Shown here: in pieces, positions 1-54,549 of the stretch | Numbering within the stretch: position 1 is the first letter of the stretch | Layout: the number at the start of each line of letters is the position of its first letter | Source of the DNA: an uncultured Bacilli bacterium | GTDB taxonomy: Bacteria; Bacillota_I; Bacilli_A; RF39; UBA660 | Length of the DNA: 54,549 nt | NCBI GenBank assembly: GCA_951800155.1 | Contig: CATOJL010000001.1 | Span: forward strand, 1 to 54,549 | Reading direction: 5' to 3' | Position numbers and translations under genes: made by a program | The notes under the pieces: generated by a model | The model's input: the letters and a program-made list of their open reading frames with translations, nothing else | The model's database searches: none | What the model was told of the DNA's origin: nothing

Positions 1-502
1 CATTAATTGTTTTAATTGTGCATTTACGCTCCTTAGAATCTTTCAAAATATAGACAATATCCTTTGTATGTACTCGATATGTCAAACCATTCGAATCCAA
101 AATAATTACATTGTTGTTATCTAATAAAGATACTGCTTTGGTTAAAGCACTACGTAAATGATTTTCCCAATCGTTATGTTTAGAAATAAAATCTAACAAC
201 ATAATTTGAGCCTTCAAAGCCTCATACCCTAATTCTGTATGAGAAGTTACCATAATAATGATGCTATCCCAATCTGATTTTCTTATTTTTTTGGCTACTT
301 CAATTCCTGAAATACTTCCTGGAACCTCAATATCTAAAACATAAATCTTTTTACAACTTCTGTCTTGAATGACTTGTTCAAATTCTTCAGTAAATGTAGA
401 GAAACACTTAATGCTTTCTGTCTGTATACTATGCCCAACATCATAAATAATACTTTTACTTTTTTCCATGAACAAACCATGATCATCATATAAAATGAAC
501 AT
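1..502 (-). CDS. LytTR-family two-component response regulator (3' end runs off the window)
   Basis: Absent from the ORF track because the window edge truncates it. ATG at 502 follows a GGAGG-type RBS. The translation MFILYDDHGLF...KIYVLDIEVPGSISGIEVAKKIRKSDWDSIIIMVTSH is a receiver domain. It continues into ...YRVHTKDIVYILKDSKERKCTIKT, the start of a LytTR domain. Confidence 0.7.
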   Translation of the reverse strand, partial: MFILYDDHGLFMEKSKSIIYDVGHSIQTESIKCFSTFTEEFEQVIQDRSCKKIYVLDIEVPGSISGIEVAKKIRKSDWDSIIIMVTSHTELGYEALKAQIMLLDFISKHNDWENHLRSALTKAVSLLDNNNVIILDSNGLTYRVHTKDIVYILKDSKERKCTIKTIN

Positions 503-569
503 CACTCTTTCCTCCCCTATTTTACTTTTTTATGATAACATGATTCGACGATATTTTCAATAAATTACA

Positions 570-600
570 ACAAAAAAGAACACAAATTTGTTCTTTTTTG
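570..600 (-). terminator. Rho-independent terminator (bidirectional shape) after the AbiEi-like gene
   Basis: Stem aagaaca/tgttctt (576-582 / 589-595) with A-run and T-run on either side, 20 nt downstream of the stop at 620. Confidence 0.6.
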
Positions 601-619
601 TTTTACTAATTGCAAATTT

Positions 620-1210
620 TTATTTCAAGCAAGAATTGTCTTCAAAAATCTCAGTTGCAATTCGATTTACAATTCTTTTATCTTTAAAGAAGGGAAGATA
701 AGATTGCAATTTTCTCTTATTGAGTAGATTTTTTAATTTTCTATAACTTTCGGTAATCTCCTTATATACTTCATAATCAATATTTGGCTTATTACGGACA
801 ACCTCTATAAGCAAACGTTCAATATCAAACGTTTTAATTTGCACACCTTCGAACTTTAAGATATTGATCCCTAAATGGTACAAATCATCACTCATAAATA
901 TTTGTTTTAAATTATCGTTTTTAATTTTTCTATCTTTTTGCTTTGTTGCTATTACATAAGGCTTTTTATTTTCCTTTAAAAATCCATAGCAATAACAAGC
1001 TGTCCATAAATTAATAATTGCATTGGGATGCTTTTTTACAATATATTCAAAATAATTAATTTCTTTTTTTGTGGAATATACGCCCTTTTCAATGAAATAC
1101 AGTTTTCCCTCTTTCATCAACCTTTTTATATGATAATCTTTATATCCACGTTTTATAAAATCATTATGCATATAAATCATAATCCCACCCCTGAAACTAT
1201 TATAATCCAT
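620..1210 (-). CDS. AbiEi-like (type IV TA antitoxin family) DNA-binding protein, orphan
   Basis: The N-terminus FIKRGYKDYHIKRLMKEGKLYFIEKGVYS matches the AbiEi_4 signature (..L.k.G.l..i.rGvY). PNAIINLWTACYCYGF matches the following conserved block. No AbiEii nucleotidyltransferase gene is adjacent. Confidence 0.5.
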   Translation of the reverse strand: MDYNSFRGGIMIYMHNDFIKRGYKDYHIKRLMKEGKLYFIEKGVYSTKKEINYFEYIVKKHPNAIINLWTACYCYGFLKENKKPYVIATKQKDRKIKNDNLKQIFMSDDLYHLGINILKFEGVQIKTFDIERLLIEVVRNKPNIDYEVYKEITESYRKLKNLLNKRKLQSYLPFFKDKRIVNRIATEIFEDNSCLK

Positions 1211-1342
1211 TTATTTAGAAAATGCAAATGATACCGACATATAGTATATCAACAAAACACATATTCATTTGCAGATTTCTTTCATTCTTTACATGATTGC
1301 ATGGAAACAATTTAATCGCATAATGTTTATTAGGTGATTCCT

Positions 1343-1774
1343 TTGAAAAATAATCATAAACTCCAAAAAGTTCTTGGTAATATGGGAGGAAGTCTTTTCA
1401 TTCTATTTGCTCCTGAGTTATTAAGTCCCCTTTATCTAGCTAGTTATAAACATTGGAGGGACTGTCAAGAATGTGAAAAAGAAAGAAAAAGATTAACAAA
1501 AAAATGAGTTAAAATAAATTATAGGCTTACTGGTGATGAAATATCAGAGGATGTAACAAAAATATTTTACGAAGTTTGTAGACAAATAGATTCCTTATTC
1601 CTAAAAGAATTAAAAACTTTACGTACATTTTGCAATGTAATTGATAAACAAAATTGTCTTGATCTTCGTATGCACCGCAATATAGATGAAATAGTAAAAA
1701 TTGTTTCTAAATATAAGAATAGCATTGAGGAATATATTGATTTTAAGAAAGAAAAAAGAAACGTAAAAATGTAG
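1343..1774 (+). pseudogene. Hypothetical ORF interrupted by an in-frame TGA (possible pseudogene)
   Basis: TTG at 1343 follows aggtga. The frame stays open for 143 codons except for TGA at 1505-1507 (...ERKRLTKK*VKINYRLTGDEISEDV...). No recognisable family. Confidence 0.2.
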
Positions 1775-1931
1775 TAAGCATCAAATCAAAATTTATCTTT
1801 CTCCTCTTCTATAATAAATTGATTAAAAAGTTATTCATCCAAAACAAAAGAAATAGAGGAATATACCTGTTTCAAATGCAAAAGAACTCTAAAAAGTTAA
1901 AATTGCACAAAGAGAGGGTGCAATTTTTATG

Positions 1932-4550
1932 TCATACGCCTAATGGTTTATGAAATTTTTTAAGTAAATACTTTCTTAACCAGTCTGCTGGAATCACAGT
2001 AAGGGCAAATAGAATCATGAATTGTAATTCAAAGAAAGTAAGCCCTGTTGTTCGAAATACAGAACCGCCAAAATAAATTAATAAAATTTGGACAAACGCA
2101 ATAAACCCAATAATCCCTAAGAAAACTTTATTTTTCAAAATTCCTGCTGCTATATTCATTCGACTTGTTCTAGCATTAAAACTATTAAATACATCTATGA
2201 AAATAAACAAACCAAAGAAAGCTGTCATTAACCGTTCTTCACTTTGATAAATATTTCTTAAAATTGGTACTTTTAGAAAGAAGAAACACAGAATTGCGCT
2301 ATAGATACTTGTCCATAAAATAGAACTGAGCATATATTGATTAATAATCGGATCCGTTTTCTTTTTTGGCTTTTCTTTCATGTATTCTAACATAGGTGGT
2401 TCAAAAGCAAAGGCAAGTCCCGCTAATGTATCCATTACCATATTAATCCAAAGCATCTGCACAACAGTTACAGGCGTGTCAATTCCAATAAATGGTCCTA
2501 TGATGGATAAACTTAAAGCACAGAAATTGATACTTAGTTGTACGATAATGAACTTACGAATACTTTTAAAAATAGTTCTTCCAAATAGAATTGCTTTTGC
2601 AATTGATAAAAAATTATCATCTAATATAACAATATCACTTGCTTCTTTAGACACTTCAGTTCCACTTCCCATTGCAAATCCAACATCTGCTTTTTTAAGA
2701 GCAGGTGCATCATTCACTCCATCTCCTGTCATTCCTACTACTAAATTCATTTCTTTAGATAATTTAACAAGTCTACTTTTATCCAGTGGAAGAGCGCGAG
2801 CTAAGACTTTTAAATGGGGAATCATTTTCTTTACTTCCTCATCGTTCATTCTATTTAATTCCTCACTTGTTAAAACTAAATCATGAGCAGACTCTATAAT
2901 ATGAGTTTCTTTAGCAATTGCCATAGCTGTTTCCTTATTATCTCCTGTAATCATTACAACCTGAATATGGGCATCTTTTACTAGATCAACGCCTGTAATA
3001 GCTTCTTTTCGTACCTCATCCTTAATCAAGATAAGTCCTAAAAAGCAAGAACCAGTAATACCATTTGTTAATGTATGATTTTCATCAATAGCAAGTGCTA
3101 AAACACGAATCCCTTTCTTCGTATAATTCTCAATCTGTCTTTTAAGTTTATCCTTTTCTTTAAAGATATGTTTCATTCCAAAATCATCATAATATTCTGT
3201 TGCAGCATCAATAATTTTTTCAGGAGCTCCCTTAATATACTTCTTTTTTCCATGAACATCAGCTACTGTATAAGAATATTTATTTTTACTATCAAAAGGA
3301 GTTTCCTTTATTTTTTGATATTTAAGAGTTTTATCAGTTGTTAAAAATTGAAGCAAAGCCTTATCTGTAATATTTCCCCCAATATATTTTCCATTGGAAA
3401 ACACACATTCATTATTATACAAAAGACTATTTTTTAAATTTTCATACATTTTAGAATATTTTTTTACTTCTACTTCTGTATAAAATTCTTTTAAAGAGGG
3501 TGCGACATAGCCGACAACTTCCAATTTTCCTTTTGTTAATGTTCCTGTTTTATCTGTAAATAGGATATTTAAACTTCCAGCTGTTTCTATTCCTACTAAT
3601 TTTCGAACAAGTACATTATTTTTAAGCATTCGCTTCATATTTGAAGAAAGAACTAAAGTGATCATCATAGGAAGTCCTTCTGGAACAGCAACTACAATGA
3701 CAGTCACACAAAGAGTAAGTGCATATAGAATATGTCCTAGCATACCTCTAAAATCGGTTACACATGCCATAATCTTAGATAGTTCAAATTGGTTTTGAAT
3801 AACAATTGTCGAAAAAAGATAGGAAAATGAAACTAAAAATGCACCTACATATCCAATTTTACTAATTGTTTTTGCTAAACCTGCAAGTCTTAATTTTAAA
3901 GGACTATCCCCTGTTTTCTCAGAAAGTTCTAGGGCAAGTTTTCCATACATGGTACTACTTCCTACACTGGTTACAATCATCATACCCTCTTTTGAATAAA
4001 CGACAGTTCCTCGATATAACTTATTTTTATCTTCTAAAATATTTGTCTGTGGTTCTTTATAAATTTCTCTTGCCTCACCATTTAGGGAAGATTCATCTAC
4101 ACTAAGACTTCCCTTGATTAAAATTCCATCTGCTGGTATTTTATCCCCTGCAGATAACAATACGATATCTCCAACAACTACATCTTCTACTTTTATTTCT
4201 TGTACTTGTCCATTTCTTTTTACCCTACATTTTATTTTAGCAGCTTCTTTTTGCAATTTGACAAAAGATTTCTCACTTCCATATTCAGAAACAGTAGATA
4301 TAAACGAAGCAACAAAAATAGCAATCACAATTCCAACTGTTTCATACCAATCAAAATCTTGCATCAGAAAAAGGATTTTGATGCCCAAAGCAATCAATAA
4401 AATACGAATAATAGGATCTCCTAAACTTTCTAAAAATTTGCTTAAAAAAGTAGTCCCTTTTGCTTCAGTAATTTCATTTGTTCCATTTTCCTTGCGACTC
4501 TTCTCTACTTCTTCATCCGTTAGTCCAAATTGTAATGTGTTTTTATTCAT
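1932..4550 (-). CDS. P-type (P2) calcium-translocating ATPase
   Basis: 872 aa with DKTGTLT phosphorylation motif, TGDN, GDGVNDAPALKKADVG hinge and 10-TM layout. N-terminus LTDEEVEKSRKENGTNE is typical of PMCA/SERCA-like pumps. GGAG RBS present. Confidence 0.9.
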   Translation of the reverse strand: MNKNTLQFGLTDEEVEKSRKENGTNEITEAKGTTFLSKFLESLGDPIIRILLIALGIKILFLMQDFDWYETVGIVIAIFVASFISTVSEYGSEKSFVKLQKEAAKIKCRVKRNGQVQEIKVEDVVVGDIVLLSAGDKIPADGILIKGSLSVDESSLNGEAREIYKEPQTNILEDKNKLYRGTVVYSKEGMMIVTSVGSSTMYGKLALELSEKTGDSPLKLRLAGLAKTISKIGYVGAFLVSFSYLFSTIVIQNQFELSKIMACVTDFRGMLGHILYALTLCVTVIVVAVPEGLPMMITLVLSSNMKRMLKNNVLVRKLVGIETAGSLNILFTDKTGTLTKGKLEVVGYVAPSLKEFYTEVEVKKYSKMYENLKNSLLYNNECVFSNGKYIGGNITDKALLQFLTTDKTLKYQKIKETPFDSKNKYSYTVADVHGKKKYIKGAPEKIIDAATEYYDDFGMKHIFKEKDKLKRQIENYTKKGIRVLALAIDENHTLTNGITGSCFLGLILIKDEVRKEAITGVDLVKDAHIQVVMITGDNKETAMAIAKETHIIESAHDLVLTSEELNRMNDEEVKKMIPHLKVLARALPLDKSRLVKLSKEMNLVVGMTGDGVNDAPALKKADVGFAMGSGTEVSKEASDIVILDDNFLSIAKAILFGRTIFKSIRKFIIVQLSINFCALSLSIIGPFIGIDTPVTVVQMLWINMVMDTLAGLAFAFEPPMLEYMKEKPKKKTDPIINQYMLSSILWTSIYSAILCFFFLKVPILRNIYQSEERLMTAFFGLFIFIDVFNSFNARTSRMNIAAGILKNKVFLGIIGFIAFVQILLIYFGGSVFRTTGLTFFELQFMILFALTVIPADWLRKYLLKKFHKPLGV

Positions 4551-4693
4551 ATTTCTCCTTACACTATATAAAAACAGTTACAAGAGAGAATTTGTACTTT
4601 TACTATTTTTATATAGATTTTCCCCTTCAATAGATTTTCTCTCTTATACTTTAAATATATTAGGGTTATTTATAAGTAGAAATAGATTCTATC

Positions 4694-4723
4694 GACAAAA
4701 AACAATGTTTAAGTAACATTGTT
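4694..4723 (-). terminator. Rho-independent terminator upstream of the ATPase gene
   Basis: Minus strand reads aacaatgtt-actta-aacattgtt followed by tttttt. This is a 9-bp perfect stem. Confidence 0.55.
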
Positions 4724-4987
4724 CCAAACTGTTGGCAAATACGTATAAAACTTGAATCCTATATGATTTTATAAATCTTTTTCATTATAAGTTTTATCTT
4801 ATAAAGATTTAATTTTTACTTTTAAAGAGCTTCATTCTATATATAATACAGACTATGTTTAAACCAAAAAAGAATTAAAAAGAACTAAATTCATAATACA
4901 AAGAAAAAGAAACTACTTTCGAAATATCAAATTCCTCATTCTATGTTAACTTAACCCAAAACCAGTTATTTGCATTTGCACTTACTG

Positions 4988-5341
4988 TTATAGAAGTCCC
5001 AGTTGCTTTGCATGTATCTTACTAGCGAACACCACATTTCGGTTGATAATTCCTTCCGACTTCTTATTTTGTAGTTCAATATTTACTTTTTCTCCTTCAA
5101 TATCTACTAATAGATCAATTTGTTTATTCGCTTCCCTTTTATGTTCTATAATCAAATTTCGACTCAGTATTTCCACATGGCCTCTTAGCTTACTTAATGG
5201 GACTTCTAAATAGCATGACAAAAAGTTTTCTAATACGATGATATTATCAGGATTATTAAAGATATTACAAAATACATAATCAAAGGTAATAGGCACAATT
5301 GCTCCTTCTTCTAATTGTTTACTTCTTACTGATTCACTCAT
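4988..5341 (-). pseudogene. Truncated Rpn / PD-(D/E)XK (PDDEXK_2) putative transposase, N-terminal third only
   Basis: PITFDYVFCNIFNNPDNIIVLENFLSCYL...KQIDLLVDIEGEKVNIELQN matches the Rpn-family N-terminus. It stops at 117 aa, whereas I recall this family as about 300 aa. Confidence 0.55.
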
Positions 5342-5605
5342 TTTTATCTCTTCTTTCTATAAAACCCTTTCTCTTCTCTCAAACACATTGTAAACTATTC
5401 TTTTTTACTTGTAAAAGGAGAGAATTAGCTTATTTGAGAAGAGCAGTTCACAGATACTTAAAATAAGTAAGACCTATTTTTTGAATCTGGAAAAGCTACT
5501 ACTTAAAAAATAAAGAATATATATATTTCAATTGTATTCTCTTTTTTTTATCCTCTCTATTATTTAGATACACTGGTATAATTAAAACTGCTTGTTACTA
5601 ATTTA

Positions 5606-5633
5606 TAGAAAATAAAAACTGCATCATGCAGTT
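5606..5633 (-). terminator. Rho-independent terminator after 5646..6389
   Basis: Minus strand reads aactgca-tga-tgcagtt followed by tttatttt, 13 nt after the stop. Confidence 0.65.
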
Positions 5634-5645
5634 CTATATTTCTCT

Positions 5646-6389
5646 TTATCTTTCCATGCAAACATCCAAATGAACAGGAATTGATTCTAAAAAAGCTTTT
5701 AACTCTTTATTTGTATCGTATAATGTATACCTATTTCCTTCTTTATCTCTTAAATCATATGGTCCTAACTGATCTAAAATAGATGGTTTCCTCAATGTTT
5801 CCATTAACTTTTTGATTGAATAAGTATATGTTCCTTTTCTATATTTCAGTTCATCTTCTTCATACCCATAAATGTACTTATAGCGATTGTCATCAAATAC
5901 AATTAGCACAACGGTTTCACAATCTAAGCGATTTGAAGAGATCTCAAATAGTTTTCGTTCACTCACAAAATCAAAATAAATTTCCTCTCCTGTAAGAATT
6001 CCTAACATAATGGATTGATTTTTTTCAGATAAATTGTTTTCATATATTTCTAATACTTTTTCCTTCGTTTCAGAAAAAAGATCTTGTATAAATTTTTTTG
6101 TTACCTCTTGATTCTCAAACGAAAGATCTATATCGTAAGTTTCTTTTTCAGGTAGTTTTCCATTTAGACATTCAACTGTACTACAAAGGGATTGCTTCTC
6201 TACATGTATTGAATAAGATTTACCTATATAAATATCATACTGCGTTCCAGGTATACTCTCATCATAATAAATGACTTTATATGCATAGTCTATCTCTCCA
6301 TCCCGTTTCCTCTGTACTATCCATATAGAAATTATAATTGCTAGAATAGAAAAAACAAGAAACCCTAGAAATATATACTTCCATTTCAT
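5646..6389 (-). CDS. Hypothetical membrane-anchored protein
   Basis: One N-terminal TM helix (IFLGFLVFSILAIIISIWIV), RBS agagg, same operon direction as 6424..7950. No motif recognised. Confidence 0.5.
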   Translation of the reverse strand: MKWKYIFLGFLVFSILAIIISIWIVQRKRDGEIDYAYKVIYYDESIPGTQYDIYIGKSYSIHVEKQSLCSTVECLNGKLPEKETYDIDLSFENQEVTKKFIQDLFSETKEKVLEIYENNLSEKNQSIMLGILTGEEIYFDFVSERKLFEISSNRLDCETVVLIVFDDNRYKYIYGYEEDELKYRKGTYTYSIKKLMETLRKPSILDQLGPYDLRDKEGNRYTLYDTNKELKAFLESIPVHLDVCMER

Positions 6390-6423
6390 TTTATACCTCT
6401 ACTCTAAGCCATGAATCCATGCC

Positions 6424-7950
6424 CTATTTTACAACAATAGAAGTTGCAACCCACCTTGTTTCATGTGAACCTCCACCATCAATAGGATCATTAATGTAGC
6501 AGTATTTGTTTCGGCAATGGCTTTGTAATTCTTTTGTTTTTAAAAATTGTTTTGCTTTCTCTTCTGGAAATACCATAACACTGGATGTTCCGCCATCTAG
6601 ATTTGCTGCATTATAGGCACCATATTTCTCCATAATTTCTGTTAAATCGACCATATCAGCTCCCGGATATTTCAACGTTCTTCCATCAACTACTAATAGT
6701 AAAACAATCCCATCTTTTCTTTGTCCAATCGCTGTTCTAGGCGCTGTTCCCCATCCTCCATTTCCTTTTATGAATGATTTCTGTCCATTCACAATTAGGA
6801 ATGGTCCAAAGGTAACAGCATCGCGAACGCCTTTTGCCAAAGCCTCTTTTGAAGTCATTTTTCCTAATATTAATTTATTATCTTTTGTAAAACCAATCAA
6901 GCCACCTGATTTTGAATAAGCCCGATCGGAAACAACTTTTCCATTTTGAATCACAATTCCTTGTGGGGTTCCCCCATTACTACTATAATTTGGATCAATA
7001 AATCCACCACCATTAATAGCAACTAAAGCTTTACTATCCGCCGCCATATCAGTAACATACTGTCCCTTTACATTTAAGTATTTTGTTGTAGCTACTTTTA
7101 TTCTTGCAGGATCATATACAACAACTAAATGTCCTTTATATCCACTTCCTTCAATAGGAATTACTTTATAAACATCATTTCCTTTATCCTTCGTTAATAC
7201 TTCTTTTTCATATGCATTGGCATACGTAGTTGCATCAAAATCTAAATTTCCTACACTAATTAAATTTAAATCTGTGTCTTCTCCACTTTCAATAATTGTA
7301 TTTTGATCTAAAACACTTTCAATAGTTTCCGTATCATAGAACCATGTTGCGAAATATTGATGAGTCATCGTTGTCATCGCTGTTGGAATAAGCCAATCTC
7401 TAAACCCCTTATTTGGTCCATACATGATAAAAGAAAAAGAACCACAACCTACAATGTAGAAAAACATAAATATAGAGAAGAGAACCTTAAATACTTTGCT
7501 CTTAGCTGGAAGCTTATTTTCTTTATTTGCATGTAGAACAATTCCGCTAATAAATAGCAATATAAAAAGGATAAAAAGAACATACAAAATGGATAACAGT
7601 TGTTTACTAATTAAAGTATTACTATGGGTACCAATTAAAATCAGTACGAATAAAGATGGTAAAAATAATAAAGAGAAAACAATTAAATTCGCACCCTTTC
7701 TTTTCTCTTTTACTGGTTCAGGTATCTCAATGATATCTGTACTTTCTTCTCCATTTGTATCAGGAATTGGCATTTCTACAAAAGAAAATGTTTGCTCTTG
7801 TTTCTTTTCATCTGTTTGTGTAAAAGGGGAAAAACTATTATCTACAAACATTTCTTGCTTTAACAAAAAACTATTGGTAACCTCTATTTTCTCTTCCCTT
7901 TTCTCCTTAATATAAGGTTCAAATGGATTTCTATCCTTCATAAAACTCAC
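6424..7950 (-). CDS. Phosphodiester glycosidase (NAGPA/DUF2233) family membrane protein
   Basis: C-terminal AINGGGF...GTPQGIVIQNGKV...PRTAIGQRKDGIVLLLVVDGR...ANLDGGTSSVM is the NAGPA-domain signature. Multi-TM middle region. The ATG at 7941 has the better RBS (agaggtga). Confidence 0.75.
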   Translation of the reverse strand: MSFMKDRNPFEPYIKEKREEKIEVTNSFLLKQEMFVDNSFSPFTQTDEKKQEQTFSFVEMPIPDTNGEESTDIIEIPEPVKEKRKGANLIVFSLLFLPSLFVLILIGTHSNTLISKQLLSILYVLFILFILLFISGIVLHANKENKLPAKSKVFKVLFSIFMFFYIVGCGSFSFIMYGPNKGFRDWLIPTAMTTMTHQYFATWFYDTETIESVLDQNTIIESGEDTDLNLISVGNLDFDATTYANAYEKEVLTKDKGNDVYKVIPIEGSGYKGHLVVVYDPARIKVATTKYLNVKGQYVTDMAADSKALVAINGGGFIDPNYSSNGGTPQGIVIQNGKVVSDRAYSKSGGLIGFTKDNKLILGKMTSKEALAKGVRDAVTFGPFLIVNGQKSFIKGNGGWGTAPRTAIGQRKDGIVLLLVVDGRTLKYPGADMVDLTEIMEKYGAYNAANLDGGTSSVMVFPEEKAKQFLKTKELQSHCRNKYCYINDPIDGGGSHETRWVATSIVVK

Positions 7951-7953
7951 CTC

Positions 7954-8484
7954 TTATTTCACATATCTCGATGAAAATTTTTCAATTGTCTTATACTTTG
8001 GATTTTCTTTTGTCCAAACATTATAATTTTCAACCAACGTATTGTATCTTTTTATATCTGCCTTAAATACTTGCATAGCACTTTCATAACTAATTTGATA
8101 GGAATTACACTTTTGTACTACTTCATTATCTGTATAAGTAAAAGTACACTTTTCTTTTAAACTATTTCCTATTTTGATAATTTCGCCAATAATGGTATCA
8201 TACTCATTTAATATCTTTACAATCGCACTATTTTTTTCTTGCGTATTTGTATAATAGAGCGTTCCCATAATCGAATTATATTCTTCTTTTTTTGTATTGA
8301 ATAAAGAGGCATTTTTATTTAAGTCATCATAAAGAAAATGAATTTCTTCCATATTTTTCTTTACTTCCTCATTTTCACTTTTCATAGCACTAAATAATTT
8401 TGAAATCCCTAAAATGATCCCCATTCCTATAAGTAGAACAATAAAAATGATAAGAATTACATTTCTTTTCTTCATACAACTCAC
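7954..8484 (-). CDS. Hypothetical membrane-anchored coiled-coil protein
   Basis: N-terminal TM helix (VILIIFIVLLIGMGIILGI). Tightly packed with the downstream gene. Confidence 0.45.
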   Translation of the reverse strand: MSCMKKRNVILIIFIVLLIGMGIILGISKLFSAMKSENEEVKKNMEEIHFLYDDLNKNASLFNTKKEEYNSIMGTLYYTNTQEKNSAIVKILNEYDTIIGEIIKIGNSLKEKCTFTYTDNEVVQKCNSYQISYESAMQVFKADIKRYNTLVENYNVWTKENPKYKTIEKFSSRYVK

Positions 8485-8569
8485 ATCCCCATATTCGTAA
8501 ATAGTATATCAAATTTCGCATCAAGCATCAAGAGAAAGTAAGAAATTTCTATGGCCGAAAAAACGAACT

Positions 8570-9781
8570 TTAAATATTTAATTGCTCATTCATAATCTCT
8601 TTGTATTTCTCTACACCAGGCTGATTTGCATAATTGTTTCCTTCCATATAAGCCCCAAGCGTACTTACAATCGAAAAGAAAGCATATAAATATCCCATAT
8701 TGTATGGATTGATTTGATCGATCGTAATAATACCTGTATATCTTCCTTCTTTATGATGCGCTAAAGCAACACTTTTTAAAGCAATGCTATTCATTGTATC
8801 CATATAACGACTATATTTTTCTACATAATATTCACTATTTTTCTCTACATCAATACTTGTTTCAAATACAATAGGCGTTCCTTCTTGTAAATATTGCCCT
8901 AAAGAGTGAAGTTTTCCTGTATTCACCATTGGAACAGGGAGTATTCCTTTTTTAAATTTCCCCTGTGTTTCAGCAAAAATTTGTTGAATCCAATCACTAA
9001 ATGCCTCTAATTTGGGCTCATAAACATTCAAAACTTCAATATATTTTCCCAAACTATACATATGCTCACGAACAGCTAAATATTTATAGTAATCTCTTCG
9101 ATTTTGTTTCGCACTTCTCGCTCCATCTAGAATACTTCGAATATCAATTCCCGCTACACAAATAGGAAAAAGACCTACTGTTGTTAATGTGGAAAAACGT
9201 CCACCCACATTCGCTGGAAACACAAATCTTTTACACCCGATTCTTTTAGCCATTTCTAATAAATGCCCCTGTTCTCTATCGGTTGTAACGATGATTCTCT
9301 CCTTAATTTCCTCGTCATTATATCTTACTTTTAAAGCTCTATATAATGCTTCAAATGCCACCATAGTTTCTAAAGTATTTCCTGACTTTGAAATTACATT
9401 TAAAACTACTTCTTTATCTTGCATGTAATCAATTAAAGATTCTAAATATTCTCCTGATAAAGAGTTCCCAGCGTAGATAATTTCTGGATTAGATCGTTTA
9501 AAATAAGGCGTTAAAGCATCAATCATTCCTTTCGCCCCTAAATAAGAACCCCCTACCCCGATCACAATAAATAAATCTGCTTTCCTGCGAACATAGGCGG
9601 CCGTTCTTTCTATATCCGTCATTTCTTCTTCAGAAAAAAGCATATCAAATTGATACCAATCATTCATATTGTTTTCTCTTAAAAAATCATTCCGTGCTCG
9701 ATCTACACTATTACTATATGCAATAAATGTTTCTGTGTTTACTTCTCCTTCTAAATAGGTTTCAAAATCAAATTTTATCAT
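8570..9781 (-). CDS. pgi: Glucose-6-phosphate isomerase
   Basis: Motifs IGVGGSYLGAKG, ISKSGNTLET and VGGRFSTLT. RBS aaaggaag. Confidence 0.9.
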   Translation of the reverse strand: MIKFDFETYLEGEVNTETFIAYSNSVDRARNDFLRENNMNDWYQFDMLFSEEEMTDIERTAAYVRRKADLFIVIGVGGSYLGAKGMIDALTPYFKRSNPEIIYAGNSLSGEYLESLIDYMQDKEVVLNVISKSGNTLETMVAFEALYRALKVRYNDEEIKERIIVTTDREQGHLLEMAKRIGCKRFVFPANVGGRFSTLTTVGLFPICVAGIDIRSILDGARSAKQNRRDYYKYLAVREHMYSLGKYIEVLNVYEPKLEAFSDWIQQIFAETQGKFKKGILPVPMVNTGKLHSLGQYLQEGTPIVFETSIDVEKNSEYYVEKYSRYMDTMNSIALKSVALAHHKEGRYTGIITIDQINPYNMGYLYAFFSIVSTLGAYMEGNNYANQPGVEKYKEIMNEQLNI

Positions 9782-9804
9782 TTTTGCTTCCTTTCCACTC
9801 GGTT

Positions 9805-10506
9805 CTAAAAGAAGATTTTTCTAATTTCCTCCCTTGCAGGATAAGAAATGCTCTCTAATTTTTCTTCAAATTTTTTTCGGTCATAAATACATTTTTTCCT
9901 ATATATACTAAAATCTTCTCCATCAAATGCAAATATGGTATAAGTTGCAATATTATCTTTTGTGCACCCTATACTACTTAAATTCACATATACACGTTCA
10001 TTTTCACTTTTATAAAAATCATCTTGATGAAAATGTCCCATAAAAGTAAAATCATTGGCATAATTTCGAAATACTCTCCTTACATGTTCTTCTGTTAGTT
10101 TTTTTGGTGTATAAAAATCATTTTCGACTTTATCAAAAGGATAATGCATAAAAGCAATTTTTTGATCATTTAACGTCATTTCTAAACATATATCTAACTT
10201 TTGCAAATACTCTTTGTGTGATAAATCAAGTTGAGAAGCAACCCATGCATGATGTGCTCTTTCTTCTATTGTCATTTGTTTTTCATTGTGGGTTCCATTT
10301 AAATAATATCGTTCATGATTTCCTAATACCAATTTGATATGATTTTCACGAATAAGATCAAGACATTCTTTTGGGTTTGGCCCAAGTCCAATCACATCCC
10401 CCAAACAAATAACTTCATCAAAATCGGTTTTTTCAATGCTAGTGAGAATTGCTTCTAAAGCCTCTTTATTGCCATGGACATCAGAAAAAATAGCAATTCT
10501 AAACAT
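9805..10506 (-). CDS. Metallophosphoesterase (YfcE/MPP family)
   Basis: Motifs IAIFSDVHGN, GDVIGLGPNP, LGNHE, GHFH. Confidence 0.85.
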   Translation of the reverse strand: MFRIAIFSDVHGNKEALEAILTSIEKTDFDEVICLGDVIGLGPNPKECLDLIRENHIKLVLGNHERYYLNGTHNEKQMTIEERAHHAWVASQLDLSHKEYLQKLDICLEMTLNDQKIAFMHYPFDKVENDFYTPKKLTEEHVRRVFRNYANDFTFMGHFHQDDFYKSENERVYVNLSSIGCTKDNIATYTIFAFDGEDFSIYRKKCIYDRKKFEEKLESISYPAREEIRKIFF

Positions 10507-10612
10507 ACCATCACGCTACTTTCTACTATAACCCTATTTTATCAAATCGCTTTCATAAAATCTATGTGTTTATGAAAATTTGTGCGAATTTTGTCAAATT
10601 TTAGTTACTATT

Positions 10613-10943
10613 CATAGCTAGTTATAGCCTTATTTATAATAACGCGTTGTGCCAGTTGATTTATGAATGCACATATTCATTGAAAAATATAGAATATTTG
10701 TTTACTATGATCAGAGAGTTTTTATCAAACTTATCATGTAGTGCATTTGAACATTCTTTTCATTTCAACAATTCTCATTTTTAACTAGCACAACGCGTTA
10801 TAATAATTTCCTTAAAAATACTCACTTAAATTTATTCATAAATACCCGTTTTTTCTCAAAAATTTACGAATAATCACTTTAAACAAATCATGCAGAATGT
10901 CTTTCAAATAAAGAATTTAATCATTTAAAATAGACTGTGAATA
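10613..10943. repeat. Repeat B copy 1 (~166-bp conserved leader, interrupted by the MITE at 10643-10797)
   Basis: With the MITE and one target-site-duplication copy removed, it aligns end to end with the reverse complement of 25115-25280 at about 85-90% identity (hand alignment). Confidence 0.85.
10643..10797. mobile_element. 155-bp MITE-like element, copy 1
   Basis: Terminal inverted repeats cgcgttgtgccag / ctagcacaacgcg (12/13). Perfect 9-bp direct duplication TTATAATAA at 10634-10642 and 10798-10806. The paralogous copy of repeat B at 25.2 kb has one uninterrupted TTATAATAA, which is an empty site. Confidence 0.85.
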
Positions 10944-11015
10944 ATCACAAATTTTAAGAAAAAGGAAAAAAGAGAAACTTTTCTATTCTCCCATTTTCTC
11001 TATTTTATGTAACCT

Positions 11016-12005
11016 TTAACGATCTAACAATTTTAAATTATTTAATAAAATTCCTGTTCCCTCCACTACACAAGTAAGAGGAGAAGAAGCTACAATGACA
11101 GGAACTTTTAACTCTTGTTGCAATAACTTATCAATACCATGGATTAAAGCCCCGCCACCAGTTAAAACGACACCTTTCTCAATAATATCTGCGGAAAGCT
11201 CAGGTGGTGTACTTTCTAAAACCGTTTTAGCTGTATGAACAATAATATAGGCACTTTCGCGTAGAGCCTCTTCAATCTCATCAGAACAAATCGTAATTGT
11301 ATGTGGTAGTCCCGTCACTAAATCTCTTCCCCGAACAGTCATCTTTTCCTTTTTTGATCCACTATACACCGTTCCAATTTGCAACTTAATTTCCTCGGCT
11401 GTTCTATCTCCAATTAACAATTTGTATTTTTCTTTTATATACTTCTCAATATCTGCATCAAAAACATTTCCTGCTATTTTAATAGAAGACGATGTTACGA
11501 TATCCCCCATAGATAAAATGGCAATATCCGTTGTTCCGCCCCCTATATCAATAACCATATTTCCACTTGGAAGAGAAATGTCAAGTCCTGCCCCTACTGC
11601 TGCTACTTTGGGCTCTTCCTCTAAATATACTCTTCTTGCACCTGTTCTTTCAGCAGCTTCCTTAATCGCATTTTTCTCTACCTGTGTAATATTAGAAGGG
11701 CAACAAATTAAAATACGGGGTTTTGATAAAATTCCCTTCCCATTCACTTCACGAATAAAATGATTCAGCATCATTTCTGTCGTTTCAAAATCAGCAATAA
11801 CTCCATCTTTCATTGGACGAATTGCTTCTACTTTCCCCGGTGTTCTTCCAAGCATTTCTCTAGCTTTCGTTCCAACAGCTAAGGGTTTTCTATTTTCAAT
11901 ATCGATGGCTACAACACTAGGTTCATTTAATACAATTCCTTCTCCTTTAATATAAATCAAAACATTGGCTGTACCTAAATCAATTCCTATATCTTTTGCG
12001 AACAT
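11016..12005 (-). CDS. mbl: Rod-shape-determining actin homologue MreB/Mbl
   Basis: MFAKDIGIDLGTANV..., DIGGGTTD and the ASKHA fold motifs. Start moved to the ATG at 12005 (RBS ggagg), because the longer ORF overlaps spoIIID. spoIIID-mbl synteny as in B. subtilis. Confidence 0.9.
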   Translation of the reverse strand: MFAKDIGIDLGTANVLIYIKGEGIVLNEPSVVAIDIENRKPLAVGTKAREMLGRTPGKVEAIRPMKDGVIADFETTEMMLNHFIREVNGKGILSKPRILICCPSNITQVEKNAIKEAAERTGARRVYLEEEPKVAAVGAGLDISLPSGNMVIDIGGGTTDIAILSMGDIVTSSSIKIAGNVFDADIEKYIKEKYKLLIGDRTAEEIKLQIGTVYSGSKKEKMTVRGRDLVTGLPHTITICSDEIEEALRESAYIIVHTAKTVLESTPPELSADIIEKGVVLTGGGALIHGIDKLLQQELKVPVIVASSPLTCVVEGTGILLNNLKLLDR

Positions 12006-12015
12006 AATTCCTCCA

Positions 12016-12258
12016 TTATTTTTGATATTTTCGTCTTGTAGATTCGCCTCCACGTATATGCCTTATATCAGTATGAAACTTTAAAATATCATCTACTTTT
12101 TTGTATTTTATTTTATCAATTTTAAGAAGACGTTCATGTAAATCTTTATGTACTGTACTTTTTGATACATGAAACATCTTGGCGATTTCTCTAATAGTAT
12201 ACCCAGTTTCCATAATAACTTGCGCTTCTTTGAGCACTCTTGCATTTATATAATTCAA
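12016..12258 (-). CDS. spoIIID: Sporulation transcriptional regulator SpoIIID
   Basis: ...TIREIAKMFHVSKSTVHKDLHERL...ILKFHTDIRHIRGGESTRRKY is near-colinear with B. subtilis SpoIIID. TTG start with gggggaa RBS. Confidence 0.9.
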   Translation of the reverse strand: MNYINARVLKEAQVIMETGYTIREIAKMFHVSKSTVHKDLHERLLKIDKIKYKKVDDILKFHTDIRHIRGGESTRRKYQK

Positions 12259-12306
12259 ACGTATTTCCCCCTTAGTTCATTATATAAATGTCTATTTGTT
12301 TTATAC

Positions 12307-12328
12307 CAAAAAAAGGGTTTAACCCTTT
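12307..12328 (-). terminator. Short rho-independent terminator overlapping the stop codon of 12319..12963
   Basis: Minus strand reads aaaggg-ttaaa-cccttt followed by ttttt. Confidence 0.4.
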
Positions 12329-12963
12329 ATCTCAGCAATCGATTTATCATAACTTAGAAGTGGATTTATATTTTTACTATCTAGAACTAATTCATAGTAA
12401 AGTCCATTTTCTACATCTTTAAAAAGATTCGCATTTCCGCTTTTTGCTATAACCGTTCCACCTTCTACAATATCATTGACTTTTACACGTATATCAGATA
12501 CGCTTTCATAGTTACTAACAAAACCATTTTCATGTGTGATCTGAATAATATTTCCAAGTAGTTCATCTTCTGTAACAGCCGTTACTGTTCCCCCATAAGT
12601 AGCTACTACATCAAATGGCTCACTACTTGCATATTCAATACCAGTACTTTGCATATATGTATTTTCATAATATATAATTGCACTTTCTTGATTTTCTTCT
12701 GTATCATCATAGAAATTTTTATTGATTTTTACATTTTCAGCGACAAAAGGTTTAATAAATACTTTATCGTTTGTAGGTGTTTCTCTAATCACGCTTAATG
12801 TGTCATCAAAGATTACTTTCGATACATAAGTTGGTGGAACATCTTCACTTCTAAATGTTTCTTTTGATTGCATACTCATCACATAAAGGGATGTTAAAAC
12901 AAGTGCGAAAGCAATTCCATACATCGCATAAACAACTGGTCGTTTTAATCTTCTTCCTTCCAT
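12319..12963 (-). CDS. SpoIIQ-like membrane protein with degenerate LytM (M23) domain
   Basis: N-terminal TM helix plus a C-terminal LytM fold. The HxxxD motif reads STGIEY and the HxH block reads GLYYEL. It sits next to spoIIID as spoIIQ does in B. subtilis. Confidence 0.55.
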   Translation of the reverse strand: MEGRRLKRPVVYAMYGIAFALVLTSLYVMSMQSKETFRSEDVPPTYVSKVIFDDTLSVIRETPTNDKVFIKPFVAENVKINKNFYDDTEENQESAIIYYENTYMQSTGIEYASSEPFDVVATYGGTVTAVTEDELLGNIIQITHENGFVSNYESVSDIRVKVNDIVEGGTVIAKSGNANLFKDVENGLYYELVLDSKNINPLLSYDKSIAEIKG

Positions 12964-13014
12964 TTTTTCACCTCTATTTTAAGTGTGGACAGGAAATCTT
13001 TTTTTATACTTTTT

Positions 13015-13956
13015 TTAGCTTATTTTTTCAATTTCAACACCCTGATAATAATATTTTAAGATTTTATCATACGTATAACCTTTATTAGAAAGTGCCAAAG
13101 CGCCATATTGACTCATACCAACACCATGCCCATATCCTGTTGTTTTAATTAAAACATTTGTCCCATTCACTATAAATTCAAAATAAGTAGAACGAATCCC
13201 TAATAATTTTCTTACCTCCGTTCCTTTATATTCTTTTCCATTGATTTTTACTTTTTTTACACTTCCTGCTTGTGTTCTCTCGATAACTTCATACTCCAAT
13301 TTTTTCGCATAAGGAAGAGATAATTTCGTATAAAAGTCACTTAAACTCATCTCCACTTCTTTTTTAAAGACAGGGGAAACTTCCTCATCAAAAGAAGAAT
13401 CAACACTTTTTAAATAAGGAAGTGCCTTCGTAAAGACTTCTTCACTATTTTCCGTATGCCCATTACTCGTTGAAAAAAAGAATACTTCGATTACTTTTCC
13501 ATCATAAGTTAAATATTCTCTTTCTGTTTCTTTTACGATTTTTTTTAATTTCTCCATATTTTCTTCATATTTACTTTTCCACTTGTTTTGTAGTTCTTCT
13601 CTATCTTGGTACACTTGATTGTCTATTGTATCTACTACATCATAATCTTTATTTTTATTGTTTTCCATTTTTCGAATCACATACGTTCTAGCACATACAG
13701 CCTGTGCTTTTAAAGCTTCATTTGAAAAAGAAATTGGCATTTCTCCAGATACGACACCAAGTACATAATCTTCAAGGGGAACTTCTTCTATTTTATCTTT
13801 GCTAACACGCTTCACACGTACGATTTTATCATCTAAAGTTACAGGATTATTAATAATAGAACCTTGGTTTTTTTGTTCTTTCTCTCTTGAAAAGAGAAAA
13901 ATGATACAAGTGGGAATTAATAAAATGAGAAACAAACTAAAGGTTAGTTTTTTCAT
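13015..13956 (-). CDS. spoIID: Stage II sporulation protein D (SpoIID/LytB lytic transglycosylase)
   Basis: Motifs LKAQAVCARTY, FFSTSNGHTE, GHGVGMSQYGA. ATG at 13956 preferred (RBS aaggtga). Confidence 0.9.
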   Translation of the reverse strand: MKKLTFSLFLILLIPTCIIFLFSREKEQKNQGSIINNPVTLDDKIVRVKRVSKDKIEEVPLEDYVLGVVSGEMPISFSNEALKAQAVCARTYVIRKMENNKNKDYDVVDTIDNQVYQDREELQNKWKSKYEENMEKLKKIVKETEREYLTYDGKVIEVFFFSTSNGHTENSEEVFTKALPYLKSVDSSFDEEVSPVFKKEVEMSLSDFYTKLSLPYAKKLEYEVIERTQAGSVKKVKINGKEYKGTEVRKLLGIRSTYFEFIVNGTNVLIKTTGYGHGVGMSQYGALALSNKGYTYDKILKYYYQGVEIEKIS

Positions 13957-13977
13957 AGGAATCACCTTACATTAGCA

Positions 13978-14006
13978 TAAAATAAAAAAGACAAATTACT
14001 TGTCTT
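13978..14006 (-). terminator. Rho-independent terminator of mscL (overlaps its last codons)
   Basis: Minus strand reads aagacaag-taat-ttgtctt followed by ttttatttt. Confidence 0.6.
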
Positions 14007-14388
14007 TTTTTGTTGTTTCTTTTAATAGTTCACAAATTTCTTCTAGAATAAGTACTTCTTCTGGCTTTTTAGGTGGTTCTTTCTTCTCTTCTTCTTTTTT
14101 CTTGTGGCTTAATTTAGAAAGTACTTTCATCATAAAGAAAATACTTGCTGCTATAATTAAAAAATCCAAAATAGACTGAATAAATACCCCATAGGAAACA
14201 ACGGCATCTTTTACTTTAAATGTTAAACCAGAAAAATCAATTCCTCCAATTAAAACACCAATAAGTGGCATTAAAATGTTATCGACCAATGAAGATACAA
14301 TCTTTCCAAAAGCGGAACCAATAATAACACCAACTGCCATATCTACTACATTTCCACGTGAAATAAATGTTTTAAATTCTTTAAACAT
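13996..14388 (-). CDS. mscL: Large-conductance mechanosensitive channel
   Basis: [44 protein letters not shown] is the canonical MscL N-terminus. RBS ggagg. Confidence 0.95.
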
Positions 14389-14396
14389 ACTTCCTC

Positions 14397-14594
14397 CTAC
14401 ACAAATTTTGAATATGTATAAAAATCATAAAAGAAATTGACTACGAGATAAGAGATGGACATAGCGATCATTAAATAGAGGAGTCTAGCCTGATAATATC
14501 TATTTTTCTTGAATTTTCCATCTAAATTTAGAGCATCAATTGCCCAAATCGATAAAGGAACAACAAGTATATAGAGAATTGTTTTAATATTCAT
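14397..14594 (-). CDS. DUF1146 (YwzB-like) small membrane protein
   Basis: 65 aa with two TM helices and a [13 protein letters not shown] linker, in the spoIID/murA neighbourhood as ywzB is in Bacillus. Confidence 0.5.
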
Positions 14595-15021
14595 TTTCTA
14601 ATGCCTCTACCATTTTTCTTCTTCGCACATGCCTTTCATCCTGTGATACTTCTGTTGTTAGAAAAGCATCTATGATTTTCTCTACCTCATTTAAGTCCAT
14701 CTCGCTCGATAAAGCAAGGACATTGGAATCATTATCCATTCTAGTCATCTTTGCCTCGGTAATATTGTTTGCTTTCGCACAACGGATTCCTTTTATTTTA
14801 TTTGCAGCAATCGACATACCAATTCCTGTTCCACAGATTAAAATACCTAAATCTCCTACTTCAAGATGTTTTGAAAGTTCTTTTGCATAAATAGGATAAT
14901 CAACAGAATCTAATGTATCCGTTCCTACATTATAAATAAGATATCCCTTACGTTCTAAAATATTCTTAATCTTATTTTTTAATTCTACCCCTCTATGGTC
15001 ATTTGCAATTACAATTTTCAT
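14584..15021 (-). CDS. rpiB: Ribose-5-phosphate isomerase B
   Basis: MKIVIANDHRG...GILICGTGIGMSIAANK is the RpiB/LacAB signature. Confidence 0.9.
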   Translation of the reverse strand: MKIVIANDHRGVELKNKIKNILERKGYLIYNVGTDTLDSVDYPIYAKELSKHLEVGDLGILICGTGIGMSIAANKIKGIRCAKANNITEAKMTRMDNDSNVLALSSEMDLNEVEKIIDAFLTTEVSQDERHVRRRKMVEALENEY

Positions 15022-15084
15022 TTCCTCACCCTCTTCTTTATTTTAACACATCAAAAGAAAAACTCCAAGAGAGTCTTTCTTCAT

Positions 15085-15975
15085 CTACATTCTTTTTAAA
15101 TAATTCTTTCCTTTTAGTATGAAAAGAACTATTGCAGTTATACAAGATAAAATGAATAGAGTAGTTACATATATACCTGTTTTTGGATTTTCTACTTTCC
15201 CGGCACACGGACAGTGCATAAGAATGCATTCTTCTTCTGATTTTCCATTTGTAATGCAAGATGTAATATCTACTTTTGAATCATTAGGACATGTTTTGTT
15301 TAAAGTCATACTATTTTTGTAATCGTATGTGTACTTGCTATCTACTGTTCCATTTCCAACTACGAACTCCAATTGAATGGAAAATATACCATTTTTTGAC
15401 TTGTAAAAGGCTACTTCTACGAAGCTTTTTATCCTTTACCGAAACAAAATTAGTTATTATTTTTTCATCCACGTCAATTAAATTTACTTCCTCGCCATCT
15501 AATACTACTGCAAACAATTTGCCCTCATAATCATTCATGGAAAGAGTAGAGTCATATTTTTTACTTTTCTTCATCATCTTTCCATCTTCATAAATAGCAA
15601 ATTGTATTCCATTGTAATATCCATCACTATTGTTATTACTTAATGTAATCATCCATTTAGAACCTGCTTTAGCGAAATGACGCCCATATATATTACTAAT
15701 AAGAAGCTTTTCTCCATTAAACATTAAAGTCTCATTGCTATCATATAATAAATTTTCATTTTCGTTTTCTAACAAACTAGCAACAATATACACTTGACCA
15801 CCTACTTCAAAACTTCGAAGAAATGAATTTGACAGAAAGTCAAAGATTTTATTTCCTGTTTCTAAGCTGATTACATTCCATTCCACTCTTTTGCGTTTAC
15901 ACCACTTACACCTATACAACATAATGTTATAGCTAAAGTACTTACAAACAACTTCCTCTTTCCTCGAATCATCAT
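15085..15975 (-). pseudogene. Sortase-anchored surface protein gene broken by two homopolymer frameshifts
   Basis: The signal peptide (MMIRGKRKLFVSTLAITLCCIGVSGVNA, ATG 15975) and the C-terminal sorting signal (NPKTG + hydrophobic helix + KGKNYLKRM) share one frame. The 194-aa body (15338..15922) is in another frame. The frame switches coincide with A4 and A6 runs. Confidence 0.5.
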
Positions 15976-16048
15976 ATCATCACACTCTTATTTTGATCAT
16001 ATCATGTTTTTATCTTAATACTATCATAATCTCTATAGAGGTGATTCT

Positions 16049-16384
16049 ATGTATATAGAATTTAGTAATTTAAAAGACTTACTTTCCTTCAATGTGAAGT
16101 ATTATCGTTACATGAGGAATATGTCACAAGAAATACTCGCGGAAAAGTGTTCCCTAAGTCCAAGATACATTACCGATATAGAAAGAGGAAAACATTGTCC
16201 CACTATTCCAAATATTGAAAAAATTGCCCATGCACTTCATATTGAAGCTTATGTTCTTTTTCAAAATAATAATAGAAGAACTGATATCATTGAAAAGATG
16301 AACAGTGCAAGGCAATATAATCAAAAAAAAATAAGAATTCCTCTTATTTTCCTTGATTTTGTGAAAATCCATATTTTTGATTAA
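16049..16384 (+). CDS. XRE-family HTH transcriptional regulator
   Basis: [50 protein letters not shown] is an HTH_3 domain. The 3' end overlaps rpmE convergently by 41 bp. Confidence 0.65.
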
Positions 16385-16559
16385 ACTTTTCAATACGTCC
16401 CTTTTGTGTTGCAGTTGTTTGTTTACCTGTATAAAATGGATGACATTGATTACAACTTTCAATATGTAACTGATCCTTTGTAGACTTTACTGTAAACGTA
16501 TTTCCGCAAGCGCATGTCACTTGCATATCCTTATATTCTGGATGAATCCCTTTTCTCAT
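16344..16559 (-). CDS. rpmE: 50S ribosomal protein L31 (Zn-binding type A)
   Basis: MRKGIHPEY...CACGNTF...[15 protein letters not shown] ggaaggag. Confidence 0.95.
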
Positions 16560-16682
16560 ACACTAATCTCCTTCCGCCATGACAACATCTGCCATAGAAA
16601 TTTAATTACTTACATAGTATAACAAGCTTTTCTATAAAATGCAAGTGTTTTATTAAAAAGAAAAGCACTACATTTTGCAGCA

Positions 16683-17333
16683 CTAATCATTGTCTGAACT
16701 ACCAAATAGTCTTAATAAATATAGGAATATATTAATAAAATCTAAATATAAATTAAGAGCTCCATAGATAGCTAGGTTATCAGCAGATGGATTTTGTTCA
16801 TATATTGTTTTTACCTTTTGCACATCGTAAGCTATATAACCTACAAAAATAAGGATACCAAGACTACACAAAACAAAATCAAAGGTTCCATTATCTACAA
16901 AGACATTTATAACTCCTGCTATTACAATTCCAAGCAAAGCCATAAGTAAATAGGTTCCAAATTTAGATAAATCCATCTTTGTCTTTGCACCTATAACCGC
17001 AAAAACGAGCATAATGATTGATGTAATTAAGAATACTGCTATAATTGATGTTATCTTATAAACTACAAACACAGAAGAAAAAGTCAAACCTGTTAAAAAA
17101 GAATAAAAGATAAACCCAAATCTAGCTCCTGTAGATGACATTTTTTGTATTCTAGCGGATAAAACGATAACCGTTACTACCTCAGCAAGCACTAAAATCC
17201 AATAGCCTCCACTAGAAAATACAAACTCTAATGCATTTACGTTATTGGAAACAACAACACCTGTTGCAAAAGTCACCATAAGTCCTATAAACATCCATAA
17301 AAAGACTTTTGATAAAAAATTTGATACTGTCAC
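16683..17333 (-). CDS. Bax inhibitor-1/YccA family membrane protein
   Basis: Seven TM helices with C-terminal YGALNLYLDFINIFLYLLRLFG, characteristic of BI-1/YccA. Confidence 0.85.
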   Translation of the reverse strand: MTVSNFLSKVFLWMFIGLMVTFATGVVVSNNVNALEFVFSSGGYWILVLAEVVTVIVLSARIQKMSSTGARFGFIFYSFLTGLTFSSVFVVYKITSIIAVFLITSIIMLVFAVIGAKTKMDLSKFGTYLLMALLGIVIAGVINVFVDNGTFDFVLCSLGILIFVGYIAYDVQKVKTIYEQNPSADNLAIYGALNLYLDFINIFLYLLRLFGSSDND

Positions 17334-17365
17334 TTTCTCACCTCTTTATTTAATATATCACACTT

Positions 17366-17995
17366 TTACGAAAAAGTAAATTTATTTAAAATACTCTTTT
17401 GTATATTGTCCTTATTCTTATCCTTTTTAAAATAAGCATCGTTAGGGATATAAGTTATACCCTCTTTTATACATAGTTTTTCCAATTTCTCATTCAAGTA
17501 AGTAATATATTCTTTATCTTTTTCAAGCTCATAGTAATATCCTATAAAAAATACTTCTTCTTTACTATATTTTTTTATTTCTTCCAAAAGTGTTTCTATA
17601 TCCAATAATAAGGTATCCATATAATTATAAATATCTTCTTTATGCTTTTTAGAAAGTCCATAAGATACTTCATTCATACCAACAAATAAGGTAATAATAT
17701 CTGCCTTAATTAATGCATTTTGAATCGTCTGTTTCTTACTTTCTACATAAATATAATCATTTTCCCGAATCATTTGTATCAAATCAGTAATACGTAAATC
17801 TTCATAACGAAATTCAACAAACTTTTCTAATTTTTCCTTTTGTTCCATTTCATCTCTTATAGAATAGGAATATTCAATACTATCATAAATATCTTGAATA
17901 TTTACATAGTAAACGCTTTTATCTCTTAGCTTTATATATATCATAAAAATAATGAAAGCCACTAAGAGAAGAACAATTATACTTTTCTTTTTCAT
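17366..17995 (-). CDS. Hypothetical membrane-anchored protein
   Basis: N-terminal TM helix. A weak GxNE block (FVGMNEV) recalls SGNH hydrolases, but the catalytic GDS motif is absent. ATG at 17995 preferred. Confidence 0.45.
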   Translation of the reverse strand: MKKKSIIVLLLVAFIIFMIYIKLRDKSVYYVNIQDIYDSIEYSYSIRDEMEQKEKLEKFVEFRYEDLRITDLIQMIRENDYIYVESKKQTIQNALIKADIITLFVGMNEVSYGLSKKHKEDIYNYMDTLLLDIETLLEEIKKYSKEEVFFIGYYYELEKDKEYITYLNEKLEKLCIKEGITYIPNDAYFKKDKNKDNIQKSILNKFTFS

Positions 17996-18035
17996 GCAAC
18001 ACCCCACAAAAAAAGTAGATTACTATCTACTTGTA

Positions 18036-19289
18036 TTATATTTCTTGTATGCTTATTTTAGCACCAACCTGCATCAATTTTAAGACAATATTTTCATAAC
18101 CTCTTAAAACGTGTTCAATTCCTTCCATTGTTGTTGTTCCCTCAGCTATGAGGGCAGTTAAAATGAGAGAAGCTCCAGCACGCAAATCAGTGGCTACAAC
18201 ATGTTTTGCCTGAAAAGAAGTTGGTCCTTCAATTGTTGCTTTTCTTCCATCTACTGTTATTTTGGCACCCATTTCTTGTAGATAAGGGATATGCATAAAA
18301 CGATTTTCAAAAATGCTTTCTTCTATAGTTGAAATACCATGAGCCAAAGCCAAGAGAGGTGTTAAAGGTTGTTGCAAATCCGTTGGAAAACCGGGAAATA
18401 CCTCTGTTTTTATAGCGAGTGGTTTATAGGTTTTCGCTCGAGTCACACAAATTTTATTTTCCCCAATGTCTATGTCTGCTCCCATTTTCTTTAATATATC
18501 CGTTAAAGTGGCAATATGTTCTGGAACAAGGTTTCTCACTTCCAAATGATCTCCACATAAAGCGCCAGCAATTACATAAGTACCTGCTTCAATATAATCA
18601 GGAACTACCTCTATTTTGGCACTCTCTAAGGTAGTGACACCTTCTATTTGAATCGTACTACTTCCTGCTCCTGTTACCTTCGCACCCATTTTATTTAATA
18701 ACTGCGCAACATTGATAACATGGGGCTCTCTCGCTGCATTATGAATGGTTGTAATTCCTTTTGCATAAGTAGCTGCCAGCATCAAATTGATTGTAGCACC
18801 CACACTTGCAATATTGAAATAAATATCATTTCCAATTAATTCATCAGCTTCTACAATATATTTATTTCCTTCCACTTTGACTTTAGCTCCCAATTTCTCA
18901 AATCCTTCTAAGTGGAAATTAATGGGTCTTTTTCCTATAGAACAACCTCCGGGAAAATACATTTCCACATGCTTATATTTTCCAAGTAGTGCTCCCATAA
19001 AATAGTAGGATGCCCGTAAACGCTTTGAAATCGTTTCCGGTATTTCTTTATTTTTGACCTTGGTACAATCAATTTTCATGTTGTTATTTTCTCTTGTAAT
19101 TTCTGCACCTAAGAAAACAAGTATCTCTGTAAGTGCTTCTATATCCGAAATTTCTGGAATATTGGTAAGTTCAATCACTCCATTTGTAAGAAGAGAGGCA
19201 GGAACTAAAGCAACAGCACTATTTTTAGAACCACTAATTTCAATAACCCCTGATAAGGAATGGCCTCCCTCTAGTATCATTTGTTTCAT
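18036..19289 (-). CDS. murA: UDP-N-acetylglucosamine 1-carboxyvinyltransferase
   Basis: 417 aa EPSP-synthase-fold MurA, with ISGSKNSAVALVPASLL and the PGGCSIGKRPI active-site loop. Confidence 0.95.
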   Translation of the reverse strand: MKQMILEGGHSLSGVIEISGSKNSAVALVPASLLTNGVIELTNIPEISDIEALTEILVFLGAEITRENNNMKIDCTKVKNKEIPETISKRLRASYYFMGALLGKYKHVEMYFPGGCSIGKRPINFHLEGFEKLGAKVKVEGNKYIVEADELIGNDIYFNIASVGATINLMLAATYAKGITTIHNAAREPHVINVAQLLNKMGAKVTGAGSSTIQIEGVTTLESAKIEVVPDYIEAGTYVIAGALCGDHLEVRNLVPEHIATLTDILKKMGADIDIGENKICVTRAKTYKPLAIKTEVFPGFPTDLQQPLTPLLALAHGISTIEESIFENRFMHIPYLQEMGAKITVDGRKATIEGPTSFQAKHVVATDLRAGASLILTALIAEGTTTMEGIEHVLRGYENIVLKLMQVGAKISIQEI

Positions 19290-19300
19290 AAAACCTCCTG

Positions 19301-20152
19301 TTATGCTCTTTGCTTGCTAGCTAACAAATGAATTTTCGCATTTATTGCTTTTTTCATTTGTTCTTCTCCTGCTTTAATTACTTTTCTGGGATCGTATACT
19401 GTTTGATTTTCTTCTAAAAAAGTTCTTACAGCTTTTGTCCATTCCATTTGTAACTCTGTATTAATATTTAACTTGGTAATTCCACAAGCAATTGCTTTTT
19501 TTATTTTTTCATCATCAATTCCAGAACCCCCATGTAAAACAAGTGGTAAATGGGTACGTTCTTTTATTTCTGCCATTTTGACAAAATCCAATTTAGGTTC
19601 CCCTTTATATGGACCATGCACACTTCCTAAAGCGGGAGCGAGAGAATCAATCCCCGTTTCCTTTGCTAGCATACAAGCATCTTCTACTTTAGCATATGCA
19701 AGTTCATCCATGATGCCATCTTCTTCTCCACCAATATGCCCTATTTCTGCTTCTACAGTTACACCTCTTGCATGTGCATAATCAACAACTTCTTTTGTCA
19801 TTTTAATATTTTCCTCTAAAGAATACTTTGATGCATCAATCATAACAGATGTAAATCCACTGTCTATAGCCTCTTTGCAGATAGAGGTAGAACTTCCGTG
19901 ATCTAAATGTAGACACACAGGAACTGTAATAAAAAGAGATTCATCCAAAGCTTTTACCATAGCAGATACAACTTTAAATCCACCCATATATTGACTAGCT
20001 CCCTCGGATACACCTAAAATAACAGGGCTTTTTTCTTTTTCACATTCTTCTAAAATAAATCTTGCCCATTCTAGATTATTGATATTGAAATGAGGTATAG
20101 CATAATGTCCCTCCCTCGCCTCTTCTAACATTTTTTTGCTATTTACAAGCAT
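19301..20152 (-). CDS. fba: Class II fructose-1,6-bisphosphate aldolase
   Basis: Motifs HLDHG, EAEIGHIGGEEDG, LVLHGGSG. Confidence 0.95.
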   Translation of the reverse strand: MLVNSKKMLEEAREGHYAIPHFNINNLEWARFILEECEKEKSPVILGVSEGASQYMGGFKVVSAMVKALDESLFITVPVCLHLDHGSSTSICKEAIDSGFTSVMIDASKYSLEENIKMTKEVVDYAHARGVTVEAEIGHIGGEEDGIMDELAYAKVEDACMLAKETGIDSLAPALGSVHGPYKGEPKLDFVKMAEIKERTHLPLVLHGGSGIDDEKIKKAIACGITKLNINTELQMEWTKAVRTFLEENQTVYDPRKVIKAGEEQMKKAINAKIHLLASKQRA

Positions 20153-20213
20153 AGTATCCTCTCCTATTCTGCACCCATTATATCACATCTTAAAAAAAAC
20201 AGGAAACAAATCA

Positions 20214-20744
20214 TCAAAATAGATAAAAGATACCAATAAGAATCAACATAATTCCCCCTAATAAAGTTGCTGTTTTTCCTAATTTATTATTAATGGTCTT
20301 CCCCAGTTTTAATCCTAAGTAAGTAAACAAGAAACTCGAACACATAAAAATAATGGAACAAACAACGGGAATTGCATAAATAGTTCTAAGTCCTAGTCCT
20401 ACTGAAAAACTATCTATACTAACGGCAAGACCAAACAATAAAAGTTCGATGAGGTTCATCATTTTCACTTCTCTATTTTCCTGAAAAGAAGAAAGAATCA
20501 TTTGTATGCCAATAATACTTAATACAACTAAAACAATAATATCTGGAGATATAGGAATGATTTTTAATAACCAATAGCCAATATACATGCCTATTAGGGG
20601 CATAAAGAAATGATAAATTCCAACTATAATGGATAATAAATAAATATTTTGTTTAGAAAGTCCTAGTGTCCCATAAGCTAAAGACAGACTAAAGGCATCC
20701 ATACTTAAACTAACAGCAATTAAAATAACAGTGATTAAGTCCAT
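20214..20744 (-). CDS. MntP/YtaF (DUF204) family membrane protein, putative Mn efflux
   Basis: MDLITVILIAVSLSMDAFSLSLAYG plus an internal repeat LAVSIDSFSVGLG. ATG at 20744 has a gggagg RBS. Confidence 0.75.
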   Translation of the reverse strand: MDLITVILIAVSLSMDAFSLSLAYGTLGLSKQNIYLLSIIVGIYHFFMPLIGMYIGYWLLKIIPISPDIIVLVVLSIIGIQMILSSFQENREVKMMNLIELLLFGLAVSIDSFSVGLGLRTIYAIPVVCSIIFMCSSFLFTYLGLKLGKTINNKLGKTATLLGGIMLILIGIFYLF

Positions 20745-20783
20745 AAAAAGACCTCCCACCTTAGTATATGATGGGAGGACAAG

Positions 20784-21578
20784 TTATAGTATTTTTTTAA
20801 ACTTTCTTTTTTGAAAATAACCGGGATGTAAATCCAAATCCTGTACGACCTTATAGGCCTCTTCCAAATTTCTTCCTAAAGCATTTCTTATACAACTCCC
20901 TACGACTACATTCTCACCACCAAGTTCTTTATAATGCTTTAAAATAGGATAAGATGGAATTGTTGTAAAGGCATCTTTTCTTTTTATACCTGAGGTCACT
21001 TCTAGGGCAATTTCCTTATCAACCAACTGTTTTAACAAAGTATCTATTAACGCATAATTATGGTAATCATACCCATAATGGGTATGAATTGATCCAAGTT
21101 GCGCTAAAACATCAATATTCCCCTTTTGAACAGCATGCAAGTTCCTTAAATAGTAATCTTCATATGCCTTTTGTATTTCCTCTTCGTGTTCTAAATGAGA
21201 GCATATATTTGGAACAATTCCTGTAATTACATCCATTGGAAAAGTAGCATATAGTTTTAACTCTTTCTCCCTTAAATGCGGATTGGAAACTTGTATTCCA
21301 TTTAGTAAAGTTATCTCTTTTCTTAATTTTTGTAAATTTGAAATTTCTCCTCTTCGACTAGAAGTAGGATCACACAAATAAGTCGTAATTAAAATCCCAT
21401 TATTTTCTTCAATAGAATCTACTATAGAAAGCACGTCTATTTCTTTTTTTATTGCTTCACTAACAATATCCTCTAAATCTCGTTTTTTGCCCTTAGAGGT
21501 AGGGCAACTTAAATATATATCACTCTTTAACATAATATCACCATATGACATTATATGAAAATTATAAATATTTTTCAA
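20784..21578 (-). CDS. PHP/HisJ-like protein with degenerate metal ligands (low confidence)
   Basis: Its length and the blocks ...EAIKKEIDVLSIVDS... and ...GSIHTHYGYD... recall histidinol-phosphatase-family PHP domains. The N-terminal HxH position reads IYLSCP. Confidence 0.3.
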   Translation of the reverse strand: MKNIYNFHIMSYGDIMLKSDIYLSCPTSKGKKRDLEDIVSEAIKKEIDVLSIVDSIEENNGILITTYLCDPTSSRRGEISNLQKLRKEITLLNGIQVSNPHLREKELKLYATFPMDVITGIVPNICSHLEHEEEIQKAYEDYYLRNLHAVQKGNIDVLAQLGSIHTHYGYDYHNYALIDTLLKQLVDKEIALEVTSGIKRKDAFTTIPSYPILKHYKELGGENVVVGSCIRNALGRNLEEAYKVVQDLDLHPGYFQKRKFKKIL

Positions 21579-22092
21579 TCAATTCTTGAATAAAAAATTT
21601 ATATTCTTTCTCATTTGTATCTGTTTCATCCGCTTCCATAACACAAAGAGGAGGAAATAAAACACACCACCAATTTTTTCCTTTTCCTTCTCCTAAAGTA
21701 ACAAGAACAGATTCATAGTACCCTTCCTCATAGGTCACGCCTTTATATTTTTTTTCTGGAAAGTAGTTCAGTCCATATTTCAATTCATAAGAGAGTGGGT
21801 ATTTTTCTTCTGTTAAAACTCGTTTTACATCTTCATCAAGAAGATGTAGATTATCATTAATAATTTTTCTAGCTTCTTCAATACCAGACGTATTTTTTAA
21901 AAGTTCATATATTTTATTTTGAATGCTATCTGTTACTTTGAATTTTGTTTTTTGATCGATATCTTTATCTGAATTCGCAACCACACGTAAGCGAATCGCT
22001 TCTTTTGGAATTAAGAGATCCTCTGATTTTACCCTGTAAATGCCCCCAACAAAAAGTAGAACAAATATAGTAAGTATTGTGAATTGTTTCAT
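21562..22092 (-). CDS. spoIIR: Stage II sporulation protein R
   Basis: Signal anchor, IRLRVVANSDKDIDQKTKFKV and GEGKGKNWWCVLFPPLC are the SpoIIR signature. Confidence 0.85.
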   Translation of the reverse strand: MKQFTILTIFVLLFVGGIYRVKSEDLLIPKEAIRLRVVANSDKDIDQKTKFKVTDSIQNKIYELLKNTSGIEEARKIINDNLHLLDEDVKRVLTEEKYPLSYELKYGLNYFPEKKYKGVTYEEGYYESVLVTLGEGKGKNWWCVLFPPLCVMEADETDTNEKEYKFFIQELIEKYL

Positions 22093-22330
22093 AAAAAATC
22101 ATCTCCTATTTCATAGTGAGATGATAAATTTTTTTTATTCAAAATTTTTTTAATTTTTTCTAAATATTCAGCTGGATACTATTTTCTATCTTATATTAGG
22201 TAGAAAATATGCCTTTTAGAATGGCAATAAAATTTTGTTATTTAGGTAAAGTGTTTATAGAATAGCATATCTTCTATACCTGTTTTAGAAACGAGCATTT
22301 TAAAGTATCTCACAAATCATTTGTTTGGTA

Positions 22331-23011
22331 TTAACTATTTAAAATTATTTTCTCTAATTTATGTTGTAATTCATACAAAGTATCTTTTGAAGATGTCTTT
22401 TCTCCTAAATCTTGCACAGCTTGCATCAATAGTTGTCTTTTGGATGGATTACTATGATTTGGAATTTCTTGTTCTGTCATTTTTTCATATACTCCTAAAG
22501 TTCCATCTTCTTTCGTTTTTGAATAGTAAGTTTTATTTGTTAAACTTGAGTGAAATTCTATATTCTTAAAATGATGTCTGTTCTTTGCTAATTCTCGGTT
22601 ATTTTCTGCTTCAAGCTCTTCCTCTTTCTGTACTTGTGTTGGTGTAATTTTATGTAATTTATCTGTCGCGCCGTGAATTACTGCCATTGTTTGTAATAAG
22701 CTATATGCCTTTTCTGGTTCCATGGCATAAAATTCTCTTACTCTCTTTTTTCCTTCAAAATTATCAATTGCTCTAAGATTTGGGTTTAATCCATCGATCA
22801 TTTCATGCAACTTTAAATCAGATAATCGGGTAGGAACTTCATAGTAAGCATATAAACGAAAGGCATATGGAATACACTCGCTTCTATTTAGATTCTTTAA
22901 GCGAGTTTCTATATTGTCTGCATAACCTATCTTTACATATTCTGGAAAGGATGGATTTGTTAATATGTAAATAACACCACTTTTTTCTTTCATAAAATGC
23001 AACCTCCTCAA
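22331..23011 (-). CDS. GIY-YIG / T5orf172-domain protein
   Basis: GVIYILTNPSFPEYVKIGYADNIETRLKNLNRSECIPYAFRLYAYYEV is the T5orf172/GIY-YIG-like block. Confidence 0.6.
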   Translation of the reverse strand: MRRLHFMKEKSGVIYILTNPSFPEYVKIGYADNIETRLKNLNRSECIPYAFRLYAYYEVPTRLSDLKLHEMIDGLNPNLRAIDNFEGKKRVREFYAMEPEKAYSLLQTMAVIHGATDKLHKITPTQVQKEEELEAENNRELAKNRHHFKNIEFHSSLTNKTYYSKTKEDGTLGVYEKMTEQEIPNHSNPSKRQLLMQAVQDLGEKTSSKDTLYELQHKLEKIILNS

Positions 23012-23333
23012 TTCCTATCATTTTTTACTTCTATAAATATTCTTATTAAAAATTAAATTTTTAAAGTTTATAATGACTAACACTATTATAATACTTCTAT
23101 ATTGCTTTGCCTAGTTTTTATAGCTATTTTTTAATCATTTGTTTCCTATCTTCCCCTCCATTGAGGTTTAAACTCGCACGCCTTATTAAAGTGTCGAGTT
23201 TTTTATTTATAAAACAAGTTCATAGTATTTGATATTATGGACTTTTTTCATGGTTTAAAGGAGTTGATGAATAGTTATGAAAACGACCATAGAAAATCTA
23301 TGATTCCCTAGTGATATTAAAAAAAGACTAAAA

Positions 23334-23576
23334 ATGAAAGTTAGTACAACCAACCTTAATATTGAATTTTTATCGGGTCATATCATCAAATTTAATCAAA
23401 CTAATATAAGTGTAAGAGAACCACATAGAATTATTGTTAGTAATTCCAAAAATACTCTAATTGCACTACTATATGATGATATAGAAAAAATTTACTTGCC
23501 TAAAGAAAATGCTATTATATCATTTACTAAATATGTTTCTATATTAAATACAATGAATAAAATGTATCAAAATTAG
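23334..23576 (+). CDS. Hypothetical small protein
   Basis: ORF only. Weak RBS and no motif. Confidence 0.2.
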   Translation: MKVSTTNLNIEFLSGHIIKFNQTNISVREPHRIIVSNSKNTLIALLYDDIEKIYLPKENAIISFTKYVSILNTMNKMYQN

Positions 23577-23649
23577 ATTTAATTTATACTAAATAGGTAT
23601 CTAGCTTATTAAGAATTAATGGTATTATATTCATAAGGAGGAGTGACTT

Positions 23650-24075
23650 ATGTATGAATTTGCTGGTAGATTTAATAGAGAAGATTTATTTTTAAAAGAG
23701 TTTAATTATTGGATTTTAATCTTAAGACCTGTACCTGTAACTTTAGGTAGTTGTGTTATTTTATTAAAAAGAGAATGTCCATCTTTGGCTGAAATAACAA
23801 AGGAAGAAATGGCAGAATTTACAGAAGTCTGTAAGGTGTTTGAAGAAAAGAATAAAACATTATATGGTGCTGTAAAATTTAATTATCATGCAAATATGAT
23901 GAAAGAAAACTTTGTTCATTTCCATGCAATCCCTAGATATGATAAAGATGTTGAACGATATGGAATAAAGTGGATAGACAAAGAGTGGCCTACTGGAGTT
24001 GGAATGTATAAAACTGAAGTTTCTGATGAAATATTACAGAGGATTAAAGAAGAATTTATAAGATCTTCATTATGA
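23650..24075 (+). CDS. HIT-family (histidine triad) protein
   Basis: Strong RBS aaggagg. NFVHFHAIPRY is a histidine-triad-like block. The stop overlaps the next start (ATGA). Confidence 0.55.
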   Translation: MYEFAGRFNREDLFLKEFNYWILILRPVPVTLGSCVILLKRECPSLAEITKEEMAEFTEVCKVFEEKNKTLYGAVKFNYHANMMKENFVHFHAIPRYDKDVERYGIKWIDKEWPTGVGMYKTEVSDEILQRIKEEFIRSSL

Positions 24076-24623
24076 AAAGAATAGAATTAAAAGTGCCAAA
24101 ACTAGAAGAAATGCACTATAGACAAAAGTGGATGCAAGATCCAAATACCATGAATTATAATGCTGGCTTTGAAATGAATTTACTAGGATATGATTATCAA
24201 ACTGGGACTATGTCTAAAACTGATGAAGAAATGAAAGTTTGGTATAACAATTGGATTGGACAAGAGCCAAATAAGTATTTTGCTTATATTTATGAAACTA
24301 ATAAAAATGTTCCTATTGGAGAAGTTTATTTTTACAAGGATAAAGATAAATACAAAATGGGAATATTAATTGTAAATGAGTTTCGTGGAAAAAAATTTAG
24401 TAAAGATGCTTTAAATAAATTAATGAAAATTTCATTTGAAAAATATGGAATACCTGAATTAACTGATTCTTTTCCAGATGATAGAATTAGTGCAATTAAA
24501 TTATTTAAAAGTTATGGGTTTAAAGAAAGTGGAAATATTGAAGAAATTATTAGATTTGGTAAAAAGGATATTTCTAGAGAAATGATTATTACAAAAGATA
24601 TATATTTTAAAGAGGATCATTAA
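24072..24623 (+). CDS. GNAT-family N-acetyltransferase
   Basis: IGEVYFYK...GILIVNEFRGKKFSKDALNKLMKISFEKYGIPELTDSF...AIKLFKSYGFKE has the acetyl-CoA-binding R/Q-x-x-G-x-G/A-like pattern. Confidence 0.7.
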   Translation: MKRIELKVPKLEEMHYRQKWMQDPNTMNYNAGFEMNLLGYDYQTGTMSKTDEEMKVWYNNWIGQEPNKYFAYIYETNKNVPIGEVYFYKDKDKYKMGILIVNEFRGKKFSKDALNKLMKISFEKYGIPELTDSFPDDRISAIKLFKSYGFKESGNIEEIIRFGKKDISREMIITKDIYFKEDH

Positions 24624-24848
24624 TATTTTATTGAGTAAGAAATTGCTCTTTTTTGTTGTCTAAATTTAGAAAGGAGGCAAAATTATTAACTACTTTTTTC
24701 AAGTAGTCGTACCCAAAATTCTTGATTATTTTAAGGAAAATAAAGAAGTAATTCCTAACTATCTAATTCTAGAAGTCTTAAGAAAAGATAAACAATATCA
24801 AGAACAAATTGAAGAAATTTTAGAATTATCAAAAGAAGAAAATAAAAT

Positions 24849-25120
24849 ATGAGCTATGCAATTTTTAGAGGTGAAGGTATTAAAACTTTAAATGAATTAT
24901 CACAAAAAGGTAGTCATAATGGGAGAACAAAAGAAAAATATAAATCTAATCCTAATATTAGAACCTAAGATAGTAAAAACAATATTGAAATAGTAAAATG
25001 TAATAAATATGTAGACATATTTTATGAAATAACAAGAGAATATCAAAAAGAGCATTCCGAAAGAATGAAGAATATGAGGTCTAATAGTAAAAAGTCTTTT
25101 TATGCTTATGCTCCTATTCA
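24849..25120 (+). pseudogene. Relic of a MobV/Pre-type plasmid mobilisation relaxase (N-terminal fragment, in-frame stop)
   Basis: MSYAIFRGEGIKTLNELSQKGSHNGRTKEKYKSNPNI follows the MobV N-terminal pattern (MSYA..R..K.K......HN.R.....N..I). TAA at codon 40 (24966), then the frame continues ...YVDIFYEITREYQKEHSERMKN. Confidence 0.45.
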
Positions 25121-25280
25121 CAGCCTATTTTAGATGATTCATATTTTTATTTGAAAGATATTTTGCACGATTCGTTTCGGTTAGTATTCGTAAATTTTTG
25201 AGAAAAAACAGGTATTTATGAATAAATTTAAGTTATTATTTTTAAGAAAATTATTATAAATAAAGCTATAATTAGCTATG
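25115..25280. repeat. Repeat B copy 2 (uninterrupted), upstream of ldh
   Basis: Its reverse complement aligns with 10613-10642 + 10798-10943. It carries a single TTATAATAA at the position where copy 1 holds the MITE. Confidence 0.85.
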
Positions 25281-25373
25281 CATTGTAACCTTCTATCTCA
25301 TCCACTTTACACCTTTTTAAATTTAGCCTTAATTTTTTCTCTTTTTTTCGTTATAATAAGAGTGGGTGATAGA

Positions 25374-26285
25374 ATGAATAAAGTCGTTATTGTAGGATGT
25401 GGCAATGTGGGGATGAGTTATGCCTATGCTCTTTTAAATCAAAAAAATAGTGTCAATGAACTTGTTTTAATTGACTTGAATAAGGAAAGAACAATTGGAG
25501 AAGCAATGGATTTGAATCATTGTCTTGCTTTTGGGCCAAATAAAATGAAAATTATAGCTGGAGAATATGCGGATTGTAAAGATGCTGCGATCGTTTGCAT
25601 TGCAGCAGGAGCAAACCAAAAACCGGGAGAAACAAGGATGGATTTAATTCATAAAAATAGTTCTATATTTAAAGAAATCGTTGGACAAGTCATGTCTTCT
25701 GGGTTTCATGGTATATTTCTTGTAGCTACCAATCCACTTGATGTAATGACCTATTTAACTTGGAAATATTCTGGTCTAGATACAAATCACATTATAGGAA
25801 CAGGAACTAGTTTAGATACTGCACGATTACGATTTTTAATTGGCGATCGCTTAAAGATTAATCCAAAAAATGTGCATGCTTATGTTATTGGAGAACATGG
25901 CGATTCTGAATTTATTCCTTGGAGTAATGTAAATATTGGACTTAAAAATATTCAAGAATTTTTAGATCAAGAAAATTGTTCAAAAATAGAGGAAGAAGTA
26001 AGAAATGCTGCTTATGAGATCATTAACCGAAAAGGGGCAACTTATTATGGAATAGGCATGTGTTTAGCTCGCATCACGAGTGCGATTTTAAATGATGAGA
26101 ATACGATTATTACCGTTTCTTCTTATGATAAAGAAAATAATCTATTTATTTCCCTTCCAACCATTATTAATAAGGAAGGAGTCATTAGTAAACTATTTGT
26201 CAATTTAAGTAAAGAAGAAGAGGAAAAATTAAAAGCCTCCATTGCTTATGTAAAGGAAGCCATTGTATCTTTAGAAAATGAATAA
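25374..26285 (+). CDS. ldh: L-lactate dehydrogenase
   Basis: MNKVVIVGCGNVGMSYAYAL (Rossmann GxGxxG), DLNKERTIGEAMDL, GEHGDSE. The longer ORF from 25278 adds a non-homologous hydrophobic extension, so ATG 25374 is preferred. Confidence 0.9.
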   Translation: MNKVVIVGCGNVGMSYAYALLNQKNSVNELVLIDLNKERTIGEAMDLNHCLAFGPNKMKIIAGEYADCKDAAIVCIAAGANQKPGETRMDLIHKNSSIFKEIVGQVMSSGFHGIFLVATNPLDVMTYLTWKYSGLDTNHIIGTGTSLDTARLRFLIGDRLKINPKNVHAYVIGEHGDSEFIPWSNVNIGLKNIQEFLDQENCSKIEEEVRNAAYEIINRKGATYYGIGMCLARITSAILNDENTIITVSSYDKENNLFISLPTIINKEGVISKLFVNLSKEEEEKLKASIAYVKEAIVSLENE

Positions 26286-26290
26286 AAAAA

Positions 26291-26319
26291 ATTCAAGCAA
26301 AGACCACTTGGATTTTTTT
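26291..26319 (+). terminator. Possible bidirectional terminator between ldh and rlmH
   Basis: attcaag-(9 nt)-cttggat (one G-U pair) followed by tttttt and preceded by an A-run. Confidence 0.4.
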
Positions 26320-26770
26320 ATTTATGATATGATTCATTATTTTCTATTTTAAAGGAACGATAAATTTGCTCTAAGAGTATGATTCGAAAAAGTTGATGAG
26401 GAAATGTTAGTTTCGAGAAAGAAAGAGAAAAATTTCCTCGTTTTAATACTGCATCACTTAACCCGTTAGAACCTCCTATAATAAAAGTAACTGTCCCTGC
26501 TCTCATTTTTATTTCTTGCAATTTTTCCGATAAGGAAATAGAGTCAAACATAGTCCCTTTTATATTGAGTGTAATCACATATTCCTTTTCTTTTATATGA
26601 TTTAAAATATGTTCTCCTTCCCTTTCTTTATTATAGGATGGATCAAGTGAGAAATCTGGTACTTCTATTATTTCTAATTTTGTGTATTTCTGCAACCTTT
26701 TCTCATACTCTAAAATAGCTTCTCTATAAAATTTTTCCTTTATTTTTCCTACACAAATTATCTTGATCAT
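26318..26770 (-). CDS. rlmH: 23S rRNA (pseudouridine1915-N3)-methyltransferase
   Basis: MIKIICVGKIKEKFYREAILEYEKRL...FIIGGSNGL...SLSFSKLTFPHQL is SPOUT RlmH. Confidence 0.9.
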   Translation of the reverse strand: MIKIICVGKIKEKFYREAILEYEKRLQKYTKLEIIEVPDFSLDPSYNKEREGEHILNHIKEKEYVITLNIKGTMFDSISLSEKLQEIKMRAGTVTFIIGGSNGLSDAVLKRGNFSLSFSKLTFPHQLFRIILLEQIYRSFKIENNESYHK

Positions 26771-27531
26771 AAATGAATTAACTCCGTTTTTTCATATTGT
26801 TCAGACACAATCACTTTATCAAAATGAATCCCATGTTCTTCAAATACCCCATATAAGGTAGAGAGCGCTAATTCTTTTGTATTGTTTTCTTCACTTAAGT
26901 GTGCTAAGACGATTTCCTTTGTATTCTCTCCAATAAAGTTAGCTAAATAATTAGAGGAATCAATATTGGATAGATGTCCTCTATCACTTAAAACTCTTCT
27001 TCTTAATTGGTAGGGATACCTTCCTTTTAAAAGTTTTTCTACATCATGGTTACTTTCCATAATATAGACACTTCTGTTTTTTAGCGTGTCAAAATATTTA
27101 CGATTGATAAAGCCTGTATCTGTCATATACACCACAGAATTTTTACCTTCCTCAACAATATATCCATTCGAATCGCTTGCATCATGAGAGGTTTTAATGA
27201 CATGAACTGTAATATCCTCTATTGTAAAGTCCCCCTCTATTAAATGATAAGAAAAAGGAGGCATTTCTCCTTGCAAATCCGCAAGCATTTTCTCGGTCAC
27301 ATATAACGTAGGATGATACTTTTTTAAAAAAACTTTAAGTCCTTTTATATGGTCTGAATGGGTATGTGTAACTAGAATTGCTTTTATACTTTCTGGATTT
27401 ATGTCTAATTCCTTTAAGCGTTCTTCTACATAGGAACAGGTGGGGCCTAAGTCAATAAAAATGTTTATGCTCTTAGATTTAATTAAAGTAACATTTCCTT
27501 TTGAACCACTTGCGAGTACACATACTTCCAT
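26767..27531 (-). CDS. MBL-fold metallo-hydrolase (YycJ/WalJ-like)
   Basis: LASGSKGN and VTHTHSDHIKG. Position upstream of rlmH as in Bacillus (yycJ-rlmH). Confidence 0.85.
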   Translation of the reverse strand: MEVCVLASGSKGNVTLIKSKSINIFIDLGPTCSYVEERLKELDINPESIKAILVTHTHSDHIKGLKVFLKKYHPTLYVTEKMLADLQGEMPPFSYHLIEGDFTIEDITVHVIKTSHDASDSNGYIVEEGKNSVVYMTDTGFINRKYFDTLKNRSVYIMESNHDVEKLLKGRYPYQLRRRVLSDRGHLSNIDSSNYLANFIGENTKEIVLAHLSEENNTKELALSTLYGVFEEHGIHFDKVIVSEQYEKTELIHL

Positions 27532-28868
27532 TATGACTCCTCCTTATTGATAAAATTTAAAAAAGTAGAAGTATTTCTTTTGAAAATCAAATCAATGGTC
27601 TTTGTTGGTCCATTACGATGCTTTCGAATAATGAACTCACTTTTACTTGTTGCCTCATCAATCGCAGCTTCCTTATTGTAGTAATCATCTCTATATAAAA
27701 AAGCAACGATATCAGCATCTTGTTCAATAGAACCAGACTCTCTCAAATCACTTAAAATTGGTCTTTTATCGTCACGAGATTCAACACTTCGCGATAATTG
27801 CGCTAAAGCAATAATCGGAATTTTTAACTCCATTGCTAATGTTTTTAAGGAACGAGAAATTTCTGATATTTCTAATTGTCTATTTCCTTGTGTTTTACTT
27901 GAACCACTGATTAATTGTAGGTAGTCAATAATAACTATCCCTAAATTTTCTTCACTTGCAAGTCTTCGACATTTTGCACGAATCTCTCCAATCGAAATTC
28001 CCGGTGTATCATCAATAAATATTTTTGTATCTGCAAGTCGAGAAATAGCCTCATTGACACGTTTCCAATCATTATGTTCTAATCTTCCTGTAGATAATTT
28101 AGGTCCATCAATTTGACCTACACTCGAAAGCATACGAAAAGCAAGCTGATCTGCACCCATCTCTAGATTGAATAGAGCTACTGTCTTATCCGTATGAATG
28201 GCAATATTGGTAGCAACATTTAGGGCAAAGGCTGTCTTTCCCATCGAAGGACGAGCGGCAATAATTATTAACTCATTCTCATGTAAACCAGATGTAATCT
28301 TATCAAGATCATAAAATCCTGTCGGTACTCCTGTAATTTCTCCCTTAGTTTGTGATAGTTTTTCTAAATTCAATTGTGCACGATACAGAACATCAGATAT
28401 TTTTTGAAATTCAGATCCACTACGAACCTTACTAATATTCATTAGGCTTTTTTCTGATTTATCAATCAACTCATCAAGCGTATCACTCCAATTATAGCTA
28501 TCTGTTTCAATGGATAAGGCTGTTTCAATTAATCTTCTTTTTACATAGTTTTCTTCCACAATTTTCATGTATTCTTCTACATTTGCAGCACTAGGAACTG
28601 ATGTAATGAGATCACTTAAATATTCCACTCCCCCTACACTGGCTAACTCTTTATTTTTTTCTAATTCACTTGTGACAATTGTAACATCTATAGGTATTCC
28701 TCGCTCTTTAAGACTAACAATCGTTTTAAAGATTTTTCCATGTTTGTCAAGATAGAATGTTTCTGGATGTAGTCTTTCTACCACCTTCTCACAAGCTCTT
28801 TTTGACATAAACATTGCACCAATTACGGATTGTTCAGCAACTATGTCATTTGGCATTTCTTTGTTCAT
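27531..28868 (-). CDS. dnaB: Replicative DNA helicase
   Basis: EQSVIGAMF, Walker A ARPSMGKTAF, IIDYLQLI, SRDDKRPILSDLRESGSIEQDAD. Confidence 0.95.
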   Translation of the reverse strand: MNKEMPNDIVAEQSVIGAMFMSKRACEKVVERLHPETFYLDKHGKIFKTIVSLKERGIPIDVTIVTSELEKNKELASVGGVEYLSDLITSVPSAANVEEYMKIVEENYVKRRLIETALSIETDSYNWSDTLDELIDKSEKSLMNISKVRSGSEFQKISDVLYRAQLNLEKLSQTKGEITGVPTGFYDLDKITSGLHENELIIIAARPSMGKTAFALNVATNIAIHTDKTVALFNLEMGADQLAFRMLSSVGQIDGPKLSTGRLEHNDWKRVNEAISRLADTKIFIDDTPGISIGEIRAKCRRLASEENLGIVIIDYLQLISGSSKTQGNRQLEISEISRSLKTLAMELKIPIIALAQLSRSVESRDDKRPILSDLRESGSIEQDADIVAFLYRDDYYNKEAAIDEATSKSEFIIRKHRNGPTKTIDLIFKRNTSTFLNFINKEES

Positions 28869-28873
28869 TTACT

Positions 28874-29317
28874 TCACTTCCCTTGAACATGTACTTTTAC
28901 AGTCGCTAAAACCTCTTTATGTAATTCAATTTGAATGGTATGCATTCCTAAACACATAATAGGAGATTCGATTTTTATTTTTGTTTTATCAATGTTGTAT
29001 CCCAATTTTCCCAATTCCTCTTTAATTTGTTTGGCAGATATGGTTCCAAACATTTTTTCTTGCTCACCTGTTTTTACTTGAAACTTTAAAGTTTCTTTTT
29101 CTAATTTTTGTTTTAAAGACTCCATTTCTTTAATAAGAAGAGATTCCTCCAATTTTTCAGTTTGTCTTTGTTTTTCAAAACTTTTTAAATTCGTTTGATT
29201 CGCAGCCATTGCATAACCGTTTTTAATTAAAAAGTTCATAGCATACCCATCTTTTACCTCTTTAATTTCATTCTTTTTTCCTTGCCCTTTTACATCTTTT
29301 ATAAAAATTACTTTCAT
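28874..29317 (-). CDS. rplI: 50S ribosomal protein L9
   Basis: [36 protein letters not shown]. Confidence 0.95.
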
Positions 29318-29332
29318 ATTCTCGCCAACTTT

Positions 29333-30265
29333 CTATTTTATTTTTCTATTCTTTTTGCTTTCTCTTATTTGGTTTGCTAATTGTTTCAATTTATTCATTC
29401 TATGATATAAACCTGACTTTGAAATTAAAACACCTGTTTCCATGCTTATAATTTCACTTAATTCAAGCAGGGAAGCTTCAGGATACTTTTTACGATAAAT
29501 AGCTGCCTCTCTCACCTTTTCATTTAATAAGGAAAGGGCTTGTACCTCTTCTAATAATTCTATATCATGTACTTGTTTCGTAGCTGTTTCAATCATTTTA
29601 TCTACATTGGCCTGTTCACAATTATTTAAACGATTAGTCATATTTTTATGATCACGATAAATTCGAATATCTTCATAATAGAACAGGGCATTTGTAGCAC
29701 CTATAATCCGTAAAAAATCCCCTATTTTTTCTGCTTCTTTCAAATAAACCATATATTTGTTATCTCGCCTTATTATTTTACTATTTAATTCAAAAAAATT
29801 AAATAGTTTCTGCACAAAGGAAGCATATTCTTTTGTATCCACTAAAAACTCTAAGTGATATCTAGATTTTTTGGGATCATTTATACTTCCACAAGCTAGA
29901 AATACACCTCTAATGTAAGCTCTTTTTAAAGAATCATCATCATATAAGTAGGATTTTGGTATGTTTTCTGTTAAACATAGATCATTGGAAATTTTTTCTA
30001 TTTCTCTTTTTAGTTCTAATATATAAATATAATTTTTATTAAAATTATATCCACGTCTTACTGTCACTTTAGAAATAACCTTGTATTTTTGTTTTAAAAG
30101 GTTAAAGATTCTTCTAGCCACACTCGAATTTTCTGTTGTAATATGAATCGTATTTTCTCCTAAGACTCCGATATTTCTAAGGAGTGCTGCTAGTTCTGTC
30201 ATATTTTCGATCGCTAATGTTTCTAATTTACTAACTTCATTTTTAACTTCACTTGTAAATGACAT
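29333..30265 (-). CDS. whiA: DNA-binding protein WhiA
   Basis: MSFTSEVKNEVSK..., LAGLIDADG-like middle region (RGVFLACGSINDP) and a C-terminal HTH. Confidence 0.9.
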   Translation of the reverse strand: MSFTSEVKNEVSKLETLAIENMTELAALLRNIGVLGENTIHITTENSSVARRIFNLLKQKYKVISKVTVRRGYNFNKNYIYILELKREIEKISNDLCLTENIPKSYLYDDDSLKRAYIRGVFLACGSINDPKKSRYHLEFLVDTKEYASFVQKLFNFFELNSKIIRRDNKYMVYLKEAEKIGDFLRIIGATNALFYYEDIRIYRDHKNMTNRLNNCEQANVDKMIETATKQVHDIELLEEVQALSLLNEKVREAAIYRKKYPEASLLELSEIISMETGVLISKSGLYHRMNKLKQLANQIRESKKNRKIK

Positions 30266-30562
30266 GGCCTTCCTCCTCTATTCTAAACCTTTCTGTTTAC
30301 TGGAATCCTTCTATCCATATGAAACAATATCATTCACGAAAACATAGAATCGTGCATAGAACTATGTCTTTTATTTTAGCATACTTTAAAACGATTATGT
30401 TTCTTTTTTTTACTTTTTCATAAGTATATCTATTCTTGATCTCTTGTATATAAACTTTTTACCCTTTTTTCAATAATCAAACTATCTGAATCATTTTAAA
30501 AGAATGTTTGTTATAAGCAAAATGAGAAAGAAAAAAGTCCCCTATTCAGCAGACTCTTCCTT

Positions 30563-30955
30563 CTATTTTTCACAAGTTGTCTTATTAGGATAATATGTAT
30601 AGGTATATTCTCCGTTATTGTTTAGCACTTTTATAGAACTATCCTGTTGCGATAACTTCTTCTCGGTCTTGGGATTCACCAATGAGCTTTTTATCCATCC
30701 ACCACGTATTAAATTCTCTGTATTGATACAAATGCTTCCCCCTGCATTTTTTAATTCTGAAACCTCAGCTGCATTTGGATTCGCATTGATATAAGACTCG
30801 GCTGCTAAAAAAATATTTTGCTTAAATTGTGTATAATTATTTTCCTCAATTCCTGCGAATTGTTTGGCTATAGAAGGAACAGCGACAATTAGTATTGCGG
30901 CCATCACTGCTAAAACAGCTAAAAGTTCAATTAATGTATAACCCTTTTTATCCAT
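30563..30955 (-). CDS. Type IV pilin/pseudopilin with prepilin-type N-terminal methylation motif (solitary)
   Basis: MDKKGYTLIELLAVLAVMAAILIVAV has the G|YTLIE cleavage/methylation site. RBS aggagg. No pilus assembly genes in the window. Confidence 0.8.
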   Translation of the reverse strand: MDKKGYTLIELLAVLAVMAAILIVAVPSIAKQFAGIEENNYTQFKQNIFLAAESYINANPNAAEVSELKNAGGSICINTENLIRGGWIKSSLVNPKTEKKLSQQDSSIKVLNNNGEYTYTYYPNKTTCEK

Positions 30956-31050
30956 GACTCATCCTCCTATTTTACTGTCTAAATTATACTATAAAGAAAA
31001 CTTGATGTCAACGAAGAAAATATTTTGAATATAATGAATTAGGTGATTTT

Positions 31051-31479
31051 ATGGGAATTATAAAGCATACTTCTAAGGAGAGGGACTTACTTGCTCGACT
31101 GATGCGTGCAGAAGCAGTTGGAGAAGGAGATTTAGGTATGTTAATGGTAGGAAATGTCATACTAAATAGGGCATTGGCATCTTGCCTAACTTTTAAAAAT
31201 ATTCGAACAATTTCTGATGTAGTTTATCAAAATCCGGGCGGATTTGCAGGAGTCAATAGTTCTTTGTTTTTCTCAAATCCGACCACAAAAGAGCAAGCCT
31301 TAGCTGATCGGATTTTAAGGGGAGAATACTATCATCCTGCAACAAATTCTCTATGGTTTTATGCTCCAGCAGGGACAGATACTTGTAAAACAACTTGGTG
31401 GGATCAAAGGTTATCTGGGCGATATAAAAGTCACTGTTTCTATCAACCAGATACAGGGGTATGTGTAGAGATACATTAA
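31051..31479 (+). CDS. SleB-like cell-wall hydrolase (Hydrolase_2 domain)
   Basis: ERDLLARLMRAEAVGEGDLGMLMVGNVILNR...YHPATNSLWFY is the SleB C-terminal-domain signature. Confidence 0.8.
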   Translation: MGIIKHTSKERDLLARLMRAEAVGEGDLGMLMVGNVILNRALASCLTFKNIRTISDVVYQNPGGFAGVNSSLFFSNPTTKEQALADRILRGEYYHPATNSLWFYAPAGTDTCKTTWWDQRLSGRYKSHCFYQPDTGVCVEIH

Positions 31480-31483
31480 GACT

Positions 31484-31507
31484 CTAGGAAAAATTTTCCT
31501 AGTTTTT
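31484..31507 (+). terminator. Rho-independent terminator after the SleB-like gene
   Basis: ctaggaaa-aat-tttcctag followed by ttttt, starting 5 nt after the stop. Confidence 0.7.
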
Positions 31508-31543
31508 AGGTTAAAATTTTTAAATAAGCTTTAAAACATGTGT

Positions 31544-31568
31544 AAGAACAGTTCGCCTGTTCTTTTTT
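31544..31568 (+). terminator. Second tandem rho-independent terminator
   Basis: aagaacag-ttcgc-ctgttctt followed by tttt. Confidence 0.65.
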
Positions 31569-31818
31569 ACCTATTTATTAATAATGGATTTTATAATTTT
31601 TGTATGTTTTAATTTATATAGAAATAATTAGCAATATATTTATTGAAACAAAAAAGTGAAAAATTTTTTATTGAATTTGAATAGAATATATTCTACTCCC
31701 TTTTTTAGAACTTTACCTTCTTCATTATCGAAATATAATATTTAGCTATTTTTATACTACTATTTTTATAATCTAACATTAGACTAACAATCATTTTTAC
31801 CTATTTTACTTAATCTAA

Positions 31819-31972
31819 CACGTTATACTAGATAAAAATGAGAATTATTGAAATGAAAAAAATGTCTAAATGCACTACATGATACATTTGATAAAATTTC
31901 TCTAATCATAGTCATCAAATATTCTATATTTTTTAATGATATGTGCCTTTACAAATCAACTAGCACAATGTG
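31819..31972. mobile_element. MITE-like element, copy 2 (inverted relative to copy 1)
   Basis: Aligns over its full length with the reverse complement of 10643-10797 (about 85% identity by hand, one 1-bp indel). Flanked by TTAATCTAA / TTAATATAA, an 8/9 match for a 9-bp duplication. Confidence 0.8.
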
Positions 31973-32135
31973 TTAATATAAGGTAAGTATTTGGAGTTAT
32001 TTAATGTACGAATTTCTTCGATAATCTTCCTCTCCTTCTCAATTATACTGTATAGTTTTTTAAATCTAACGTTATTAAGGAATATTAAAAATAAGTACTT
32101 TAAAGAAAAAAGACCACTTTTCGTAGTCTAAACAT

Positions 32136-33248
32136 CTAGATTCTTAAAACTTGCCCTAAACGTAGTGTCGTTCCTGATAAATTATTTTTATTTTGAATAT
32201 TGGTCACCGTTGTTCCAAACTTTCTAGCAATACTATATAAAGTATCCCCAGATTTTACTGTATACGTATTTTCAGTTGGCGTTGATGGAGATGTTGCTGT
32301 AGTTGGTACTTTTAACACCTGCCCTAAACTTAAAAGATTTGATGTCAAATTATTAATTTTCATTAATTCCTGTACGGTTGTATTATACTCTCTTGCAATC
32401 GCATATAGATTATCTCCTTTTGTTACATAATAATTTTTATAGGATGGCACAGGAGTTGGCTGATTTCCTGTTGGTATAATTAACTTCTGACCTACAGATA
32501 AATTATTATTGGTTAAGTTGTTGGCATTAATTAAATCTGCCACTGACAAATTGTAAGTATTTGCTATTTTGTATAATGTATCCCCAGATTTTACAATATA
32601 TTCGTTGGTTATAATATCCTCATCTTTTTTCTCTGGCAATTTAATTTGTTGCCCTACTGATAATGTTGTAGAAGTTAGATTATTCAAATTCATTAATTCT
32701 GCAATAGTTGTATTAAATTTATTTGCAATCGCATATAGGCTATCCCCAGATTTTACTGTATATATTCCTGCATCTTCCTGCTCTTTCTCTATAGGAATAA
32801 TGAGTCTTTGCCCTACCGTTAATGTATTACTTGTTAGATTGTTGACTTTCTTTATTTCATCAACTGTTACACCGTATTTACGTGCTATACTATATAGTGA
32901 ATCTCCTTTTTGCACTGTATGTACTCCTTCTATATCCTCATTATATGTAACTCCAATATAATCACTTACCCCACGTACTACGGCATCTACATAATCTCGC
33001 CAATTATTTTTTAATTGGCTTACATCATCACTTGTACTATCTAAAAAACCATATTCGACAATAATTGGTTCTGTTATTCCTGTATTTCTATGTATAAAAT
33101 AATAATCTTTCGACGTATCACTAGGAAGCCTTCGCTGGTATGCTTTTCTAACATTTTGACCAGCTAGTCGAAGTTGTTCAAGCACATTGTTCGCCAATGT
33201 CCCCTTATTTCTTAATGCGTAAATTACTTCTGCACCATCGCCACCTCC
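32136..33248 (-). pseudogene. N-acetylmuramoyl-L-alanine amidase (Amidase_3 + 5 LysM), 3' segment of a split gene
   Basis: ...GGGDGAEVIYALRNKGTLANNVLEQL...ITEPIIVEYGFLDS is the C-terminal half of Amidase_3, followed by five LysM repeats (YTVKSGDSLYAIA...). The only start is an RBS-less TTG, and the frame stays open upstream to the att core. Confidence 0.85.
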
Positions 33249-33336
33249 GGAAGTATCCTTGTTGTGGTTAAATAAAATATTAAAGTAGATTTACCCTTGT
33301 ACCACATATTCATACTTTGTGGAACAAAAGTAAATA

Positions 33337-35019
33337 CTACTTCTTAGCACCTGCTTTGCCTTTCTTACCATATGGATTTCTTGGTGCAGTGGTTTCTTTA
33401 TATTGAAACTCTGAATCAGGAATAATTCCATACTTAAATTTAATTGTGATCAATCGATTCTCATCTATCTCTATCTTATCAATCAAAGATAACAAGAGTT
33501 CTCTCTTAGGTTTATTCAAATCCAAGAGCTTCTTTATCTGTTCTGTATAATCCGGAATTATACTTAGATTCTTCTTTTGTTCTTGTACACCTTCTTTAAT
33601 AGCATCAATTTCTATATTAATTCTATTTAATTCAGATTCATGAGGTTTTATCATTTCTATATAAGAAGAAGCTGATACTATACCATTCATTCTATCTTCA
33701 TATAGACTATTCATGGTTTTTACAATTTGTGCTTTTCTACCTTCTAAGTTTTTGATTTTGATATTGCCATTATCAGTTATAGATTTCTCTCTATTTATAA
33801 TTTCTTGATTTAAGTCCTTAACATCAAACTGCTTTAAATACTTTGATAAAGTAGCTTCAACATGTTTCTTTAATTGTTCCTCCAAATAATTATATGGAAA
33901 GAAATGCGAAGAACATCTTTCTCTTCTAGGATCTCTTGAATACCTATTACAATTAACAGACCAATAATCATGATTTTTCCTATAAGCAATAGTTAATCTA
34001 TTTCCACATTCTTTACAATACAGTAACCCATCAAATAAACGAACTGGTCTCTTTGTTGTTCTGCAAATTCTATTATTTGATTTCTTTCTTTCTTGTATTA
34101 ATGCAAAAGTATCTTTAGAAACTAGAGGTTCATGAGTATCTTCAACAACAACCCATAAACTTTCATCTAAAGTTATTTTCTTCTTAGATTTATAGCTTAC
34201 CTTAGCTTGAGTATGTTGAACCATATCTCCTGTATAAATCCTATTATTAAGAATCTTCTTAACTGATGATATATTCCAATCATCTCTGAAAACAAGTCTA
34301 GTTGAATATTTAGTCTGCTTATAACCACTAGGTGTTACATATCCCTTATCATTAAGAATTGTTGTGATTTCTGACACTCCAATTCCCTGTTCTGCCATTC
34401 TAAATATTTCCTTAACAATAGGTGCAGTTTCTGGGTTAGGTATTAAATGACCTTTATCTTCTGGATCTCGCATATATCCAAAACAAGGTGCACTACCTAT
34501 AAATTTACCACTGCTTCTCTTATTGTTAAGAACATTTCTAATCTTGATAGAATTTTGCTTACTATAATAATCATTACAAGCAACAATAAATGTAGATGAG
34601 TCATTACTTGCTTGATTCTTAAAGCTATCATAACCATCTAATATAGAAACGAATCTTACTTGATTTTCAGGAAAGAAATTTTCCATGTAATATCCGGTCA
34701 TTACATGATCTCTACCCAATCTTGATAGATCTTTCACAATTACCATATTAATTTTCTTCTTTTTAATATCTTCAATCAATCTCTTGAATTGAGGTCTATC
34801 AAAATCAGTTCCAGAATATCCATCATCCACATAATCATCAACAATGGTATAATTATTAAATTTGTTTAAATAATTAACATTGATATAATCAGTGACTACA
34901 GATCTTTGATTTATAACACTTTCACTTTCAGCTTCATACTTCTTGTCTTTATCTTCTTGAGATAGCCTTATATATATACCAATATAAAATTGGACATCCA
35001 ACATGTAATTGTTAAACAT
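33337..35019 (-). CDS. Large serine recombinase (TndX/TnpX-like), rec1
   Basis: IYIRLSQED...ESESVINQR...DDGYSGTDFDRPQFKRLI...VIVKDLSRLGRDHV...VRFVSILDGYDS is the resolvase catalytic domain. It also has a recombinase domain, a Cys-rich zinc ribbon (CKECGN...C..C) and a coiled-coil tail. RBS aaggagg. Confidence 0.9.
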   Translation of the reverse strand: MFNNYMLDVQFYIGIYIRLSQEDKDKKYEAESESVINQRSVVTDYINVNYLNKFNNYTIVDDYVDDGYSGTDFDRPQFKRLIEDIKKKKINMVIVKDLSRLGRDHVMTGYYMENFFPENQVRFVSILDGYDSFKNQASNDSSTFIVACNDYYSKQNSIKIRNVLNNKRSSGKFIGSAPCFGYMRDPEDKGHLIPNPETAPIVKEIFRMAEQGIGVSEITTILNDKGYVTPSGYKQTKYSTRLVFRDDWNISSVKKILNNRIYTGDMVQHTQAKVSYKSKKKITLDESLWVVVEDTHEPLVSKDTFALIQERKKSNNRICRTTKRPVRLFDGLLYCKECGNRLTIAYRKNHDYWSVNCNRYSRDPRRERCSSHFFPYNYLEEQLKKHVEATLSKYLKQFDVKDLNQEIINREKSITDNGNIKIKNLEGRKAQIVKTMNSLYEDRMNGIVSASSYIEMIKPHESELNRINIEIDAIKEGVQEQKKNLSIIPDYTEQIKKLLDLNKPKRELLLSLIDKIEIDENRLITIKFKYGIIPDSEFQYKETTAPRNPYGKKGKAGAKK

Positions 35020-35096
35020 TACTCCTCCTTCTCAATTACATATCACTCATATAGACTATTAAATAATAACGTTTATTCAGAAATAAAGAAACCATT

Positions 35097-35189
35097 TTAG
35101 GTTGAATTATCCCCTTTCATATTATTTAATTCTTCTAATAAGTATGAAAGTATTATTTCTTTTAATTTTTCTATATTATCTGGACTCAT
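35097..35189 (-). CDS. 30-aa ORF immediately upstream of rec1 (possible directionality factor; speculative)
   Basis: Below the track cutoff. ATG at 35189 follows aaggaaagagg. Translation MSPDNIEKLKEIILSYLLEELNNMKGDNST. Confidence 0.2.
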   Translation of the reverse strand: MSPDNIEKLKEIILSYLLEELNNMKGDNST

Positions 35190-35257
35190 TTTTAAACCTC
35201 TTTCCTTAAATCTTATTCATCTCTCAAACCTATAATGAACTTATTTAAATTTAGAAA

Positions 35258-36127
35258 TTAATCTGATTCATCAATTATTTCTAAATTCTCACCTTTTTTT
35301 CTATCTATTAACCTATATTCACTAGATTCAATAGGAGAACCAAAATAATCATTATAATTATTAACTAATACCAGTTCAGCATTTTTTACAAATGTATTAA
35401 TTTTTCTTTCATCAAATCTACTATCATAATAGAAAACCTTAGGTCTATTCAAATTGTTGCTTCTACTCATATTTCTCTTACCAGGAAAAATTACATCATC
35501 AAAATATTTCACCATATAGTAAATTTTTTTTCTAAAATCAATGTAATCCTTTATCTCAGAAGCTAGTGAAAAACCATAATCCCAGTTAGTTACGTTATAT
35601 TGATTTTCATTATTAGTGTCAGCTTTCTTAAAAATCAAATCGTCAATACTAAGTGAAGTTAGAAGATGATAATGCAACTTTTTCATCCCTTTATGACCTC
35701 TTTCAAGAACTTTTATAAAACTGAAACTCGGATGTTCCATCTTGATTTGTTTAACCCACGAACGATAAGCATTTGTCACACCATCAAAATCGTCAATTTC
35801 TGAAAATGTTAAAGTTACAAAAGTCTTTAATATATACTCATTTGAAAAAGCCCATCTTACATACTTATCTTTCATATTTTTAGTATCATATGAATAGACT
35901 TTTATAACTTCTCCAGTATGATCATCATATCTCCTGACATATCCTATACCTTTATATCTCGTGACTACCACATATCTTCCGCTTAAAATTACTCTAGTGT
36001 CGTATTGTCTGTAAAACATCTTTTCCAATTCTTCAATTGTTCTTATTCTTCCTGTTTCAGTTGCATAACCATTTGATAATCTTTTAAGCATACTATCATA
36101 ATATTTATACATATCATATTTCTGCAT
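35258..36127 (-). CDS. Rolling-circle replication initiator (HUH endonuclease Rep)
   Basis: Three ordered motifs: FVTLTF (motif I), LHYHLLT (HUH) and IYYMVKYF (YxxKY), spaced about 45 and about 50 aa apart. RBS ggagg. Confidence 0.55.
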   Translation of the reverse strand: MQKYDMYKYYDSMLKRLSNGYATETGRIRTIEELEKMFYRQYDTRVILSGRYVVVTRYKGIGYVRRYDDHTGEVIKVYSYDTKNMKDKYVRWAFSNEYILKTFVTLTFSEIDDFDGVTNAYRSWVKQIKMEHPSFSFIKVLERGHKGMKKLHYHLLTSLSIDDLIFKKADTNNENQYNVTNWDYGFSLASEIKDYIDFRKKIYYMVKYFDDVIFPGKRNMSRSNNLNRPKVFYYDSRFDERKINTFVKNAELVLVNNYNDYFGSPIESSEYRLIDRKKGENLEIIDESD

Positions 36128-36396
36128 ACGCTACCTCCAAAGTTCATATGATATTAGTTGTACAATGATTAGTAAGTATAGTTGTATGATGTAAAGGGAG
36201 TTCAGTATAATATTCTAGAATTATAATAAATATCTTCTCTATCTATAATAGTTTAAGAAAATGTATTAATCATCTAAAGAAAACTAACTCCCTTACTCTC
36301 TCTATCAAAAGGGAATTATAATTAAAAACATACAACAACATTAAAGTCATATATCTCCTCAACAAACAGTTAAGGTACTAATATCAAGTAATATAA

Positions 36397-37029
36397 TTAT
36401 TCGCTCCAATCAGTGCAATTATTAATAGACTCACTATAATTACAAGATGACGATAAATCATACAAGTAATCAATTGTGACTTCTTCTGGCAATTTTGCAG
36501 TTAAGATTCGATCATCCAAAGTCATAATAGATTCTGTATCTACACAAAATATAACAGTGTGATGATGATATAAGCTTCTTAGCACATCGTAAACTTCCAC
36601 AAAATTTCTAGAAATTTGTGATAAAGAATCAATTACGATTACATCAAATCTCTTTTCATTTTGTAGATCCTCAAGAAGTTCTCTTAACTCTTCACGCTTG
36701 TCTAAAAAATCATGATTTGAGGTTTTATCTTTATACATACTATCTGCTACATCGACAAAATCTACATAGCTGGCAACTAATTTCCAGTGTGTATTATTTC
36801 CAATATAATTTCTTAAACGTTCAATACGTTTATTCAATTTTTCTTGCTGTGGTTGGATTTCATCTTCTGGGAAGTAACTCCACCCAAAATATTTTCCGCT
36901 TACATAACTTGCCACTCTTAATGGAAAGCATTTAAGTGCTTCCACATTACTTACATATCGTGATAGATCTATGCATCCATTTCCTTGAGTTTGTTTAACT
37001 TGATTTCTTAATATTTCTTTTCCTAACAT
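36397..37029 (-). CDS. Resolvase-catalytic-domain-like protein lacking the catalytic Ser/Arg (degenerate)
   Basis: RVASYVSGKY stands where Y-x-R-x-S is expected. RFDVIVIDSLSQISRNFVEVYDVLRSL...TVIFCVDTES mirrors the D-R-L-x-R block. ATG 37029 has the perfect RBS gaaggag. No HTH is obvious. Confidence 0.4.
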   Translation of the reverse strand: MLGKEILRNQVKQTQGNGCIDLSRYVSNVEALKCFPLRVASYVSGKYFGWSYFPEDEIQPQQEKLNKRIERLRNYIGNNTHWKLVASYVDFVDVADSMYKDKTSNHDFLDKREELRELLEDLQNEKRFDVIVIDSLSQISRNFVEVYDVLRSLYHHHTVIFCVDTESIMTLDDRILTAKLPEEVTIDYLYDLSSSCNYSESINNCTDWSE

Positions 37030-37284
37030 TCTATTTTCTCCTTCTCTATTTATTAAAAACTTGTTAATCACCATTTCCCCCTTCAATTTCATTTGCCCTC
37101 ATTCATATAAACCACGTCCTTCCTTTGCCCTGAGTTGCCAATGTGCAAAAAAAATGCAAAAGCCCCCAAGGAGAACTTCCCTAAGGGAACCGCCTACAGA
37201 GTTATACGAGAACAAAATGGACACTTTCACAAAAATGTTAATTTTTTTTAAAAAAGTGCTAAAAATTTTAAAAAAAGTATTAAA

Positions 37285-37313
37285 ATCTAAAAAAGAAGAG
37301 TTTTAAAAACTCT
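37285..37313 (-). terminator. Rho-independent terminator after the resolvase gene
   Basis: Minus strand reads agagttt-ttaa-aaactct followed by tcttttttagatttt. Confidence 0.55.
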
Positions 37314-37360
37314 CCCTTGGTTTAACTTAGGCAAATATCAAAAAATTAAAAAACATCCCA

Positions 37361-37957
37361 TTACCCATTTAAAATCTTTAAATATCTATATCCAGTATTT
37401 CTACTAATTTGACATAATCGACAGAATTCGACAAAATTTATTCTATATTCAATAAATTCTATAAAATACTTAGCAACATCCGGATTCTTATTGTATATTC
37501 GTTCTTTAGTCAATTTAGGTTGCCCACCAATGCGTCCCTCGGATCTAGCAGCAGCCAATCCCTCGTTAACACTTTCAACTATCATCAACCTCATCACTTC
37601 CGCCACCATCGATAACATCAATAGTTGTCCCTGCATTAAAGCTGACAACGTACCACGACAATCAACTTCAAAATCTCCCAGGACGAACTTTATTTTCTTC
37701 TCCTTCGCAAACTCAATTAATGACATAAAGTGTTTTAACGAACGTGTAAGACGATCAATTGAAGAACAATAAACAGTATCTCCCTCTTTAACAATGCTTA
37801 GTAGTCTATCAAGTTCAGGTCTCTTATCTTTCGAACCAGAGATATACTCCTTAAACATATTCTCCAGTTTAACTCCATGTTGTTCTCCAAACTTGATTTG
37901 CCTCAATAAGTTCTGCCTTTCTTCGTTGGTGCTACAACGTGCATATAAATAATCCAT
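37361..37957 (-). CDS. Small serine recombinase (resolvase/invertase) with C-terminal HTH
   Basis: YARCSTNEE (catalytic Ser), SIDRLTRS, GRIGGQPK hinge, C-terminal HTH FCRLCQISRNTGYRYLK. Confidence 0.85.
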   Translation of the reverse strand: MDYLYARCSTNEERQNLLRQIKFGEQHGVKLENMFKEYISGSKDKRPELDRLLSIVKEGDTVYCSSIDRLTRSLKHFMSLIEFAKEKKIKFVLGDFEVDCRGTLSALMQGQLLMLSMVAEVMRLMIVESVNEGLAAARSEGRIGGQPKLTKERIYNKNPDVAKYFIEFIEYRINFVEFCRLCQISRNTGYRYLKILNG

Positions 37958-37981
37958 AAAATCATTCCTCCCAAATAGTCA

Positions 37982-38088
37982 CCAAGAAACCTATTTGAAG
38001 TAAGTGGAACATTTTAGCACTAAATTATGCCTCTAAAACCAATAAATTGGTGGTAAAATAGAGTGCCCACTTAACAAATGTTTCTTGG
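37982..38088. repeat. Imperfect 22-26-bp inverted repeat pair flanking a 59-bp spacer, upstream of the resolvase gene
   Basis: 37982-38007 is ccaagaaacctatttgaagtaagtgg. The reverse complement of 38067-38088 is ccaagaaacatttgttaagtgg. The spacer contains an extended -10-like TGgTAAAAT (38051-38059). Confidence 0.6.
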
Positions 38089-38195
38089 AACACCTTTTTA
38101 ATACCGTGCTATAGAAGCACCTGTCAATATCTTTAATGCAATTTCAAATTGTTAGCAAAATGAAAAATGAAAAAAATGAAAAAAAATAAAAAAAA

Positions 38196-38222
38196 TGAAA
38201 AAAAGAATAGTCACTGCTATTC
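38196..38222 (-). terminator. Rho-independent terminator of the 41736->38234 operon
   Basis: Minus strand reads gaatag-cagtga-ctattc followed by a long T-rich tract, 12 nt after the stop. Confidence 0.55.
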
Positions 38223-38233
38223 CTTATTGAATA

Positions 38234-39307
38234 TTACATATAGTTGTTTTCATCTAAAGCAAACAAGCACTCACTAACTGCTTGACCTCTACCAAATATG
38301 AATAGAATCTTTGAGAAGATATCTATAAACATATCCTCGCAATTATGTTCTTTCATAACACCTACATACTCATCCCATTTCGTAGGATCTTTCTTAGCTC
38401 GACCTTTACGAATAAAATCAAACATTTCTAAGGCCATATCTTTATCAATAGAGTGATCTAGCAGATACTCCAGTATATCTTCACGAGTAGCTATAAGATT
38501 ATCAAGAGTGATTTTTCCATCAGCTACTAAAGCATCTTGATTATAACTCCATACATCAGTACCATGTCCTATGCTTTTTACTTTGACATAATCCTTTATG
38601 GTCTTAGGTTGCAATATCTCCGCAATTTTTTTCTCAAGCTCATTAGTAAGTACATTTTCTAAACCTTTAACCTTATACTCACTTATAGGTTGCTTTTCAT
38701 CAATCCTAATGGTTAAAAATTCATCTTTATATTTTCTATAATCATCAACTGTCTCGAGTATTAGCTCTTCATTTAATCTAAGTGAAATATCTTTAAGCAT
38801 AGGGCAATTTCTACTATCCTTATACCCCAAAAATGGAATTAGTAAATAATGGTTATCTTCAAAAGCATTTACTTCTTCTATATCTTCCTTTTCGTGTGTA
38901 CCATAAACAAATCTAACTTTATCACAATAATTACTACCTACATATATTAGAAAATCAAGTGGAATAGCATGAATTAAATCCATACAAATATTGCTTTCGT
39001 TAAATAATTCATAAGGTAAATTATACTTTATAGGATCTACATCAGTTATACCTAATACATGTAATAACAACAAATTATTAATTGTACCTCTAAAGTGATA
39101 TGAAATAGGAAAATCAGATCTATATTCCTTATATTTGTAAAATATCTCAATAAGAAATAACAAACCCTTATCATATAGAAGATCAAGTTCTTTGTTACAT
39201 CTTCTAAATAAATCTAAGTTCTTATATTTAAGAAAGAATTTTTCCTTAAGTTCATCAAACAAATATATCTTTGCATTCATATTTAAATGCTCATACTTCT
39301 CTAGCAT
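38234..39307 (-). CDS. Miniaturised PolC-type DNA polymerase III alpha-like protein with degenerate active site
   Basis: Two blocks match PolC as I recall it: FRGTINNLLLLHVLGITDVDPI..LPYELF (palm entry) and KSIGHGTDVW...ATREDILEYLL...MFDFIRKGRAKK...FIFGRGQAVSE (thumb/fingers). Only 357 aa. The catalytic PDIDL position reads CMDLI. Confidence 0.5.
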   Translation of the reverse strand: MLEKYEHLNMNAKIYLFDELKEKFFLKYKNLDLFRRCNKELDLLYDKGLLFLIEIFYKYKEYRSDFPISYHFRGTINNLLLLHVLGITDVDPIKYNLPYELFNESNICMDLIHAIPLDFLIYVGSNYCDKVRFVYGTHEKEDIEEVNAFEDNHYLLIPFLGYKDSRNCPMLKDISLRLNEELILETVDDYRKYKDEFLTIRIDEKQPISEYKVKGLENVLTNELEKKIAEILQPKTIKDYVKVKSIGHGTDVWSYNQDALVADGKITLDNLIATREDILEYLLDHSIDKDMALEMFDFIRKGRAKKDPTKWDEYVGVMKEHNCEDMFIDIFSKILFIFGRGQAVSECLFALDENNYM

Positions 39308-39332
39308 ATCCTTAGTCTTTGTATTTTACCTT

Positions 39333-40307
39333 TTATATAATCCAACATCCATGTAAATAATCCTCTACATTGATATCAGAAACATTAACAGTAGGAGAAT
39401 ATAAAAATAATGAATAAACCTTATCACCCTTAACAACGATAATATCATCAGAATCACCAATTAAACCTATATCGTCAACATCCATGAAACGTGAATAGTC
39501 AATTGCACCAAAATTAAAATCTCCATAATACTTAACTGTCTTTTCATGTGTTAAAGCTGCAATACCAAACTCGGTAAAAACAATCTTCTTATAATGGTAG
39601 TTGTTATCGTTTATAAAATCATGTCCACATCTTCCTTTTTCCGTTAGGCAAGTGATAGTCCTATCAGCACCAATAGCACATATAGTTCGGATATCAATAA
39701 GAGTAATATATTTAACATCATCAAGTATCTTCTTACCATTTACAAAAGCAGTACCATCCTTTAATAATACGACAACCTCTTGATAGCAAGAAACCGCTAT
39801 ATCATCAACCATATCAACTGGAATATCATTAAGATAATCTGTATACTTTGCTATTACATTATATTGTTCCTCAAGATCCATACTGCTATGAAACTCATCC
39901 ATATCTATACCGAAGGTGGTATGATTATAATTTTGTAATGCATAAATACAGAACACCTTGTCTCCACTAATCTCATCTAGAAAAGGTAAATCCTCATCAA
40001 ATGCATCATCTACCACAGAAACATTACCTGCAATCCTGTACTTTAACCCAAACTTAATATCTTGTACTAAGGTTTGAAAATCTGCATTTCTATTACCAGC
40101 TAATAAAGCAGACATTTCTCCACTATCATCCAATATCCCTAAAAGAACAAACATAGCATCATCTAATTCATAAATCTTTTTAGATACCACATTAACATCA
40201 AGAGTAACATTTTTAACTCTTCCAATAAAACTATCAACCTTAGATATAAAAGAATCATGTGGAATTTTAGTCTCTATCTTCCTAAAGTTAATCTTCTTTG
40301 TCACCAC
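39333..40307 (-). CDS. Hypothetical protein: N-terminal OB-fold-like (PolC OB-like) domain plus C-terminal RCC1-like repeats
   Basis: FVLLGILDDSGEMSALLAGNRN..DIKFGLKYRIAGNVSVVDDAFDEDL resembles the PolC/DnaE OB domain. Four blade-like repeats (IAVSCYQEVVVLLKDGT, ICAIGADRTITCLTEKG, FGIAALTHEKTVKYYG, IGLIGDSDDIIVVKGDK). Confidence 0.3.
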   Translation of the reverse strand: MVTKKINFRKIETKIPHDSFISKVDSFIGRVKNVTLDVNVVSKKIYELDDAMFVLLGILDDSGEMSALLAGNRNADFQTLVQDIKFGLKYRIAGNVSVVDDAFDEDLPFLDEISGDKVFCIYALQNYNHTTFGIDMDEFHSSMDLEEQYNVIAKYTDYLNDIPVDMVDDIAVSCYQEVVVLLKDGTAFVNGKKILDDVKYITLIDIRTICAIGADRTITCLTEKGRCGHDFINDNNYHYKKIVFTEFGIAALTHEKTVKYYGDFNFGAIDYSRFMDVDDIGLIGDSDDIIVVKGDKVYSLFLYSPTVNVSDINVEDYLHGCWII

Positions 40308-40405
40308 ATCAATAACCTCCTTAATTATACTTAAACTATACCATAAATAATCACTAATTGTATCACATAGTTATAGAATAGCAATTGCAACTCTCGTAGA
40401 AAACA

Positions 40406-40876
40406 CTACTTATTCTTACCATTACGTTTTAGTTGATTATACATTGCTCTTTCTTTTGGACTTGCATTAAACATAGCATGATCATCCAAAATCTCTTGTG
40501 CATTTGGATTTTCTATTAATGCTACTCCATAAAAGAAACCAAAGACTCCACCAACAATTGCAAAAATAATTGGAATAGGACCTTCGCCCATGAACATTAG
40601 AGAACCTAAACCGTAACCCATAGATCCAAGAATTGCTCCCATAACAATCCCAGATACTAAACTTTTTATACTTACACCAATTCCAGCTCTATTAGTATTT
40701 GGATTTTCCTTAACATTATTATAACCACAATTCTTACATAAAATGTTGTTAAAACTTTTTCCACACTCAGGGCAAAAATGCTCAATTGAATATTCAGTTT
40801 CATATCCACAATGAACACACTTAGTTGATTTATCGCTAATTTCTTTTCCACAACTTCCACATTTAATTAACGCCAT
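40406..40876 (-). CDS. Zinc-ribbon membrane protein (double CxxC pairs plus glycine-zipper TM helices)
   Basis: MALIKCGSCGKEISDKSTKCVHCG, then CPECG...CKNCG, then Gly-rich TM segments. Confidence 0.6.
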   Translation of the reverse strand: MALIKCGSCGKEISDKSTKCVHCGYETEYSIEHFCPECGKSFNNILCKNCGYNNVKENPNTNRAGIGVSIKSLVSGIVMGAILGSMGYGLGSLMFMGEGPIPIIFAIVGGVFGFFYGVALIENPNAQEILDDHAMFNASPKERAMYNQLKRNGKNK

Positions 40877-40903
40877 AAATTTACTTCCTTTCTTACACTC
40901 AAA

Positions 40904-41431
40904 TTAATTAGTCTTTGCATAATCTTGATATGTGCCACCTGTATCATCACAACGTAAAATTGTATCTGAATCTTTTAAAGAACAATTATATTGTATACTG
41001 CCATAACTATAAATTTTTACATCTGATCCATATTTCTCATAAGTATATGCACGAGGATCCGCACAAGCATTAGTTTTAATATTACATAGTTGGTAAACTA
41101 CTTGGCCATCATCCTTAAATTTAAAAGTTTCTCTCATTGCATCACCGAAAACATTTTCATACTTAGGTGCTGAGTATTCAGCGTTTAATGTACTAGAAGA
41201 TAATTTGCCTTTATGTGTAGAATTAGTAAAAAGAGGAATAACCAAAATTATAAAAAACAAAATGAATACACTTAAAAAAATAAAAATACCATGCTTATTA
41301 TGCCTTTTCAATCTATTATTAACTTTACCATTACTTGGAAGTGAAACAGAAGTAGGTGCACCACAATGAATACATATGTCAGTTGTATCGCTAATTTCTT
41401 TTCCACACTCAACACATTTAATTAATGCCAT
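40904..41431 (-). CDS. Zinc-ribbon membrane-anchored protein (paralogous N-terminus to 40406..40876)
   Basis: Start moved to ATG 41431 (MALIKCVECGKEISDTTDICIHCG), matching the paralogue. One TM helix, then a Cys-containing extracytoplasmic domain. Confidence 0.6.
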   Translation of the reverse strand: MALIKCVECGKEISDTTDICIHCGAPTSVSLPSNGKVNNRLKRHNKHGIFIFLSVFILFFIILVIPLFTNSTHKGKLSSSTLNAEYSAPKYENVFGDAMRETFKFKDDGQVVYQLCNIKTNACADPRAYTYEKYGSDVKIYSYGSIQYNCSLKDSDTILRCDDTGGTYQDYAKTN

Positions 41432-41484
41432 TAAATCACCATTTTTTCCTTTCTTTATAAAACAATAAAAATATTCATTACCTA

Positions 41485-41736
41485 TTAATTGTTCCAAACT
41501 AATTTTTCAACAAATAGAACAACTAATACGATCTCAAAAGTAAATAACAATATCACAATATTATTACCAAAACCAGCAGATGTTGATGTTAAAGCTAGAT
41601 CATATGGAATTTGGGTAGCTTTGCAAATAGTATCTGTAATAGCCCTATTATATGGTGAAAACAGAATAGATGAACAAACAATTAATATATTTTCACATAT
41701 TATTAGTGTTCTATTTTCAAAACAACCTATAAACAT
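41485..41736 (-). CDS. Small hydrophobic protein, first gene of the operon
   Basis: Preferred over the overlapping plus-strand ORF because of its RBS (aaaggag, 9-nt spacing), two hydrophobic segments and co-orientation with the downstream genes. Confidence 0.35.
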   Translation of the reverse strand: MFIGCFENRTLIICENILIVCSSILFSPYNRAITDTICKATQIPYDLALTSTSAGFGNNIVILLFTFEIVLVVLFVEKLVWNN

Positions 41737-41884
41737 AAAAATTTAACTCCTTTCTATTCAATGATAAGTTTTTCTTCTAAAGAAAGTATTATCACATTCA
41801 TTATACCACAAAAGTAACATTTGAAGATACCATCATTTCAAAACATACATGAGAAAATAATATTATGTAAGGTGGAGGTGTAAT

Positions 41885-42190
41885 ATGGGCAGAAATAATC
41901 ATTCATATACAGATGAACAGATAATAGATTATCAAGAAATTAAAAAAAATTTATGCCAAAATATGCGTATTGCACAAAAGCTTGCTAAAATAAAAGTAAA
42001 AGATGCAGCACCAGCACTTGGCATAGAACCAGAATCATTAAAAAGAATAGAAGCTCCGAGTTCAAAAATAGGTCCATCACTGGAAGTATTATGTGGTGCA
42101 ATTGAATTATATAATCAAAGTCCAAACTTCTATTGGATAGATTGGGAAGAAAACCAAAAGTTATTAGAAAGCAAAAAGGAAGAGACCTAA
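41885..42190 (+). CDS. XRE-like HTH regulator, divergent from the operon
   Basis: RBS ggtggagg. MRIAQKLAKIKVKDAAPALGIEPESLKRIEAP...LEVLCGAIELYNQSP follows the HTH_3 pattern. Confidence 0.5.
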   Translation: MGRNNHSYTDEQIIDYQEIKKNLCQNMRIAQKLAKIKVKDAAPALGIEPESLKRIEAPSSKIGPSLEVLCGAIELYNQSPNFYWIDWEENQKLLESKKEET

Positions 42191-42414
42191 CTCTTCCTTT
42201 TAAAGTATGCAATATACATTGTTTTTGAATCATCTATTGAATTTAACTCTTCCAAAGAGTATCCAGCAATATGAATCAAATAATCCATTATTTCAAACTC
42301 TTTAATATTGTCTTTCTTGTTCTTGAAAGTTATTTCAATTTTCTCCGGAAAATTATAAGATAACTTCTCTTTTATCATATCAAGATTAGGATTATGTAGT
42401 AACAACTTATTCAA
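42187..42414 (-). CDS. Hypothetical protein (75 aa)
   Basis: ORF only. Co-oriented with 42500..43234 and 85 bp downstream of it. No motif. Confidence 0.35.
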   Translation of the reverse strand: MNKLLLHNPNLDMIKEKLSYNFPEKIEITFKNKKDNIKEFEIMDYLIHIAGYSLEELNSIDDSKTMYIAYFKRKS

Positions 42415-42499
42415 TCAGATCACCATCCACTTGTATATTAGCATGTTTAAAAAAATTACACAGTCTATATTAAGACAATGTAATAAGGATTGTCAAACA

Positions 42500-43234
42500 T
42501 CAATAAAAATACTTCAAGTATCTCTTCTTAGAATAGTAACTCTTGATCAGTTTGTCATAATCAGCAATACAGGAATCAATATACTTCTTCTTAAAATCAT
42601 CAACAGATTTCTTTCTTCTAGTAAGATCCATATCATTATACTTTTCTAAACGACAATCCATATTCTCGAACAATCTCATTACAGGTCCTCGACCTCTTTG
42701 ACAAAATGCTATATCAGACATCAGAACTAATATCTTCTTGCTTTCTTCTAAACTGTACTCCTCAACATTCTTCAATGGAACTTGAATATCATTTAGAACA
42801 TCTTTAATAAAATCAACATACTTAGCATTACTAATAAAACCACTAATAATCAGCTTGTTAAGTAGTTCCTCAAAAGTAGCATCATCTAGCTTGTAGAAAA
42901 AAACTCGTAATTTACTACTTTTATAACTTAACAGGTTAGTTAGTTCTAACTCGCCACACTCTATAACATAATCTATACAGGTAGATAAAGAAACAATATT
43001 ATAGAAGTATAACTTCGCATATCGTATAAACTCATTCATAATGTTTAGAAATTGCTTAGCAGTAATACCATCATCTTTAGCATATACATCAAAAGAAAAA
43101 GTTCGTTCATCAATCCTAGAAATCTCTTCACTTAATCTCTTACGACGAATAAGATCATACAACATCATGTCATAAGTGGATCCCTCGTTAAGTATAATAT
43201 ACTTCAACAACTCAATCTTAGTTTCAGTTTTCAA
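42500..43234 (-). CDS. Hypothetical protein (244 aa)
   Basis: A long ORF with protein-like composition. No recognisable motif. Confidence 0.5.
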   Translation of the reverse strand: MKTETKIELLKYIILNEGSTYDMMLYDLIRRKRLSEEISRIDERTFSFDVYAKDDGITAKQFLNIMNEFIRYAKLYFYNIVSLSTCIDYVIECGELELTNLLSYKSSKLRVFFYKLDDATFEELLNKLIISGFISNAKYVDFIKDVLNDIQVPLKNVEEYSLEESKKILVLMSDIAFCQRGRGPVMRLFENMDCRLEKYNDMDLTRRKKSVDDFKKKYIDSCIADYDKLIKSYYSKKRYLKYFY

Positions 43235-43389
43235 TTAATCACCACCATTCGCTTATTGTTTTATAACGTAAGTTGGTGATAATTACAGCACTTAATTAAA
43301 AAAAATCATATAAACTATTAAGAATCTCTCTTAAATATGTTATAATATAAATTGTTAGAGACACAAAATTATTTGTTAAGGAGGATAAT

Positions 43390-44097
43390 ATGGAAGTAAG
43401 AGAATTTGAAAATATTATGAAAAATGATTTGAAAGAAGTTTATAATGAAATCCTAAAAAACCACAATTATAAATTACCAATTAGTGCTAAATCTAGAAGT
43501 GGTGCAGAAATAAGTGATTATTTAGAAGATGGATTTGTTGAATATTTTCAAACTCATTCACATGATAGAATTTACAATCCAAAAGGTTCCCCAAAAGGAC
43601 ATACTAAAAATCCATATGATTTTTGTTTTAATTATAAAAATCCGGAATTTAATTTTGATGATTTAATTTGGGGCGATATAAAAGCAACAAAAAATTCATA
43701 CCAAGATAGTAATCCTGACTTGGGAACTCCAACTAAAATGATAAAATTCATGAAAGATGGTCACTTTTATTTAGTTTTTGTGTTTGTAGAATATGATGCT
43801 TCAGAAGATGGTGGTACTATCTTTATCCCCTATGAAGATGGAGAATATGTTCATGTAATGTTTTTAAAAGATATTAGTAGCACAGTGAGAATTAATCCAA
43901 AACCTCAATTCCAAGTTAATATTCATGCTCCAGAAGAATATAGAACAAAAGAAGAGTTTTTAGATTTATTCCTAAAAAAATATAAAGAATCAAATGAGCG
44001 AATTATTAAAATTCAAATGAGAAAAAAAGAAGAACTAGATAAAATATTCGAAGAATTAAAAAAAATACAATTAAGTAAAAAAGATGATGAAGAATAA
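43390..44097 (+). CDS. Putative Type II restriction endonuclease (PD-(D/E)XK-like)
   Basis: RBS aaggagg. NPYDF ... WGDIKATK fits PD...(D/E)xK. Convergent with, and 10 bp from, the NPPY methyltransferase gene. Confidence 0.45.
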   Translation: MEVREFENIMKNDLKEVYNEILKNHNYKLPISAKSRSGAEISDYLEDGFVEYFQTHSHDRIYNPKGSPKGHTKNPYDFCFNYKNPEFNFDDLIWGDIKATKNSYQDSNPDLGTPTKMIKFMKDGHFYLVFVFVEYDASEDGGTIFIPYEDGEYVHVMFLKDISSTVRINPKPQFQVNIHAPEEYRTKEEFLDLFLKKYKESNERIIKIQMRKKEELDKIFEELKKIQLSKKDDEE

Positions 44098-44119
44098 TTA
44101 TTTTTCATCATCTTTTTTT
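44083..44119. terminator. Bidirectional terminator shared by the convergent R and M genes
   Basis: 9-bp stem gatgatgaa/ttcatcatc with T-runs on both strands. It overlaps both stop codons. Confidence 0.65.
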
Positions 44120-46099
44120 AAAAAAACTGTTTATATAATTTATTTCTTCTTTGTTAATTCCATATATTTTATATATAGTTTCGTTTAACATATTATAATA
44201 TTCATCATAACAATTATCATTTATTAATAAAGAATCAACTATATTAATTATATTTTGATATTCAGAATTATTTACTGCTATTTTTATTCGTTTCAAATCC
44301 AAAGTCTTTATCTGTGGAGTCTTTCCATTACCTCTTCTTATGATATTATTAATTCGTGAATAAAAAGTAATCAAATCCGAATTTAATATTCCACAAACAT
44401 ATTTCAGCATAAAAATGCTTTCTTTACTATTATTTTTATCACTTAGTATATATAAACTATTATTAGCTGCATATGGTTTATCAGTATAAGTAGCTATTAT
44501 ATCATTAGCGCTTTGTCTAATAAATAATTTAGGCGATAGATAAGCTTCTTTATCTCCTAAAGTAACTCTTTTCTTATTTTTAACACCAATTTTTTCTAAT
44601 TCTTCTTTAAACTGATTTGAAATATCTAGCTGTAACTGATAATTATATTCAATATATTTGCTAGTATTAAGTAATCCAAATTTTTTTGATAAACCTTTTG
44701 AGCCCTCTAAAAATGGAAAAACTAGGTTATTTGTTTTCTTATTTTTATTAACTATAAACTCTTCAGTTTTTCCTGTTAAAGCACAACAGGTTCTTAAACA
44801 TTTATTAGGATAATATTTTTCAAGTGAATCAAATTTATTCACTTTATCATTTATATTTCTCTCTATATCAGAAAGAGGAACATATATCTTATATTGATTA
44901 TTATCATTATACCATATTGACTGATCAATACTAATCTTGGTATTTTCTTTATAATCATGCCAAATAGTTAACCCATGATTTTTGCTTTTAACTAATGAAA
45001 TAACCATTTGTCCACTTGCAACATTTTCAAACTCGTTCATATTAGTAGTTATAGATTCAATATAACAATTTTCTAGTAAATACTTTCTAATGTCAATAAA
45101 CGCCGTTTCAAAAAAGGAAATATCTAATATAAAAATCAATTTGCCATTTTCTTTTAAAGACTTAATACCATTTTCCAAAAAAAACATTATCATATTAAAC
45201 TTATTGTTACCTTTTTTATTTATAACAAAATCAAAGGTATTAAATTGCTTTCTCTTTTCTTCAGTCATGTTTCTACTTCTTTTGCCATACATTGTAACAT
45301 ATGGCGGATTACTAATAACTAAATCAAATTTATTTACATTTTTATAATTGCAAAAATCTATATTACTAATATTTAATCTTGGCAATATAAAACTATTATT
45401 AGTATCATAAACAATTTTTATATAATCAATAGTAGACACTAAAATATTGGCTTCGGTTATTTTACAGGCAAATGAGTCTATATCGTTTGTATAGAAATTT
45501 GTAAATATATCCAATAAAGTTTTTTCAATCTCCTTAACATTATTAACATCTACCATATCTAACTTTCTTCTTATAATTTCAATTAAGAACACTCCAGATC
45601 CAGAACTTGGCTCTAATATTTTTTGATTATTATAATTATCTATTAAATTTACCATATAATTTACTACATCTTTAGAATGTGTATAGAATTGTCCATAATC
45701 TTTTCGATCTTTAGTGTTCAAAGAAGATTCATAAATATATCCTAAAATATCATCATCCCTATTATTTTTTGAAAAAAAATCTATGATTGCTAACGCATTT
45801 TCAGAATCATAATCAATGTCATCATTTAAAATGTATGGATAAACTTTTCTTAGAATGTCATCACCATTGTTTTTTTGTGTCCTCAATTTAGAGATTAAAA
45901 AACAATTTATAAGCAATATAAATTGCTCTTTTTTGTCTCGTATATTAATTTCTTGAGAAAAAGCTCTAATGTATTCATCTAATAAATTTTGAAATCTCAT
46001 GTCTATCACTTCTTTCTCAATTCTAATTTTCCCCATATAGTACGATAAAAATATATGATTATTATACCATAAATAGGTTGATCTTACAATTTTGTTCAA
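44108..46099 (-). CDS. N6-adenine DNA methyltransferase (Eco57I/TaqI-like gamma class) with C-terminal target-recognition domain
   Basis: QFYTHSKDVVNYMV, EPSSGSGVFL (motif I), LVISNPPYV (motif IV) and a TaqI_C-like LKYVCGILNSDLITFY. The real start is probably ATG 46036 or 46000. Confidence 0.8.
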   Translation of the reverse strand: MNKIVRSTYLWYNNHIFLSYYMGKIRIEKEVIDMRFQNLLDEYIRAFSQEINIRDKKEQFILLINCFLISKLRTQKNNGDDILRKVYPYILNDDIDYDSENALAIIDFFSKNNRDDDILGYIYESSLNTKDRKDYGQFYTHSKDVVNYMVNLIDNYNNQKILEPSSGSGVFLIEIIRRKLDMVDVNNVKEIEKTLLDIFTNFYTNDIDSFACKITEANILVSTIDYIKIVYDTNNSFILPRLNISNIDFCNYKNVNKFDLVISNPPYVTMYGKRSRNMTEEKRKQFNTFDFVINKKGNNKFNMIMFFLENGIKSLKENGKLIFILDISFFETAFIDIRKYLLENCYIESITTNMNEFENVASGQMVISLVKSKNHGLTIWHDYKENTKISIDQSIWYNDNNQYKIYVPLSDIERNINDKVNKFDSLEKYYPNKCLRTCCALTGKTEEFIVNKNKKTNNLVFPFLEGSKGLSKKFGLLNTSKYIEYNYQLQLDISNQFKEELEKIGVKNKKRVTLGDKEAYLSPKLFIRQSANDIIATYTDKPYAANNSLYILSDKNNSKESIFMLKYVCGILNSDLITFYSRINNIIRRGNGKTPQIKTLDLKRIKIAVNNSEYQNIINIVDSLLINDNCYDEYYNMLNETIYKIYGINKEEINYINSFFKKR

Positions 46100-46209
46100 A
46101 CTTTTGTCTTATTTTTCTTCATTATTGGCATTATAAATTATATTATAAAAAAAGAAAAACTATTTACTTCAAGTTTATATAGATAAAAACGAAGTATAAT
46201 TAGTTTGCA

Positions 46210-46644
46210 TTACTGACACATAGTAATTAATTTATCTACTGTATCATCCATACCATCCGCTTGAATCATTGCATCTAGTTTTCCAGTTTCACGCAACTCT
46301 TTAATTAATGCTATTACAGGATCTAGCAACTCAGATGGATGCTTAATATTATCTCCTTTATATACCAGTTCTACGACTTTAAAGAATAAGTCCTGATCGT
46401 TACTAATAAACTTAGTATCTCCATTGAATTTAATCATATATTTTGACTCAAAAACATCACTTAAATTTGGATTTTTATACTCGTTCATTAGTTTGTTAAG
46501 AGTTTCTACAGTTGCTTTCTTCAAAACAAACAATTTATGCTTATTATTGTCAAATACATACCCATCTTCACATATTGTAAGAGTATAAATTCCATCATCT
46601 ATCTCTTTTATAAGCATAATTAACCAATTCTCACATTTAGTCAT
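46210..46644 (-). CDS. Hypothetical protein (144 aa)
   Basis: ORF only, lying between the two methyltransferase genes. Confidence 0.45.
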   Translation of the reverse strand: MTKCENWLIMLIKEIDDGIYTLTICEDGYVFDNNKHKLFVLKKATVETLNKLMNEYKNPNLSDVFESKYMIKFNGDTKFISNDQDLFFKVVELVYKGDNIKHPSELLDPVIALIKELRETGKLDAMIQADGMDDTVDKLITMCQ

Positions 46645-46879
46645 ACATATCCTTTCAAATTATCGCTTATTTGCCAGTTTTTTGCCACTTGTAGCAATTA
46701 TTCTAGGCACCATAATATAAATCCCACACTTGAACAAGTTCAAGCTTTTTTAACACTCTTTTGCAAAATATCTAAAATCTAAATATTATCTATGTTGAAT
46801 ATCTTATCTAAATATACGACATATACGACGAAAATTTCTAAAAGCCACTCAAAAAAGACCTTTTTATACCTAGCAAGAT

Positions 46880-46907
46880 TTATCAATAATAGTTTTAATG
46901 ATATAAT
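46880..46907 (+). promoter_or_regulatory. Sigma-A-type promoter with extended -10 for the HsdM-S gene
   Basis: ttatca (46880-46885), 16-nt spacer, TGaTATAAT (-10 at 46902-46907), about 40 nt upstream of ATG 46946. A direct repeat atatacgac x2 lies at about 46813-46830. Confidence 0.5.
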
Positions 46908-46945
46908 AGAGATAACAACAAGTCCTTTAGAAAGGAGTTAATTGC

Positions 46946-49063
46946 ATGAATCACGATAAACAAAATTTATACAGCACATTATGGAAGATTATTGATAAAC
47001 TTCAAGGTGCTACAGATGCATGGTCATTCAAATATTACCCAATGATACTATTATTCTATCGTTTCTTATCTACTAACAACATAAACTATGTAAAAAAAAC
47101 ATTTTCAATTGACTATATAAAACTTTCTGATGATGAAAGTTTGTCAATAAAACAGAAAATAATCGATGATAATGACTTCTTCATATTACCTAGCAAATTA
47201 TTTCAGAATGTCGTTAAAAGCGATATAAAAAGCCAGTATCTAAATGTCATACTAGGGAGCATATTTGATGAAATAGAAGCATCATCTAAGTATAAGTTAA
47301 CAGGTATATTTAGGGAATTTGATGCAAAAAGTAACACTTTAGGGGAAAACGACTCTGATAGAAGCAATAAACTTTCACAACTACTACAATGTATTAAAAA
47401 GCTTAAGCAAGATGACATAAACGAAACAGAATATGATACATTTGGAGACATATATGAGTTCTTAATAAACAACTATGCCAAGACATCTGGAAGACTTGGA
47501 GGTGTATATTTTACTCCTAATACTCTTAGTTCTTTACTAAGTAAAATAGCTAATTCATACGTTGAGAAGCCCCAAACTATATACGATCCAACTTGTGGAA
47601 CAGGTTCACTACTCTTAGAATATATTAAACAAAATCCTAACGTTGAAGTATATGGACAAGAAATATCTCCTAGCTTATACAATATTTGTAAGATGAATAT
47701 GATTCTTCATGACGTTAAGGACTACACTATAACGTTAGGGGATACTTTAGCAAAACCTATGTCTATTCACGAGAACAAATTCGATATAATACTATCAAAT
47801 CCACCATTTAGAACAAAGTGGGATGTCGATTCAGTAAATAGTAAAGATAAACGTTTCAACGAATTACCTGTTCTTCCACCAAATGATAAAGCTGACTATG
47901 CTTTCGTTCTACATTCTCTCTACACATTAAATAAAAATGGTGTAGCAGTTATTGTTGTATCTCCAGGAATATTAAATAGAGGAAACGAAGAACAAAATAT
48001 TAGAAAATATCTTGTTGAAAAAAATCTAATTGATACTATTGTAATGCTTCCTAATGACTTATTCTATGGCACTTCAATCAATGTATGTATAATGATACTA
48101 AGAAAAAACAAAGAAGATAACAAAGTCCTATTTATAGACGTAGCATCAGAATATAATAAAAACAAAAAAAAGAAAGAATTAACTAGTACTAACATAAATA
48201 ATATCTTAACTCTTATTAAAGAAAGAAAAACGAACAACGATAAGTCTTATCTAGCAGATCCTAATGAAATAATCAATAATTCATATAATCTAGCTGTAAC
48301 ATCATATGTCAAAACTAAATGGTTACCCCCATTAGAATATGAAGAAAACATTGAAGAGCCATTAGAGGATATAATAGCCCAAAAACAAAAAATCTTAAGT
48401 GAATTATTCACTCAAACTAAAGATATTGATTCATTCATCAATGATAACGCGAAGTATGTTAAAAGATTTATCACACTAAATGATATAGCTATTTCAATAA
48501 GAACAGGATTAAATCCACGTAATTACTTTACTCTGATAAATGAAGGCCCTCACTATCTTATAACATCAAAAGAATTGTCAGATCAATCAATTGTAATAAC
48601 ATCTCAAACAAAAAAGGTAGATGAAAAAGCAAAGAAACGTATTAATGGCTATTCTCATTTTGAGGTTGGAGACATACTATTCTCCTTATCAGAATCACAA
48701 GTTAAAACAGCATTCGTTGAAGAAAAACATAAAGACTATGACATAAATGAATCAATCTATATCATTAAACCCAACCTTGAGTTAATTAATCCAAAATATC
48801 TAATGTTCCTACTCGAATCTAACTACCTAAGTAATCAAATCAATAAAAACATATCCTATGGAAAAATAAAAAAGATAGGAATTAAAAAATTCAGATTATT
48901 ACCTATTCCAGATTTTCCAATGGATATACAAAATCAAATTGGCGAGAAATTAAATAAGTTAAATTCAATTAAGACTAAGCTAGAAACATTACATACAAAA
49001 GAAGAACAACTAATAATAAAAAAGTATCAATATTATAAAAATAAACCATTTGAATTAAATTAA
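46946..49063 (+). CDS. Type I-like DNA methyltransferase: HsdM fused to a single HsdS target-recognition domain
   Basis: HsdM_N-like N-terminus (LWKIIDKLQGATDAW), GVYFTP, DPTCGTGSLLL (motif I), ILSNPPF (motif IV). The C-terminal ~230 aa have the HsdS half-subunit pattern (LINPKYLMFLLESNYLSNQI...LPIPDFPMDIQNQIGEKL). No HsdR in the window. Confidence 0.8.
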   Translation: MNHDKQNLYSTLWKIIDKLQGATDAWSFKYYPMILLFYRFLSTNNINYVKKTFSIDYIKLSDDESLSIKQKIIDDNDFFILPSKLFQNVVKSDIKSQYLNVILGSIFDEIEASSKYKLTGIFREFDAKSNTLGENDSDRSNKLSQLLQCIKKLKQDDINETEYDTFGDIYEFLINNYAKTSGRLGGVYFTPNTLSSLLSKIANSYVEKPQTIYDPTCGTGSLLLEYIKQNPNVEVYGQEISPSLYNICKMNMILHDVKDYTITLGDTLAKPMSIHENKFDIILSNPPFRTKWDVDSVNSKDKRFNELPVLPPNDKADYAFVLHSLYTLNKNGVAVIVVSPGILNRGNEEQNIRKYLVEKNLIDTIVMLPNDLFYGTSINVCIMILRKNKEDNKVLFIDVASEYNKNKKKKELTSTNINNILTLIKERKTNNDKSYLADPNEIINNSYNLAVTSYVKTKWLPPLEYEENIEEPLEDIIAQKQKILSELFTQTKDIDSFINDNAKYVKRFITLNDIAISIRTGLNPRNYFTLINEGPHYLITSKELSDQSIVITSQTKKVDEKAKKRINGYSHFEVGDILFSLSESQVKTAFVEEKHKDYDINESIYIIKPNLELINPKYLMFLLESNYLSNQINKNISYGKIKKIGIKKFRLLPIPDFPMDIQNQIGEKLNKLNSIKTKLETLHTKEEQLIIKKYQYYKNKPFELN

Positions 49064-49102
49064 AAGCAGTAGAAGAGCATCTCAGTTCTCCTACTGCTTT
49101 TT
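49063..49102 (+). terminator. Rho-independent terminator after the HsdM-S gene
   Basis: 10-bp stem aaagcagtag/ctactgcttt followed by tt, at the stop codon. Confidence 0.7.
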
Positions 49103-49116
49103 ACCTTCTTAATGTA

Positions 49117-49953
49117 TCAAAGTATTCCACCTTCATGCTCAATCATAACAAGTTTACCCATAAGTAAACGTATTGTTCTAGCAACATCATTATAGTACGT
49201 AATAGAATCAGTTGTTTGCTTTAATAAACAATATAAATCACTAATTACAGATTCAAGATTTTGTTTGAAAATATCAGGAAACAACTTACCGTCAATAAAA
49301 TCATCAGGATAATCTATTTCCCAACAATAATATCTTCCTAAATATTGAATAATATCGTACACTGCTTTATCTGACCTGTTATTTTTTATAGAATCAGTGA
49401 CATATTCATTTTGCATCCCTACTTCTCCATCAGTAGGAACCACATTAGGCAAGTTACTATCTTCAATACATTTTCTTACAAATCTACTATATAATAAATA
49501 AGACTTGTATTTTGCGTTGAATTCAGTCCACATATGAAATCCATAAGCATCACTTCTATTAATCATATCATCGTAGTTTCCTTGAAAATATTCATTACAA
49601 TAATTATAAAAATCAATTGCATGTGTTAATTCATGAAATAAAGTACACATAAATTGCCAATTATTAGTTCTATATTCTTCTATTAGTTTCTTTGAAATAA
49701 ATATTTCAATCTCATCATCTATTGAATTAGGTATACATGTTGTTCCATTGTAATCAGTTTCATCTGCTATATATTTCCTATTGGTCTTCTTCATAAAAGC
49801 TTCGGTTGATTCTTTCATGTTATCAACTATTTGAATCTTGCACTTCAAACTTTCTGGTATTTTATACTCTTGGGAATACATAGATATAAATGAGTTAATA
49901 AATGTATCAATATTTTCCATGATATTTCGTTCTTCTGTCATAAAACCACCCAT
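49117..49953 (-). CDS. Putative HExxH zinc metallopeptidase
   Basis: The single motif CTLFHELTHAIDF (HExxH) sits in a helical protein. No other match recognised. Confidence 0.45.
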   Translation of the reverse strand: MGGFMTEERNIMENIDTFINSFISMYSQEYKIPESLKCKIQIVDNMKESTEAFMKKTNRKYIADETDYNGTTCIPNSIDDEIEIFISKKLIEEYRTNNWQFMCTLFHELTHAIDFYNYCNEYFQGNYDDMINRSDAYGFHMWTEFNAKYKSYLLYSRFVRKCIEDSNLPNVVPTDGEVGMQNEYVTDSIKNNRSDKAVYDIIQYLGRYYCWEIDYPDDFIDGKLFPDIFKQNLESVISDLYCLLKQTTDSITYYNDVARTIRLLMGKLVMIEHEGGIL

Positions 49954-50002
49954 TAAATTATACAGAAATATGCCTATTTAAGCAATATATCAACCATAAA
50001 AG

Positions 50003-50284
50003 CTACTTCTTAAAATTAACATCATAAAAATAATAAACTTTCTTACATTTGTTACAGATAATACCTATAAAATCTAAACCTTTAATCTTAAAACCATCAC
50101 CTTTTAATACAAGAATATTTTTGCTACTGCACTCTGGACAATAAACATGTTTACCCCAAGATACTTGTTGGCTAAACATCTTATTAGATATCTCATATCC
50201 ATCTCTTGAATGTACATTAAGTTTTTTAAGATATTCATCAGATATTTCATCAAATGATATACATTTAACAGTATGCTTCATCAT
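50003..50284 (-). CDS. Small zinc-ribbon protein
   Basis: Strong RBS aaggaggg. CPECSS...(23 aa)...CNKCKK forms two CxxC pairs. Confidence 0.5.
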   Translation of the reverse strand: MMKHTVKCISFDEISDEYLKKLNVHSRDGYEISNKMFSQQVSWGKHVYCPECSSKNILVLKGDGFKIKGLDFIGIICNKCKKVYYFYDVNFKK

Positions 50285-50403
50285 CTACTCCCTCCTTATT
50301 TTCACTATCAAATATCATAATAGGGTATTTGTTAGTGAAATCAAAAAAATAATCTATATAGGCGATATGAATTATAATCTATTTTCCCATATTTACAAGG
50401 GTT

Positions 50404-50688
50404 CTAATTTAACATATGCAAGAGTACCTCCGCACCTCCTGCATTTATGTGATTAGATATTACAATAACATCCGAATTATTTCCATAGGGCGCCAATATA
50501 CGTTCAACCCTTTCTGTTGGAGTCAAAGTTTCATCTGTAGTACGTGTTATACTTACAGGTACCCCCAACTCATCAAATTTGTCATACATATATTTTGAAA
50601 TATCCAAGGTTAAATTCTTTTCTACAATACCATTTCCACTTGCTCCACCATCAGTTCCACCATGGCTTGTATCGGTTTTCCCCAAAAA
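50404..50688 (-). pseudogene. Amidase_3 N-terminal half: middle segment of the split amidase gene
   Basis: GKTDTSHGGTDGGASGNGIVEKNLTLDISKYM...VSITRTTDETLTPTERV...DVIVISNHINAGG is colinear with the first half of the Amidase_3 domain. TAG/TGA lie in frame just upstream, and there is no RBS. Confidence 0.85.
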
Positions 50689-50719
50689 CTATCATTTATA
50701 TTAAATTTATTAGGTTATA

Positions 50720-52324
50720 TTATAAATCAAGATTCCACTCTAATCTGATTTCTCGTGTATTTGTTTCCTTATTCAGCTTACCAATATATATTTTTTCAAT
50801 AAATTCATCAACTATTATTTTATTTAGTTCTTTAATATTTTTATATTTCTTAAGTATGCTCTCAATATCTTTTGAATTTTGTTTTCTTGTTTCAGTTTCT
50901 CCTAGCTCGTTTTCTATCTCTTCAAGTCTAGCTTGATAACTTTCAACATCTTTTGTATATTCTTCCCTTAACATTTGAAAATCTTCTTCAGATATAACAC
51001 CTTTCATCTTATCTTGATAAAGATTTTTAAAGTATAATTTGCTTTCATTAATCTTTTTCTCAAGATTTGCTTTTTCTTTATTAAGATTAGTTATAATTAT
51101 ATCTTGGTTGTTTTCTTTATTAAGTTCTTTTTCTAAATCACTTTTTAATAATGCTTCATTACATTTTTTTAATAGTTCATTGATTGCATTTAGTACATAT
51201 TCTTCTAATAGATCTAGTCTTATAGAACGATAATTGTCGCAAGTATGATATTTTTTATTACCTTTGCATTGAAGATATGCTCTTTTTTCTACTTTTCCAC
51301 CTGCACAAGTAATATTGCATTGATTTCTCATAAATATTCTTCCACATTCTTCACAATATACTTTTTGACTTAATATATGAATTTTACCATTAGACATAGG
51401 TTTCTCATGTTTACCTAATCTTTTTTGTACTAAATACCAAGTTTCTTTATCGATGATTGGCTCGTGTGCATTTTCAGTTCTGCACCATTCAGACTTAGGA
51501 ACTTTTTTTGATTTATGATTTTTATAACTAATATTTGTTCTTTTCCCTTGTATTAAATTGCCAATATAAACTTCATTTTTAAGCATTTTAGCAATTGTAT
51601 CAGAAGTCCACATACCTGTTGTTTTATAATTAAAGTTGCAACAAACAAAATTACTTCCAATAGATTTTTTATAAAGAGATGGGCATAATATATTTCTTTC
51701 ATTTAGACTTGCACAAATCCTATGATAACCAATTCCTTCTTTATATTTTTCAAATATTTCCCTTACTACATAAGCAACATTTTCATCAATTATCAACTTG
51801 TGTTTATCGTTAGGATCTTTCAAATAACCATAGGGAGCAAAACTTCCCATATATAATCCATCTTCTCTTTTATTCTTTAAAGATTTTTTAACATTATTTG
51901 ATAAATCCTCTAAATACCATTCATTAACAAGCCCATTAATTTGTCTTGATTTTTTGTTAGCTTCATTATCAGTATCTGCATTATCTACAATACTAACAAA
52001 ACGAACTCCCCATTCAACAAACTTATTATGAAGATATTTTTCTATTACTTCCATATCTCTTGAAAATCTACTTTGTGTTTTACATAGAACAATATTAATT
52101 CTTCCTGATTCACAATCTTTAATCATTCTTTCAAAATCAGGTCTATAAGTTCCTGCTCCTGAATAGTCATCATCTGAATATATATCAACGATTTCCCATT
52201 CTTGCTCTAAAGCATATTTTAAAAGCATACTTTTTTGATTAGCAATTGACTCACTATCATCATTTTTGTTTTTCTTATATCTATCTTCATCAGATAGTCT
52301 ACAATATACACCTACCTTTTCCAT
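50720..52324 (-). CDS. Large serine recombinase (TndX/TnpX-like), rec2
   Basis: VGVYCRLSDED...DSESIANQK...DDDYSGAGTYRPDFERMI...QSRFSRD...VRFVSIVDNADT, a recombinase domain, a zinc ribbon (CEECG...C..C) and a coiled coil. RBS gaggtga. Confidence 0.9.
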   Translation of the reverse strand: MEKVGVYCRLSDEDRYKKNKNDDSESIANQKSMLLKYALEQEWEIVDIYSDDDYSGAGTYRPDFERMIKDCESGRINIVLCKTQSRFSRDMEVIEKYLHNKFVEWGVRFVSIVDNADTDNEANKKSRQINGLVNEWYLEDLSNNVKKSLKNKREDGLYMGSFAPYGYLKDPNDKHKLIIDENVAYVVREIFEKYKEGIGYHRICASLNERNILCPSLYKKSIGSNFVCCNFNYKTTGMWTSDTIAKMLKNEVYIGNLIQGKRTNISYKNHKSKKVPKSEWCRTENAHEPIIDKETWYLVQKRLGKHEKPMSNGKIHILSQKVYCEECGRIFMRNQCNITCAGGKVEKRAYLQCKGNKKYHTCDNYRSIRLDLLEEYVLNAINELLKKCNEALLKSDLEKELNKENNQDIIITNLNKEKANLEKKINESKLYFKNLYQDKMKGVISEEDFQMLREEYTKDVESYQARLEEIENELGETETRKQNSKDIESILKKYKNIKELNKIIVDEFIEKIYIGKLNKETNTREIRLEWNLDL

Positions 52325-52390
52325 TTGCTATCACCTCAAACTTCCTTGAGGTAAAACAAACTTAAATCTATAAAGGTATTATACTTCATA

Positions 52391-52537
52391 TTAATAATTA
52401 TTTAAAGCTATGCTATTTGCATTTTCTAAGTTTAGAATAGCTCTCAACAATTTTTTTGTTAAAATATCTTCTATTTCTTTATCAGTTTTTTCTACATTAT
52501 TTTTTACGCTAAATACTACATTATATACGACCTCCAT
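52391..52537 (-). CDS. 48-aa ORF immediately upstream of rec2 (possible directionality factor; speculative)
   Basis: Below the track cutoff. ATG 52537 follows aaagggggaatgag. Translation MEVVYNVVFSVKNNVEKTDKEIEDILTKKLLRAILNLENANSIALNNY. Confidence 0.2.
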   Translation of the reverse strand: MEVVYNVVFSVKNNVEKTDKEIEDILTKKLLRAILNLENANSIALNNY

Positions 52538-52604
52538 TTTCTCATTCCCCCTTTTCATGTTATTTATAAATAGATTCCTCCAATCATAAACATCTCTCCT
52601 TTCT

Positions 52605-53147
52605 CTACATATAATCTTTCATCAATTCTTGCATTTCTTTTTCTTCTTCAGGTGAAAGTGGAATTGCTTCACATCTCACACCATCCCATAGCTCTACACC
52701 ATCAGAATCTTTCGTCATAATTGGACCAATATTATTTCTATTATTTTTTCTATTATTAATTCTTCTATTATGGTAGTAATTTTCTTCTATAGGTTCTTGG
52801 AAATTTTTTTCTACCACATTAGAATTTGCTTTACTTACTATTTCAGGATTCAAATATATTCTTCTTTTACCATCAACATATTTGATGATAATGTATTTTT
52901 GTTTTTTAAGTCTTGATAAAGAATTTGAAATTGTTTTAGTACCTAAACTTAACTCCTTGGCAAAATAACTATTACTAGCATAGCAATATTCCTTATTGTA
53001 TGATAGTGAATTAATTATTCCTAATATCAACTTATCTGTTGATGAACAATTGCTATCATTTAATATTATTCTTGGCGTTGCTGTATAAGACCTTATAAAA
53101 GGTATAATATTCCTCCTAGAATAAATGATAGTTTTGGAATTAACCAT
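52605..53147 (-). CDS. Winged-HTH domain protein (replication-organiser/regulator-like)
   Basis: YCYASNSYFAKELSLGTKTISNSLSRLKKQKYIII is a wHTH pattern common in mobile-element replication/regulation proteins. Confidence 0.4.
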   Translation of the reverse strand: MVNSKTIIYSRRNIIPFIRSYTATPRIILNDSNCSSTDKLILGIINSLSYNKEYCYASNSYFAKELSLGTKTISNSLSRLKKQKYIIIKYVDGKRRIYLNPEIVSKANSNVVEKNFQEPIEENYYHNRRINNRKNNRNNIGPIMTKDSDGVELWDGVRCEAIPLSPEEEKEMQELMKDYM

Positions 53148-53224
53148 TTTGATTTGGTAAAAGTTTAAGGTACTAACATAAGTCTACCAAGCTTACTGTA
53201 CCATTACTACTAGGTGTCCTTAGA

Positions 53225-53485
53225 CTATCCTAGTATATTAATCGTGTACATTCCATTTGAGTATTCCTTAAATAGTAAATATTTGTAATCTTCTAATTTT
53301 CTTAAATTATTTTTTAATCCTTGATTACTAATCCTTACTACTTGTTGTAACTCTCCAATATTTAGATCTGTAATGATTCGATTTTGACCTTTAGAATAAA
53401 TATACGAATATATTAATTTTCCCTCAGGTTTAATTCTCTTATCATTCCATAATCTCTTTGGAACTTCTAGTTGAGTATTAGTCAT
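53225..53485 (-). CDS. Small winged-HTH protein (paralogous fold to 52605..53147 N-terminus)
   Basis: LIYSYIYSKG...LNIGELQQVVRISNQGLKNNLRKLEDYKYLLF. Confidence 0.4.
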   Translation of the reverse strand: MTNTQLEVPKRLWNDKRIKPEGKLIYSYIYSKGQNRIITDLNIGELQQVVRISNQGLKNNLRKLEDYKYLLFKEYSNGMYTINILG

Positions 53486-53640
53486 CCATTTCCTCCTTTC
53501 TTGTGTTGACTTTTACATCACTTACAAATCTAATATATCATTATATGATGTAATTGTCAACATAATAATTACAATTTTGTTGATTTTTACAACAATTCAT
53601 GTTACAATACTTTTAGCAATTAAAAAGGAGTTTTTAAGTT

Positions 53641-54234
53641 ATGAAAAAAAATACTACTGAACTTGGTAAATATATTTGTGAAGCAAGGACATCAAAAGGT
53701 ATATCGCAAAGACAACTTGCTAAACTATCTAATATGGATTGTGCAGAGGTTTCGAGGATTGAAGCAGGAAAAAGGCAAAAACCAAATGTACTATTTTTAA
53801 AAGGTATAGCAGAAGCACTTAATTTAAGTTTAGTTAAATTAATGGAATTAGCTGGTTATAATGATATAGATATTAATTGGGGCATGGTTGCGACTGAAAG
53901 AAGATCATATAAAGACTATCAAGATGAATTAGATACTTATGTAAAATTCTATTATGATGTTCTTAATGACATTGAGGAAAGAAGAAAAAATGCTTTAGAA
54001 TGCAAAAATATATGTACTGACTTAATTGATAGAATTGAAAATCCTGATATTTATAAAAAGGAAATTACAATGGATGAAGTAAAAGATGCACTAAAAGAAA
54101 TGACTAGAATAATGCGACCAAATTTAGAAAAACTTGATAAATCTAAATATCCTAAAACTGATCCTGCATTACTTAGAAAGTCAGTTCTTATTGATATTGA
54201 TGAATACAAACAAAAACATAATACTAATAAATAA
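53641..54234 (+). CDS. XRE-family repressor-like protein with C-terminal helical domain
   Basis: LGKYICEARTSKGISQRQLAKLSNMDCAEVSRIEAGKRQKPNVLFLKGIAEALNLS is HTH_3. Divergent from the wHTH genes, a lysogeny-switch-like layout. Confidence 0.75.
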   Translation: MKKNTTELGKYICEARTSKGISQRQLAKLSNMDCAEVSRIEAGKRQKPNVLFLKGIAEALNLSLVKLMELAGYNDIDINWGMVATERRSYKDYQDELDTYVKFYYDVLNDIEERRKNALECKNICTDLIDRIENPDIYKKEITMDEVKDALKEMTRIMRPNLEKLDKSKYPKTDPALLRKSVLIDIDEYKQKHNTNK

Positions 54235-54404
54235 CCCATAGTATTATGTTTTTTATATTAAATAAAGCAACATTATTACTTACGATTAGTTTGGAATAAG
54301 TTGCTATGGCAGGGTTTCCAAAGGGACAAGTCCCTTGGCACACATCGTTATTGGTTATACCAATATCGTAGTGTGTTACTAACTTGTCTAAAAGTTAGTT
54401 AAAA

Positions 54405-54443
54405 CCGAAATCCATTAGTTACGAAGTTTCTTTTGGATTTCGG
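54405..54443 (-). terminator. Terminator hairpin after the partial minus-strand gene at the window end
   Basis: 9-10-bp stem ccgaaatcc(a)/(t)ggatttcgg, followed on the minus strand by tttt, 13 nt after the stop. Confidence 0.5.
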
Positions 54444-54455
54444 CTTTCCATAGTA

Positions 54456-54549
54456 TTAAATAAATTGTTTTATTTTTTCTAAATCATTTAATGATAACTC
54501 AATATCATTATTATTAAACATACTTTTAATAATAATCTTTCCTTTAGAT
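54456..54549 (-). CDS. 3' end of an unidentified gene (runs off the window)
   Basis: Open frame ...SKGKIIIKSMFNNNDIELSLNDLEKIKQFI* ending at 54456-54458. Too short to classify. Confidence 0.3.
   Translation of the reverse strand, partial: SKGKIIIKSMFNNNDIELSLNDLEKIKQFI

What the first reader, a model, noticed from the sequence alone, without database searches (positions are those of the whole stretch)
32136..50688. LysM-amidase gene split by a 17.2-kb serine-recombinase element; excision at a 7-bp core would rebuild the ORF in frame
- **C-terminal piece.** ORF 32136..33197 (minus) is only the C-terminal half of an Amidase_3 domain plus five LysM repeats. Its frame stays open upstream through ...FNHNKDTSGGGDGAEVIYALRNKGT.
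- **N-terminal piece.** The missing half (GKTDTSHGGTDGGASGNGIVEKNL...DVIVISNHINAGG|AEVLLHMLN*) lies 17 kb away on the same strand at 50404..50688.
- **Shared core.** Both breakpoints contain the identical heptamer GGAGGTG (plus-strand cacctcc at 33242-33248 and 50433-50439) in the same codon phase. Joining there gives ...VISNHINAGGGDGAEVIYALRNKGTLANN..., the expected H-x-N...G-AE-V-Y block of Amidase_3.
- **attP-like arms.** The element-side arms around the core form an imperfect inverted repeat (caaggatacttcc / ggaggtactcttg, 10/13). This is what a serine-integrase attP should look like. The rec1 gene ends 88 bp from the core.
- **Inference.** The host carries spoIIID, spoIID, spoIIR and spoIIQ-like genes. 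The arrangement therefore resembles skin/SPbeta-type intervening elements that are excised to reconstitute a gene, here in a peptidoglycan amidase.
Basis: partly seen in the sequence, partly recalled or inferred. Interest (0 to 1): 0.78.

Follow-up and report, generated by a model that had tools for sequence, protein, structure and literature searches.

The report
Sporulation amidase gene split by mobile elements
A cell-wall amidase gene that looks like a late-sporulation gene is cut in this gut bacterium by two separate mobile DNA elements, each carrying its own serine recombinase; this adds a new target gene to the known skin/SPbeta class, but here the gene's start is missing, so removing the 17-kb element alone would not repair it.

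Summary
GGAGGTG lies at both breakpoints. The in-silico join is in frame and gives one colinear Amidase_3 match plus five LysM repeats. Uninterrupted alleles have exactly the predicted junction.

The 17,191-bp insert is a non-phage integrative element with restriction-modification cargo and a large serine recombinase (rec1). The four rec1 relatives checked at 68-90% identity, and one at 61%, sit at this same site in other hosts with different cargo. The attP symmetry centre and the variant junctions put the crossover at GG within A-GG-T.

Two things are new.
- The target gene carries a conserved sigmaK-type promoter: 49 of 55 distinct upstream regions have CATA at a fixed distance from the start codon, and 45 of those have C at -17. 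It has no signal peptide. It resembles the mother-cell-lysis amidase CwlC.
A second recombinase element (rec2) cuts the gene at codon 9, a site also used in at least six other species.

In this genome that second element is truncated. The promoter, ribosome-binding site and first eight codons are absent from the window and from 6 kb beyond it.

The anatomy is skin/SPbeta-like. Programmed excision is unproven: no sporulation promoter, no circular junction and no empty-site product was found.

The parts
32136..33248 (-). Amidase piece 3: codons about 84 to the stop. It holds the C-terminal half of Amidase_3 and five LysM repeats, and includes the attL core.
   Evidence: 98% aa identical to the uninterrupted L085 allele
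33242..33248 (-). attL core GGAGGTG. The inferred crossover dinucleotide is GG at 33245-33244.
   Evidence: The variant junctions of L094 (CGCAGGTgg) and L005 (ATCAGGTgg) share only AGGT, and the attP symmetry centre falls on GG.
33242..50432 (-). Element 1, 17,191 bp including one core copy. It is a non-phage integrative element.
33337..35019 (-). rec1, a large serine recombinase of 560 aa (Resolvase + Recombinase + Zn_ribbon_recom; YIRLS catalytic motif).
   Evidence: relatives sit at the same site
35097..35189 (-). Conserved 30-aa ORF (MSPDNIEKLKEIILSYLLEELNNMKGDNST) directly upstream of rec1. It is a candidate directionality factor or regulator; this is inferred only.
35258..36127 (-). Rep-like protein (REP_ORF2-G2P).
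   Evidence: the same module is seen in L092/L093/L099
36397..37957 (-). Two small serine recombinase (invertase-like) genes: 36397..37092 and 37361..37957.
43390..49063 (.). Restriction-modification cargo: SwaI-like endonuclease (43390..44097 +), type II N6 methyltransferase (44108..46099 -), and a type I-like HsdM-HsdS fusion (46946..49063 +).
50433..50439 (-). attR core GGAGGTG (GG at 50436-50435).
50433..50664 (-). Amidase piece 2: the His9 codon through the codons at the site-1 core. This is the middle of the gene, not its start.
50665..54400 (-). Element 2 remnant, about 3.7 kb. It is inserted just 5' of the His codon of GHGG, its left part is missing, and it abuts the hisS terminator.
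50720..52324 (-). rec2, a large serine recombinase of 534 aa (with DUF4368; 31% identical to rec1).
52391..54234 (.). Element 2 module: 48-aa ORF (52391..52537 -), HTH_36 replication-initiator-like gene (52605..53147 -), 86-aa ORF (53225..53485 -), XRE repressor (53641..54234 +).
54240..54400 (-). Conserved ~130-nt hairpin-rich block shared with the site-2 elements of L020 and L054. It is a candidate oriT.
54401..54549 (-). hisS 3' end and terminator. This flank is not the ancestral neighbour of the amidase.
31051..31479 (+). SleB/CwlJ-type Hydrolase_2 gene, the conserved divergent neighbour of the amidase.

Best explanation
**What the gene is.** It is a chromosomal gene for a cytoplasmically made peptidoglycan amidase (Amidase_3 plus four or five LysM repeats, no signal peptide). 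Across the lineage it sits behind a sigmaK-type promoter. It therefore resembles the late mother-cell amidases CwlC and CwlH.

**Why it is hit.** Two stretches that encode invariant motifs serve as attachment sites for two unrelated families of large-serine-recombinase elements. Site 2 is at the GHGG zinc-ligand histidine codon. Site 1 is at NAGG|GDGAEV.

**What this genome carries.** Both sites are occupied.
- Element 1 (17.2 kb; restriction-modification cargo, Rep, rec1) is complete and is flanked by attL and attR.
- rec1 made it by attP x attB exchange at the GG of A-GG-T.
- The reverse reaction needs rec1 plus a directionality factor. The conserved 30-aa ORF upstream of rec1 is a candidate for that factor. 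The reaction would restore the coding sequence exactly.

**How it compares.** This is the anatomy of skin/SPbeta/gin-type gene-intervening elements.

**Shown.** The insertion, its boundaries, the site specificity of the family, the intact alleles and the promoter motif.

**Inferred.** That excision actually happens, and that it happens in the mother cell.

**Limit in this genome.** Element 2 is a truncated remnant without its left junction, and the gene's promoter and first eight codons are gone from the locus. Excision of element 1 alone cannot give a working gene.
For: - The core, the frame and the colinear Pfam match are confirmed.
- Intact alleles carry the identical junction.
- The four rec1 relatives examined at 68-90% identity, and one at 61%, sit at the same site with different cargo.
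- rec2 relatives at 59-67% identity lie directly 5' of the His codon in L020, L047, L051, L054 and L085; L034 and L004 show the same junction at a contig edge. L054 has both junctions and a stub of 14 codons.
- The promoter: CATA at a fixed distance in 49 of 55 distinct upstream regions, C at -17 in 45 of 49, T at +7 in 48 of 49. The strict motif AC-N16/17-CATAnnnTA occurs in 33 of 55, against 0.27% of random 70-mers.
- The sigmaK consensus, and the role of sigmaK-dependent amidases in mother-cell lysis, are described in PMC3789822.
- Sporulation genes lie in the window.
- dN/dS is 0.04 against L085, and neither piece has a frameshift or internal stop.
Against: - No sigmaE- or sigmaK-type promoter lies upstream of rec1, rec2 or their small ORFs. 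Motif hits inside the elements are at chance level.
- No attP junction in two collections, no joined attB in the one scanned for it, and only the integrated form in the three contigs that carry rec1.
- The elements move horizontally. The same recombinase protein occurs in two host contexts (L092 vs L093; L101 vs L102), and the closest host does not carry the closest rec2. The low dN/dS may therefore only reflect recent insertion.
- The 5' stub is missing here.
Confidence: 0.7

Rival explanations
1. A working developmental switch in this very genome. Both elements are excised in the mother cell late in sporulation. The 5' stub with its promoter lies elsewhere on the chromosome next to the lost left part of element 2, and the full amidase gene is rebuilt there.
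For: The target has a sigmaK-type promoter in related species. Both pieces are free of frameshifts and internal stops, and dN/dS is 0.04. L054 shows a complete two-junction arrangement at site 2 with the promoter retained on the stub. Published intervening elements are almost all in mother-cell genes (PMC6957869).
Against: The stub is absent from the window and from 6 kb beyond it. Homology to the L020 and L054 elements begins immediately after the hisS terminator, as expected for a deletion or rearrangement scar. The hisS flank is not the ancestral neighbour. No sporulation promoter was found on the recombinases.
Confidence: 0.15
2. Plain insertional inactivation. The conserved motif-coding stretches are simply convenient, widely conserved attB sites for integrative or mobilizable elements that carry defence cargo. 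The gene is dispensable, and no programmed excision or regulation is involved.
For: The cargo is restriction-modification here and CBASS-like plus a Mob_Pre relaxase in L054. Horizontal spread is recent. The same species carries different elements at the same site. L087 carries its own copy of the 5' part, so that insertion does not disrupt the gene at all. The gene is apparently already unrepairable in this genome.
Against: Two unrelated recombinase families and a third kind of element converge on one gene that has a mother-cell promoter. That is the pattern seen for experimentally proven intervening elements. The fragments show no decay.
Confidence: 0.35
3. The two amidase fragments are diverged paralogues or an assembly chimera rather than halves of one gene.
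For: The window comes from a metagenome-assembled genome. Some related species carry two amidase copies (L051, L061, L070).
Against: The fragments abut to the base on the sequence of intact alleles. An independent assembly record (L001) is identical over 13,830 bases, and three contigs carry the same arrangement. Downstream synteny is conserved.
Confidence: 0.02

Closest known systems
skin element / SpoIVCA in sigK (Bacillus subtilis, Clostridioides difficile)
   Same: A large serine recombinase gene lies next to one att site, inside the coding sequence of a mother-cell sporulation gene. Precise excision restores the ORF. The element is not a functional phage.
   Different: The target is a sigmaK-regulon-type amidase, not the sigma factor itself. 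Neither sporulation control of the recombinase or directionality factor nor excision has been shown. rec1 has no close annotated relative (33% identity or less in the phage collection).
SPbeta / SprA-SprB in spsM (B. subtilis)
   Same: The layout is attL - small ORF - integrase - attR, set in a late mother-cell gene that is dispensable for growth.
   Different: SPbeta is an active prophage with a proven, sigma-factor-controlled directionality factor (PMC4191935, PMC5499854). Here the element has no phage genes, and the 30-aa ORF is only a candidate.
gin element in gerE (Bacillus cereus) and yin in yabG (Clostridium botulinum)
   Same: gin is a non-prophage intervening element, and yin sits in a sigmaK-dependent gene. 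In both, the attB is conserved in strains that lack the element.
   Different: Those are single insertions whose excision has been demonstrated (PMC5595907, PMC10747680). Here there are two elements in one gene, many host species and no experiment.
Heterocyst nif/fdxN/hupL interruption elements (XisF and others, cyanobacteria)
   Same: These are developmentally excised elements in genes of a terminally differentiated cell. That one gene can carry more than one such element is my recollection and was not checked here.
   Different: The phylum and developmental programme differ. The match to the XisF model is weak (97 bits against a cut-off of 375).
CwlC / CwlH (B. subtilis sigmaK-dependent mother-cell-lysis amidases); CD1898 / CD2184 in C. 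difficile
   Same: An amidase with a wall-binding repeat region and a sigmaK-type promoter, as cited in PMC3789822. That CwlC has an Amidase_3 catalytic domain and lacks a signal peptide is from my own knowledge.
   Different: The wall-binding module here is LysM x4-5. Orthology was not established: the only named amidase model hit was CwlD, far below its cut-off (70 vs 221 bits).
TndX / TnpX transposon-type serine recombinases (Tn5397 / Tn4451)
   Same: rec2 has the DUF4368 tail and about 31% identity to an annotated TndX. The full-length relative element in L054 carries a Mob relaxase.
   Different: rec2 relatives show strict use of one site, the GHGG codon of this gene, in the six or more species seen.

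Membership tests
Sporulation gene-intervening element (skin/SPbeta/vfbin/vrin/gin/yin class) | The element lies inside the coding sequence of a host gene, and the halves are colinear with intact alleles. | tested here: met
Sporulation gene-intervening element (skin/SPbeta/vfbin/vrin/gin/yin class) | The interrupted gene is a mother-cell sporulation gene. | tested here: inconclusive
   A conserved sigmaK-type promoter motif is present in 33-49 of 55 related upstream regions. The protein has no signal peptide, and the lineage has sporulation genes. No expression data exist, and this genome's own promoter is missing.
Sporulation gene-intervening element (skin/SPbeta/vfbin/vrin/gin/yin class) | The element encodes a site-specific recombinase next to an att site. 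| tested here: met
   rec1 lies 88 bp from attL; rec2 lies about 55 bp from the site-2 junction.
Sporulation gene-intervening element (skin/SPbeta/vfbin/vrin/gin/yin class) | Excision rebuilds a complete functional gene. | tested here: not met
   Site 1 rejoins perfectly. The product would still lack the promoter, RBS and codons 1-8, because truncated element 2 occupies site 2 and the stub is not found.
Sporulation gene-intervening element (skin/SPbeta/vfbin/vrin/gin/yin class) | Excision occurs during sporulation under a sporulation sigma factor or a directionality factor. | not testable with these tools
   No sigmaE/sigmaK motif lies upstream of rec1, rec2, p30 or p48. No attP junction was found in two collections and no joined attB in the one scanned for it.
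Large serine recombinase (integrase) family | N-terminal resolvase catalytic domain with the R-x-S motif, plus a Recombinase domain and a zinc ribbon. | tested here: met
   (YIRLSQED in rec1, YCRLSDED in rec2)
Large serine recombinase (integrase) family | An imperfectly palindromic attP around a 2-bp crossover that is shared with attB. | tested here: met
   The arms match 11/14 around GG, and the variant junctions narrow the crossover to AGGT. The 2-bp position is inferred, not measured.
Prophage | Virion structural, packaging or lysis genes. | tested here: not met
   No such Pfam or PHROG hits in element 1 or element 2.
Integrative mobilizable element (for the element 2 family) | Relaxase and oriT in addition to the integrase. 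| tested here: not met
   The full-length relative in L054 has Mob_Pre. The window copy lacks it, being truncated at 54400.
CwlD (cortex muramic-lactam amidase) | Score above the curated cut-off of the NCBIfam equivalog model. | tested here: not met
   70 bits against a cut-off of 221. A separate 220-aa Amidase_3 (cwlD-like) gene lies upstream in relatives.

The most novel reading that the evidence does not exclude
In a large group of uncultured, small-genome gut Bacilli, release or maturation of the spore depends on a sigmaK-controlled amidase gene that is a multi-site landing pad for at least three kinds of mobile elements. Where two are present, two independent recombinases must each excise their element in the mother cell to rebuild the gene. 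This would be a doubly interrupted sporulation gene, analogous to multiply interrupted heterocyst genes. The elements would then control a late sporulation step while being inherited through the untouched forespore genome.
Probability: 0.2. Interest if true: 0.75.

Novelty: new member of a known kind. Interest (0 to 1): 0.55.

Why it matters
Known sporulation genes carrying excisable elements are few: sigK, spoVFB, spoVR, spsM, gerE and yabG. All come from cultured Bacillus or Clostridium relatives. This locus would add several things.

- A new target, a CwlC-like mother-cell amidase.
- A new host lineage, uncultured gut Bacilli with roughly 1.4-Mb genomes.
- Two attachment sites in one gene, each used by its own recombinase family across many species.

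It also yields new pairs of serine recombinase and att site, with a tightly defined crossover. Such pairs are what genome-engineering tools are built from.

Finally, it gives testable candidates for very small directionality factors (30 and 48 aa).

The caution is that this particular genome appears to hold a broken copy.

Tried and rejected
- **Excision products.** The exact attP junction (GGATACTTCCGGAGGTGCGGAGGTACTC) was scanned in JGI metagenome contigs and IMG/VR, and the exact joined attB in JGI metagenome contigs. All gave 0 hits. The organism may simply be absent from those collections.
- **Alternative contexts of rec1.** Only the integrated form was found.
- **Missing 5' stub.** Searches used a protein motif, fuzzy DNA probes from L011 and L002, and the promoter of L011. 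Nothing was found in the window or in L001.
- **Missing P' arm of element 2.** A search with the reverse complement of the P arm found nothing.
- **Sporulation promoters inside the elements.** Scans for sigmaK, sigmaE, sigmaG and sigmaF motifs gave only chance-level hits, none upstream of the recombinases or their small ORFs.
- **Rfam.** Nothing was found in either element, and the conserved 130-nt block has no family.
- **Co-divergence of elements and hosts**, as evidence for long-term maintenance of split alleles. Rejected: the closest host (L085, 98% amidase identity) has a rec2 relative of only 61% identity, whereas L047 (65% amidase) has one of 67%. Identical recombinases also occur in different hosts.
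- **The other end of rec1-family elements in other hosts.** 10-kb flanks did not reach it.
- **Prophage reading.** Rejected, because no structural genes were found.
- **Phage-endolysin reading of the amidase.** Rejected, because htrA-amidase-Hydrolase_2 synteny holds in 20 or more species.

Full report
**1. The observation**

On the minus strand, GGAGGTG lies at 33248..33242 and at 50439..50433. Joining 50688..50433 to 33241..32136 gives a 1362-nt open frame of 453 aa. Pfam matches Amidase_3 as one stretch, aa 6-178 against profile positions 4-173 of 174 (E 1.3e-20), and finds five LysM repeats. The ORF at 33337..35019(-) is a large serine recombinase with Resolvase, Recombinase and Zn_ribbon_recom domains (rec1). 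It ends 88 bp from the core. The element-side arms, CAAGGATACTTCCG and CGGAGGTACTCTTG, form an 11/14 inverted repeat around the core.

**2. Uninterrupted alleles**

A search with the joined amidase domain found thousands of homologues. The closest full-length ones are 85-87% identical and start MTKIVIDPGHGG or MAKIVIDPGHGG, with no signal peptide.

A scan of species-representative genomes returned 80 loci, mostly labelled uncultured Bacilli, "Tenericutes" or CAG bins from gut samples. One complete genome among them is 1.46 Mb.

- L085, a mouse-gut MAG, is 98% identical in protein and 84-86% in DNA. It is continuous across the breakpoint and reads ...HINAGGGDGAEVIYALRNKGT..., exactly the in-silico product.
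- At the DNA level, L085 and L011 read aatcacataaatgcAGGAGGTgg(a/c)gatggtgcagaagt.

The breakpoints are therefore defined to the base by independent sequences. The two fragments are halves of one gene.

**3. Element 1 and its recombinase family**

The insert is 17,191 bp. It carries:
- rec1;
- a conserved 30-aa ORF just upstream of rec1 (35189..35097);
- a Rep-like protein (REP_ORF2-G2P);
- two small invertase-like serine recombinases;
- zinc-ribbon membrane proteins;
- a SwaI-like endonuclease with a type II methyltransferase;
- a type I-like HsdM-HsdS fusion.

It has no virion, packaging or lysis genes. It is not a prophage.

rec1 has many relatives at 60-90% identity. All four examined at 68-90% identity lie immediately 5' of a truncated Amidase_3-LysM ORF followed by the Hydrolase_2 gene. 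Their cargo differs: Rep plus resolvase, a RecA-like set, or a DUF5906 primase-like gene. A 61%-identical relative occupies the same site in strains whose amidase C-piece is 97-98% identical to the window's (L005-L010). A 62% relative (L097) shows no amidase within 4 kb downstream, so specificity at that distance is open.

The same recombinase protein occurs in two different host contexts (L092 vs L093; L101 vs L102). The elements are therefore moving between hosts now.

The junctions read:
- window: cttcCGGAGGTgg
- L092: cctcCGGAGGTgg
- L094: cttcCGCAGGTgg
- L005: actcATCAGGTgg

Only AGGT is common to all. The symmetry centre of the reconstructed attP falls on the GG of A-GG-T, which is the inferred 2-bp crossover (33245-33244 and 50436-50435).

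**4. What the target gene is**

In relatives, the gene sits in a conserved chromosomal neighbourhood: rplM-rpsI-...-cwlD-like-...-htrA-amidase, followed by a divergent SleB/CwlJ-type Hydrolase_2 gene, a pilin-like gene, whiA, rplI and dnaB. It is a core gene, not a phage lysin.

I extracted the region upstream of the start codon from every intact allele, which gave 55 distinct sequences.
- 49 have CATA at a fixed distance, 12-22 nt from the start codon.
- Among those 49: C at -17 in 45, A at +5 in 42, T at +7 in 48 and A at +8 in 42.
- The strict pattern AC-N16/17-CATAnnnTA occurs in 33 of 55. It occurs in 0.27% of random 70-mers from the same loci. Among upstream regions of all ORFs of at least 150 aa it occurs in 39 of 906, and most of those 39 appear to be the amidase genes themselves.

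This is the sigmaK consensus. SigmaE and sigmaK share the -10 element and differ at -35, ATA for sigmaE and AC for sigmaK (PMC3789822). The same paper notes that mother-cell lysis in B. subtilis uses the sigmaK-controlled amidases CwlC and CwlH, and that two sigmaK-dependent amidases are the candidates in C. difficile.

The window itself encodes SpoIID (339 bits, above its cut-off). It also encodes SpoIIID, SpoIIR, a SpoIIQ-like protein and a YtaF-like protein, all with good E-values but below their cut-offs.

The amidase is not CwlD (70 bits against a cut-off of 221). Its nearest solved relatives are Amidase_3 domains such as C. difficile Cwp6.

My reading is a CwlC-like late mother-cell amidase. 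This rests on motif and architecture, not on expression data.

**5.

The window's "N-terminal piece" reads (F)LGKTDTSHGG where intact proteins read M-x-KIVIDPGHGG. Directly upstream is a second large serine recombinase, rec2 (50720..52324, 534 aa). It is 31% identical to rec1, has a DUF4368 tail, and is about 31% identical to an annotated TndX.

Host sequence starts at the His codon (50664). The element-side arm tttggggaaaaccgatac(aa/tt)g is nearly the same in another species (L004).

rec2 relatives at 59-67% identity lie directly 5' of the same CAY GGN GG in L020, L047, L051, L054 and L085. L034 and L004 show the same junction at a contig edge. Two further contigs begin within a codon of this point, and L039 has a different junction there. 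Several database proteins start with junction-derived residues, MGKTDTCHGG or MGLTGASHGG.

L054 shows what a complete element at this site looks like:
- a stub with a sigmaK-type promoter and 14 codons (MALKGVVIDAGHGG|IG*);
- a CBASS-like nucleotidyltransferase and 2TM effector;
- a Mob_Pre relaxase;
- an XRE repressor, an 86-aa ORF, an HTH_36 protein, a 48-aa ORF and the recombinase;
- then the rest of the gene.

**6. In this genome element 2 is truncated and the gene start is gone**

Homology of the window to the L020 and L054 elements begins at 54400. That is immediately after the hisS terminator (54401-54444), inside what is an internal region of the L054 element.

No stub, no promoter and no P' arm could be found in the window or in the 6 kb beyond it that L001 provides. 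hisS is never the upstream neighbour in other species; htrA is, in about 20 of them. L001, from a public MAG, is identical to the window over 13,830 bases, so this is not a one-off assembly error.

Removing element 1 would therefore give an ORF that still begins with element-2 codons, with a TTG start lacking a recognisable ribosome-binding site, and without the first beta-strand of the fold. Unless the stub survives elsewhere in the chromosome, the gene is not repairable here.

**7. How it most likely works, and what is not shown**

Shown by the sequences:
- site-specific integration by two recombinase families into two motif-coding stretches of one conserved gene;
- a complete attL/attR pair for element 1;
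- perfect restoration of the junction if the two recombine.

Inferred:
- that rec1 excises the element;
- that this needs a directionality factor, for which the conserved 30-aa ORF (48 aa for rec2) is a positional candidate, as in the attL-rdf-int-attR unit of SPbeta (PMC6957869);
- that excision happens in the mother cell.

Against programmed excision:
- no sigmaE/K/F/G-type promoter lies upstream of the recombinases or small ORFs, and hits elsewhere are at the chance level of about three;
- no attP junction in two collections, no joined attB in the one scanned for it, and only integrated copies in the assemblies that carry rec1.

dN/dS against L085 is 0.04 for both pieces (dS 0.83), and there are no frameshifts. 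Because the elements turn over horizontally, this may only mean that the insertions are young.

**8. Comparison with what is known**

Published sporulation-gene interruptions are in sigK, spoVFB, spoVR, spsM, gerE and yabG. Full-text searches found no amidase target.

The anatomy matches that class, and gin most closely, because gin is also not a prophage. Two defining features are not met or not testable here: rebuilding a complete gene in this genome, and sporulation-timed excision. I therefore file it as "works like" rather than as a proven member.

What differs from published cases is the new target gene, the uncultured host lineage, two occupied sites in one gene, and a third kind of insertion at site 1. 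That third insertion (L087) duplicates the promoter and the first 86 codons, so the gene stays whole.

**9. Verdict**

This is a new member of a known kind. It has good comparative support as a recurrent attachment site in a likely sigmaK-dependent amidase gene. The copy in this window looks broken at its 5' end, and excision remains to be demonstrated.

Noticed in passing
window 54240-54400 (minus strand); L020:6165-6320; L054:5812-5950: A ~130-nt block is conserved between site-2 elements of three species. It has hairpins (TATTGG.ATA.CCAATA; CCAAGGGA..TCCCTTTGG) and two compensatory pairs. It has no Rfam family. In L054 it lies between the Mob_Pre relaxase/226-aa ORF and the XRE gene, so it may be an oriT. 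The L085 contig ends at the expected position of this block, so it may be repeated in that genome.
   Followed up: partly
L087:280-639 and 9883-10242: A 9.6-kb insertion at the same site-1 core is bounded by a 360-bp direct repeat (97.5% identical) of the amidase promoter plus its first 86 codons. The downstream gene copy is therefore intact. No large serine recombinase was detected; a SWIM-domain 553-aa ORF sits at the element end.
   Followed up: partly
L054:870-10000: A complete site-2 element carries CBASS-like defence cargo (DncV-like nucleotidyltransferase and SUa-2TM effector) and a Mob_Pre relaxase. This element family therefore looks like integrative mobilizable defence islands.
   Followed up: partly
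window 35097-35189 (-) and 52391-52537 (-): Very small ORFs (30 aa and 48 aa) are conserved immediately upstream of rec1 relatives and rec2 relatives respectively. They are candidate directionality factors or regulators and have no family match.
   Followed up: partly
window 50404-50439 (-): The element-side arm after the core encodes ...GG|AEVLL. This mimics the host ...GG|GDGAEV with the GCnGAnGTA motif 6 nt closer to the crossover. It may reflect how rec1 reads attP and attB half-sites.
   Followed up: no
window 38234-39307 (-); L101:260-1333: A 357-aa ORF with weak hits to the DNA polymerase III alpha NTPase and finger domains is conserved in rec1-family elements of different hosts. Its function is unknown.
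   Followed up: no
window 54401-54549 and L001:1-6110: The flank upstream of element 2 (hisS, an S66 peptidase, a tRNA-synt_1b gene) is not the ancestral neighbour of the amidase, which is htrA/cwlD/rpsI in about 20 species. This points to a chromosomal rearrangement or deletion with one end inside element 2.
   Followed up: partly
window 16568-16597 (-): Rfam match to the L31-Firmicutes ribosomal protein leader (34.7 bits, just above the gathering score).
   Followed up: no
window 4988-5341 (-): A short ORF with a weak match to the Rpn family of recombination-promoting nuclease / putative transposase. It is probably a fragment.
   Followed up: no

Follow-up and report, generated by a model that had tools for sequence, protein, structure and literature searches.

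A quarter-size PolC derivative, predicted to be catalytically inactive, on a mobile island of an uncultured gut Bacillota bacterium

Relation to PolC and to other short or inactive polymerases

The closest described relative of the protein considered here is PolC, the C-family DNA polymerase III alpha of Gram-positive bacteria (structures 9QPC and 9QRN from E. faecium and 3F2B from G. kaustophilus). Its palm helices, Pol-beta-like sheet and whole fingers superpose on a 357-residue protein, here called mini-PolC, which is encoded in the window, that is, the whole stretch of 54,549 nucleotides that was analysed. The fingers also align by sequence (LSHGTDVW ... RDDIMVYL ... VRKG), and phmmer searches of PDB sequences gave E-values of 4.2e-21 for 9qpc and 6e-17 for 3f2b, while the Pfam DNA_pol3_alpha score was barely over its cut-off. 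The AF2 model (pLDDT 93, pTM 0.90) matched PolC structures in Foldseek with TMq values of 0.69-0.75, the best being 0.75 at E=5e-13. Mini-PolC is therefore a true PolC derivative, far above chance, and an earlier sequence-only reading, which had called it PolC-like and a quarter of the usual size, was right on both counts. At 357 residues against about 1,440 in PolC, it consists of the N-terminal helices of the palm, a degenerate Pol-beta-like sheet and the fingers, and nothing more. It lacks the N-terminal domain, PHP, DnaQ exonuclease, thumb, clamp-binding motif and (HhH)2 or other duplex-binding parts; the structural comparison thus agrees with the earlier remark that exonuclease and PHP parts were missing. 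Unlike PolC, mini-PolC is accessory, island-borne and patchy in its distribution, and the OB domain resides on a separate polypeptide. The protein is acidic (pI about 5, net charge -18), so that strong DNA binding by mini-PolC alone is not favoured.

Outside the family, the nearest relatives are compact metagenomic proteins of 650-760 residues with a PHP-palm-thumb-fingers order (unnamed; P0207, P0226 and P0347), and chromosomal PolC comes next. The compact forms keep PHP and thumb and often the PDxDLNF/KxDILGH motifs, and by these motifs they may be catalytically active. A second metagenomic class of about 330-400 residues (P0221), made of palm plus fingers, has lost PHP, thumb and the catalytic triad as in mini-PolC, but still contains FPKAH, has less of the palm left and gives a strong Pfam match. 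Both kinds of relative end right after the fingers, as mini-PolC does, and occur on islands alongside genes for integrases, DnaB_C-like proteins, Macro and ARH. Judged by its GRGQAVSEC motif and by extra beta-strands at residues 131-205, the family in the window is the most derived of these short PolC-like forms, and it appears to be an undescribed variant of the C-family polymerases.

ImuB, the inactive Y-family polymerase in the ImuA-ImuB-DnaE2 mutasome (PMC12926913), offers a parallel in that a polymerase fold stays under selection after loss of its carboxylates, presumably in a binding role. However, it belongs to another polymerase family and keeps clamp- and partner-binding motifs as well as a fixed set of operon partners, neither of which was seen for mini-PolC.

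The operon, its island and its control signals

The chromosome of this uncultured gut Bacillota bacterium carries a mobile island of about 17 kb (about 33.2-50.4 kb of the window) whose insertion interrupts an amidase-LysM gene. The island is of the serine-recombinase type and the genes for mini-PolC and its OB/propeller partner are accessory cargo on it. The locus lies between recombination genes and restriction-modification genes, a SwaI-like restriction enzyme and methyltransferases being present in the window, in agreement with the mobile-element setting given in the sequence-only reading.

Five co-directional genes on the minus strand are separated by gaps of exactly 53, 27, 98 and 25 bp. 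The first encodes a hydrophobic protein of 83 residues (41485-41736) with two hydrophobic stretches. The second (40904-41431, 175 residues) and third (40406-40876, 156 residues) encode a zinc-ribbon and a double zinc-ribbon protein according to Pfam, with Zn_Ribbon_1 scores of 27.3 and 29.3 bits respectively (cut-off 25) and a DZR score of 26.4 for the shorter protein. The 175-residue protein has one transmembrane segment (residues 44-73) and a C-terminal domain of extracytoplasmic type, and its likely start is the ATG of MALIKC, which has a ribosome-binding site ahead of it, where the listed 197-residue reading frame begins at an upstream TTG. Hydrophobic, transmembrane-like windows were found at about residues 64-122 of the 156-residue protein. 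The two are paralogues over the first 45 or so residues (BLASTP E=1e-10, 51% identity over 45 residues), in line with the paralogy noted before. The fourth gene (39333-40307) encodes a 324-residue OB and propeller protein and the last (38234-39307) encodes mini-PolC.

Past the mini-PolC stop codon, sequence and RNA folding indicate an intrinsic-terminator-like structure on the same strand (38178-38225), with a hairpin of 9 bp (-7.1 kcal/mol; z=-2.9 relative to shuffled sequences) and a long T-tract after it; a consensus terminator scanner missed it because the stem is AT-rich. Facing the operon across a divergent control region (41737-41884) is a gene for a putative HTH regulator of 101 residues (41885-42190, plus strand). 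Genes, gaps, divergent gene and terminator had all been described in the sequence-only reading and were found in place, but its XRE-type label for the divergent gene is weak, the matches being to Pfam HTH_31 at E=0.12, below the cut-off, and to a PDB 'transcriptional regulator' at E=0.44. The regulator is 86-89% identical across all relatives of the element, including those without mini-PolC, and it may control the operon. The control region contains promoter-like sites on both strands. Upstream of the first gene is an extended -10 element, TGGTATAAT, at 41808-41800 (minus strand), and a good ribosome-binding site (AAAGGAG) precedes the ATG of the 83-residue gene. Between these two lies a 15-nt inverted repeat (41762-41776/41780-41794, 80% complementary, 3-nt spacer), which is a candidate operator.

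Loss of the active site and the OB partner

The active-site comparison uses the residue roles reported for PolC in PMC12592400. Two MAFFT alignments place N106 and C108 of mini-PolC at the DxD catalytic positions, and the third catalytic aspartate, in the KLDILGH motif, is replaced by a near-invariant Pro158. A complete metal-binding triad was absent from every alignment of mini-PolC. The degeneracy recognised from sequence was thus real, but more than the single aspartate named at that time has gone. The dNTP- and base-stacking motif YMFPKAHAAAY of PolC reads FIFGRGQAVSE, where E346 occupies the position of the base-stacking Tyr1284 and Gln342 replaces a histidine. With its catalytic carboxylates lost, mini-PolC is a conserved pseudo-polymerase.

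The 324-residue protein consists of an N-terminal PolC-type OB fold (about residues 1-125) and a C-terminal beta-propeller of about four blades (about residues 160-300) that resembles RCC1 and BLIP-II and is of a protein-binding type (AF2 pLDDT 82.7). The top Foldseek match was the OB domain of PolC 3f2b (E=7e-5, rmsd 3.2 over 106 columns), followed by BLIP-II 3qi0 (E=3e-4), which the C-terminal half resembles with about four blades and not seven, and fused to an OB fold. Furthermore, an OB profile searched against PDB sequences gave PolC (residues 244-329) as the sole significant match, at E=3.8e-4. The propeller half shows four repeats of the type 'hhhLxxDGxhxxxG', while Pfam RCC1 gave no match to the protein. 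Both the PolC-OB-like start and the four RCC1-like blades proposed earlier are therefore supported by Foldseek, and the OB part by a sequence profile as well.

Elsewhere each half is found as a protein of its own. Stand-alone OB proteins of 122-136 residues are encoded directly upstream of mini-PolC in L017, L021, L023, L035 and L040, whose mini-PolCs are only 39-57% identical to that of the window. An OB-type gene was observed upstream in 9 of 29 lineages and a PolC-type OB gene nearby in 8 of 44. The two genes keep the N-to-C domain order of PolC, and the OB protein and mini-PolC are pieces of PolC minus its catalytic residues.

Possible roles and gene neighbourhoods

We tentatively favour a reading in which mini-PolC is a non-catalytic mimic of PolC, carried as mobile-element cargo, that acts as decoy or competitor. 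It would work by binding and not by DNA synthesis, offering the OB, fingers and template-entry face of PolC; with that face it would tie up, or vie for, a molecule that otherwise docks on PolC. The likeliest target would be a factor by which a competing phage, element or toxin targets PolC, with mini-PolC as its decoy; alternatively, the target could be the primed-template or single-stranded DNA substrate itself. The role would lie in conflict between elements, be it defence, anti-defence or immunity, rather than in replicating the element that carries it. As suspected earlier, nothing matching a described system was found in PADLOC, NCBIfam or PHROGs, and since PADLOC gave no match the defence reading is guilt by association only.

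A less probable alternative is that mini-PolC helps mobile elements to replicate or become established. It would then be a structural, non-catalytic subunit, alone or alongside a protein of OB/SSB type, and together with DnaB_C-like ATPases encoded by the element (and a DnaG Toprim core in sister classes) it would bring the host replisome to the DNA of the element, or load it there, for example on rolling-circle or incoming single-stranded DNA. A DnaB_C-like ATPase with intact Walker motifs adjoins mini-PolC in 8 of 29 and 9 of 44 lineages, L135 and L138 have an SSB-like gene two genes upstream, and a sister mini-PolC, also without the triad, belongs to a tight DnaB_C-DnaB_C-DnaG(Toprim)-miniPolC operon between integrase genes (L127). 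The island in the window also encodes a Rep_ORF2/G2P-type initiator, but it has no helicase or primase gene, and mini-PolC lacks regions for binding the clamp or tau that would be an obvious means of drawing in the replisome. In addition, mini-PolC was not found in IMG/VR, and BFVD yielded full-length phage polymerases only. The same type of element occurs without mini-PolC (L012/L013), and many copies are isolated genes in non-mobile surroundings, for example on chromosomes amid housekeeping genes (L004); together these indicate that mini-PolC is dispensable for the element itself.

It is improbable that the five genes together with the regulator constitute a single dedicated system, the model of the sequence-only reading, with the zinc-ribbon membrane proteins as sensors or anchors and the OB/RCC1 protein and mini-PolC as effectors. 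The tight spacing, the single extended -10 promoter, the single terminator and purifying selection on all operon genes would suit such a system, and the arrangement is retained in L001-3 and L014. However, the full operon is confined to relatives at least 79-89% identical (L001-3 and L014-16), and zinc-ribbon genes were observed near mini-PolC in just 2 of 29 and 2 of 44 lineages. In the sister element L012/L013, the regulator (86% identity), the 83-residue protein, both zinc-ribbon proteins and a homologue of the 324-residue protein (57% identity) are present, but the operon ends without mini-PolC and has extra unrelated genes. The 156-residue protein is kept in the close element family only, and the 83-residue protein is kept on the operon strand in L001-3 (82-90%) and L012/L013 (53%). 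Within the 98-bp gap that precedes the OB gene, a promoter-like site carrying a TG motif (40384-40357) further suggests a separable OB/mini-PolC sub-operon. The five-gene "system" is specific to one lineage, and we infer that the membrane proteins with zinc ribbons form a separable module confined to this lineage, rather than partners that are required. Most mini-PolC genes elsewhere are without the operon partners seen here; the possibility, raised beforehand, that the genes are not co-conserved was largely borne out, except for the OB-to-mini-PolC adjacency, the sole one to recur across distant lineages.

Equally doubtful is a ligand-directed activity in a remodelled pocket, mini-PolC then being no mimic but a binder or sensor of a nucleotide or second messenger, or an unconventional nucleotidyltransferase. 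The strongest family-specific conservation does fall on the former nucleotide-binding elements, namely HFRG-x-x-NN (the GS motif), YLLIP and GRGQAVSEC, the last being the most conserved motif of the family, and residue 110, two past C108 (D110 in the window), is acidic in most members although not invariant. The missing triad, the Glu346 and Gln342 replacements and the loss of the primer-holding thumb and duplex-binding parts all speak against it.

A decaying fragment of a phage or ICE polymerase gene, or an ORF-calling artefact, might be suspected from the short length and the missing catalytic residues, but this was checked and is refuted by at least 115 sequence clusters of 333-370 residues (about 340) with the same start and end, near-invariant family-specific motifs, a dN/dS of 0.16-0.20 (about 0.17), the high-confidence model and flanks free of remnants of PHP, exonuclease or HhH. 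The stop codon of the gene is TAA, it contains no TGA in frame, and the frame upstream of it is full of stops; TGA serves as stop in the window, and this standard code argues that mini-PolC is not an artefact.

Several further observations bear on the reading of mini-PolC as a non-catalytic mimic. GRGQAVSEC departs from PolC at exactly the active-site face, which counts against faithful mimicry there; the OB partner occurs in only about 20-30% of lineages, and the DnaB_C-like, SSB-like and DnaG Toprim neighbours would fit a DNA-processing role equally well. Counting for the mimic are tandem divergent mini-PolC paralogues, the SwaI-like enzyme and methyltransferases of the window, and the conflict-type genes around relatives (Bsp6I restriction-modification, GmrSD, Mrr, Macro, DUF1810, Fic, ARH and SIR2), with DUF1810 and Macro as recurrent neighbours.

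A non-catalytic PolC palm-fingers module

The protein encoded by the last gene of the operon (357 residues; 38234-39307, minus strand), here called mini-PolC, is a selected, non-catalytic palm-fingers module of PolC that is carried, together with a PolC OB module, as mobile cargo. The sequence-only reading had likened it to PolC by eye, and this assignment holds in Pfam, phmmer and AlphaFold2/Foldseek comparisons. Residues 30-102 match PF07733 (DNA_pol3_alpha) with 24.1 bits (cut-off 23.9), and the finger domain PF17657 was found below its cut-off (E=5e-3). In phmmer searches of the PDB sequences, residues 151-351 align with residues 1113-1311 of Enterococcus faecium PolC (E=4e-21) and G. kaustophilus PolC follows (6e-17), with the same outcome when the family profile was used. 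From a 42-sequence alignment, AlphaFold2 gave a confident model (pLDDT 93, pTM 0.90). The best PDB matches of this model in Foldseek are three E. faecium PolC structures (E~5e-13, TMq 0.74-0.75; 9qrn with TMq 0.75 and probability 1.00), followed by G. kaustophilus PolC and then by DnaE-type enzymes (TMq ~0.6). The protein has the Pol-beta-like palm and the fingers of a C-family polymerase and is homologous to Pol III alpha.

mini-PolC begins at the palm helices and stops about 10 residues past the last fingers motif, and therefore lacks the N-terminal domain, PHP, exonuclease, thumb, clamp-binding motif and (HhH)2. A PolC-type C-family polymerase, in contrast, has a thumb, a clamp-binding motif, (HhH)2 and a DnaQ exonuclease insert. 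MAFFT alignments show a gap of ~100 columns at the position of the PolC thumb and adjoining palm strands, and the missing thumb stretches the Foldseek alignment of the 357 residues to ~470 columns. No match to PF02811 (PHP), to PF14579 or to an exonuclease was found in Pfam, so that Pfam and the structure comparison agree with the earlier remark that exonuclease and PHP parts are absent.

The catalytic residues D972 and D974 of E. faecium PolC (PMC12592400) were observed to align with N106 and C108 of mini-PolC in two independent alignments. An acidic residue two positions past C108 (D110) is common in the family but is replaced by W, Q or K in some members. In C-family enzymes, such as that of E. 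coli (D555), the KLDILGH motif supplies the third carboxylate with its Asp, and in the mini-PolC family this position is occupied by a proline (Pro158) which is at least 90% conserved. The three carboxylates (PDxD and the Asp of KxDxLG) are therefore not present as a set; the active site had been correctly described as degenerate but the loss of one Asp was too low a count, as N106, C108 and P158 stand at the triad positions. The FPKAHAAAY motif of PolC bears the nucleobase/inhibitor-pocket residues Y1274, F1276, H1280 and Y1284 (PMC12592400); its counterpart in mini-PolC, F336-I-F338-G-R340-G-Q342-A-V-S-E346-C, is nearly invariant across the family.

At 90% identity the family falls into at least 115 clusters, none of them named and almost all with a length of 333-370 residues, and a profile search of 1.84 billion representatives gave 53 clusters at E<1e-30. 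The dN/dS of mini-PolC against its relatives is 0.16-0.20. A pseudogene or decayed polymerase fragment is ruled out by a family of this size and selection that has lost the triad yet keeps a constant length, and the conserved motifs, the cluster count, the profile search and the dN/dS together refute this reading. An alternative genetic code or ORF splitting is also ruled out: the code is standard (TGA terminates 8 of 52 long ORFs), and the operon genes stop at TAA or TAG and hold no in-frame TGA. A phage origin was rejected on searches of IMG/VR and BFVD. IMG/VR gave no match with the mini-PolC family alignment and mainly partial palm matches with a sister-class alignment, which we take to be ordinary phage polymerases, and a Foldseek search of BFVD gave only full-length phage Pol III alpha. 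The component HMMs of PADLOC-DB 2.0 do not match the five proteins, the regulator or the neighbours without family, and only sub-threshold PolC/DnaE matches were found in PADLOC, PHROGs and NCBIfam. Literature searches on a mini or inactive PolC, on PF07733 in defence and on DUF1810 gave nothing relevant.

The OB-propeller protein, the operon and the island

The gene just upstream of mini-PolC (39333-40307, minus strand) encodes a 324-residue protein whose model (pLDDT 82.7) shows an OB barrel at the N-terminus and an all-beta repeat domain at the C-terminus. The top Foldseek match is the OB of G. kaustophilus PolC (3f2b; E=7e-5, rmsd 3.2 Å over 106 columns), with E. faecium PolC also found (9qpc; E=1e-3, rmsd ~3 Å); BLIP-II, an RCC1-like propeller, ranks third and the OB folds of RPA and AspRS come next. 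When a profile of ten OB sequences was searched against all PDB sequences, PolC was the sole significant match (E=3.8e-4, PolC residues 244-329). Residues 1-125 form an OB specifically related to the N-terminal OB of PolC. The C-terminal half contains four sequence repeats and matches BLIP-II in Foldseek with E=3e-4, at a TMq of only 0.25-0.28 and with no RCC1 match in Pfam. The OB call made by eye for this gene was right, as was the original observation as a whole, and the RCC1 call is plausible. Since mini-PolC and the OB both match PolC, both adjacent genes derive from PolC, and genes 4 and 5 follow its domain order from N to C. The 324-residue protein has separable halves, as stand-alone OB proteins of 122-136 residues and a stand-alone propeller half of 204 residues are found elsewhere.

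All six ORFs described from the sequence were recovered at their positions, and the gaps of 53, 27, 98 and 25 bp are exact if gene 2 starts at the MALIKC ATG (41431), the start used here, and not at a TTG further upstream. An extended -10 (TGGTATAAT, 41808-41800, minus strand) and a strong RBS precede the operon, and a 15-nt inverted repeat located between them (41762-41794) could be an operator. The proposed terminator is present past the mini-PolC stop as a 9-bp hairpin (-7.1 kcal/mol, z=-2.9) with a long T-tract behind it, and was overlooked by the consensus scanner because its stem is AT-rich. The same scanner reports a promoter-like site with TG inside the 98-bp gap ahead of gene 4 (40384-40357), from a scan that as a whole showed no enrichment relative to shuffles. 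The zinc-ribbon proteins of genes 2 and 3 match PF13240 (29.3 and 27.3 bits, cut-off 25); both have a CxxC...CxxC ribbon and a TM segment, with hydrophobic windows present. The divergent 101-residue putative regulator, described from the sequence as XRE-type, resembles Cro/C1-type HTH proteins below the cut-off (HTH_31, E=0.12, 13 bits against 27) and has a weak PDB match to a transcriptional regulator (E=0.44).

Ordinary chromosomal genes fill the left 30 kb of the window (P-type ATPase, PGI, MreB, SpoIID, MurA, FBA, LDH, RlmH, DnaB, L9 and WhiA). An N-acetylmuramoyl-alanine amidase-LysM gene is interrupted: a 93-residue Amidase_3 N-terminal fragment is located at 50404-50685 and a C-terminal part with five LysM repeats at 32136-33197. 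These halves lie ~17.2 kb apart and the DNA between them, about 33.2-50.4 kb, is therefore an integrated element. Besides the five-gene operon, it encodes a large serine recombinase (33337-35019) abutting the LysM part, a Rep_ORF2/G2P-type protein, two resolvases of which one is degenerate, an HsdM-like methylase, and a SwaI-like endonuclease accompanied by an N6 methylase, in agreement with the earlier placement of the operon on a mobile element with recombination and R-M genes. A megablast search with 24.5 kb gave no near-identical DNA in the plasmid and phage collections.

Several smaller features were noticed in and around the island. In L012 and L013, loci of a sister element, the recombinase gene likewise abuts an amidase-LysM gene. 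A second large serine recombinase (with DUF4368) and HTH_36 and HTH_3 genes are located at 50720-52324 and 52605-54234, just past the split amidase fragment, and may be part of a second, adjacent element. A 231-residue protein (36397-37092) shows a partial, weak match to the Resolvase N-terminal domain (E=9e-10); its relatives have 148-189 residues and stand in tandem in L001 and L012, and it looks like a member of a degenerate resolvase-derived family. Conserved proteins of 75 (42187-42414) and 244 residues (42500-43234) without family match lie between the regulator and the SwaI-like R-M genes, the former being present in all relatives of the element. A Hydrolase_2 gene (SleB-like cell-wall hydrolase; 31051-31479, also in L006, L007, L013, L025 and L044) recurrently adjoins islands with a mini-PolC or OB-propeller gene and may mark a common insertion hotspot. 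In the housekeeping chromosome, a T5orf172/MUG113-domain gene (22331-23011) adjoins a stretch (about 23-26 kb) in which GC skew and gene strand are locally reversed.

Neighbours of mini-PolC and possible roles

All relatives belong to MAGs of uncultured 'Bacilli/Tenericutes/Clostridia' from the gut of rabbit, mouse and human. The five-gene arrangement is kept in close relatives (79-89% identity). L012 and L013 also carry the resolvase, Rep and recombinase genes, with identities to the window of 86% for the regulator, 53% for the 83-residue hydrophobic protein, 74% and 65% for the zinc-ribbon proteins and 57% for the OB-propeller protein; there the operon stops at the OB-propeller gene and mini-PolC is absent. 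A 329-residue protein encoded upstream of the L012 OB-propeller homologue was found to be unrelated to either window protein. Further afield, mini-PolC genes 39-57% identical to that of the window occur without any zinc-ribbon gene.

Neighbours at most three gene positions away were counted for 29 mini-PolC lineages (90% identity). An OB-type gene upstream on the same strand was observed in 9, a DnaB_C-like ATPase of ~212 residues and a ~220-residue protein without family (f3) in 8 each, DUF1810 in 6, a second mini-PolC copy in 4 and zinc-ribbon genes in 2. With metagenome loci added (44 lineages, at most four positions), the counts were f3 10, DnaB_C-like ATPase 9, PolC-type OB 8, DUF1810 and a second mini-PolC copy 6 each, resolvase 5, Macro 3 and zinc-ribbon genes 2. 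The PolC-type OB is the only partner specific to mini-PolC and it is optional. Some copies are preceded by HTH-XRE proteins that carry a fused, weakly OB-like domain, and Bsp6I and other R-M systems, GmrSD, Mrr and Fic are also found around mini-PolC genes. f3 and two further recurrent neighbours (f25 and f26) have no match in Pfam, PHROG or the PDB sequences; f3 has a PHFH-type motif that is perhaps reminiscent of DUF4160. ORFs of ~100 residues grouped with mini-PolC in L133-L154 are a single-linkage artefact without BLAST match. At four sites (L017, L018, L019/L044 and L020) two divergent mini-PolC paralogues lie a few kb apart in one co-directional array, with DnaB_C-like ATPase and f3/f25 copies interleaved. 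In L135 (5955-6287; also L138 and L154) a 110-residue SSB-like OB protein, which lacks the long acidic tail that is usual, is encoded two genes upstream of mini-PolC and a type I HsdM gene lies directly downstream.

mini-PolC would act by binding and not by polymerisation, because it is predicted to be unable to polymerise, lacks the grips on duplex DNA and clamp and is acidic (pI ~5). Our leading suggestion, made tentatively, is that it mimics PolC and either sequesters a PolC-directed factor or substrate or competes for it; a role in conflict between elements would be consistent with the R-M, Macro and DUF1810 neighbourhoods and with the tandem divergent paralogues. It is rather less likely that mini-PolC is a structural accessory working with the DnaB-like and SSB-like proteins of the element in DNA establishment or replication, since a role in the element's own replication is at odds with its dispensability for the sister element, with solitary chromosomal copies and with its absence from the viral collections searched. 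A remodelled ligand-binding pocket is improbable as its function. The original proposal of a five-gene system has partial support but is just as improbable: the arrangement is kept in close relatives, but zinc-ribbon genes accompany mini-PolC in so few lineages, and the sister element lacks mini-PolC, that the five genes are not one conserved system. If the decoy or competitor role is true, it would be a new, replisome-centred principle in conflict between phages or MGEs and their hosts and would indicate natural PolC-binding factors, which are relevant because PolC is an antibiotic target.

Other short PolC-like proteins

C-family polymerases have been divided into four groups that always bear PHP (PMC12926913; PMC3919608), the domain being universal according to a 2026 survey (PMC12926913), whereas mini-PolC is without it. 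Neither survey describes such short forms. mini-PolC is apparently an undescribed variant of the C-family polymerases, which gain a conserved derivative without PHP, thumb and catalytic triad, plus a detached PolC OB domain. The core replicative polymerase appears here to have been turned into a non-enzymatic module that mobile elements of uncultured gut bacteria carry.

The nearest relatives outside the family are unnamed proteins of 650-760 residues with PHP, palm, thumb and fingers which also end straight after the fingers, and some of them (P0207, P0226 and P0347) retain PDxDLNF and KxDILGH. Several further classes of palm-fingers proteins (330-400 residues) are likewise without the triad, and short triad-less PolC-like proteins amount to more than 50 representative clusters. 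One class occurs in L127 (6012-9053; also L128) as part of a tight DnaB_C-DnaB_C-DnaG(Toprim core)-miniPolC operon, which has short integrase ORFs on its flanks and a Macro gene close by. The first DnaB_C protein is degenerate (170 residues) and the second has intact Walker motifs (231 residues), the 245-residue DnaG core keeps EGxxD and DxD but lacks the zinc-binding and helicase-binding domains, and the 350-residue mini-PolC has no triad. Another triad-less short class adjoins ARH, Macro and SIR2 genes. It is conceivable, although unlikely, that mini-PolC belongs to a wider, undescribed class of replisome mimics in mobile islands of gut Bacillota, comprising triad-less palm-fingers modules, PolC OB domains that stand alone, DnaB_C ATPases with a truncated N-terminus and DnaG Toprim cores, and found next to ADP-ribose erasers (Macro, ARH, DUF1810 and SIR2). 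Such proteins would be decoys that absorb phage or toxin factors targeting the replisome of the host, or dominant-negative fragments stalling replication on infection.

In L129 (7841-9995; also L130) a 664-residue PHP-palm-thumb-fingers protein with an intact triad (PDFDLNF, KLDILAH) ends directly after the fingers. It is preceded by a 58-residue PHP ORF with a 17-nt overlap, which may be a frameshift, and its neighbours are ARH, DnaB_C-like and integrase genes. Apparent split forms were also observed (P0420-P0437 with P0377, P0378 and P0362), in which PHP and palm (~460 residues) are separate from a finger-only protein (~210-264 residues); the longest contigs of pairs such as P0429/P0378 and P0435/P0377 are equal in size, which suggests that both parts are encoded on the same contig.

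What the first reader, a model, noticed from the sequence alone, without database searches (positions are those of the whole stretch)
50404..54549. The same amidase gene is interrupted a second time by a different serine-recombinase element about 250 bp upstream
- **No real start.** The middle amidase fragment has in-frame TAG and TGA at 50689-50694 and only an RBS-less TTG. It begins just 3-4 residues before the conserved D-x-x-H-G-G strand, so the start codon and first strand are missing.
- **Second recombinase.** The stop codon of a second large serine recombinase (rec2, 534 aa, same orientation as rec1) lies 31 bp further on, at 50720. This repeats the recombinase-next-to-att geometry of element 1.
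- **Second element.** Beyond rec2 are two wHTH genes and a divergent XRE repressor, so another integrated element runs off the window.
- **Independent insertions.** rec1 and rec2 share only the catalytic motifs by eye. The junction-proximal DNA (33249-33336 versus 50686-50719) is unrelated. This points to two independent elements in one ~1.4-kb gene.
- **Inference.** Two separate excisions would be needed to restore the gene, or the gene is a preferred landing pad.
Basis: partly seen in the sequence, partly recalled or inferred. Interest (0 to 1): 0.68.

Follow-up and report, generated by a model that had tools for sequence, protein, structure and literature searches.

The report
Amidase gene split by two recombinase elements
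One cell-wall amidase gene of an uncultured gut bacterium is cut into three pieces by two unrelated mobile elements, each with its own serine integrase, and the same gene is hit in the same way in dozens of related species; this extends a known phenomenon to a new target gene.

Summary
Intact orthologues, and same-species alleles, start M-A/T-K-I-V-I-D-P-G-H-G-G. The window's middle fragment instead reads stop-stop-F-L-G-K-T-D-T-S-H-G-G. Its first 21 nt are the attP arm of a large serine recombinase (rec2) whose stop codon lies 34 nt away.

In 45 of 51 related loci a rec2-family gene is followed within 27-83 nt by the His-Gly-Gly codons of an amidase. In 20 loci the missing 5' piece lies 4.4-11.4 kb upstream. 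Crossover is always at the CA of the zinc-ligand His codon.

Element 1 (rec1, 31% identical to rec2) uses a second site about 225 bp downstream, with core GGAGGTG after H-I-N-A-G-G. Strains exist with element 1 only, and other species with element 2 only. About 19 species representatives carry both interruptions.

Element 2 is not the 3.6-kb module seen in the window. The hisS fragment at the window's edge is cargo, so the element is at least 9.9 kb. Its left end and the amidase 5' piece were not recovered for this genome.

The amidase has a conserved sigma-K-like promoter, which suggests a late mother-cell gene. Developmental excision is untested.

Verdict: a real feature and a new member of a known kind. 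The target gene and the multi-site use may be undescribed.

The parts
32136..33248 (-). Amidase 3' fragment: the C-terminal half of the Amidase_3 domain plus five LysM repeats. It starts at the shared core of site B.
   Evidence: Pfam LysM x5. In-frame AEVIYALRNKG... aligns to intact orthologues from column 95 on. Open frame to the natural stop.
33242..33248 (-). Site B core (GGAGGTG) at the rec1-proximal junction of element 1.
   Evidence: The same 7-nt core is present in the intact attB of L006 and at the other junction, 50433-50439.
33337..35019 (-). rec1, the large serine recombinase of element 1 (560 aa).
   Evidence: Resolvase, Recombinase and Zn_ribbon_recom domains. 31% identical to rec2.
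33249..50432 (-). Element 1, about 17.2 kb. It carries rec1, a rolling-circle Rep-like gene, two small resolvases and two methylase/restriction modules. No phage structural genes are called.
   Evidence: Gene and Pfam tables of L001 and L002. Mosaic similarity (81-98% over four segments) to the site-B element of strain L010.
50433..50664 (-). Amidase middle fragment. It runs from the CA of the zinc-ligand His codon (GHGG) to the GGAGGTG core after HINAGG.
   Evidence: Amidase_3 match. Alignment to intact orthologues. 98% identity to L010 from the His codon on.
50642..50690 (-). attR of element 2: P arm TTGGGGAAAACCGATACAAGC (50685-50665), crossover CA (50664-50663) and B' arm (amidase codons HGGTDGG).
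   Evidence: Comparison with same-species attB (L010). The identical P arm is present in L051, L014, L016 and L022. An inverted-repeat partner P' was found at the attL of L051.
50720..52324 (-). rec2, the large serine recombinase of element 2 (534 aa).
   Evidence: Resolvase, Recombinase, Zn_ribbon_recom and DUF4368 domains. Its 90% cluster has 37 members. Relatives were found in about 50 species.
52391..52558 (-). Small conserved ORF (48-55 aa) directly upstream of rec2. It is a candidate recombination directionality factor; this is inference only.
   Evidence: A 47-55-aa gene is called at this position in L014-L021 and L101-L106. It has no family match.
52605..53147 (-). HTH_36 protein (180 aa) of the element 2 regulatory module.
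   Evidence: Pfam HTH_36. Conserved position in the module.
53225..53485 (-). 86-aa ORF, the first gene of the rec2 operon. It is divergent from the XRE gene.
   Evidence: Conserved in all modules. No Pfam or NCBIfam match.
53641..54234 (+). XRE-family repressor-like gene (197 aa), divergent from the rec2 operon.
   Evidence: Pfam HTH_3.
54256..54444 (-). Conserved, structured noncoding segment of about 190 nt, between the cargo and the XRE stop codon.
   Evidence: 75-94% identity in at least 12 loci. Hairpins with compensatory changes: 12 of 29 pairs. No Rfam family.
54456..54549 (-). 3' end of a cargo hisS (HisRS) gene of element 2. The element continues off the window.
   Evidence: 100% match to residues 400-429 of the L001 HisRS. 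The 491aa-S66-HisRS cassette is 91% identical to one inside the complete 11.2-kb element of L101.

Best explanation
**Shown.** Two unrelated integrative elements, each with its own large serine recombinase (LSR), have inserted independently into one roughly 1.35-kb gene. The gene encodes an N-acetylmuramoyl-L-alanine amidase (Amidase_3 domain, five LysM repeats, no signal peptide).

- **Site A.** rec2 recombines a roughly 44-bp attP (TTGGGGAAAACCGATACAAGC-CA-TCCGAGTTATGTATTCCCCAA type, an imperfect inverted repeat) with an attB that spans the start codon to the GHGG motif. Strands are exchanged at the CA of the zinc-ligand His codon.
- **Site B.** rec1 uses a different site about 225 bp downstream, with core GGAGGTG, just after the H-I-N zinc-ligand motif.
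- **Result.** The gene is in three pieces: a 5' stub of about 9 codons with its promoter (not on this contig), a 77-codon middle piece, and the 3' part.
- **Element 2.** It is a mosaic, non-phage element of at least 9.9 kb. It consists of two tRNA-synthetase cargo cassettes, a 190-nt structured segment, an XRE gene, and an operon of the 86-aa ORF, HTH_36, the 48-aa ORF and rec2. Relatives carry a Mob_Pre relaxase, which makes it look like an integrative mobilizable element.

**Inferred.**
- Both att sites lie in DNA that encodes invariant catalytic motifs. This would give the elements a target conserved across many species and would explain the wide host range and the repeated double occupancy.
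- The amidase carries a conserved sigma-K-type promoter. It is therefore probably needed only late in the sporulating mother cell, like CwlC, so disruption costs little in growing cells.
- Restoring the gene would need two separate excisions, each by its own LSR plus an unidentified directionality factor.
For: - **Junction A.** The window's attR compared with same-species attB (L010) and with the 84%-identical intact gene (L006) shows identity starting exactly at CATGGTGG.
- **Same junction elsewhere.** The same LSR and junction occur in another species.
- **Adjacency.** In 45 of 51 loci the LSR stop is followed by the HGG codons of an amidase. Twenty elements (4.4-11.4 kb) show both junctions. 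CA is invariant, and the P and P' arms co-vary as inverted repeats across subfamilies.
- **Junction B.** The GGAGGTG core is shared by attB, attL and attR.
- **Independence.** rec1 and rec2 are 31% identical. Element 1 occurs without element 2 in L010/P0135. Element 2 occurs without a site-B insertion in L016, L025, L034 and others. About 19 of 44 occupied genes are doubly interrupted.
- **Cargo and extent.**
- **Not a phage.** No phage genes are called, and the nearest phage LSR is at most 39% identical.
- **Promoter.** AC-N16/17-CATANNNTA is found upstream of the RBS in 17 of 24 species, against about 0.2 expected.
- **Selection.** The fragments keep open frames, and dN/dS against the intact orthologue is about 0.10.
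Against: - The left junction (attL) of element 2 and the amidase 5' stub were never seen for this genome. Contigs end 8.2 kb upstream of rec2, and two metagenome scans were negative. A truncated, immobilised element cannot be excluded.
- No recombination directionality factor was identified.
- The sigma-K assignment rests on a consensus match only. No sigma-K/E-like motif lies within 400 nt upstream of rec2 in 29 loci.
- All data come from metagenome-assembled contigs of uncultured organisms.
- Within-species divergence is too low (2 substitutions) to show that selection still acts on the interrupted gene.
Confidence: 0.85

Rival explanations
1. Developmental switch, like skin/sigK, SPbeta/spsM or gin/gerE. 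Both elements would be excised specifically in the sporulating mother cell, so that a functional amidase is rebuilt only there. The elements would stay in the spore's chromosome. The double interruption would then be a two-lock control on a mother-cell lysin.
For: - A sigma-K-like promoter is conserved upstream of the amidase in 17-19 of 24 species.
- The architecture resembles CwlC: an N-terminal Amidase_3 domain, no signal peptide and C-terminal wall-binding repeats.
- The neighbourhood contains spoIIR and a SleB-like hydrolase.
- Every sampled allele of this species is interrupted at site B, yet the frames stay open.
- dN/dS is about 0.1.
- There is precedent for LSR elements in mother-cell genes (PMC4191935, PMC5595907).
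Against: - No sigma-E/K-type motif lies within 400 nt upstream of rec2 or its small ORF in 29 loci.
- The XRE/divergent-operon layout, and the Mob_Pre relaxase in relatives, look like an ordinary mobile-element switch.
- Within-species data cannot show ongoing selection.
- No excision products could be looked for.
Confidence: 0.3
2. Element 2 in this particular genome is a dead remnant. Its left part, the attL site and the amidase 5' stub have been deleted or rearranged away. The gene would then be permanently inactive here, and rec2 would have nothing to excise.
For: - No 5' stub or P' arm is found in the window or in the 8.2 kb upstream of rec2.
- All three assemblies that carry this rec2 end within a few kb of each other.
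- The tandem cargo cassettes show recombination inside the element.
Against: - rec2, the module and attR are intact and 94.6% identical to the complete element of L051.
- The visible cargo matches the interior of complete or relaxase-bearing elements, L101 and L107. The end is therefore simply expected further left.
- A contig break at mosaic or repeated cargo is a common assembly outcome.
Confidence: 0.15
3. There is no second interruption. Either the gene naturally begins at the TTG (MGKTDTSHGG), or rec2 and 33-50 kb form one composite element, or the junction is an assembly chimera.
For: - A gene caller did call MGKTDT(S/C)HGG as a start (P0121, P0006).
- Both LSRs have the same orientation.
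Against: - Two in-frame stops lie directly upstream and there is no RBS.
- GKTDTS replaces the first beta-strand KIVIDPG of the Amidase_3 fold, which is present in all intact homologues.
- The foreign 21 nt are an attP arm with a matching inverted partner at the other end of homologous elements.
- Each element occurs without the other.
- The junction recurs in independent samples and species.
Confidence: 0.02

Closest known systems
Sporulation gene-intervening elements excised by large serine recombinases: skin in sigK (SpoIVCA), SPbeta in spsM (SprA/SprB), vfbin in spoVFB, vrin in spoVR, gin in gerE (GirC/GirX)
   Same: - An LSR-bearing element sits inside the coding sequence of a gene.
- That gene appears to be expressed late in the mother cell (sigma-K-like promoter).
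- The recombinase gene lies at the end of the element, next to the att site.
- A short shared core is present at both junctions.
- The element is non-phage, like gin (PMC5595907, PMC4191935).
   Different: - The target is a CwlC-like amidase. It was not found as a target in the papers retrieved.
- Two or three different sites in the one gene are used by unrelated LSRs.
- No sporulation-type promoter was found near rec2.
- Excision during sporulation is untested.
Integrative and mobilizable elements (IMEs) of Firmicutes with serine integrases that target conserved genes (reviewed in PMC5704250, PMC5357655)
   Same: - Small size (4-14 kb).
- An LSR plus an XRE-type switch.
- Variable cargo cassettes.
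- A Mob_Pre (MOBV-type) relaxase in relatives (L014, L101, L107).
- No conjugation machinery and no phage genes.
   Different: - No relaxase is seen in the part of element 2 available for this genome.
- oriT is not identified; there is only a candidate structured 190-nt segment.
- The hosts are uncultured low-GC gut Bacilli.
- The cargo is tRNA synthetases paired with peptidase or acetyltransferase genes.
DNA elements interrupting nifD, fdxN, hupL and other genes in heterocyst-forming cyanobacteria (XisA, XisC, XisF)
   Same: - Genes needed only in a terminally differentiated cell are split by excisable elements.
- XisF is an LSR. rec1 and rec2 hit the NCBIfam XisF model weakly, at 95-97 bits against a cut-off of 375.
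   Different: - Different phylum, different target genes and a different developmental programme.
- That one gene can carry more than one such element in these cyanobacteria, and that the elements are vertically inherited rather than mosaic mobilizable elements, is stated from my own knowledge and not from a tool result.
B. subtilis CwlC (mother-cell lysis amidase)
   Same: - Amidase_3 catalytic domain at the extreme N terminus.
- No signal peptide.
- C-terminal peptidoglycan-binding repeats.
- Sigma-K-type promoter, by consensus match here.
   Different: - LysM repeats instead of a SPOR domain.
- No equivalog model matched. The best NCBIfam hit is CwlD at 74 bits against a cut-off of 221.
- Orthology is not established.

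Membership tests
Large serine recombinase (LSR) integrative element | Recombinase with an N-terminal resolvase catalytic domain (Y-x-R-x-S serine), a Recombinase domain and a zinc beta-ribbon domain | tested here: met
   rec2 and rec1 both match PF00239, PF07508 and PF13408 above the gathering scores. The motifs are VYCRLSDED and IYIRLSQED.
Large serine recombinase (LSR) integrative element | The element is bounded by attL and attR; joining the outer halves restores an intact target (attB), and joining the inner halves gives an attP with inverted-repeat arms around a 2-bp crossover | tested here: inconclusive
   - Met for 20 homologous loci, for example L051 and L101: CA crossover and co-varying P/P' arms.
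- In the window itself only attR of element 2 is visible.
- Both junctions of element 1 are visible and share the GGAGGTG core.
Large serine recombinase (LSR) integrative element | Excision requires a cognate recombination directionality factor | not tested
   A conserved 48-55-aa ORF upstream of rec2 is a candidate only. It has no family match.
Sporulation gene-intervening element (skin/SPbeta/gin type) | The interrupted gene is a mother-cell-specific sporulation gene | tested here: inconclusive
   AC-N16/17-CATANNNTA is found upstream of the RBS in 17 of 24 species, against about 0.2 expected. spoIIR and a SleB-like gene are nearby. There are no expression data.
Sporulation gene-intervening element (skin/SPbeta/gin type) | The recombinase or its directionality factor is under a sporulation sigma factor | tested here: not met
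   No sigma-K or sigma-E -10 consensus lies within 400 nt upstream of rec2 in 29 loci. The test is limited to a simple consensus scan.
Sporulation gene-intervening element (skin/SPbeta/gin type) | Precise excision during sporulation that reconstitutes the gene | not testable with these tools
   This needs read-level or experimental data.
Integrative and mobilizable element (IME) | Own integrase, plus a relaxase and/or oriT, and no conjugative pore genes | tested here: inconclusive
   - The integrase is present.
- A Mob_Pre relaxase is present in relatives that share the module or cargo: L014, L101, L107.
- No relaxase lies in the 9.9 kb visible for this genome.
- The structured 190-nt segment is only a candidate oriT.
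Prophage | Phage structural, packaging or lysis genes | tested here: not met
   No such Pfam families appear in the gene tables of L001, L014-L021 or L101. The best phage LSR match is at most 39% identical.
CwlC-type mother-cell lytic amidase | N-terminal Amidase_3 domain without a signal peptide, plus a C-terminal SPOR wall-binding domain, with sigma-K dependence | tested here: inconclusive
   - The Amidase_3 domain starts at residue 4 and there is no leader.
- The C terminus is LysM x5, not SPOR.
- The promoter is known only by consensus.
- No equivalog model matched.

The most novel reading that the evidence does not exclude
The amidase is a sigma-K-dependent mother-cell lysin whose expression requires two (in some species three) independent, developmentally timed excisions by unrelated serine recombinases. 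This would be a multi-lock version of the skin/sigK rearrangement, maintained across dozens of uncultured gut spore-former species. The intervening elements would double as mobilizable carriers of defence and antibiotic-immunity cargo.
Probability: 0.25. Interest if true: 0.7.

Novelty: new member of a known kind. Interest (0 to 1): 0.5.

Why it matters
- **Target choice.** Serine-integrase elements can converge on a single small gene. They use the DNA that encodes its invariant catalytic motifs as attachment sites. This explains both their wide host range (about 50 species representatives) and the frequent double occupancy.
- **New integrase tools.** The work yields a family of natural LSR/attP/attB sets with a defined CA crossover and co-varying arms. 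These are raw material for orthogonal integrase tools.
- **A testable developmental case.** If excision proves to be developmental, a CwlC-like lysin joins the short list of genes rebuilt in the mother cell. It would be the first with several independent interruptions.
- **Cargo.** tRNA synthetases paired with MccF-like and GNAT genes hint at mobile immunity to antibiotics that target aminoacyl-tRNA synthetases in the gut.

Tried and rejected
- **5' stub in local sequence.** I searched the window and the 6-kb contig extension with DNA patterns for K-I-V-I-D-P-G and for the predicted P' arm. Nothing was found.
- **Left boundary next to hisS.** I first took the gap between hisS and XRE as the left end of a 3.6-kb element, partly because of a shared ATGG. 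I rejected this for two reasons. The 190-nt segment there is part of the conserved module. The hisS cassette lies inside a complete element in L101.
- **hisS, trpS and GNAT as chromosomal core genes.** I considered that these genes were core and that a deletion had fused them to the element. I rejected this because both cassettes sit between a Mob_Pre gene and an XRE/LSR module in other genomes.
- **Metagenome scans.** Two scans, one for the predicted attL and one for the GNAT cargo gene, found nothing.
- **Direct look-up of hisS.** I worked around it with a homologue search.
- **Rfam.** It gave no family for the 190-nt segment.
- **Sporulation promoters near rec2.** A scan for sigma-K/E motifs upstream of rec2 was negative.
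- **Within-species dN/dS.** It was uninformative, with only 2 differences.

Full report
**1. What is in the window**

On the minus strand the region reads, in the direction of amidase transcription, as follows.

| Coordinates | Feature |
|---|---|
| 54549-54456 | 3' end of hisS |
| 54444-54256 | Conserved noncoding segment of about 190 nt |
| 53641-54234 (+ strand) | XRE-family gene |
| 53485-53225 | 86-aa ORF |
| 53147-52605 | HTH_36 protein |
| 52558-52391 | 48/55-aa ORF |
| 52324-50720 | rec2 |
| 50685-50404 | 93-codon ORF matching Amidase_3 profile positions 4-79 |
| to about 33249 | About 17 kb of element 1, ending with rec1 (35019-33337) |
| 33248-32136 | Rest of the amidase: second half of the catalytic domain plus five LysM repeats |

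The middle ORF is preceded in frame by TGA TAG. It starts at a TTG with no Shine-Dalgarno sequence. rec1 and rec2 are both complete large serine recombinases and share 31% identity.

**2. What the intact gene looks like**

A search with the re-joined protein found full-length homologues of 386-403 aa. The nearest was 83-85% identical. All begin M-x(1-6)-K-I-V-I-D-(P/A)-G-H-G-G, so the protein starts directly with the first beta-strand and the zinc-ligand His.

The 90%-identity cluster of the window's middle fragment has 31 members. Most start MAKIVIDPGHGGTDGG. The window's allele starts (M)GKTDTSHGGTDGG. DNA of a same-species strain (L010) reads ...ATAGATCCAGGA-CA-TGGTGGAACTGATGG. The window reads ...AACCGATACAAGC-CA-TGGTGGAACTGATGG.

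Only about 9 codons, the RBS and the promoter are therefore missing. The GKTDTS codons are foreign. A 68%-identical orthologue in another species (P0006/L009) has the same MGKTDTC start, the same upstream 40 nt and the 3' end of a rec2-like gene.

**3. The rec2 family and its attachment site**

Contexts of rec2 relatives at 90% identity or more show one conserved module, followed directly by an amidase with its 5' end replaced. The module is: XRE on the opposite strand, an 86-aa ORF, HTH_36, a 48-aa ORF and the LSR.

A scan of one genome per GTDB species returned 79 loci. Most are from uncultured low-GC gut 'Bacilli' MAGs (taxonomy note).

- In 45 of the 51 loci examined, CAY-GGN-GGN (the His-Gly-Gly of an Amidase_3 gene) lies 27-83 nt after the LSR stop.
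- In 20 loci the missing stub (M..K-I/V-V-I/L-D-A/P-G-H fused to foreign sequence) lies upstream on the same strand. This gives elements of 4.4-11.4 kb.
- For L051, whose rec2 is 98% identical, attL is ...GATGCAGGA-CA-CCCGAGTTATGTATTCCCCAATG and attR is TTTTTGGGGAAAACCGATACAAGC-CA-TGGGGG.
- The inner halves form a 44-nt imperfect inverted repeat (TTGGGGAA...TTCCCCAA) centred on CA.
- Across subfamilies the two arms change together: TTGGGTAT/ATAAACCCAA, CCTTGTTTA/ATAACAAGG and TTTGGAC/ATCCAAA. This co-variation is what real LSR attP sites would show. The CA is invariant.

**4. Site B and independence of the two insertions**

At element 1 the intact attB (L006) and both window junctions share GGAGGTG, at 50439-50433 and 33248-33242. 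The sequences diverge on the element side. The site lies five codons after the H-I-N zinc-ligand motif and about 225 bp from site A.

In this one species the N-terminal fragment ends in at least 10 different foreign tails after HINAGG. Many different elements therefore use site B. Different LSRs of 556, 560 and 563 aa abut the 3' fragment in L002-L005. No intact allele of this species was among the best 120 hits.

Genotypes observed:

| Genotype | Where seen |
|---|---|
| Element 1 type, intact 5' end | P0135/L010; same tail AEVLLHMLN; four segments of the element 81-98% identical |
| Different 5'-site occupant (MGITGASHGG) plus a different site-B occupant | P0134/L012 |
| rec2 element alone, amidase otherwise intact | L016, L025, L034, L037, L039-L041, L043-L045, L057 |
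| Both sites interrupted, as in the window | About 19 of 44 occupied genes. ORFs stop 79-90 aa after the His, right after H-(I/L)-N-(A/S)-G-G (L050 runs on to 131 aa). Several have a rec1-like gene downstream. |

**5. Extent of element 2**

The contig of a second assembly (L001) extends 6 kb past the window. It shows hisS, a Peptidase_S66 gene, a 491-aa ORF, a TrpRS gene, a weak GNAT and a partial M20 peptidase. No amidase stub is present.

It is not.

- The conserved module begins 11 nt after the hisS stop. It is 94.6% identical between L001 and L051, which has different DNA to its left.
- The 491aa-S66-HisRS block is 91% identical to a block that lies inside a complete 11.2-kb element of L101. 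That element reads: S9 gene | stub MAKKIVIDPGH + P' | 333 aa, Mob_Pre, 491 aa, S66, HisRS, XRE..., LSR | amidase.
- The M20-GNAT-TrpRS block is 92.6% identical to a block that sits between a Mob_Pre gene and an XRE/LSR module in L107.

Element 2 is therefore at least 9.9 kb and mosaic. The hisS at the window edge is cargo. The true left end is still off every contig available. Two metagenome scans did not recover it.

**6. What the amidase is likely to be**

In 19 of 24 species CATANNNTA lies 10-25 nt upstream of the RBS. In 17 of them AC lies 16-17 nt further upstream. The background rate of the full pattern in 3.25 Mb of these loci predicts about 0.2 hits. This is the B. subtilis sigma-K consensus; that identification comes from established knowledge, not from a test here.

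Several other features fit a late mother-cell lysin in the manner of CwlC.
- The protein has no signal peptide.
- The catalytic domain is at the extreme N terminus, followed by wall-binding repeats.
- spoIIR and a SleB-like gene lie nearby.

Membership in the CwlC family is not established. dN/dS of the fragments against the intact orthologue is about 0.10, and all frames are open. Within-species divergence is too small to show that selection continues after interruption.

**7. Mechanism and its limits**

- **Shown:** two different LSR systems, two different att sites, independent occupancy, and a wide distribution.
- **Inferred, ordinary switch:** the XRE gene and the divergent operon ending in rec2 act as an ordinary mobile-element switch.
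- **Inferred, directionality factor:** the small ORF upstream of rec2 may be the directionality factor.
- **Inferred, low cost of disruption:** disruption is tolerated because the gene is used only in a terminal cell.
- **Not shown:** whether excision is developmentally timed, as for skin, SPbeta and gin (PMC4191935, PMC5595907). No sigma-K/E-type motif lies within 400 nt upstream of rec2 in 29 loci.

**8. Comparison with what is known, and novelty**

LSR elements inside mother-cell sporulation genes, and IMEs with serine integrases that target conserved genes, are both established. What appears new here is:
- the target, a CwlC-like amidase with LysM repeats;
- the use of two or three sites in the one gene by unrelated LSRs;
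- the placement of the sites on the codons of catalytic motifs;
- the host group.

The nearest solved or phage LSRs are distant. They include the TnpX and TP901-1 N-terminal domains, and phage LSRs of at most 39% identity.

I rate the finding as a new member of a known kind, with moderate interest.

Noticed in passing
window 54456-54549; L001 1-6110: Element 2 carries two tandem cargo cassettes. One is M20 peptidase, weak GNAT and TrpRS. The other is a 491-aa ORF, Peptidase_S66 (MccF-like) and HisRS. Each cassette is also found (91-93% identical) in other LSR elements next to a Mob_Pre relaxase. GNAT (MccE-like) and S66 (MccF-like) are the known immunity activities against microcin-C-type aminoacyl-adenylate mimics. 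The cassettes may therefore be mobile immunity to synthetase-targeting antibiotics; this is untested.
   Followed up: partly
window 54256-54444 (L001 6122-6310): A noncoding segment of about 190 nt between the cargo and the XRE stop is conserved in at least 12 loci. It has several hairpins supported by compensatory changes (12 of 29 pairs) and a GTGTG after one hairpin. It has no Rfam family. It is a candidate oriT or small RNA.
   Followed up: partly
L102 15545-19758; L104 9105-13318: In a related species the same amidase is cut at a third site, inside the LysM region, by an element with a 521-aa LSR. The pieces are a 264-aa amidase fragment, then the LSR, then a 58-aa LysM fragment. This is in addition to the 5'-site element.
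   Followed up: no
proteins P0122-P0135 (cluster of window 50404-50685): Every sampled allele of this species is interrupted after HINAGG, with at least 10 different foreign tails. No intact same-species allele appeared among the best 120 homologues.
   Followed up: partly
L010 9950-9990 and 23 other loci: A sigma-K-type promoter consensus (AC-N16/17-CATANNNTA) is conserved upstream of the amidase RBS in 17 of 24 species, in intergenic DNA that is otherwise diverged.
   Followed up: yes
L010 1484-9439: In a same-species strain a Wadjet-like JetABCD cluster (DUF2397, DUF2398, SbcC_Walker_B, DUF3323/JetD) lies directly upstream of the amidase. The gene's surroundings are therefore also a defence-island site.
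   Followed up: no
window 35258-49063: Element 1 cargo includes a rolling-circle Rep-like gene, two small resolvases, a 705-aa HsdM-like methylase, a 642-aa N6_Mtase/Eco57I/TaqI_C protein and a SwaI-like endonuclease. No phage genes are called. It resembles a defence-carrying integrative element.
   Followed up: no
L022, L024, L052, L056, L060, L078 (downstream of the LSR): Some rec2-family members sit at the same His codon of a different, shorter Amidase_3 gene of about 180 aa with no LysM repeats. The family appears to follow the GHGG motif rather than one orthologue.
   Followed up: no
L036 7224-11660: The smallest element with both junctions (4.4 kb) contains only the LSR and a 597-aa ABC-transporter gene. 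It lacks the XRE/HTH module, so that module is not essential to the element's structure.
   Followed up: partly
L102 1-4400: Directly upstream of the attL stub lie a truncated 287-aa LSR, an HTH_36 gene and a DndB-like gene. These look like remnants of another element, which suggests accretion of elements at this locus.
   Followed up: no
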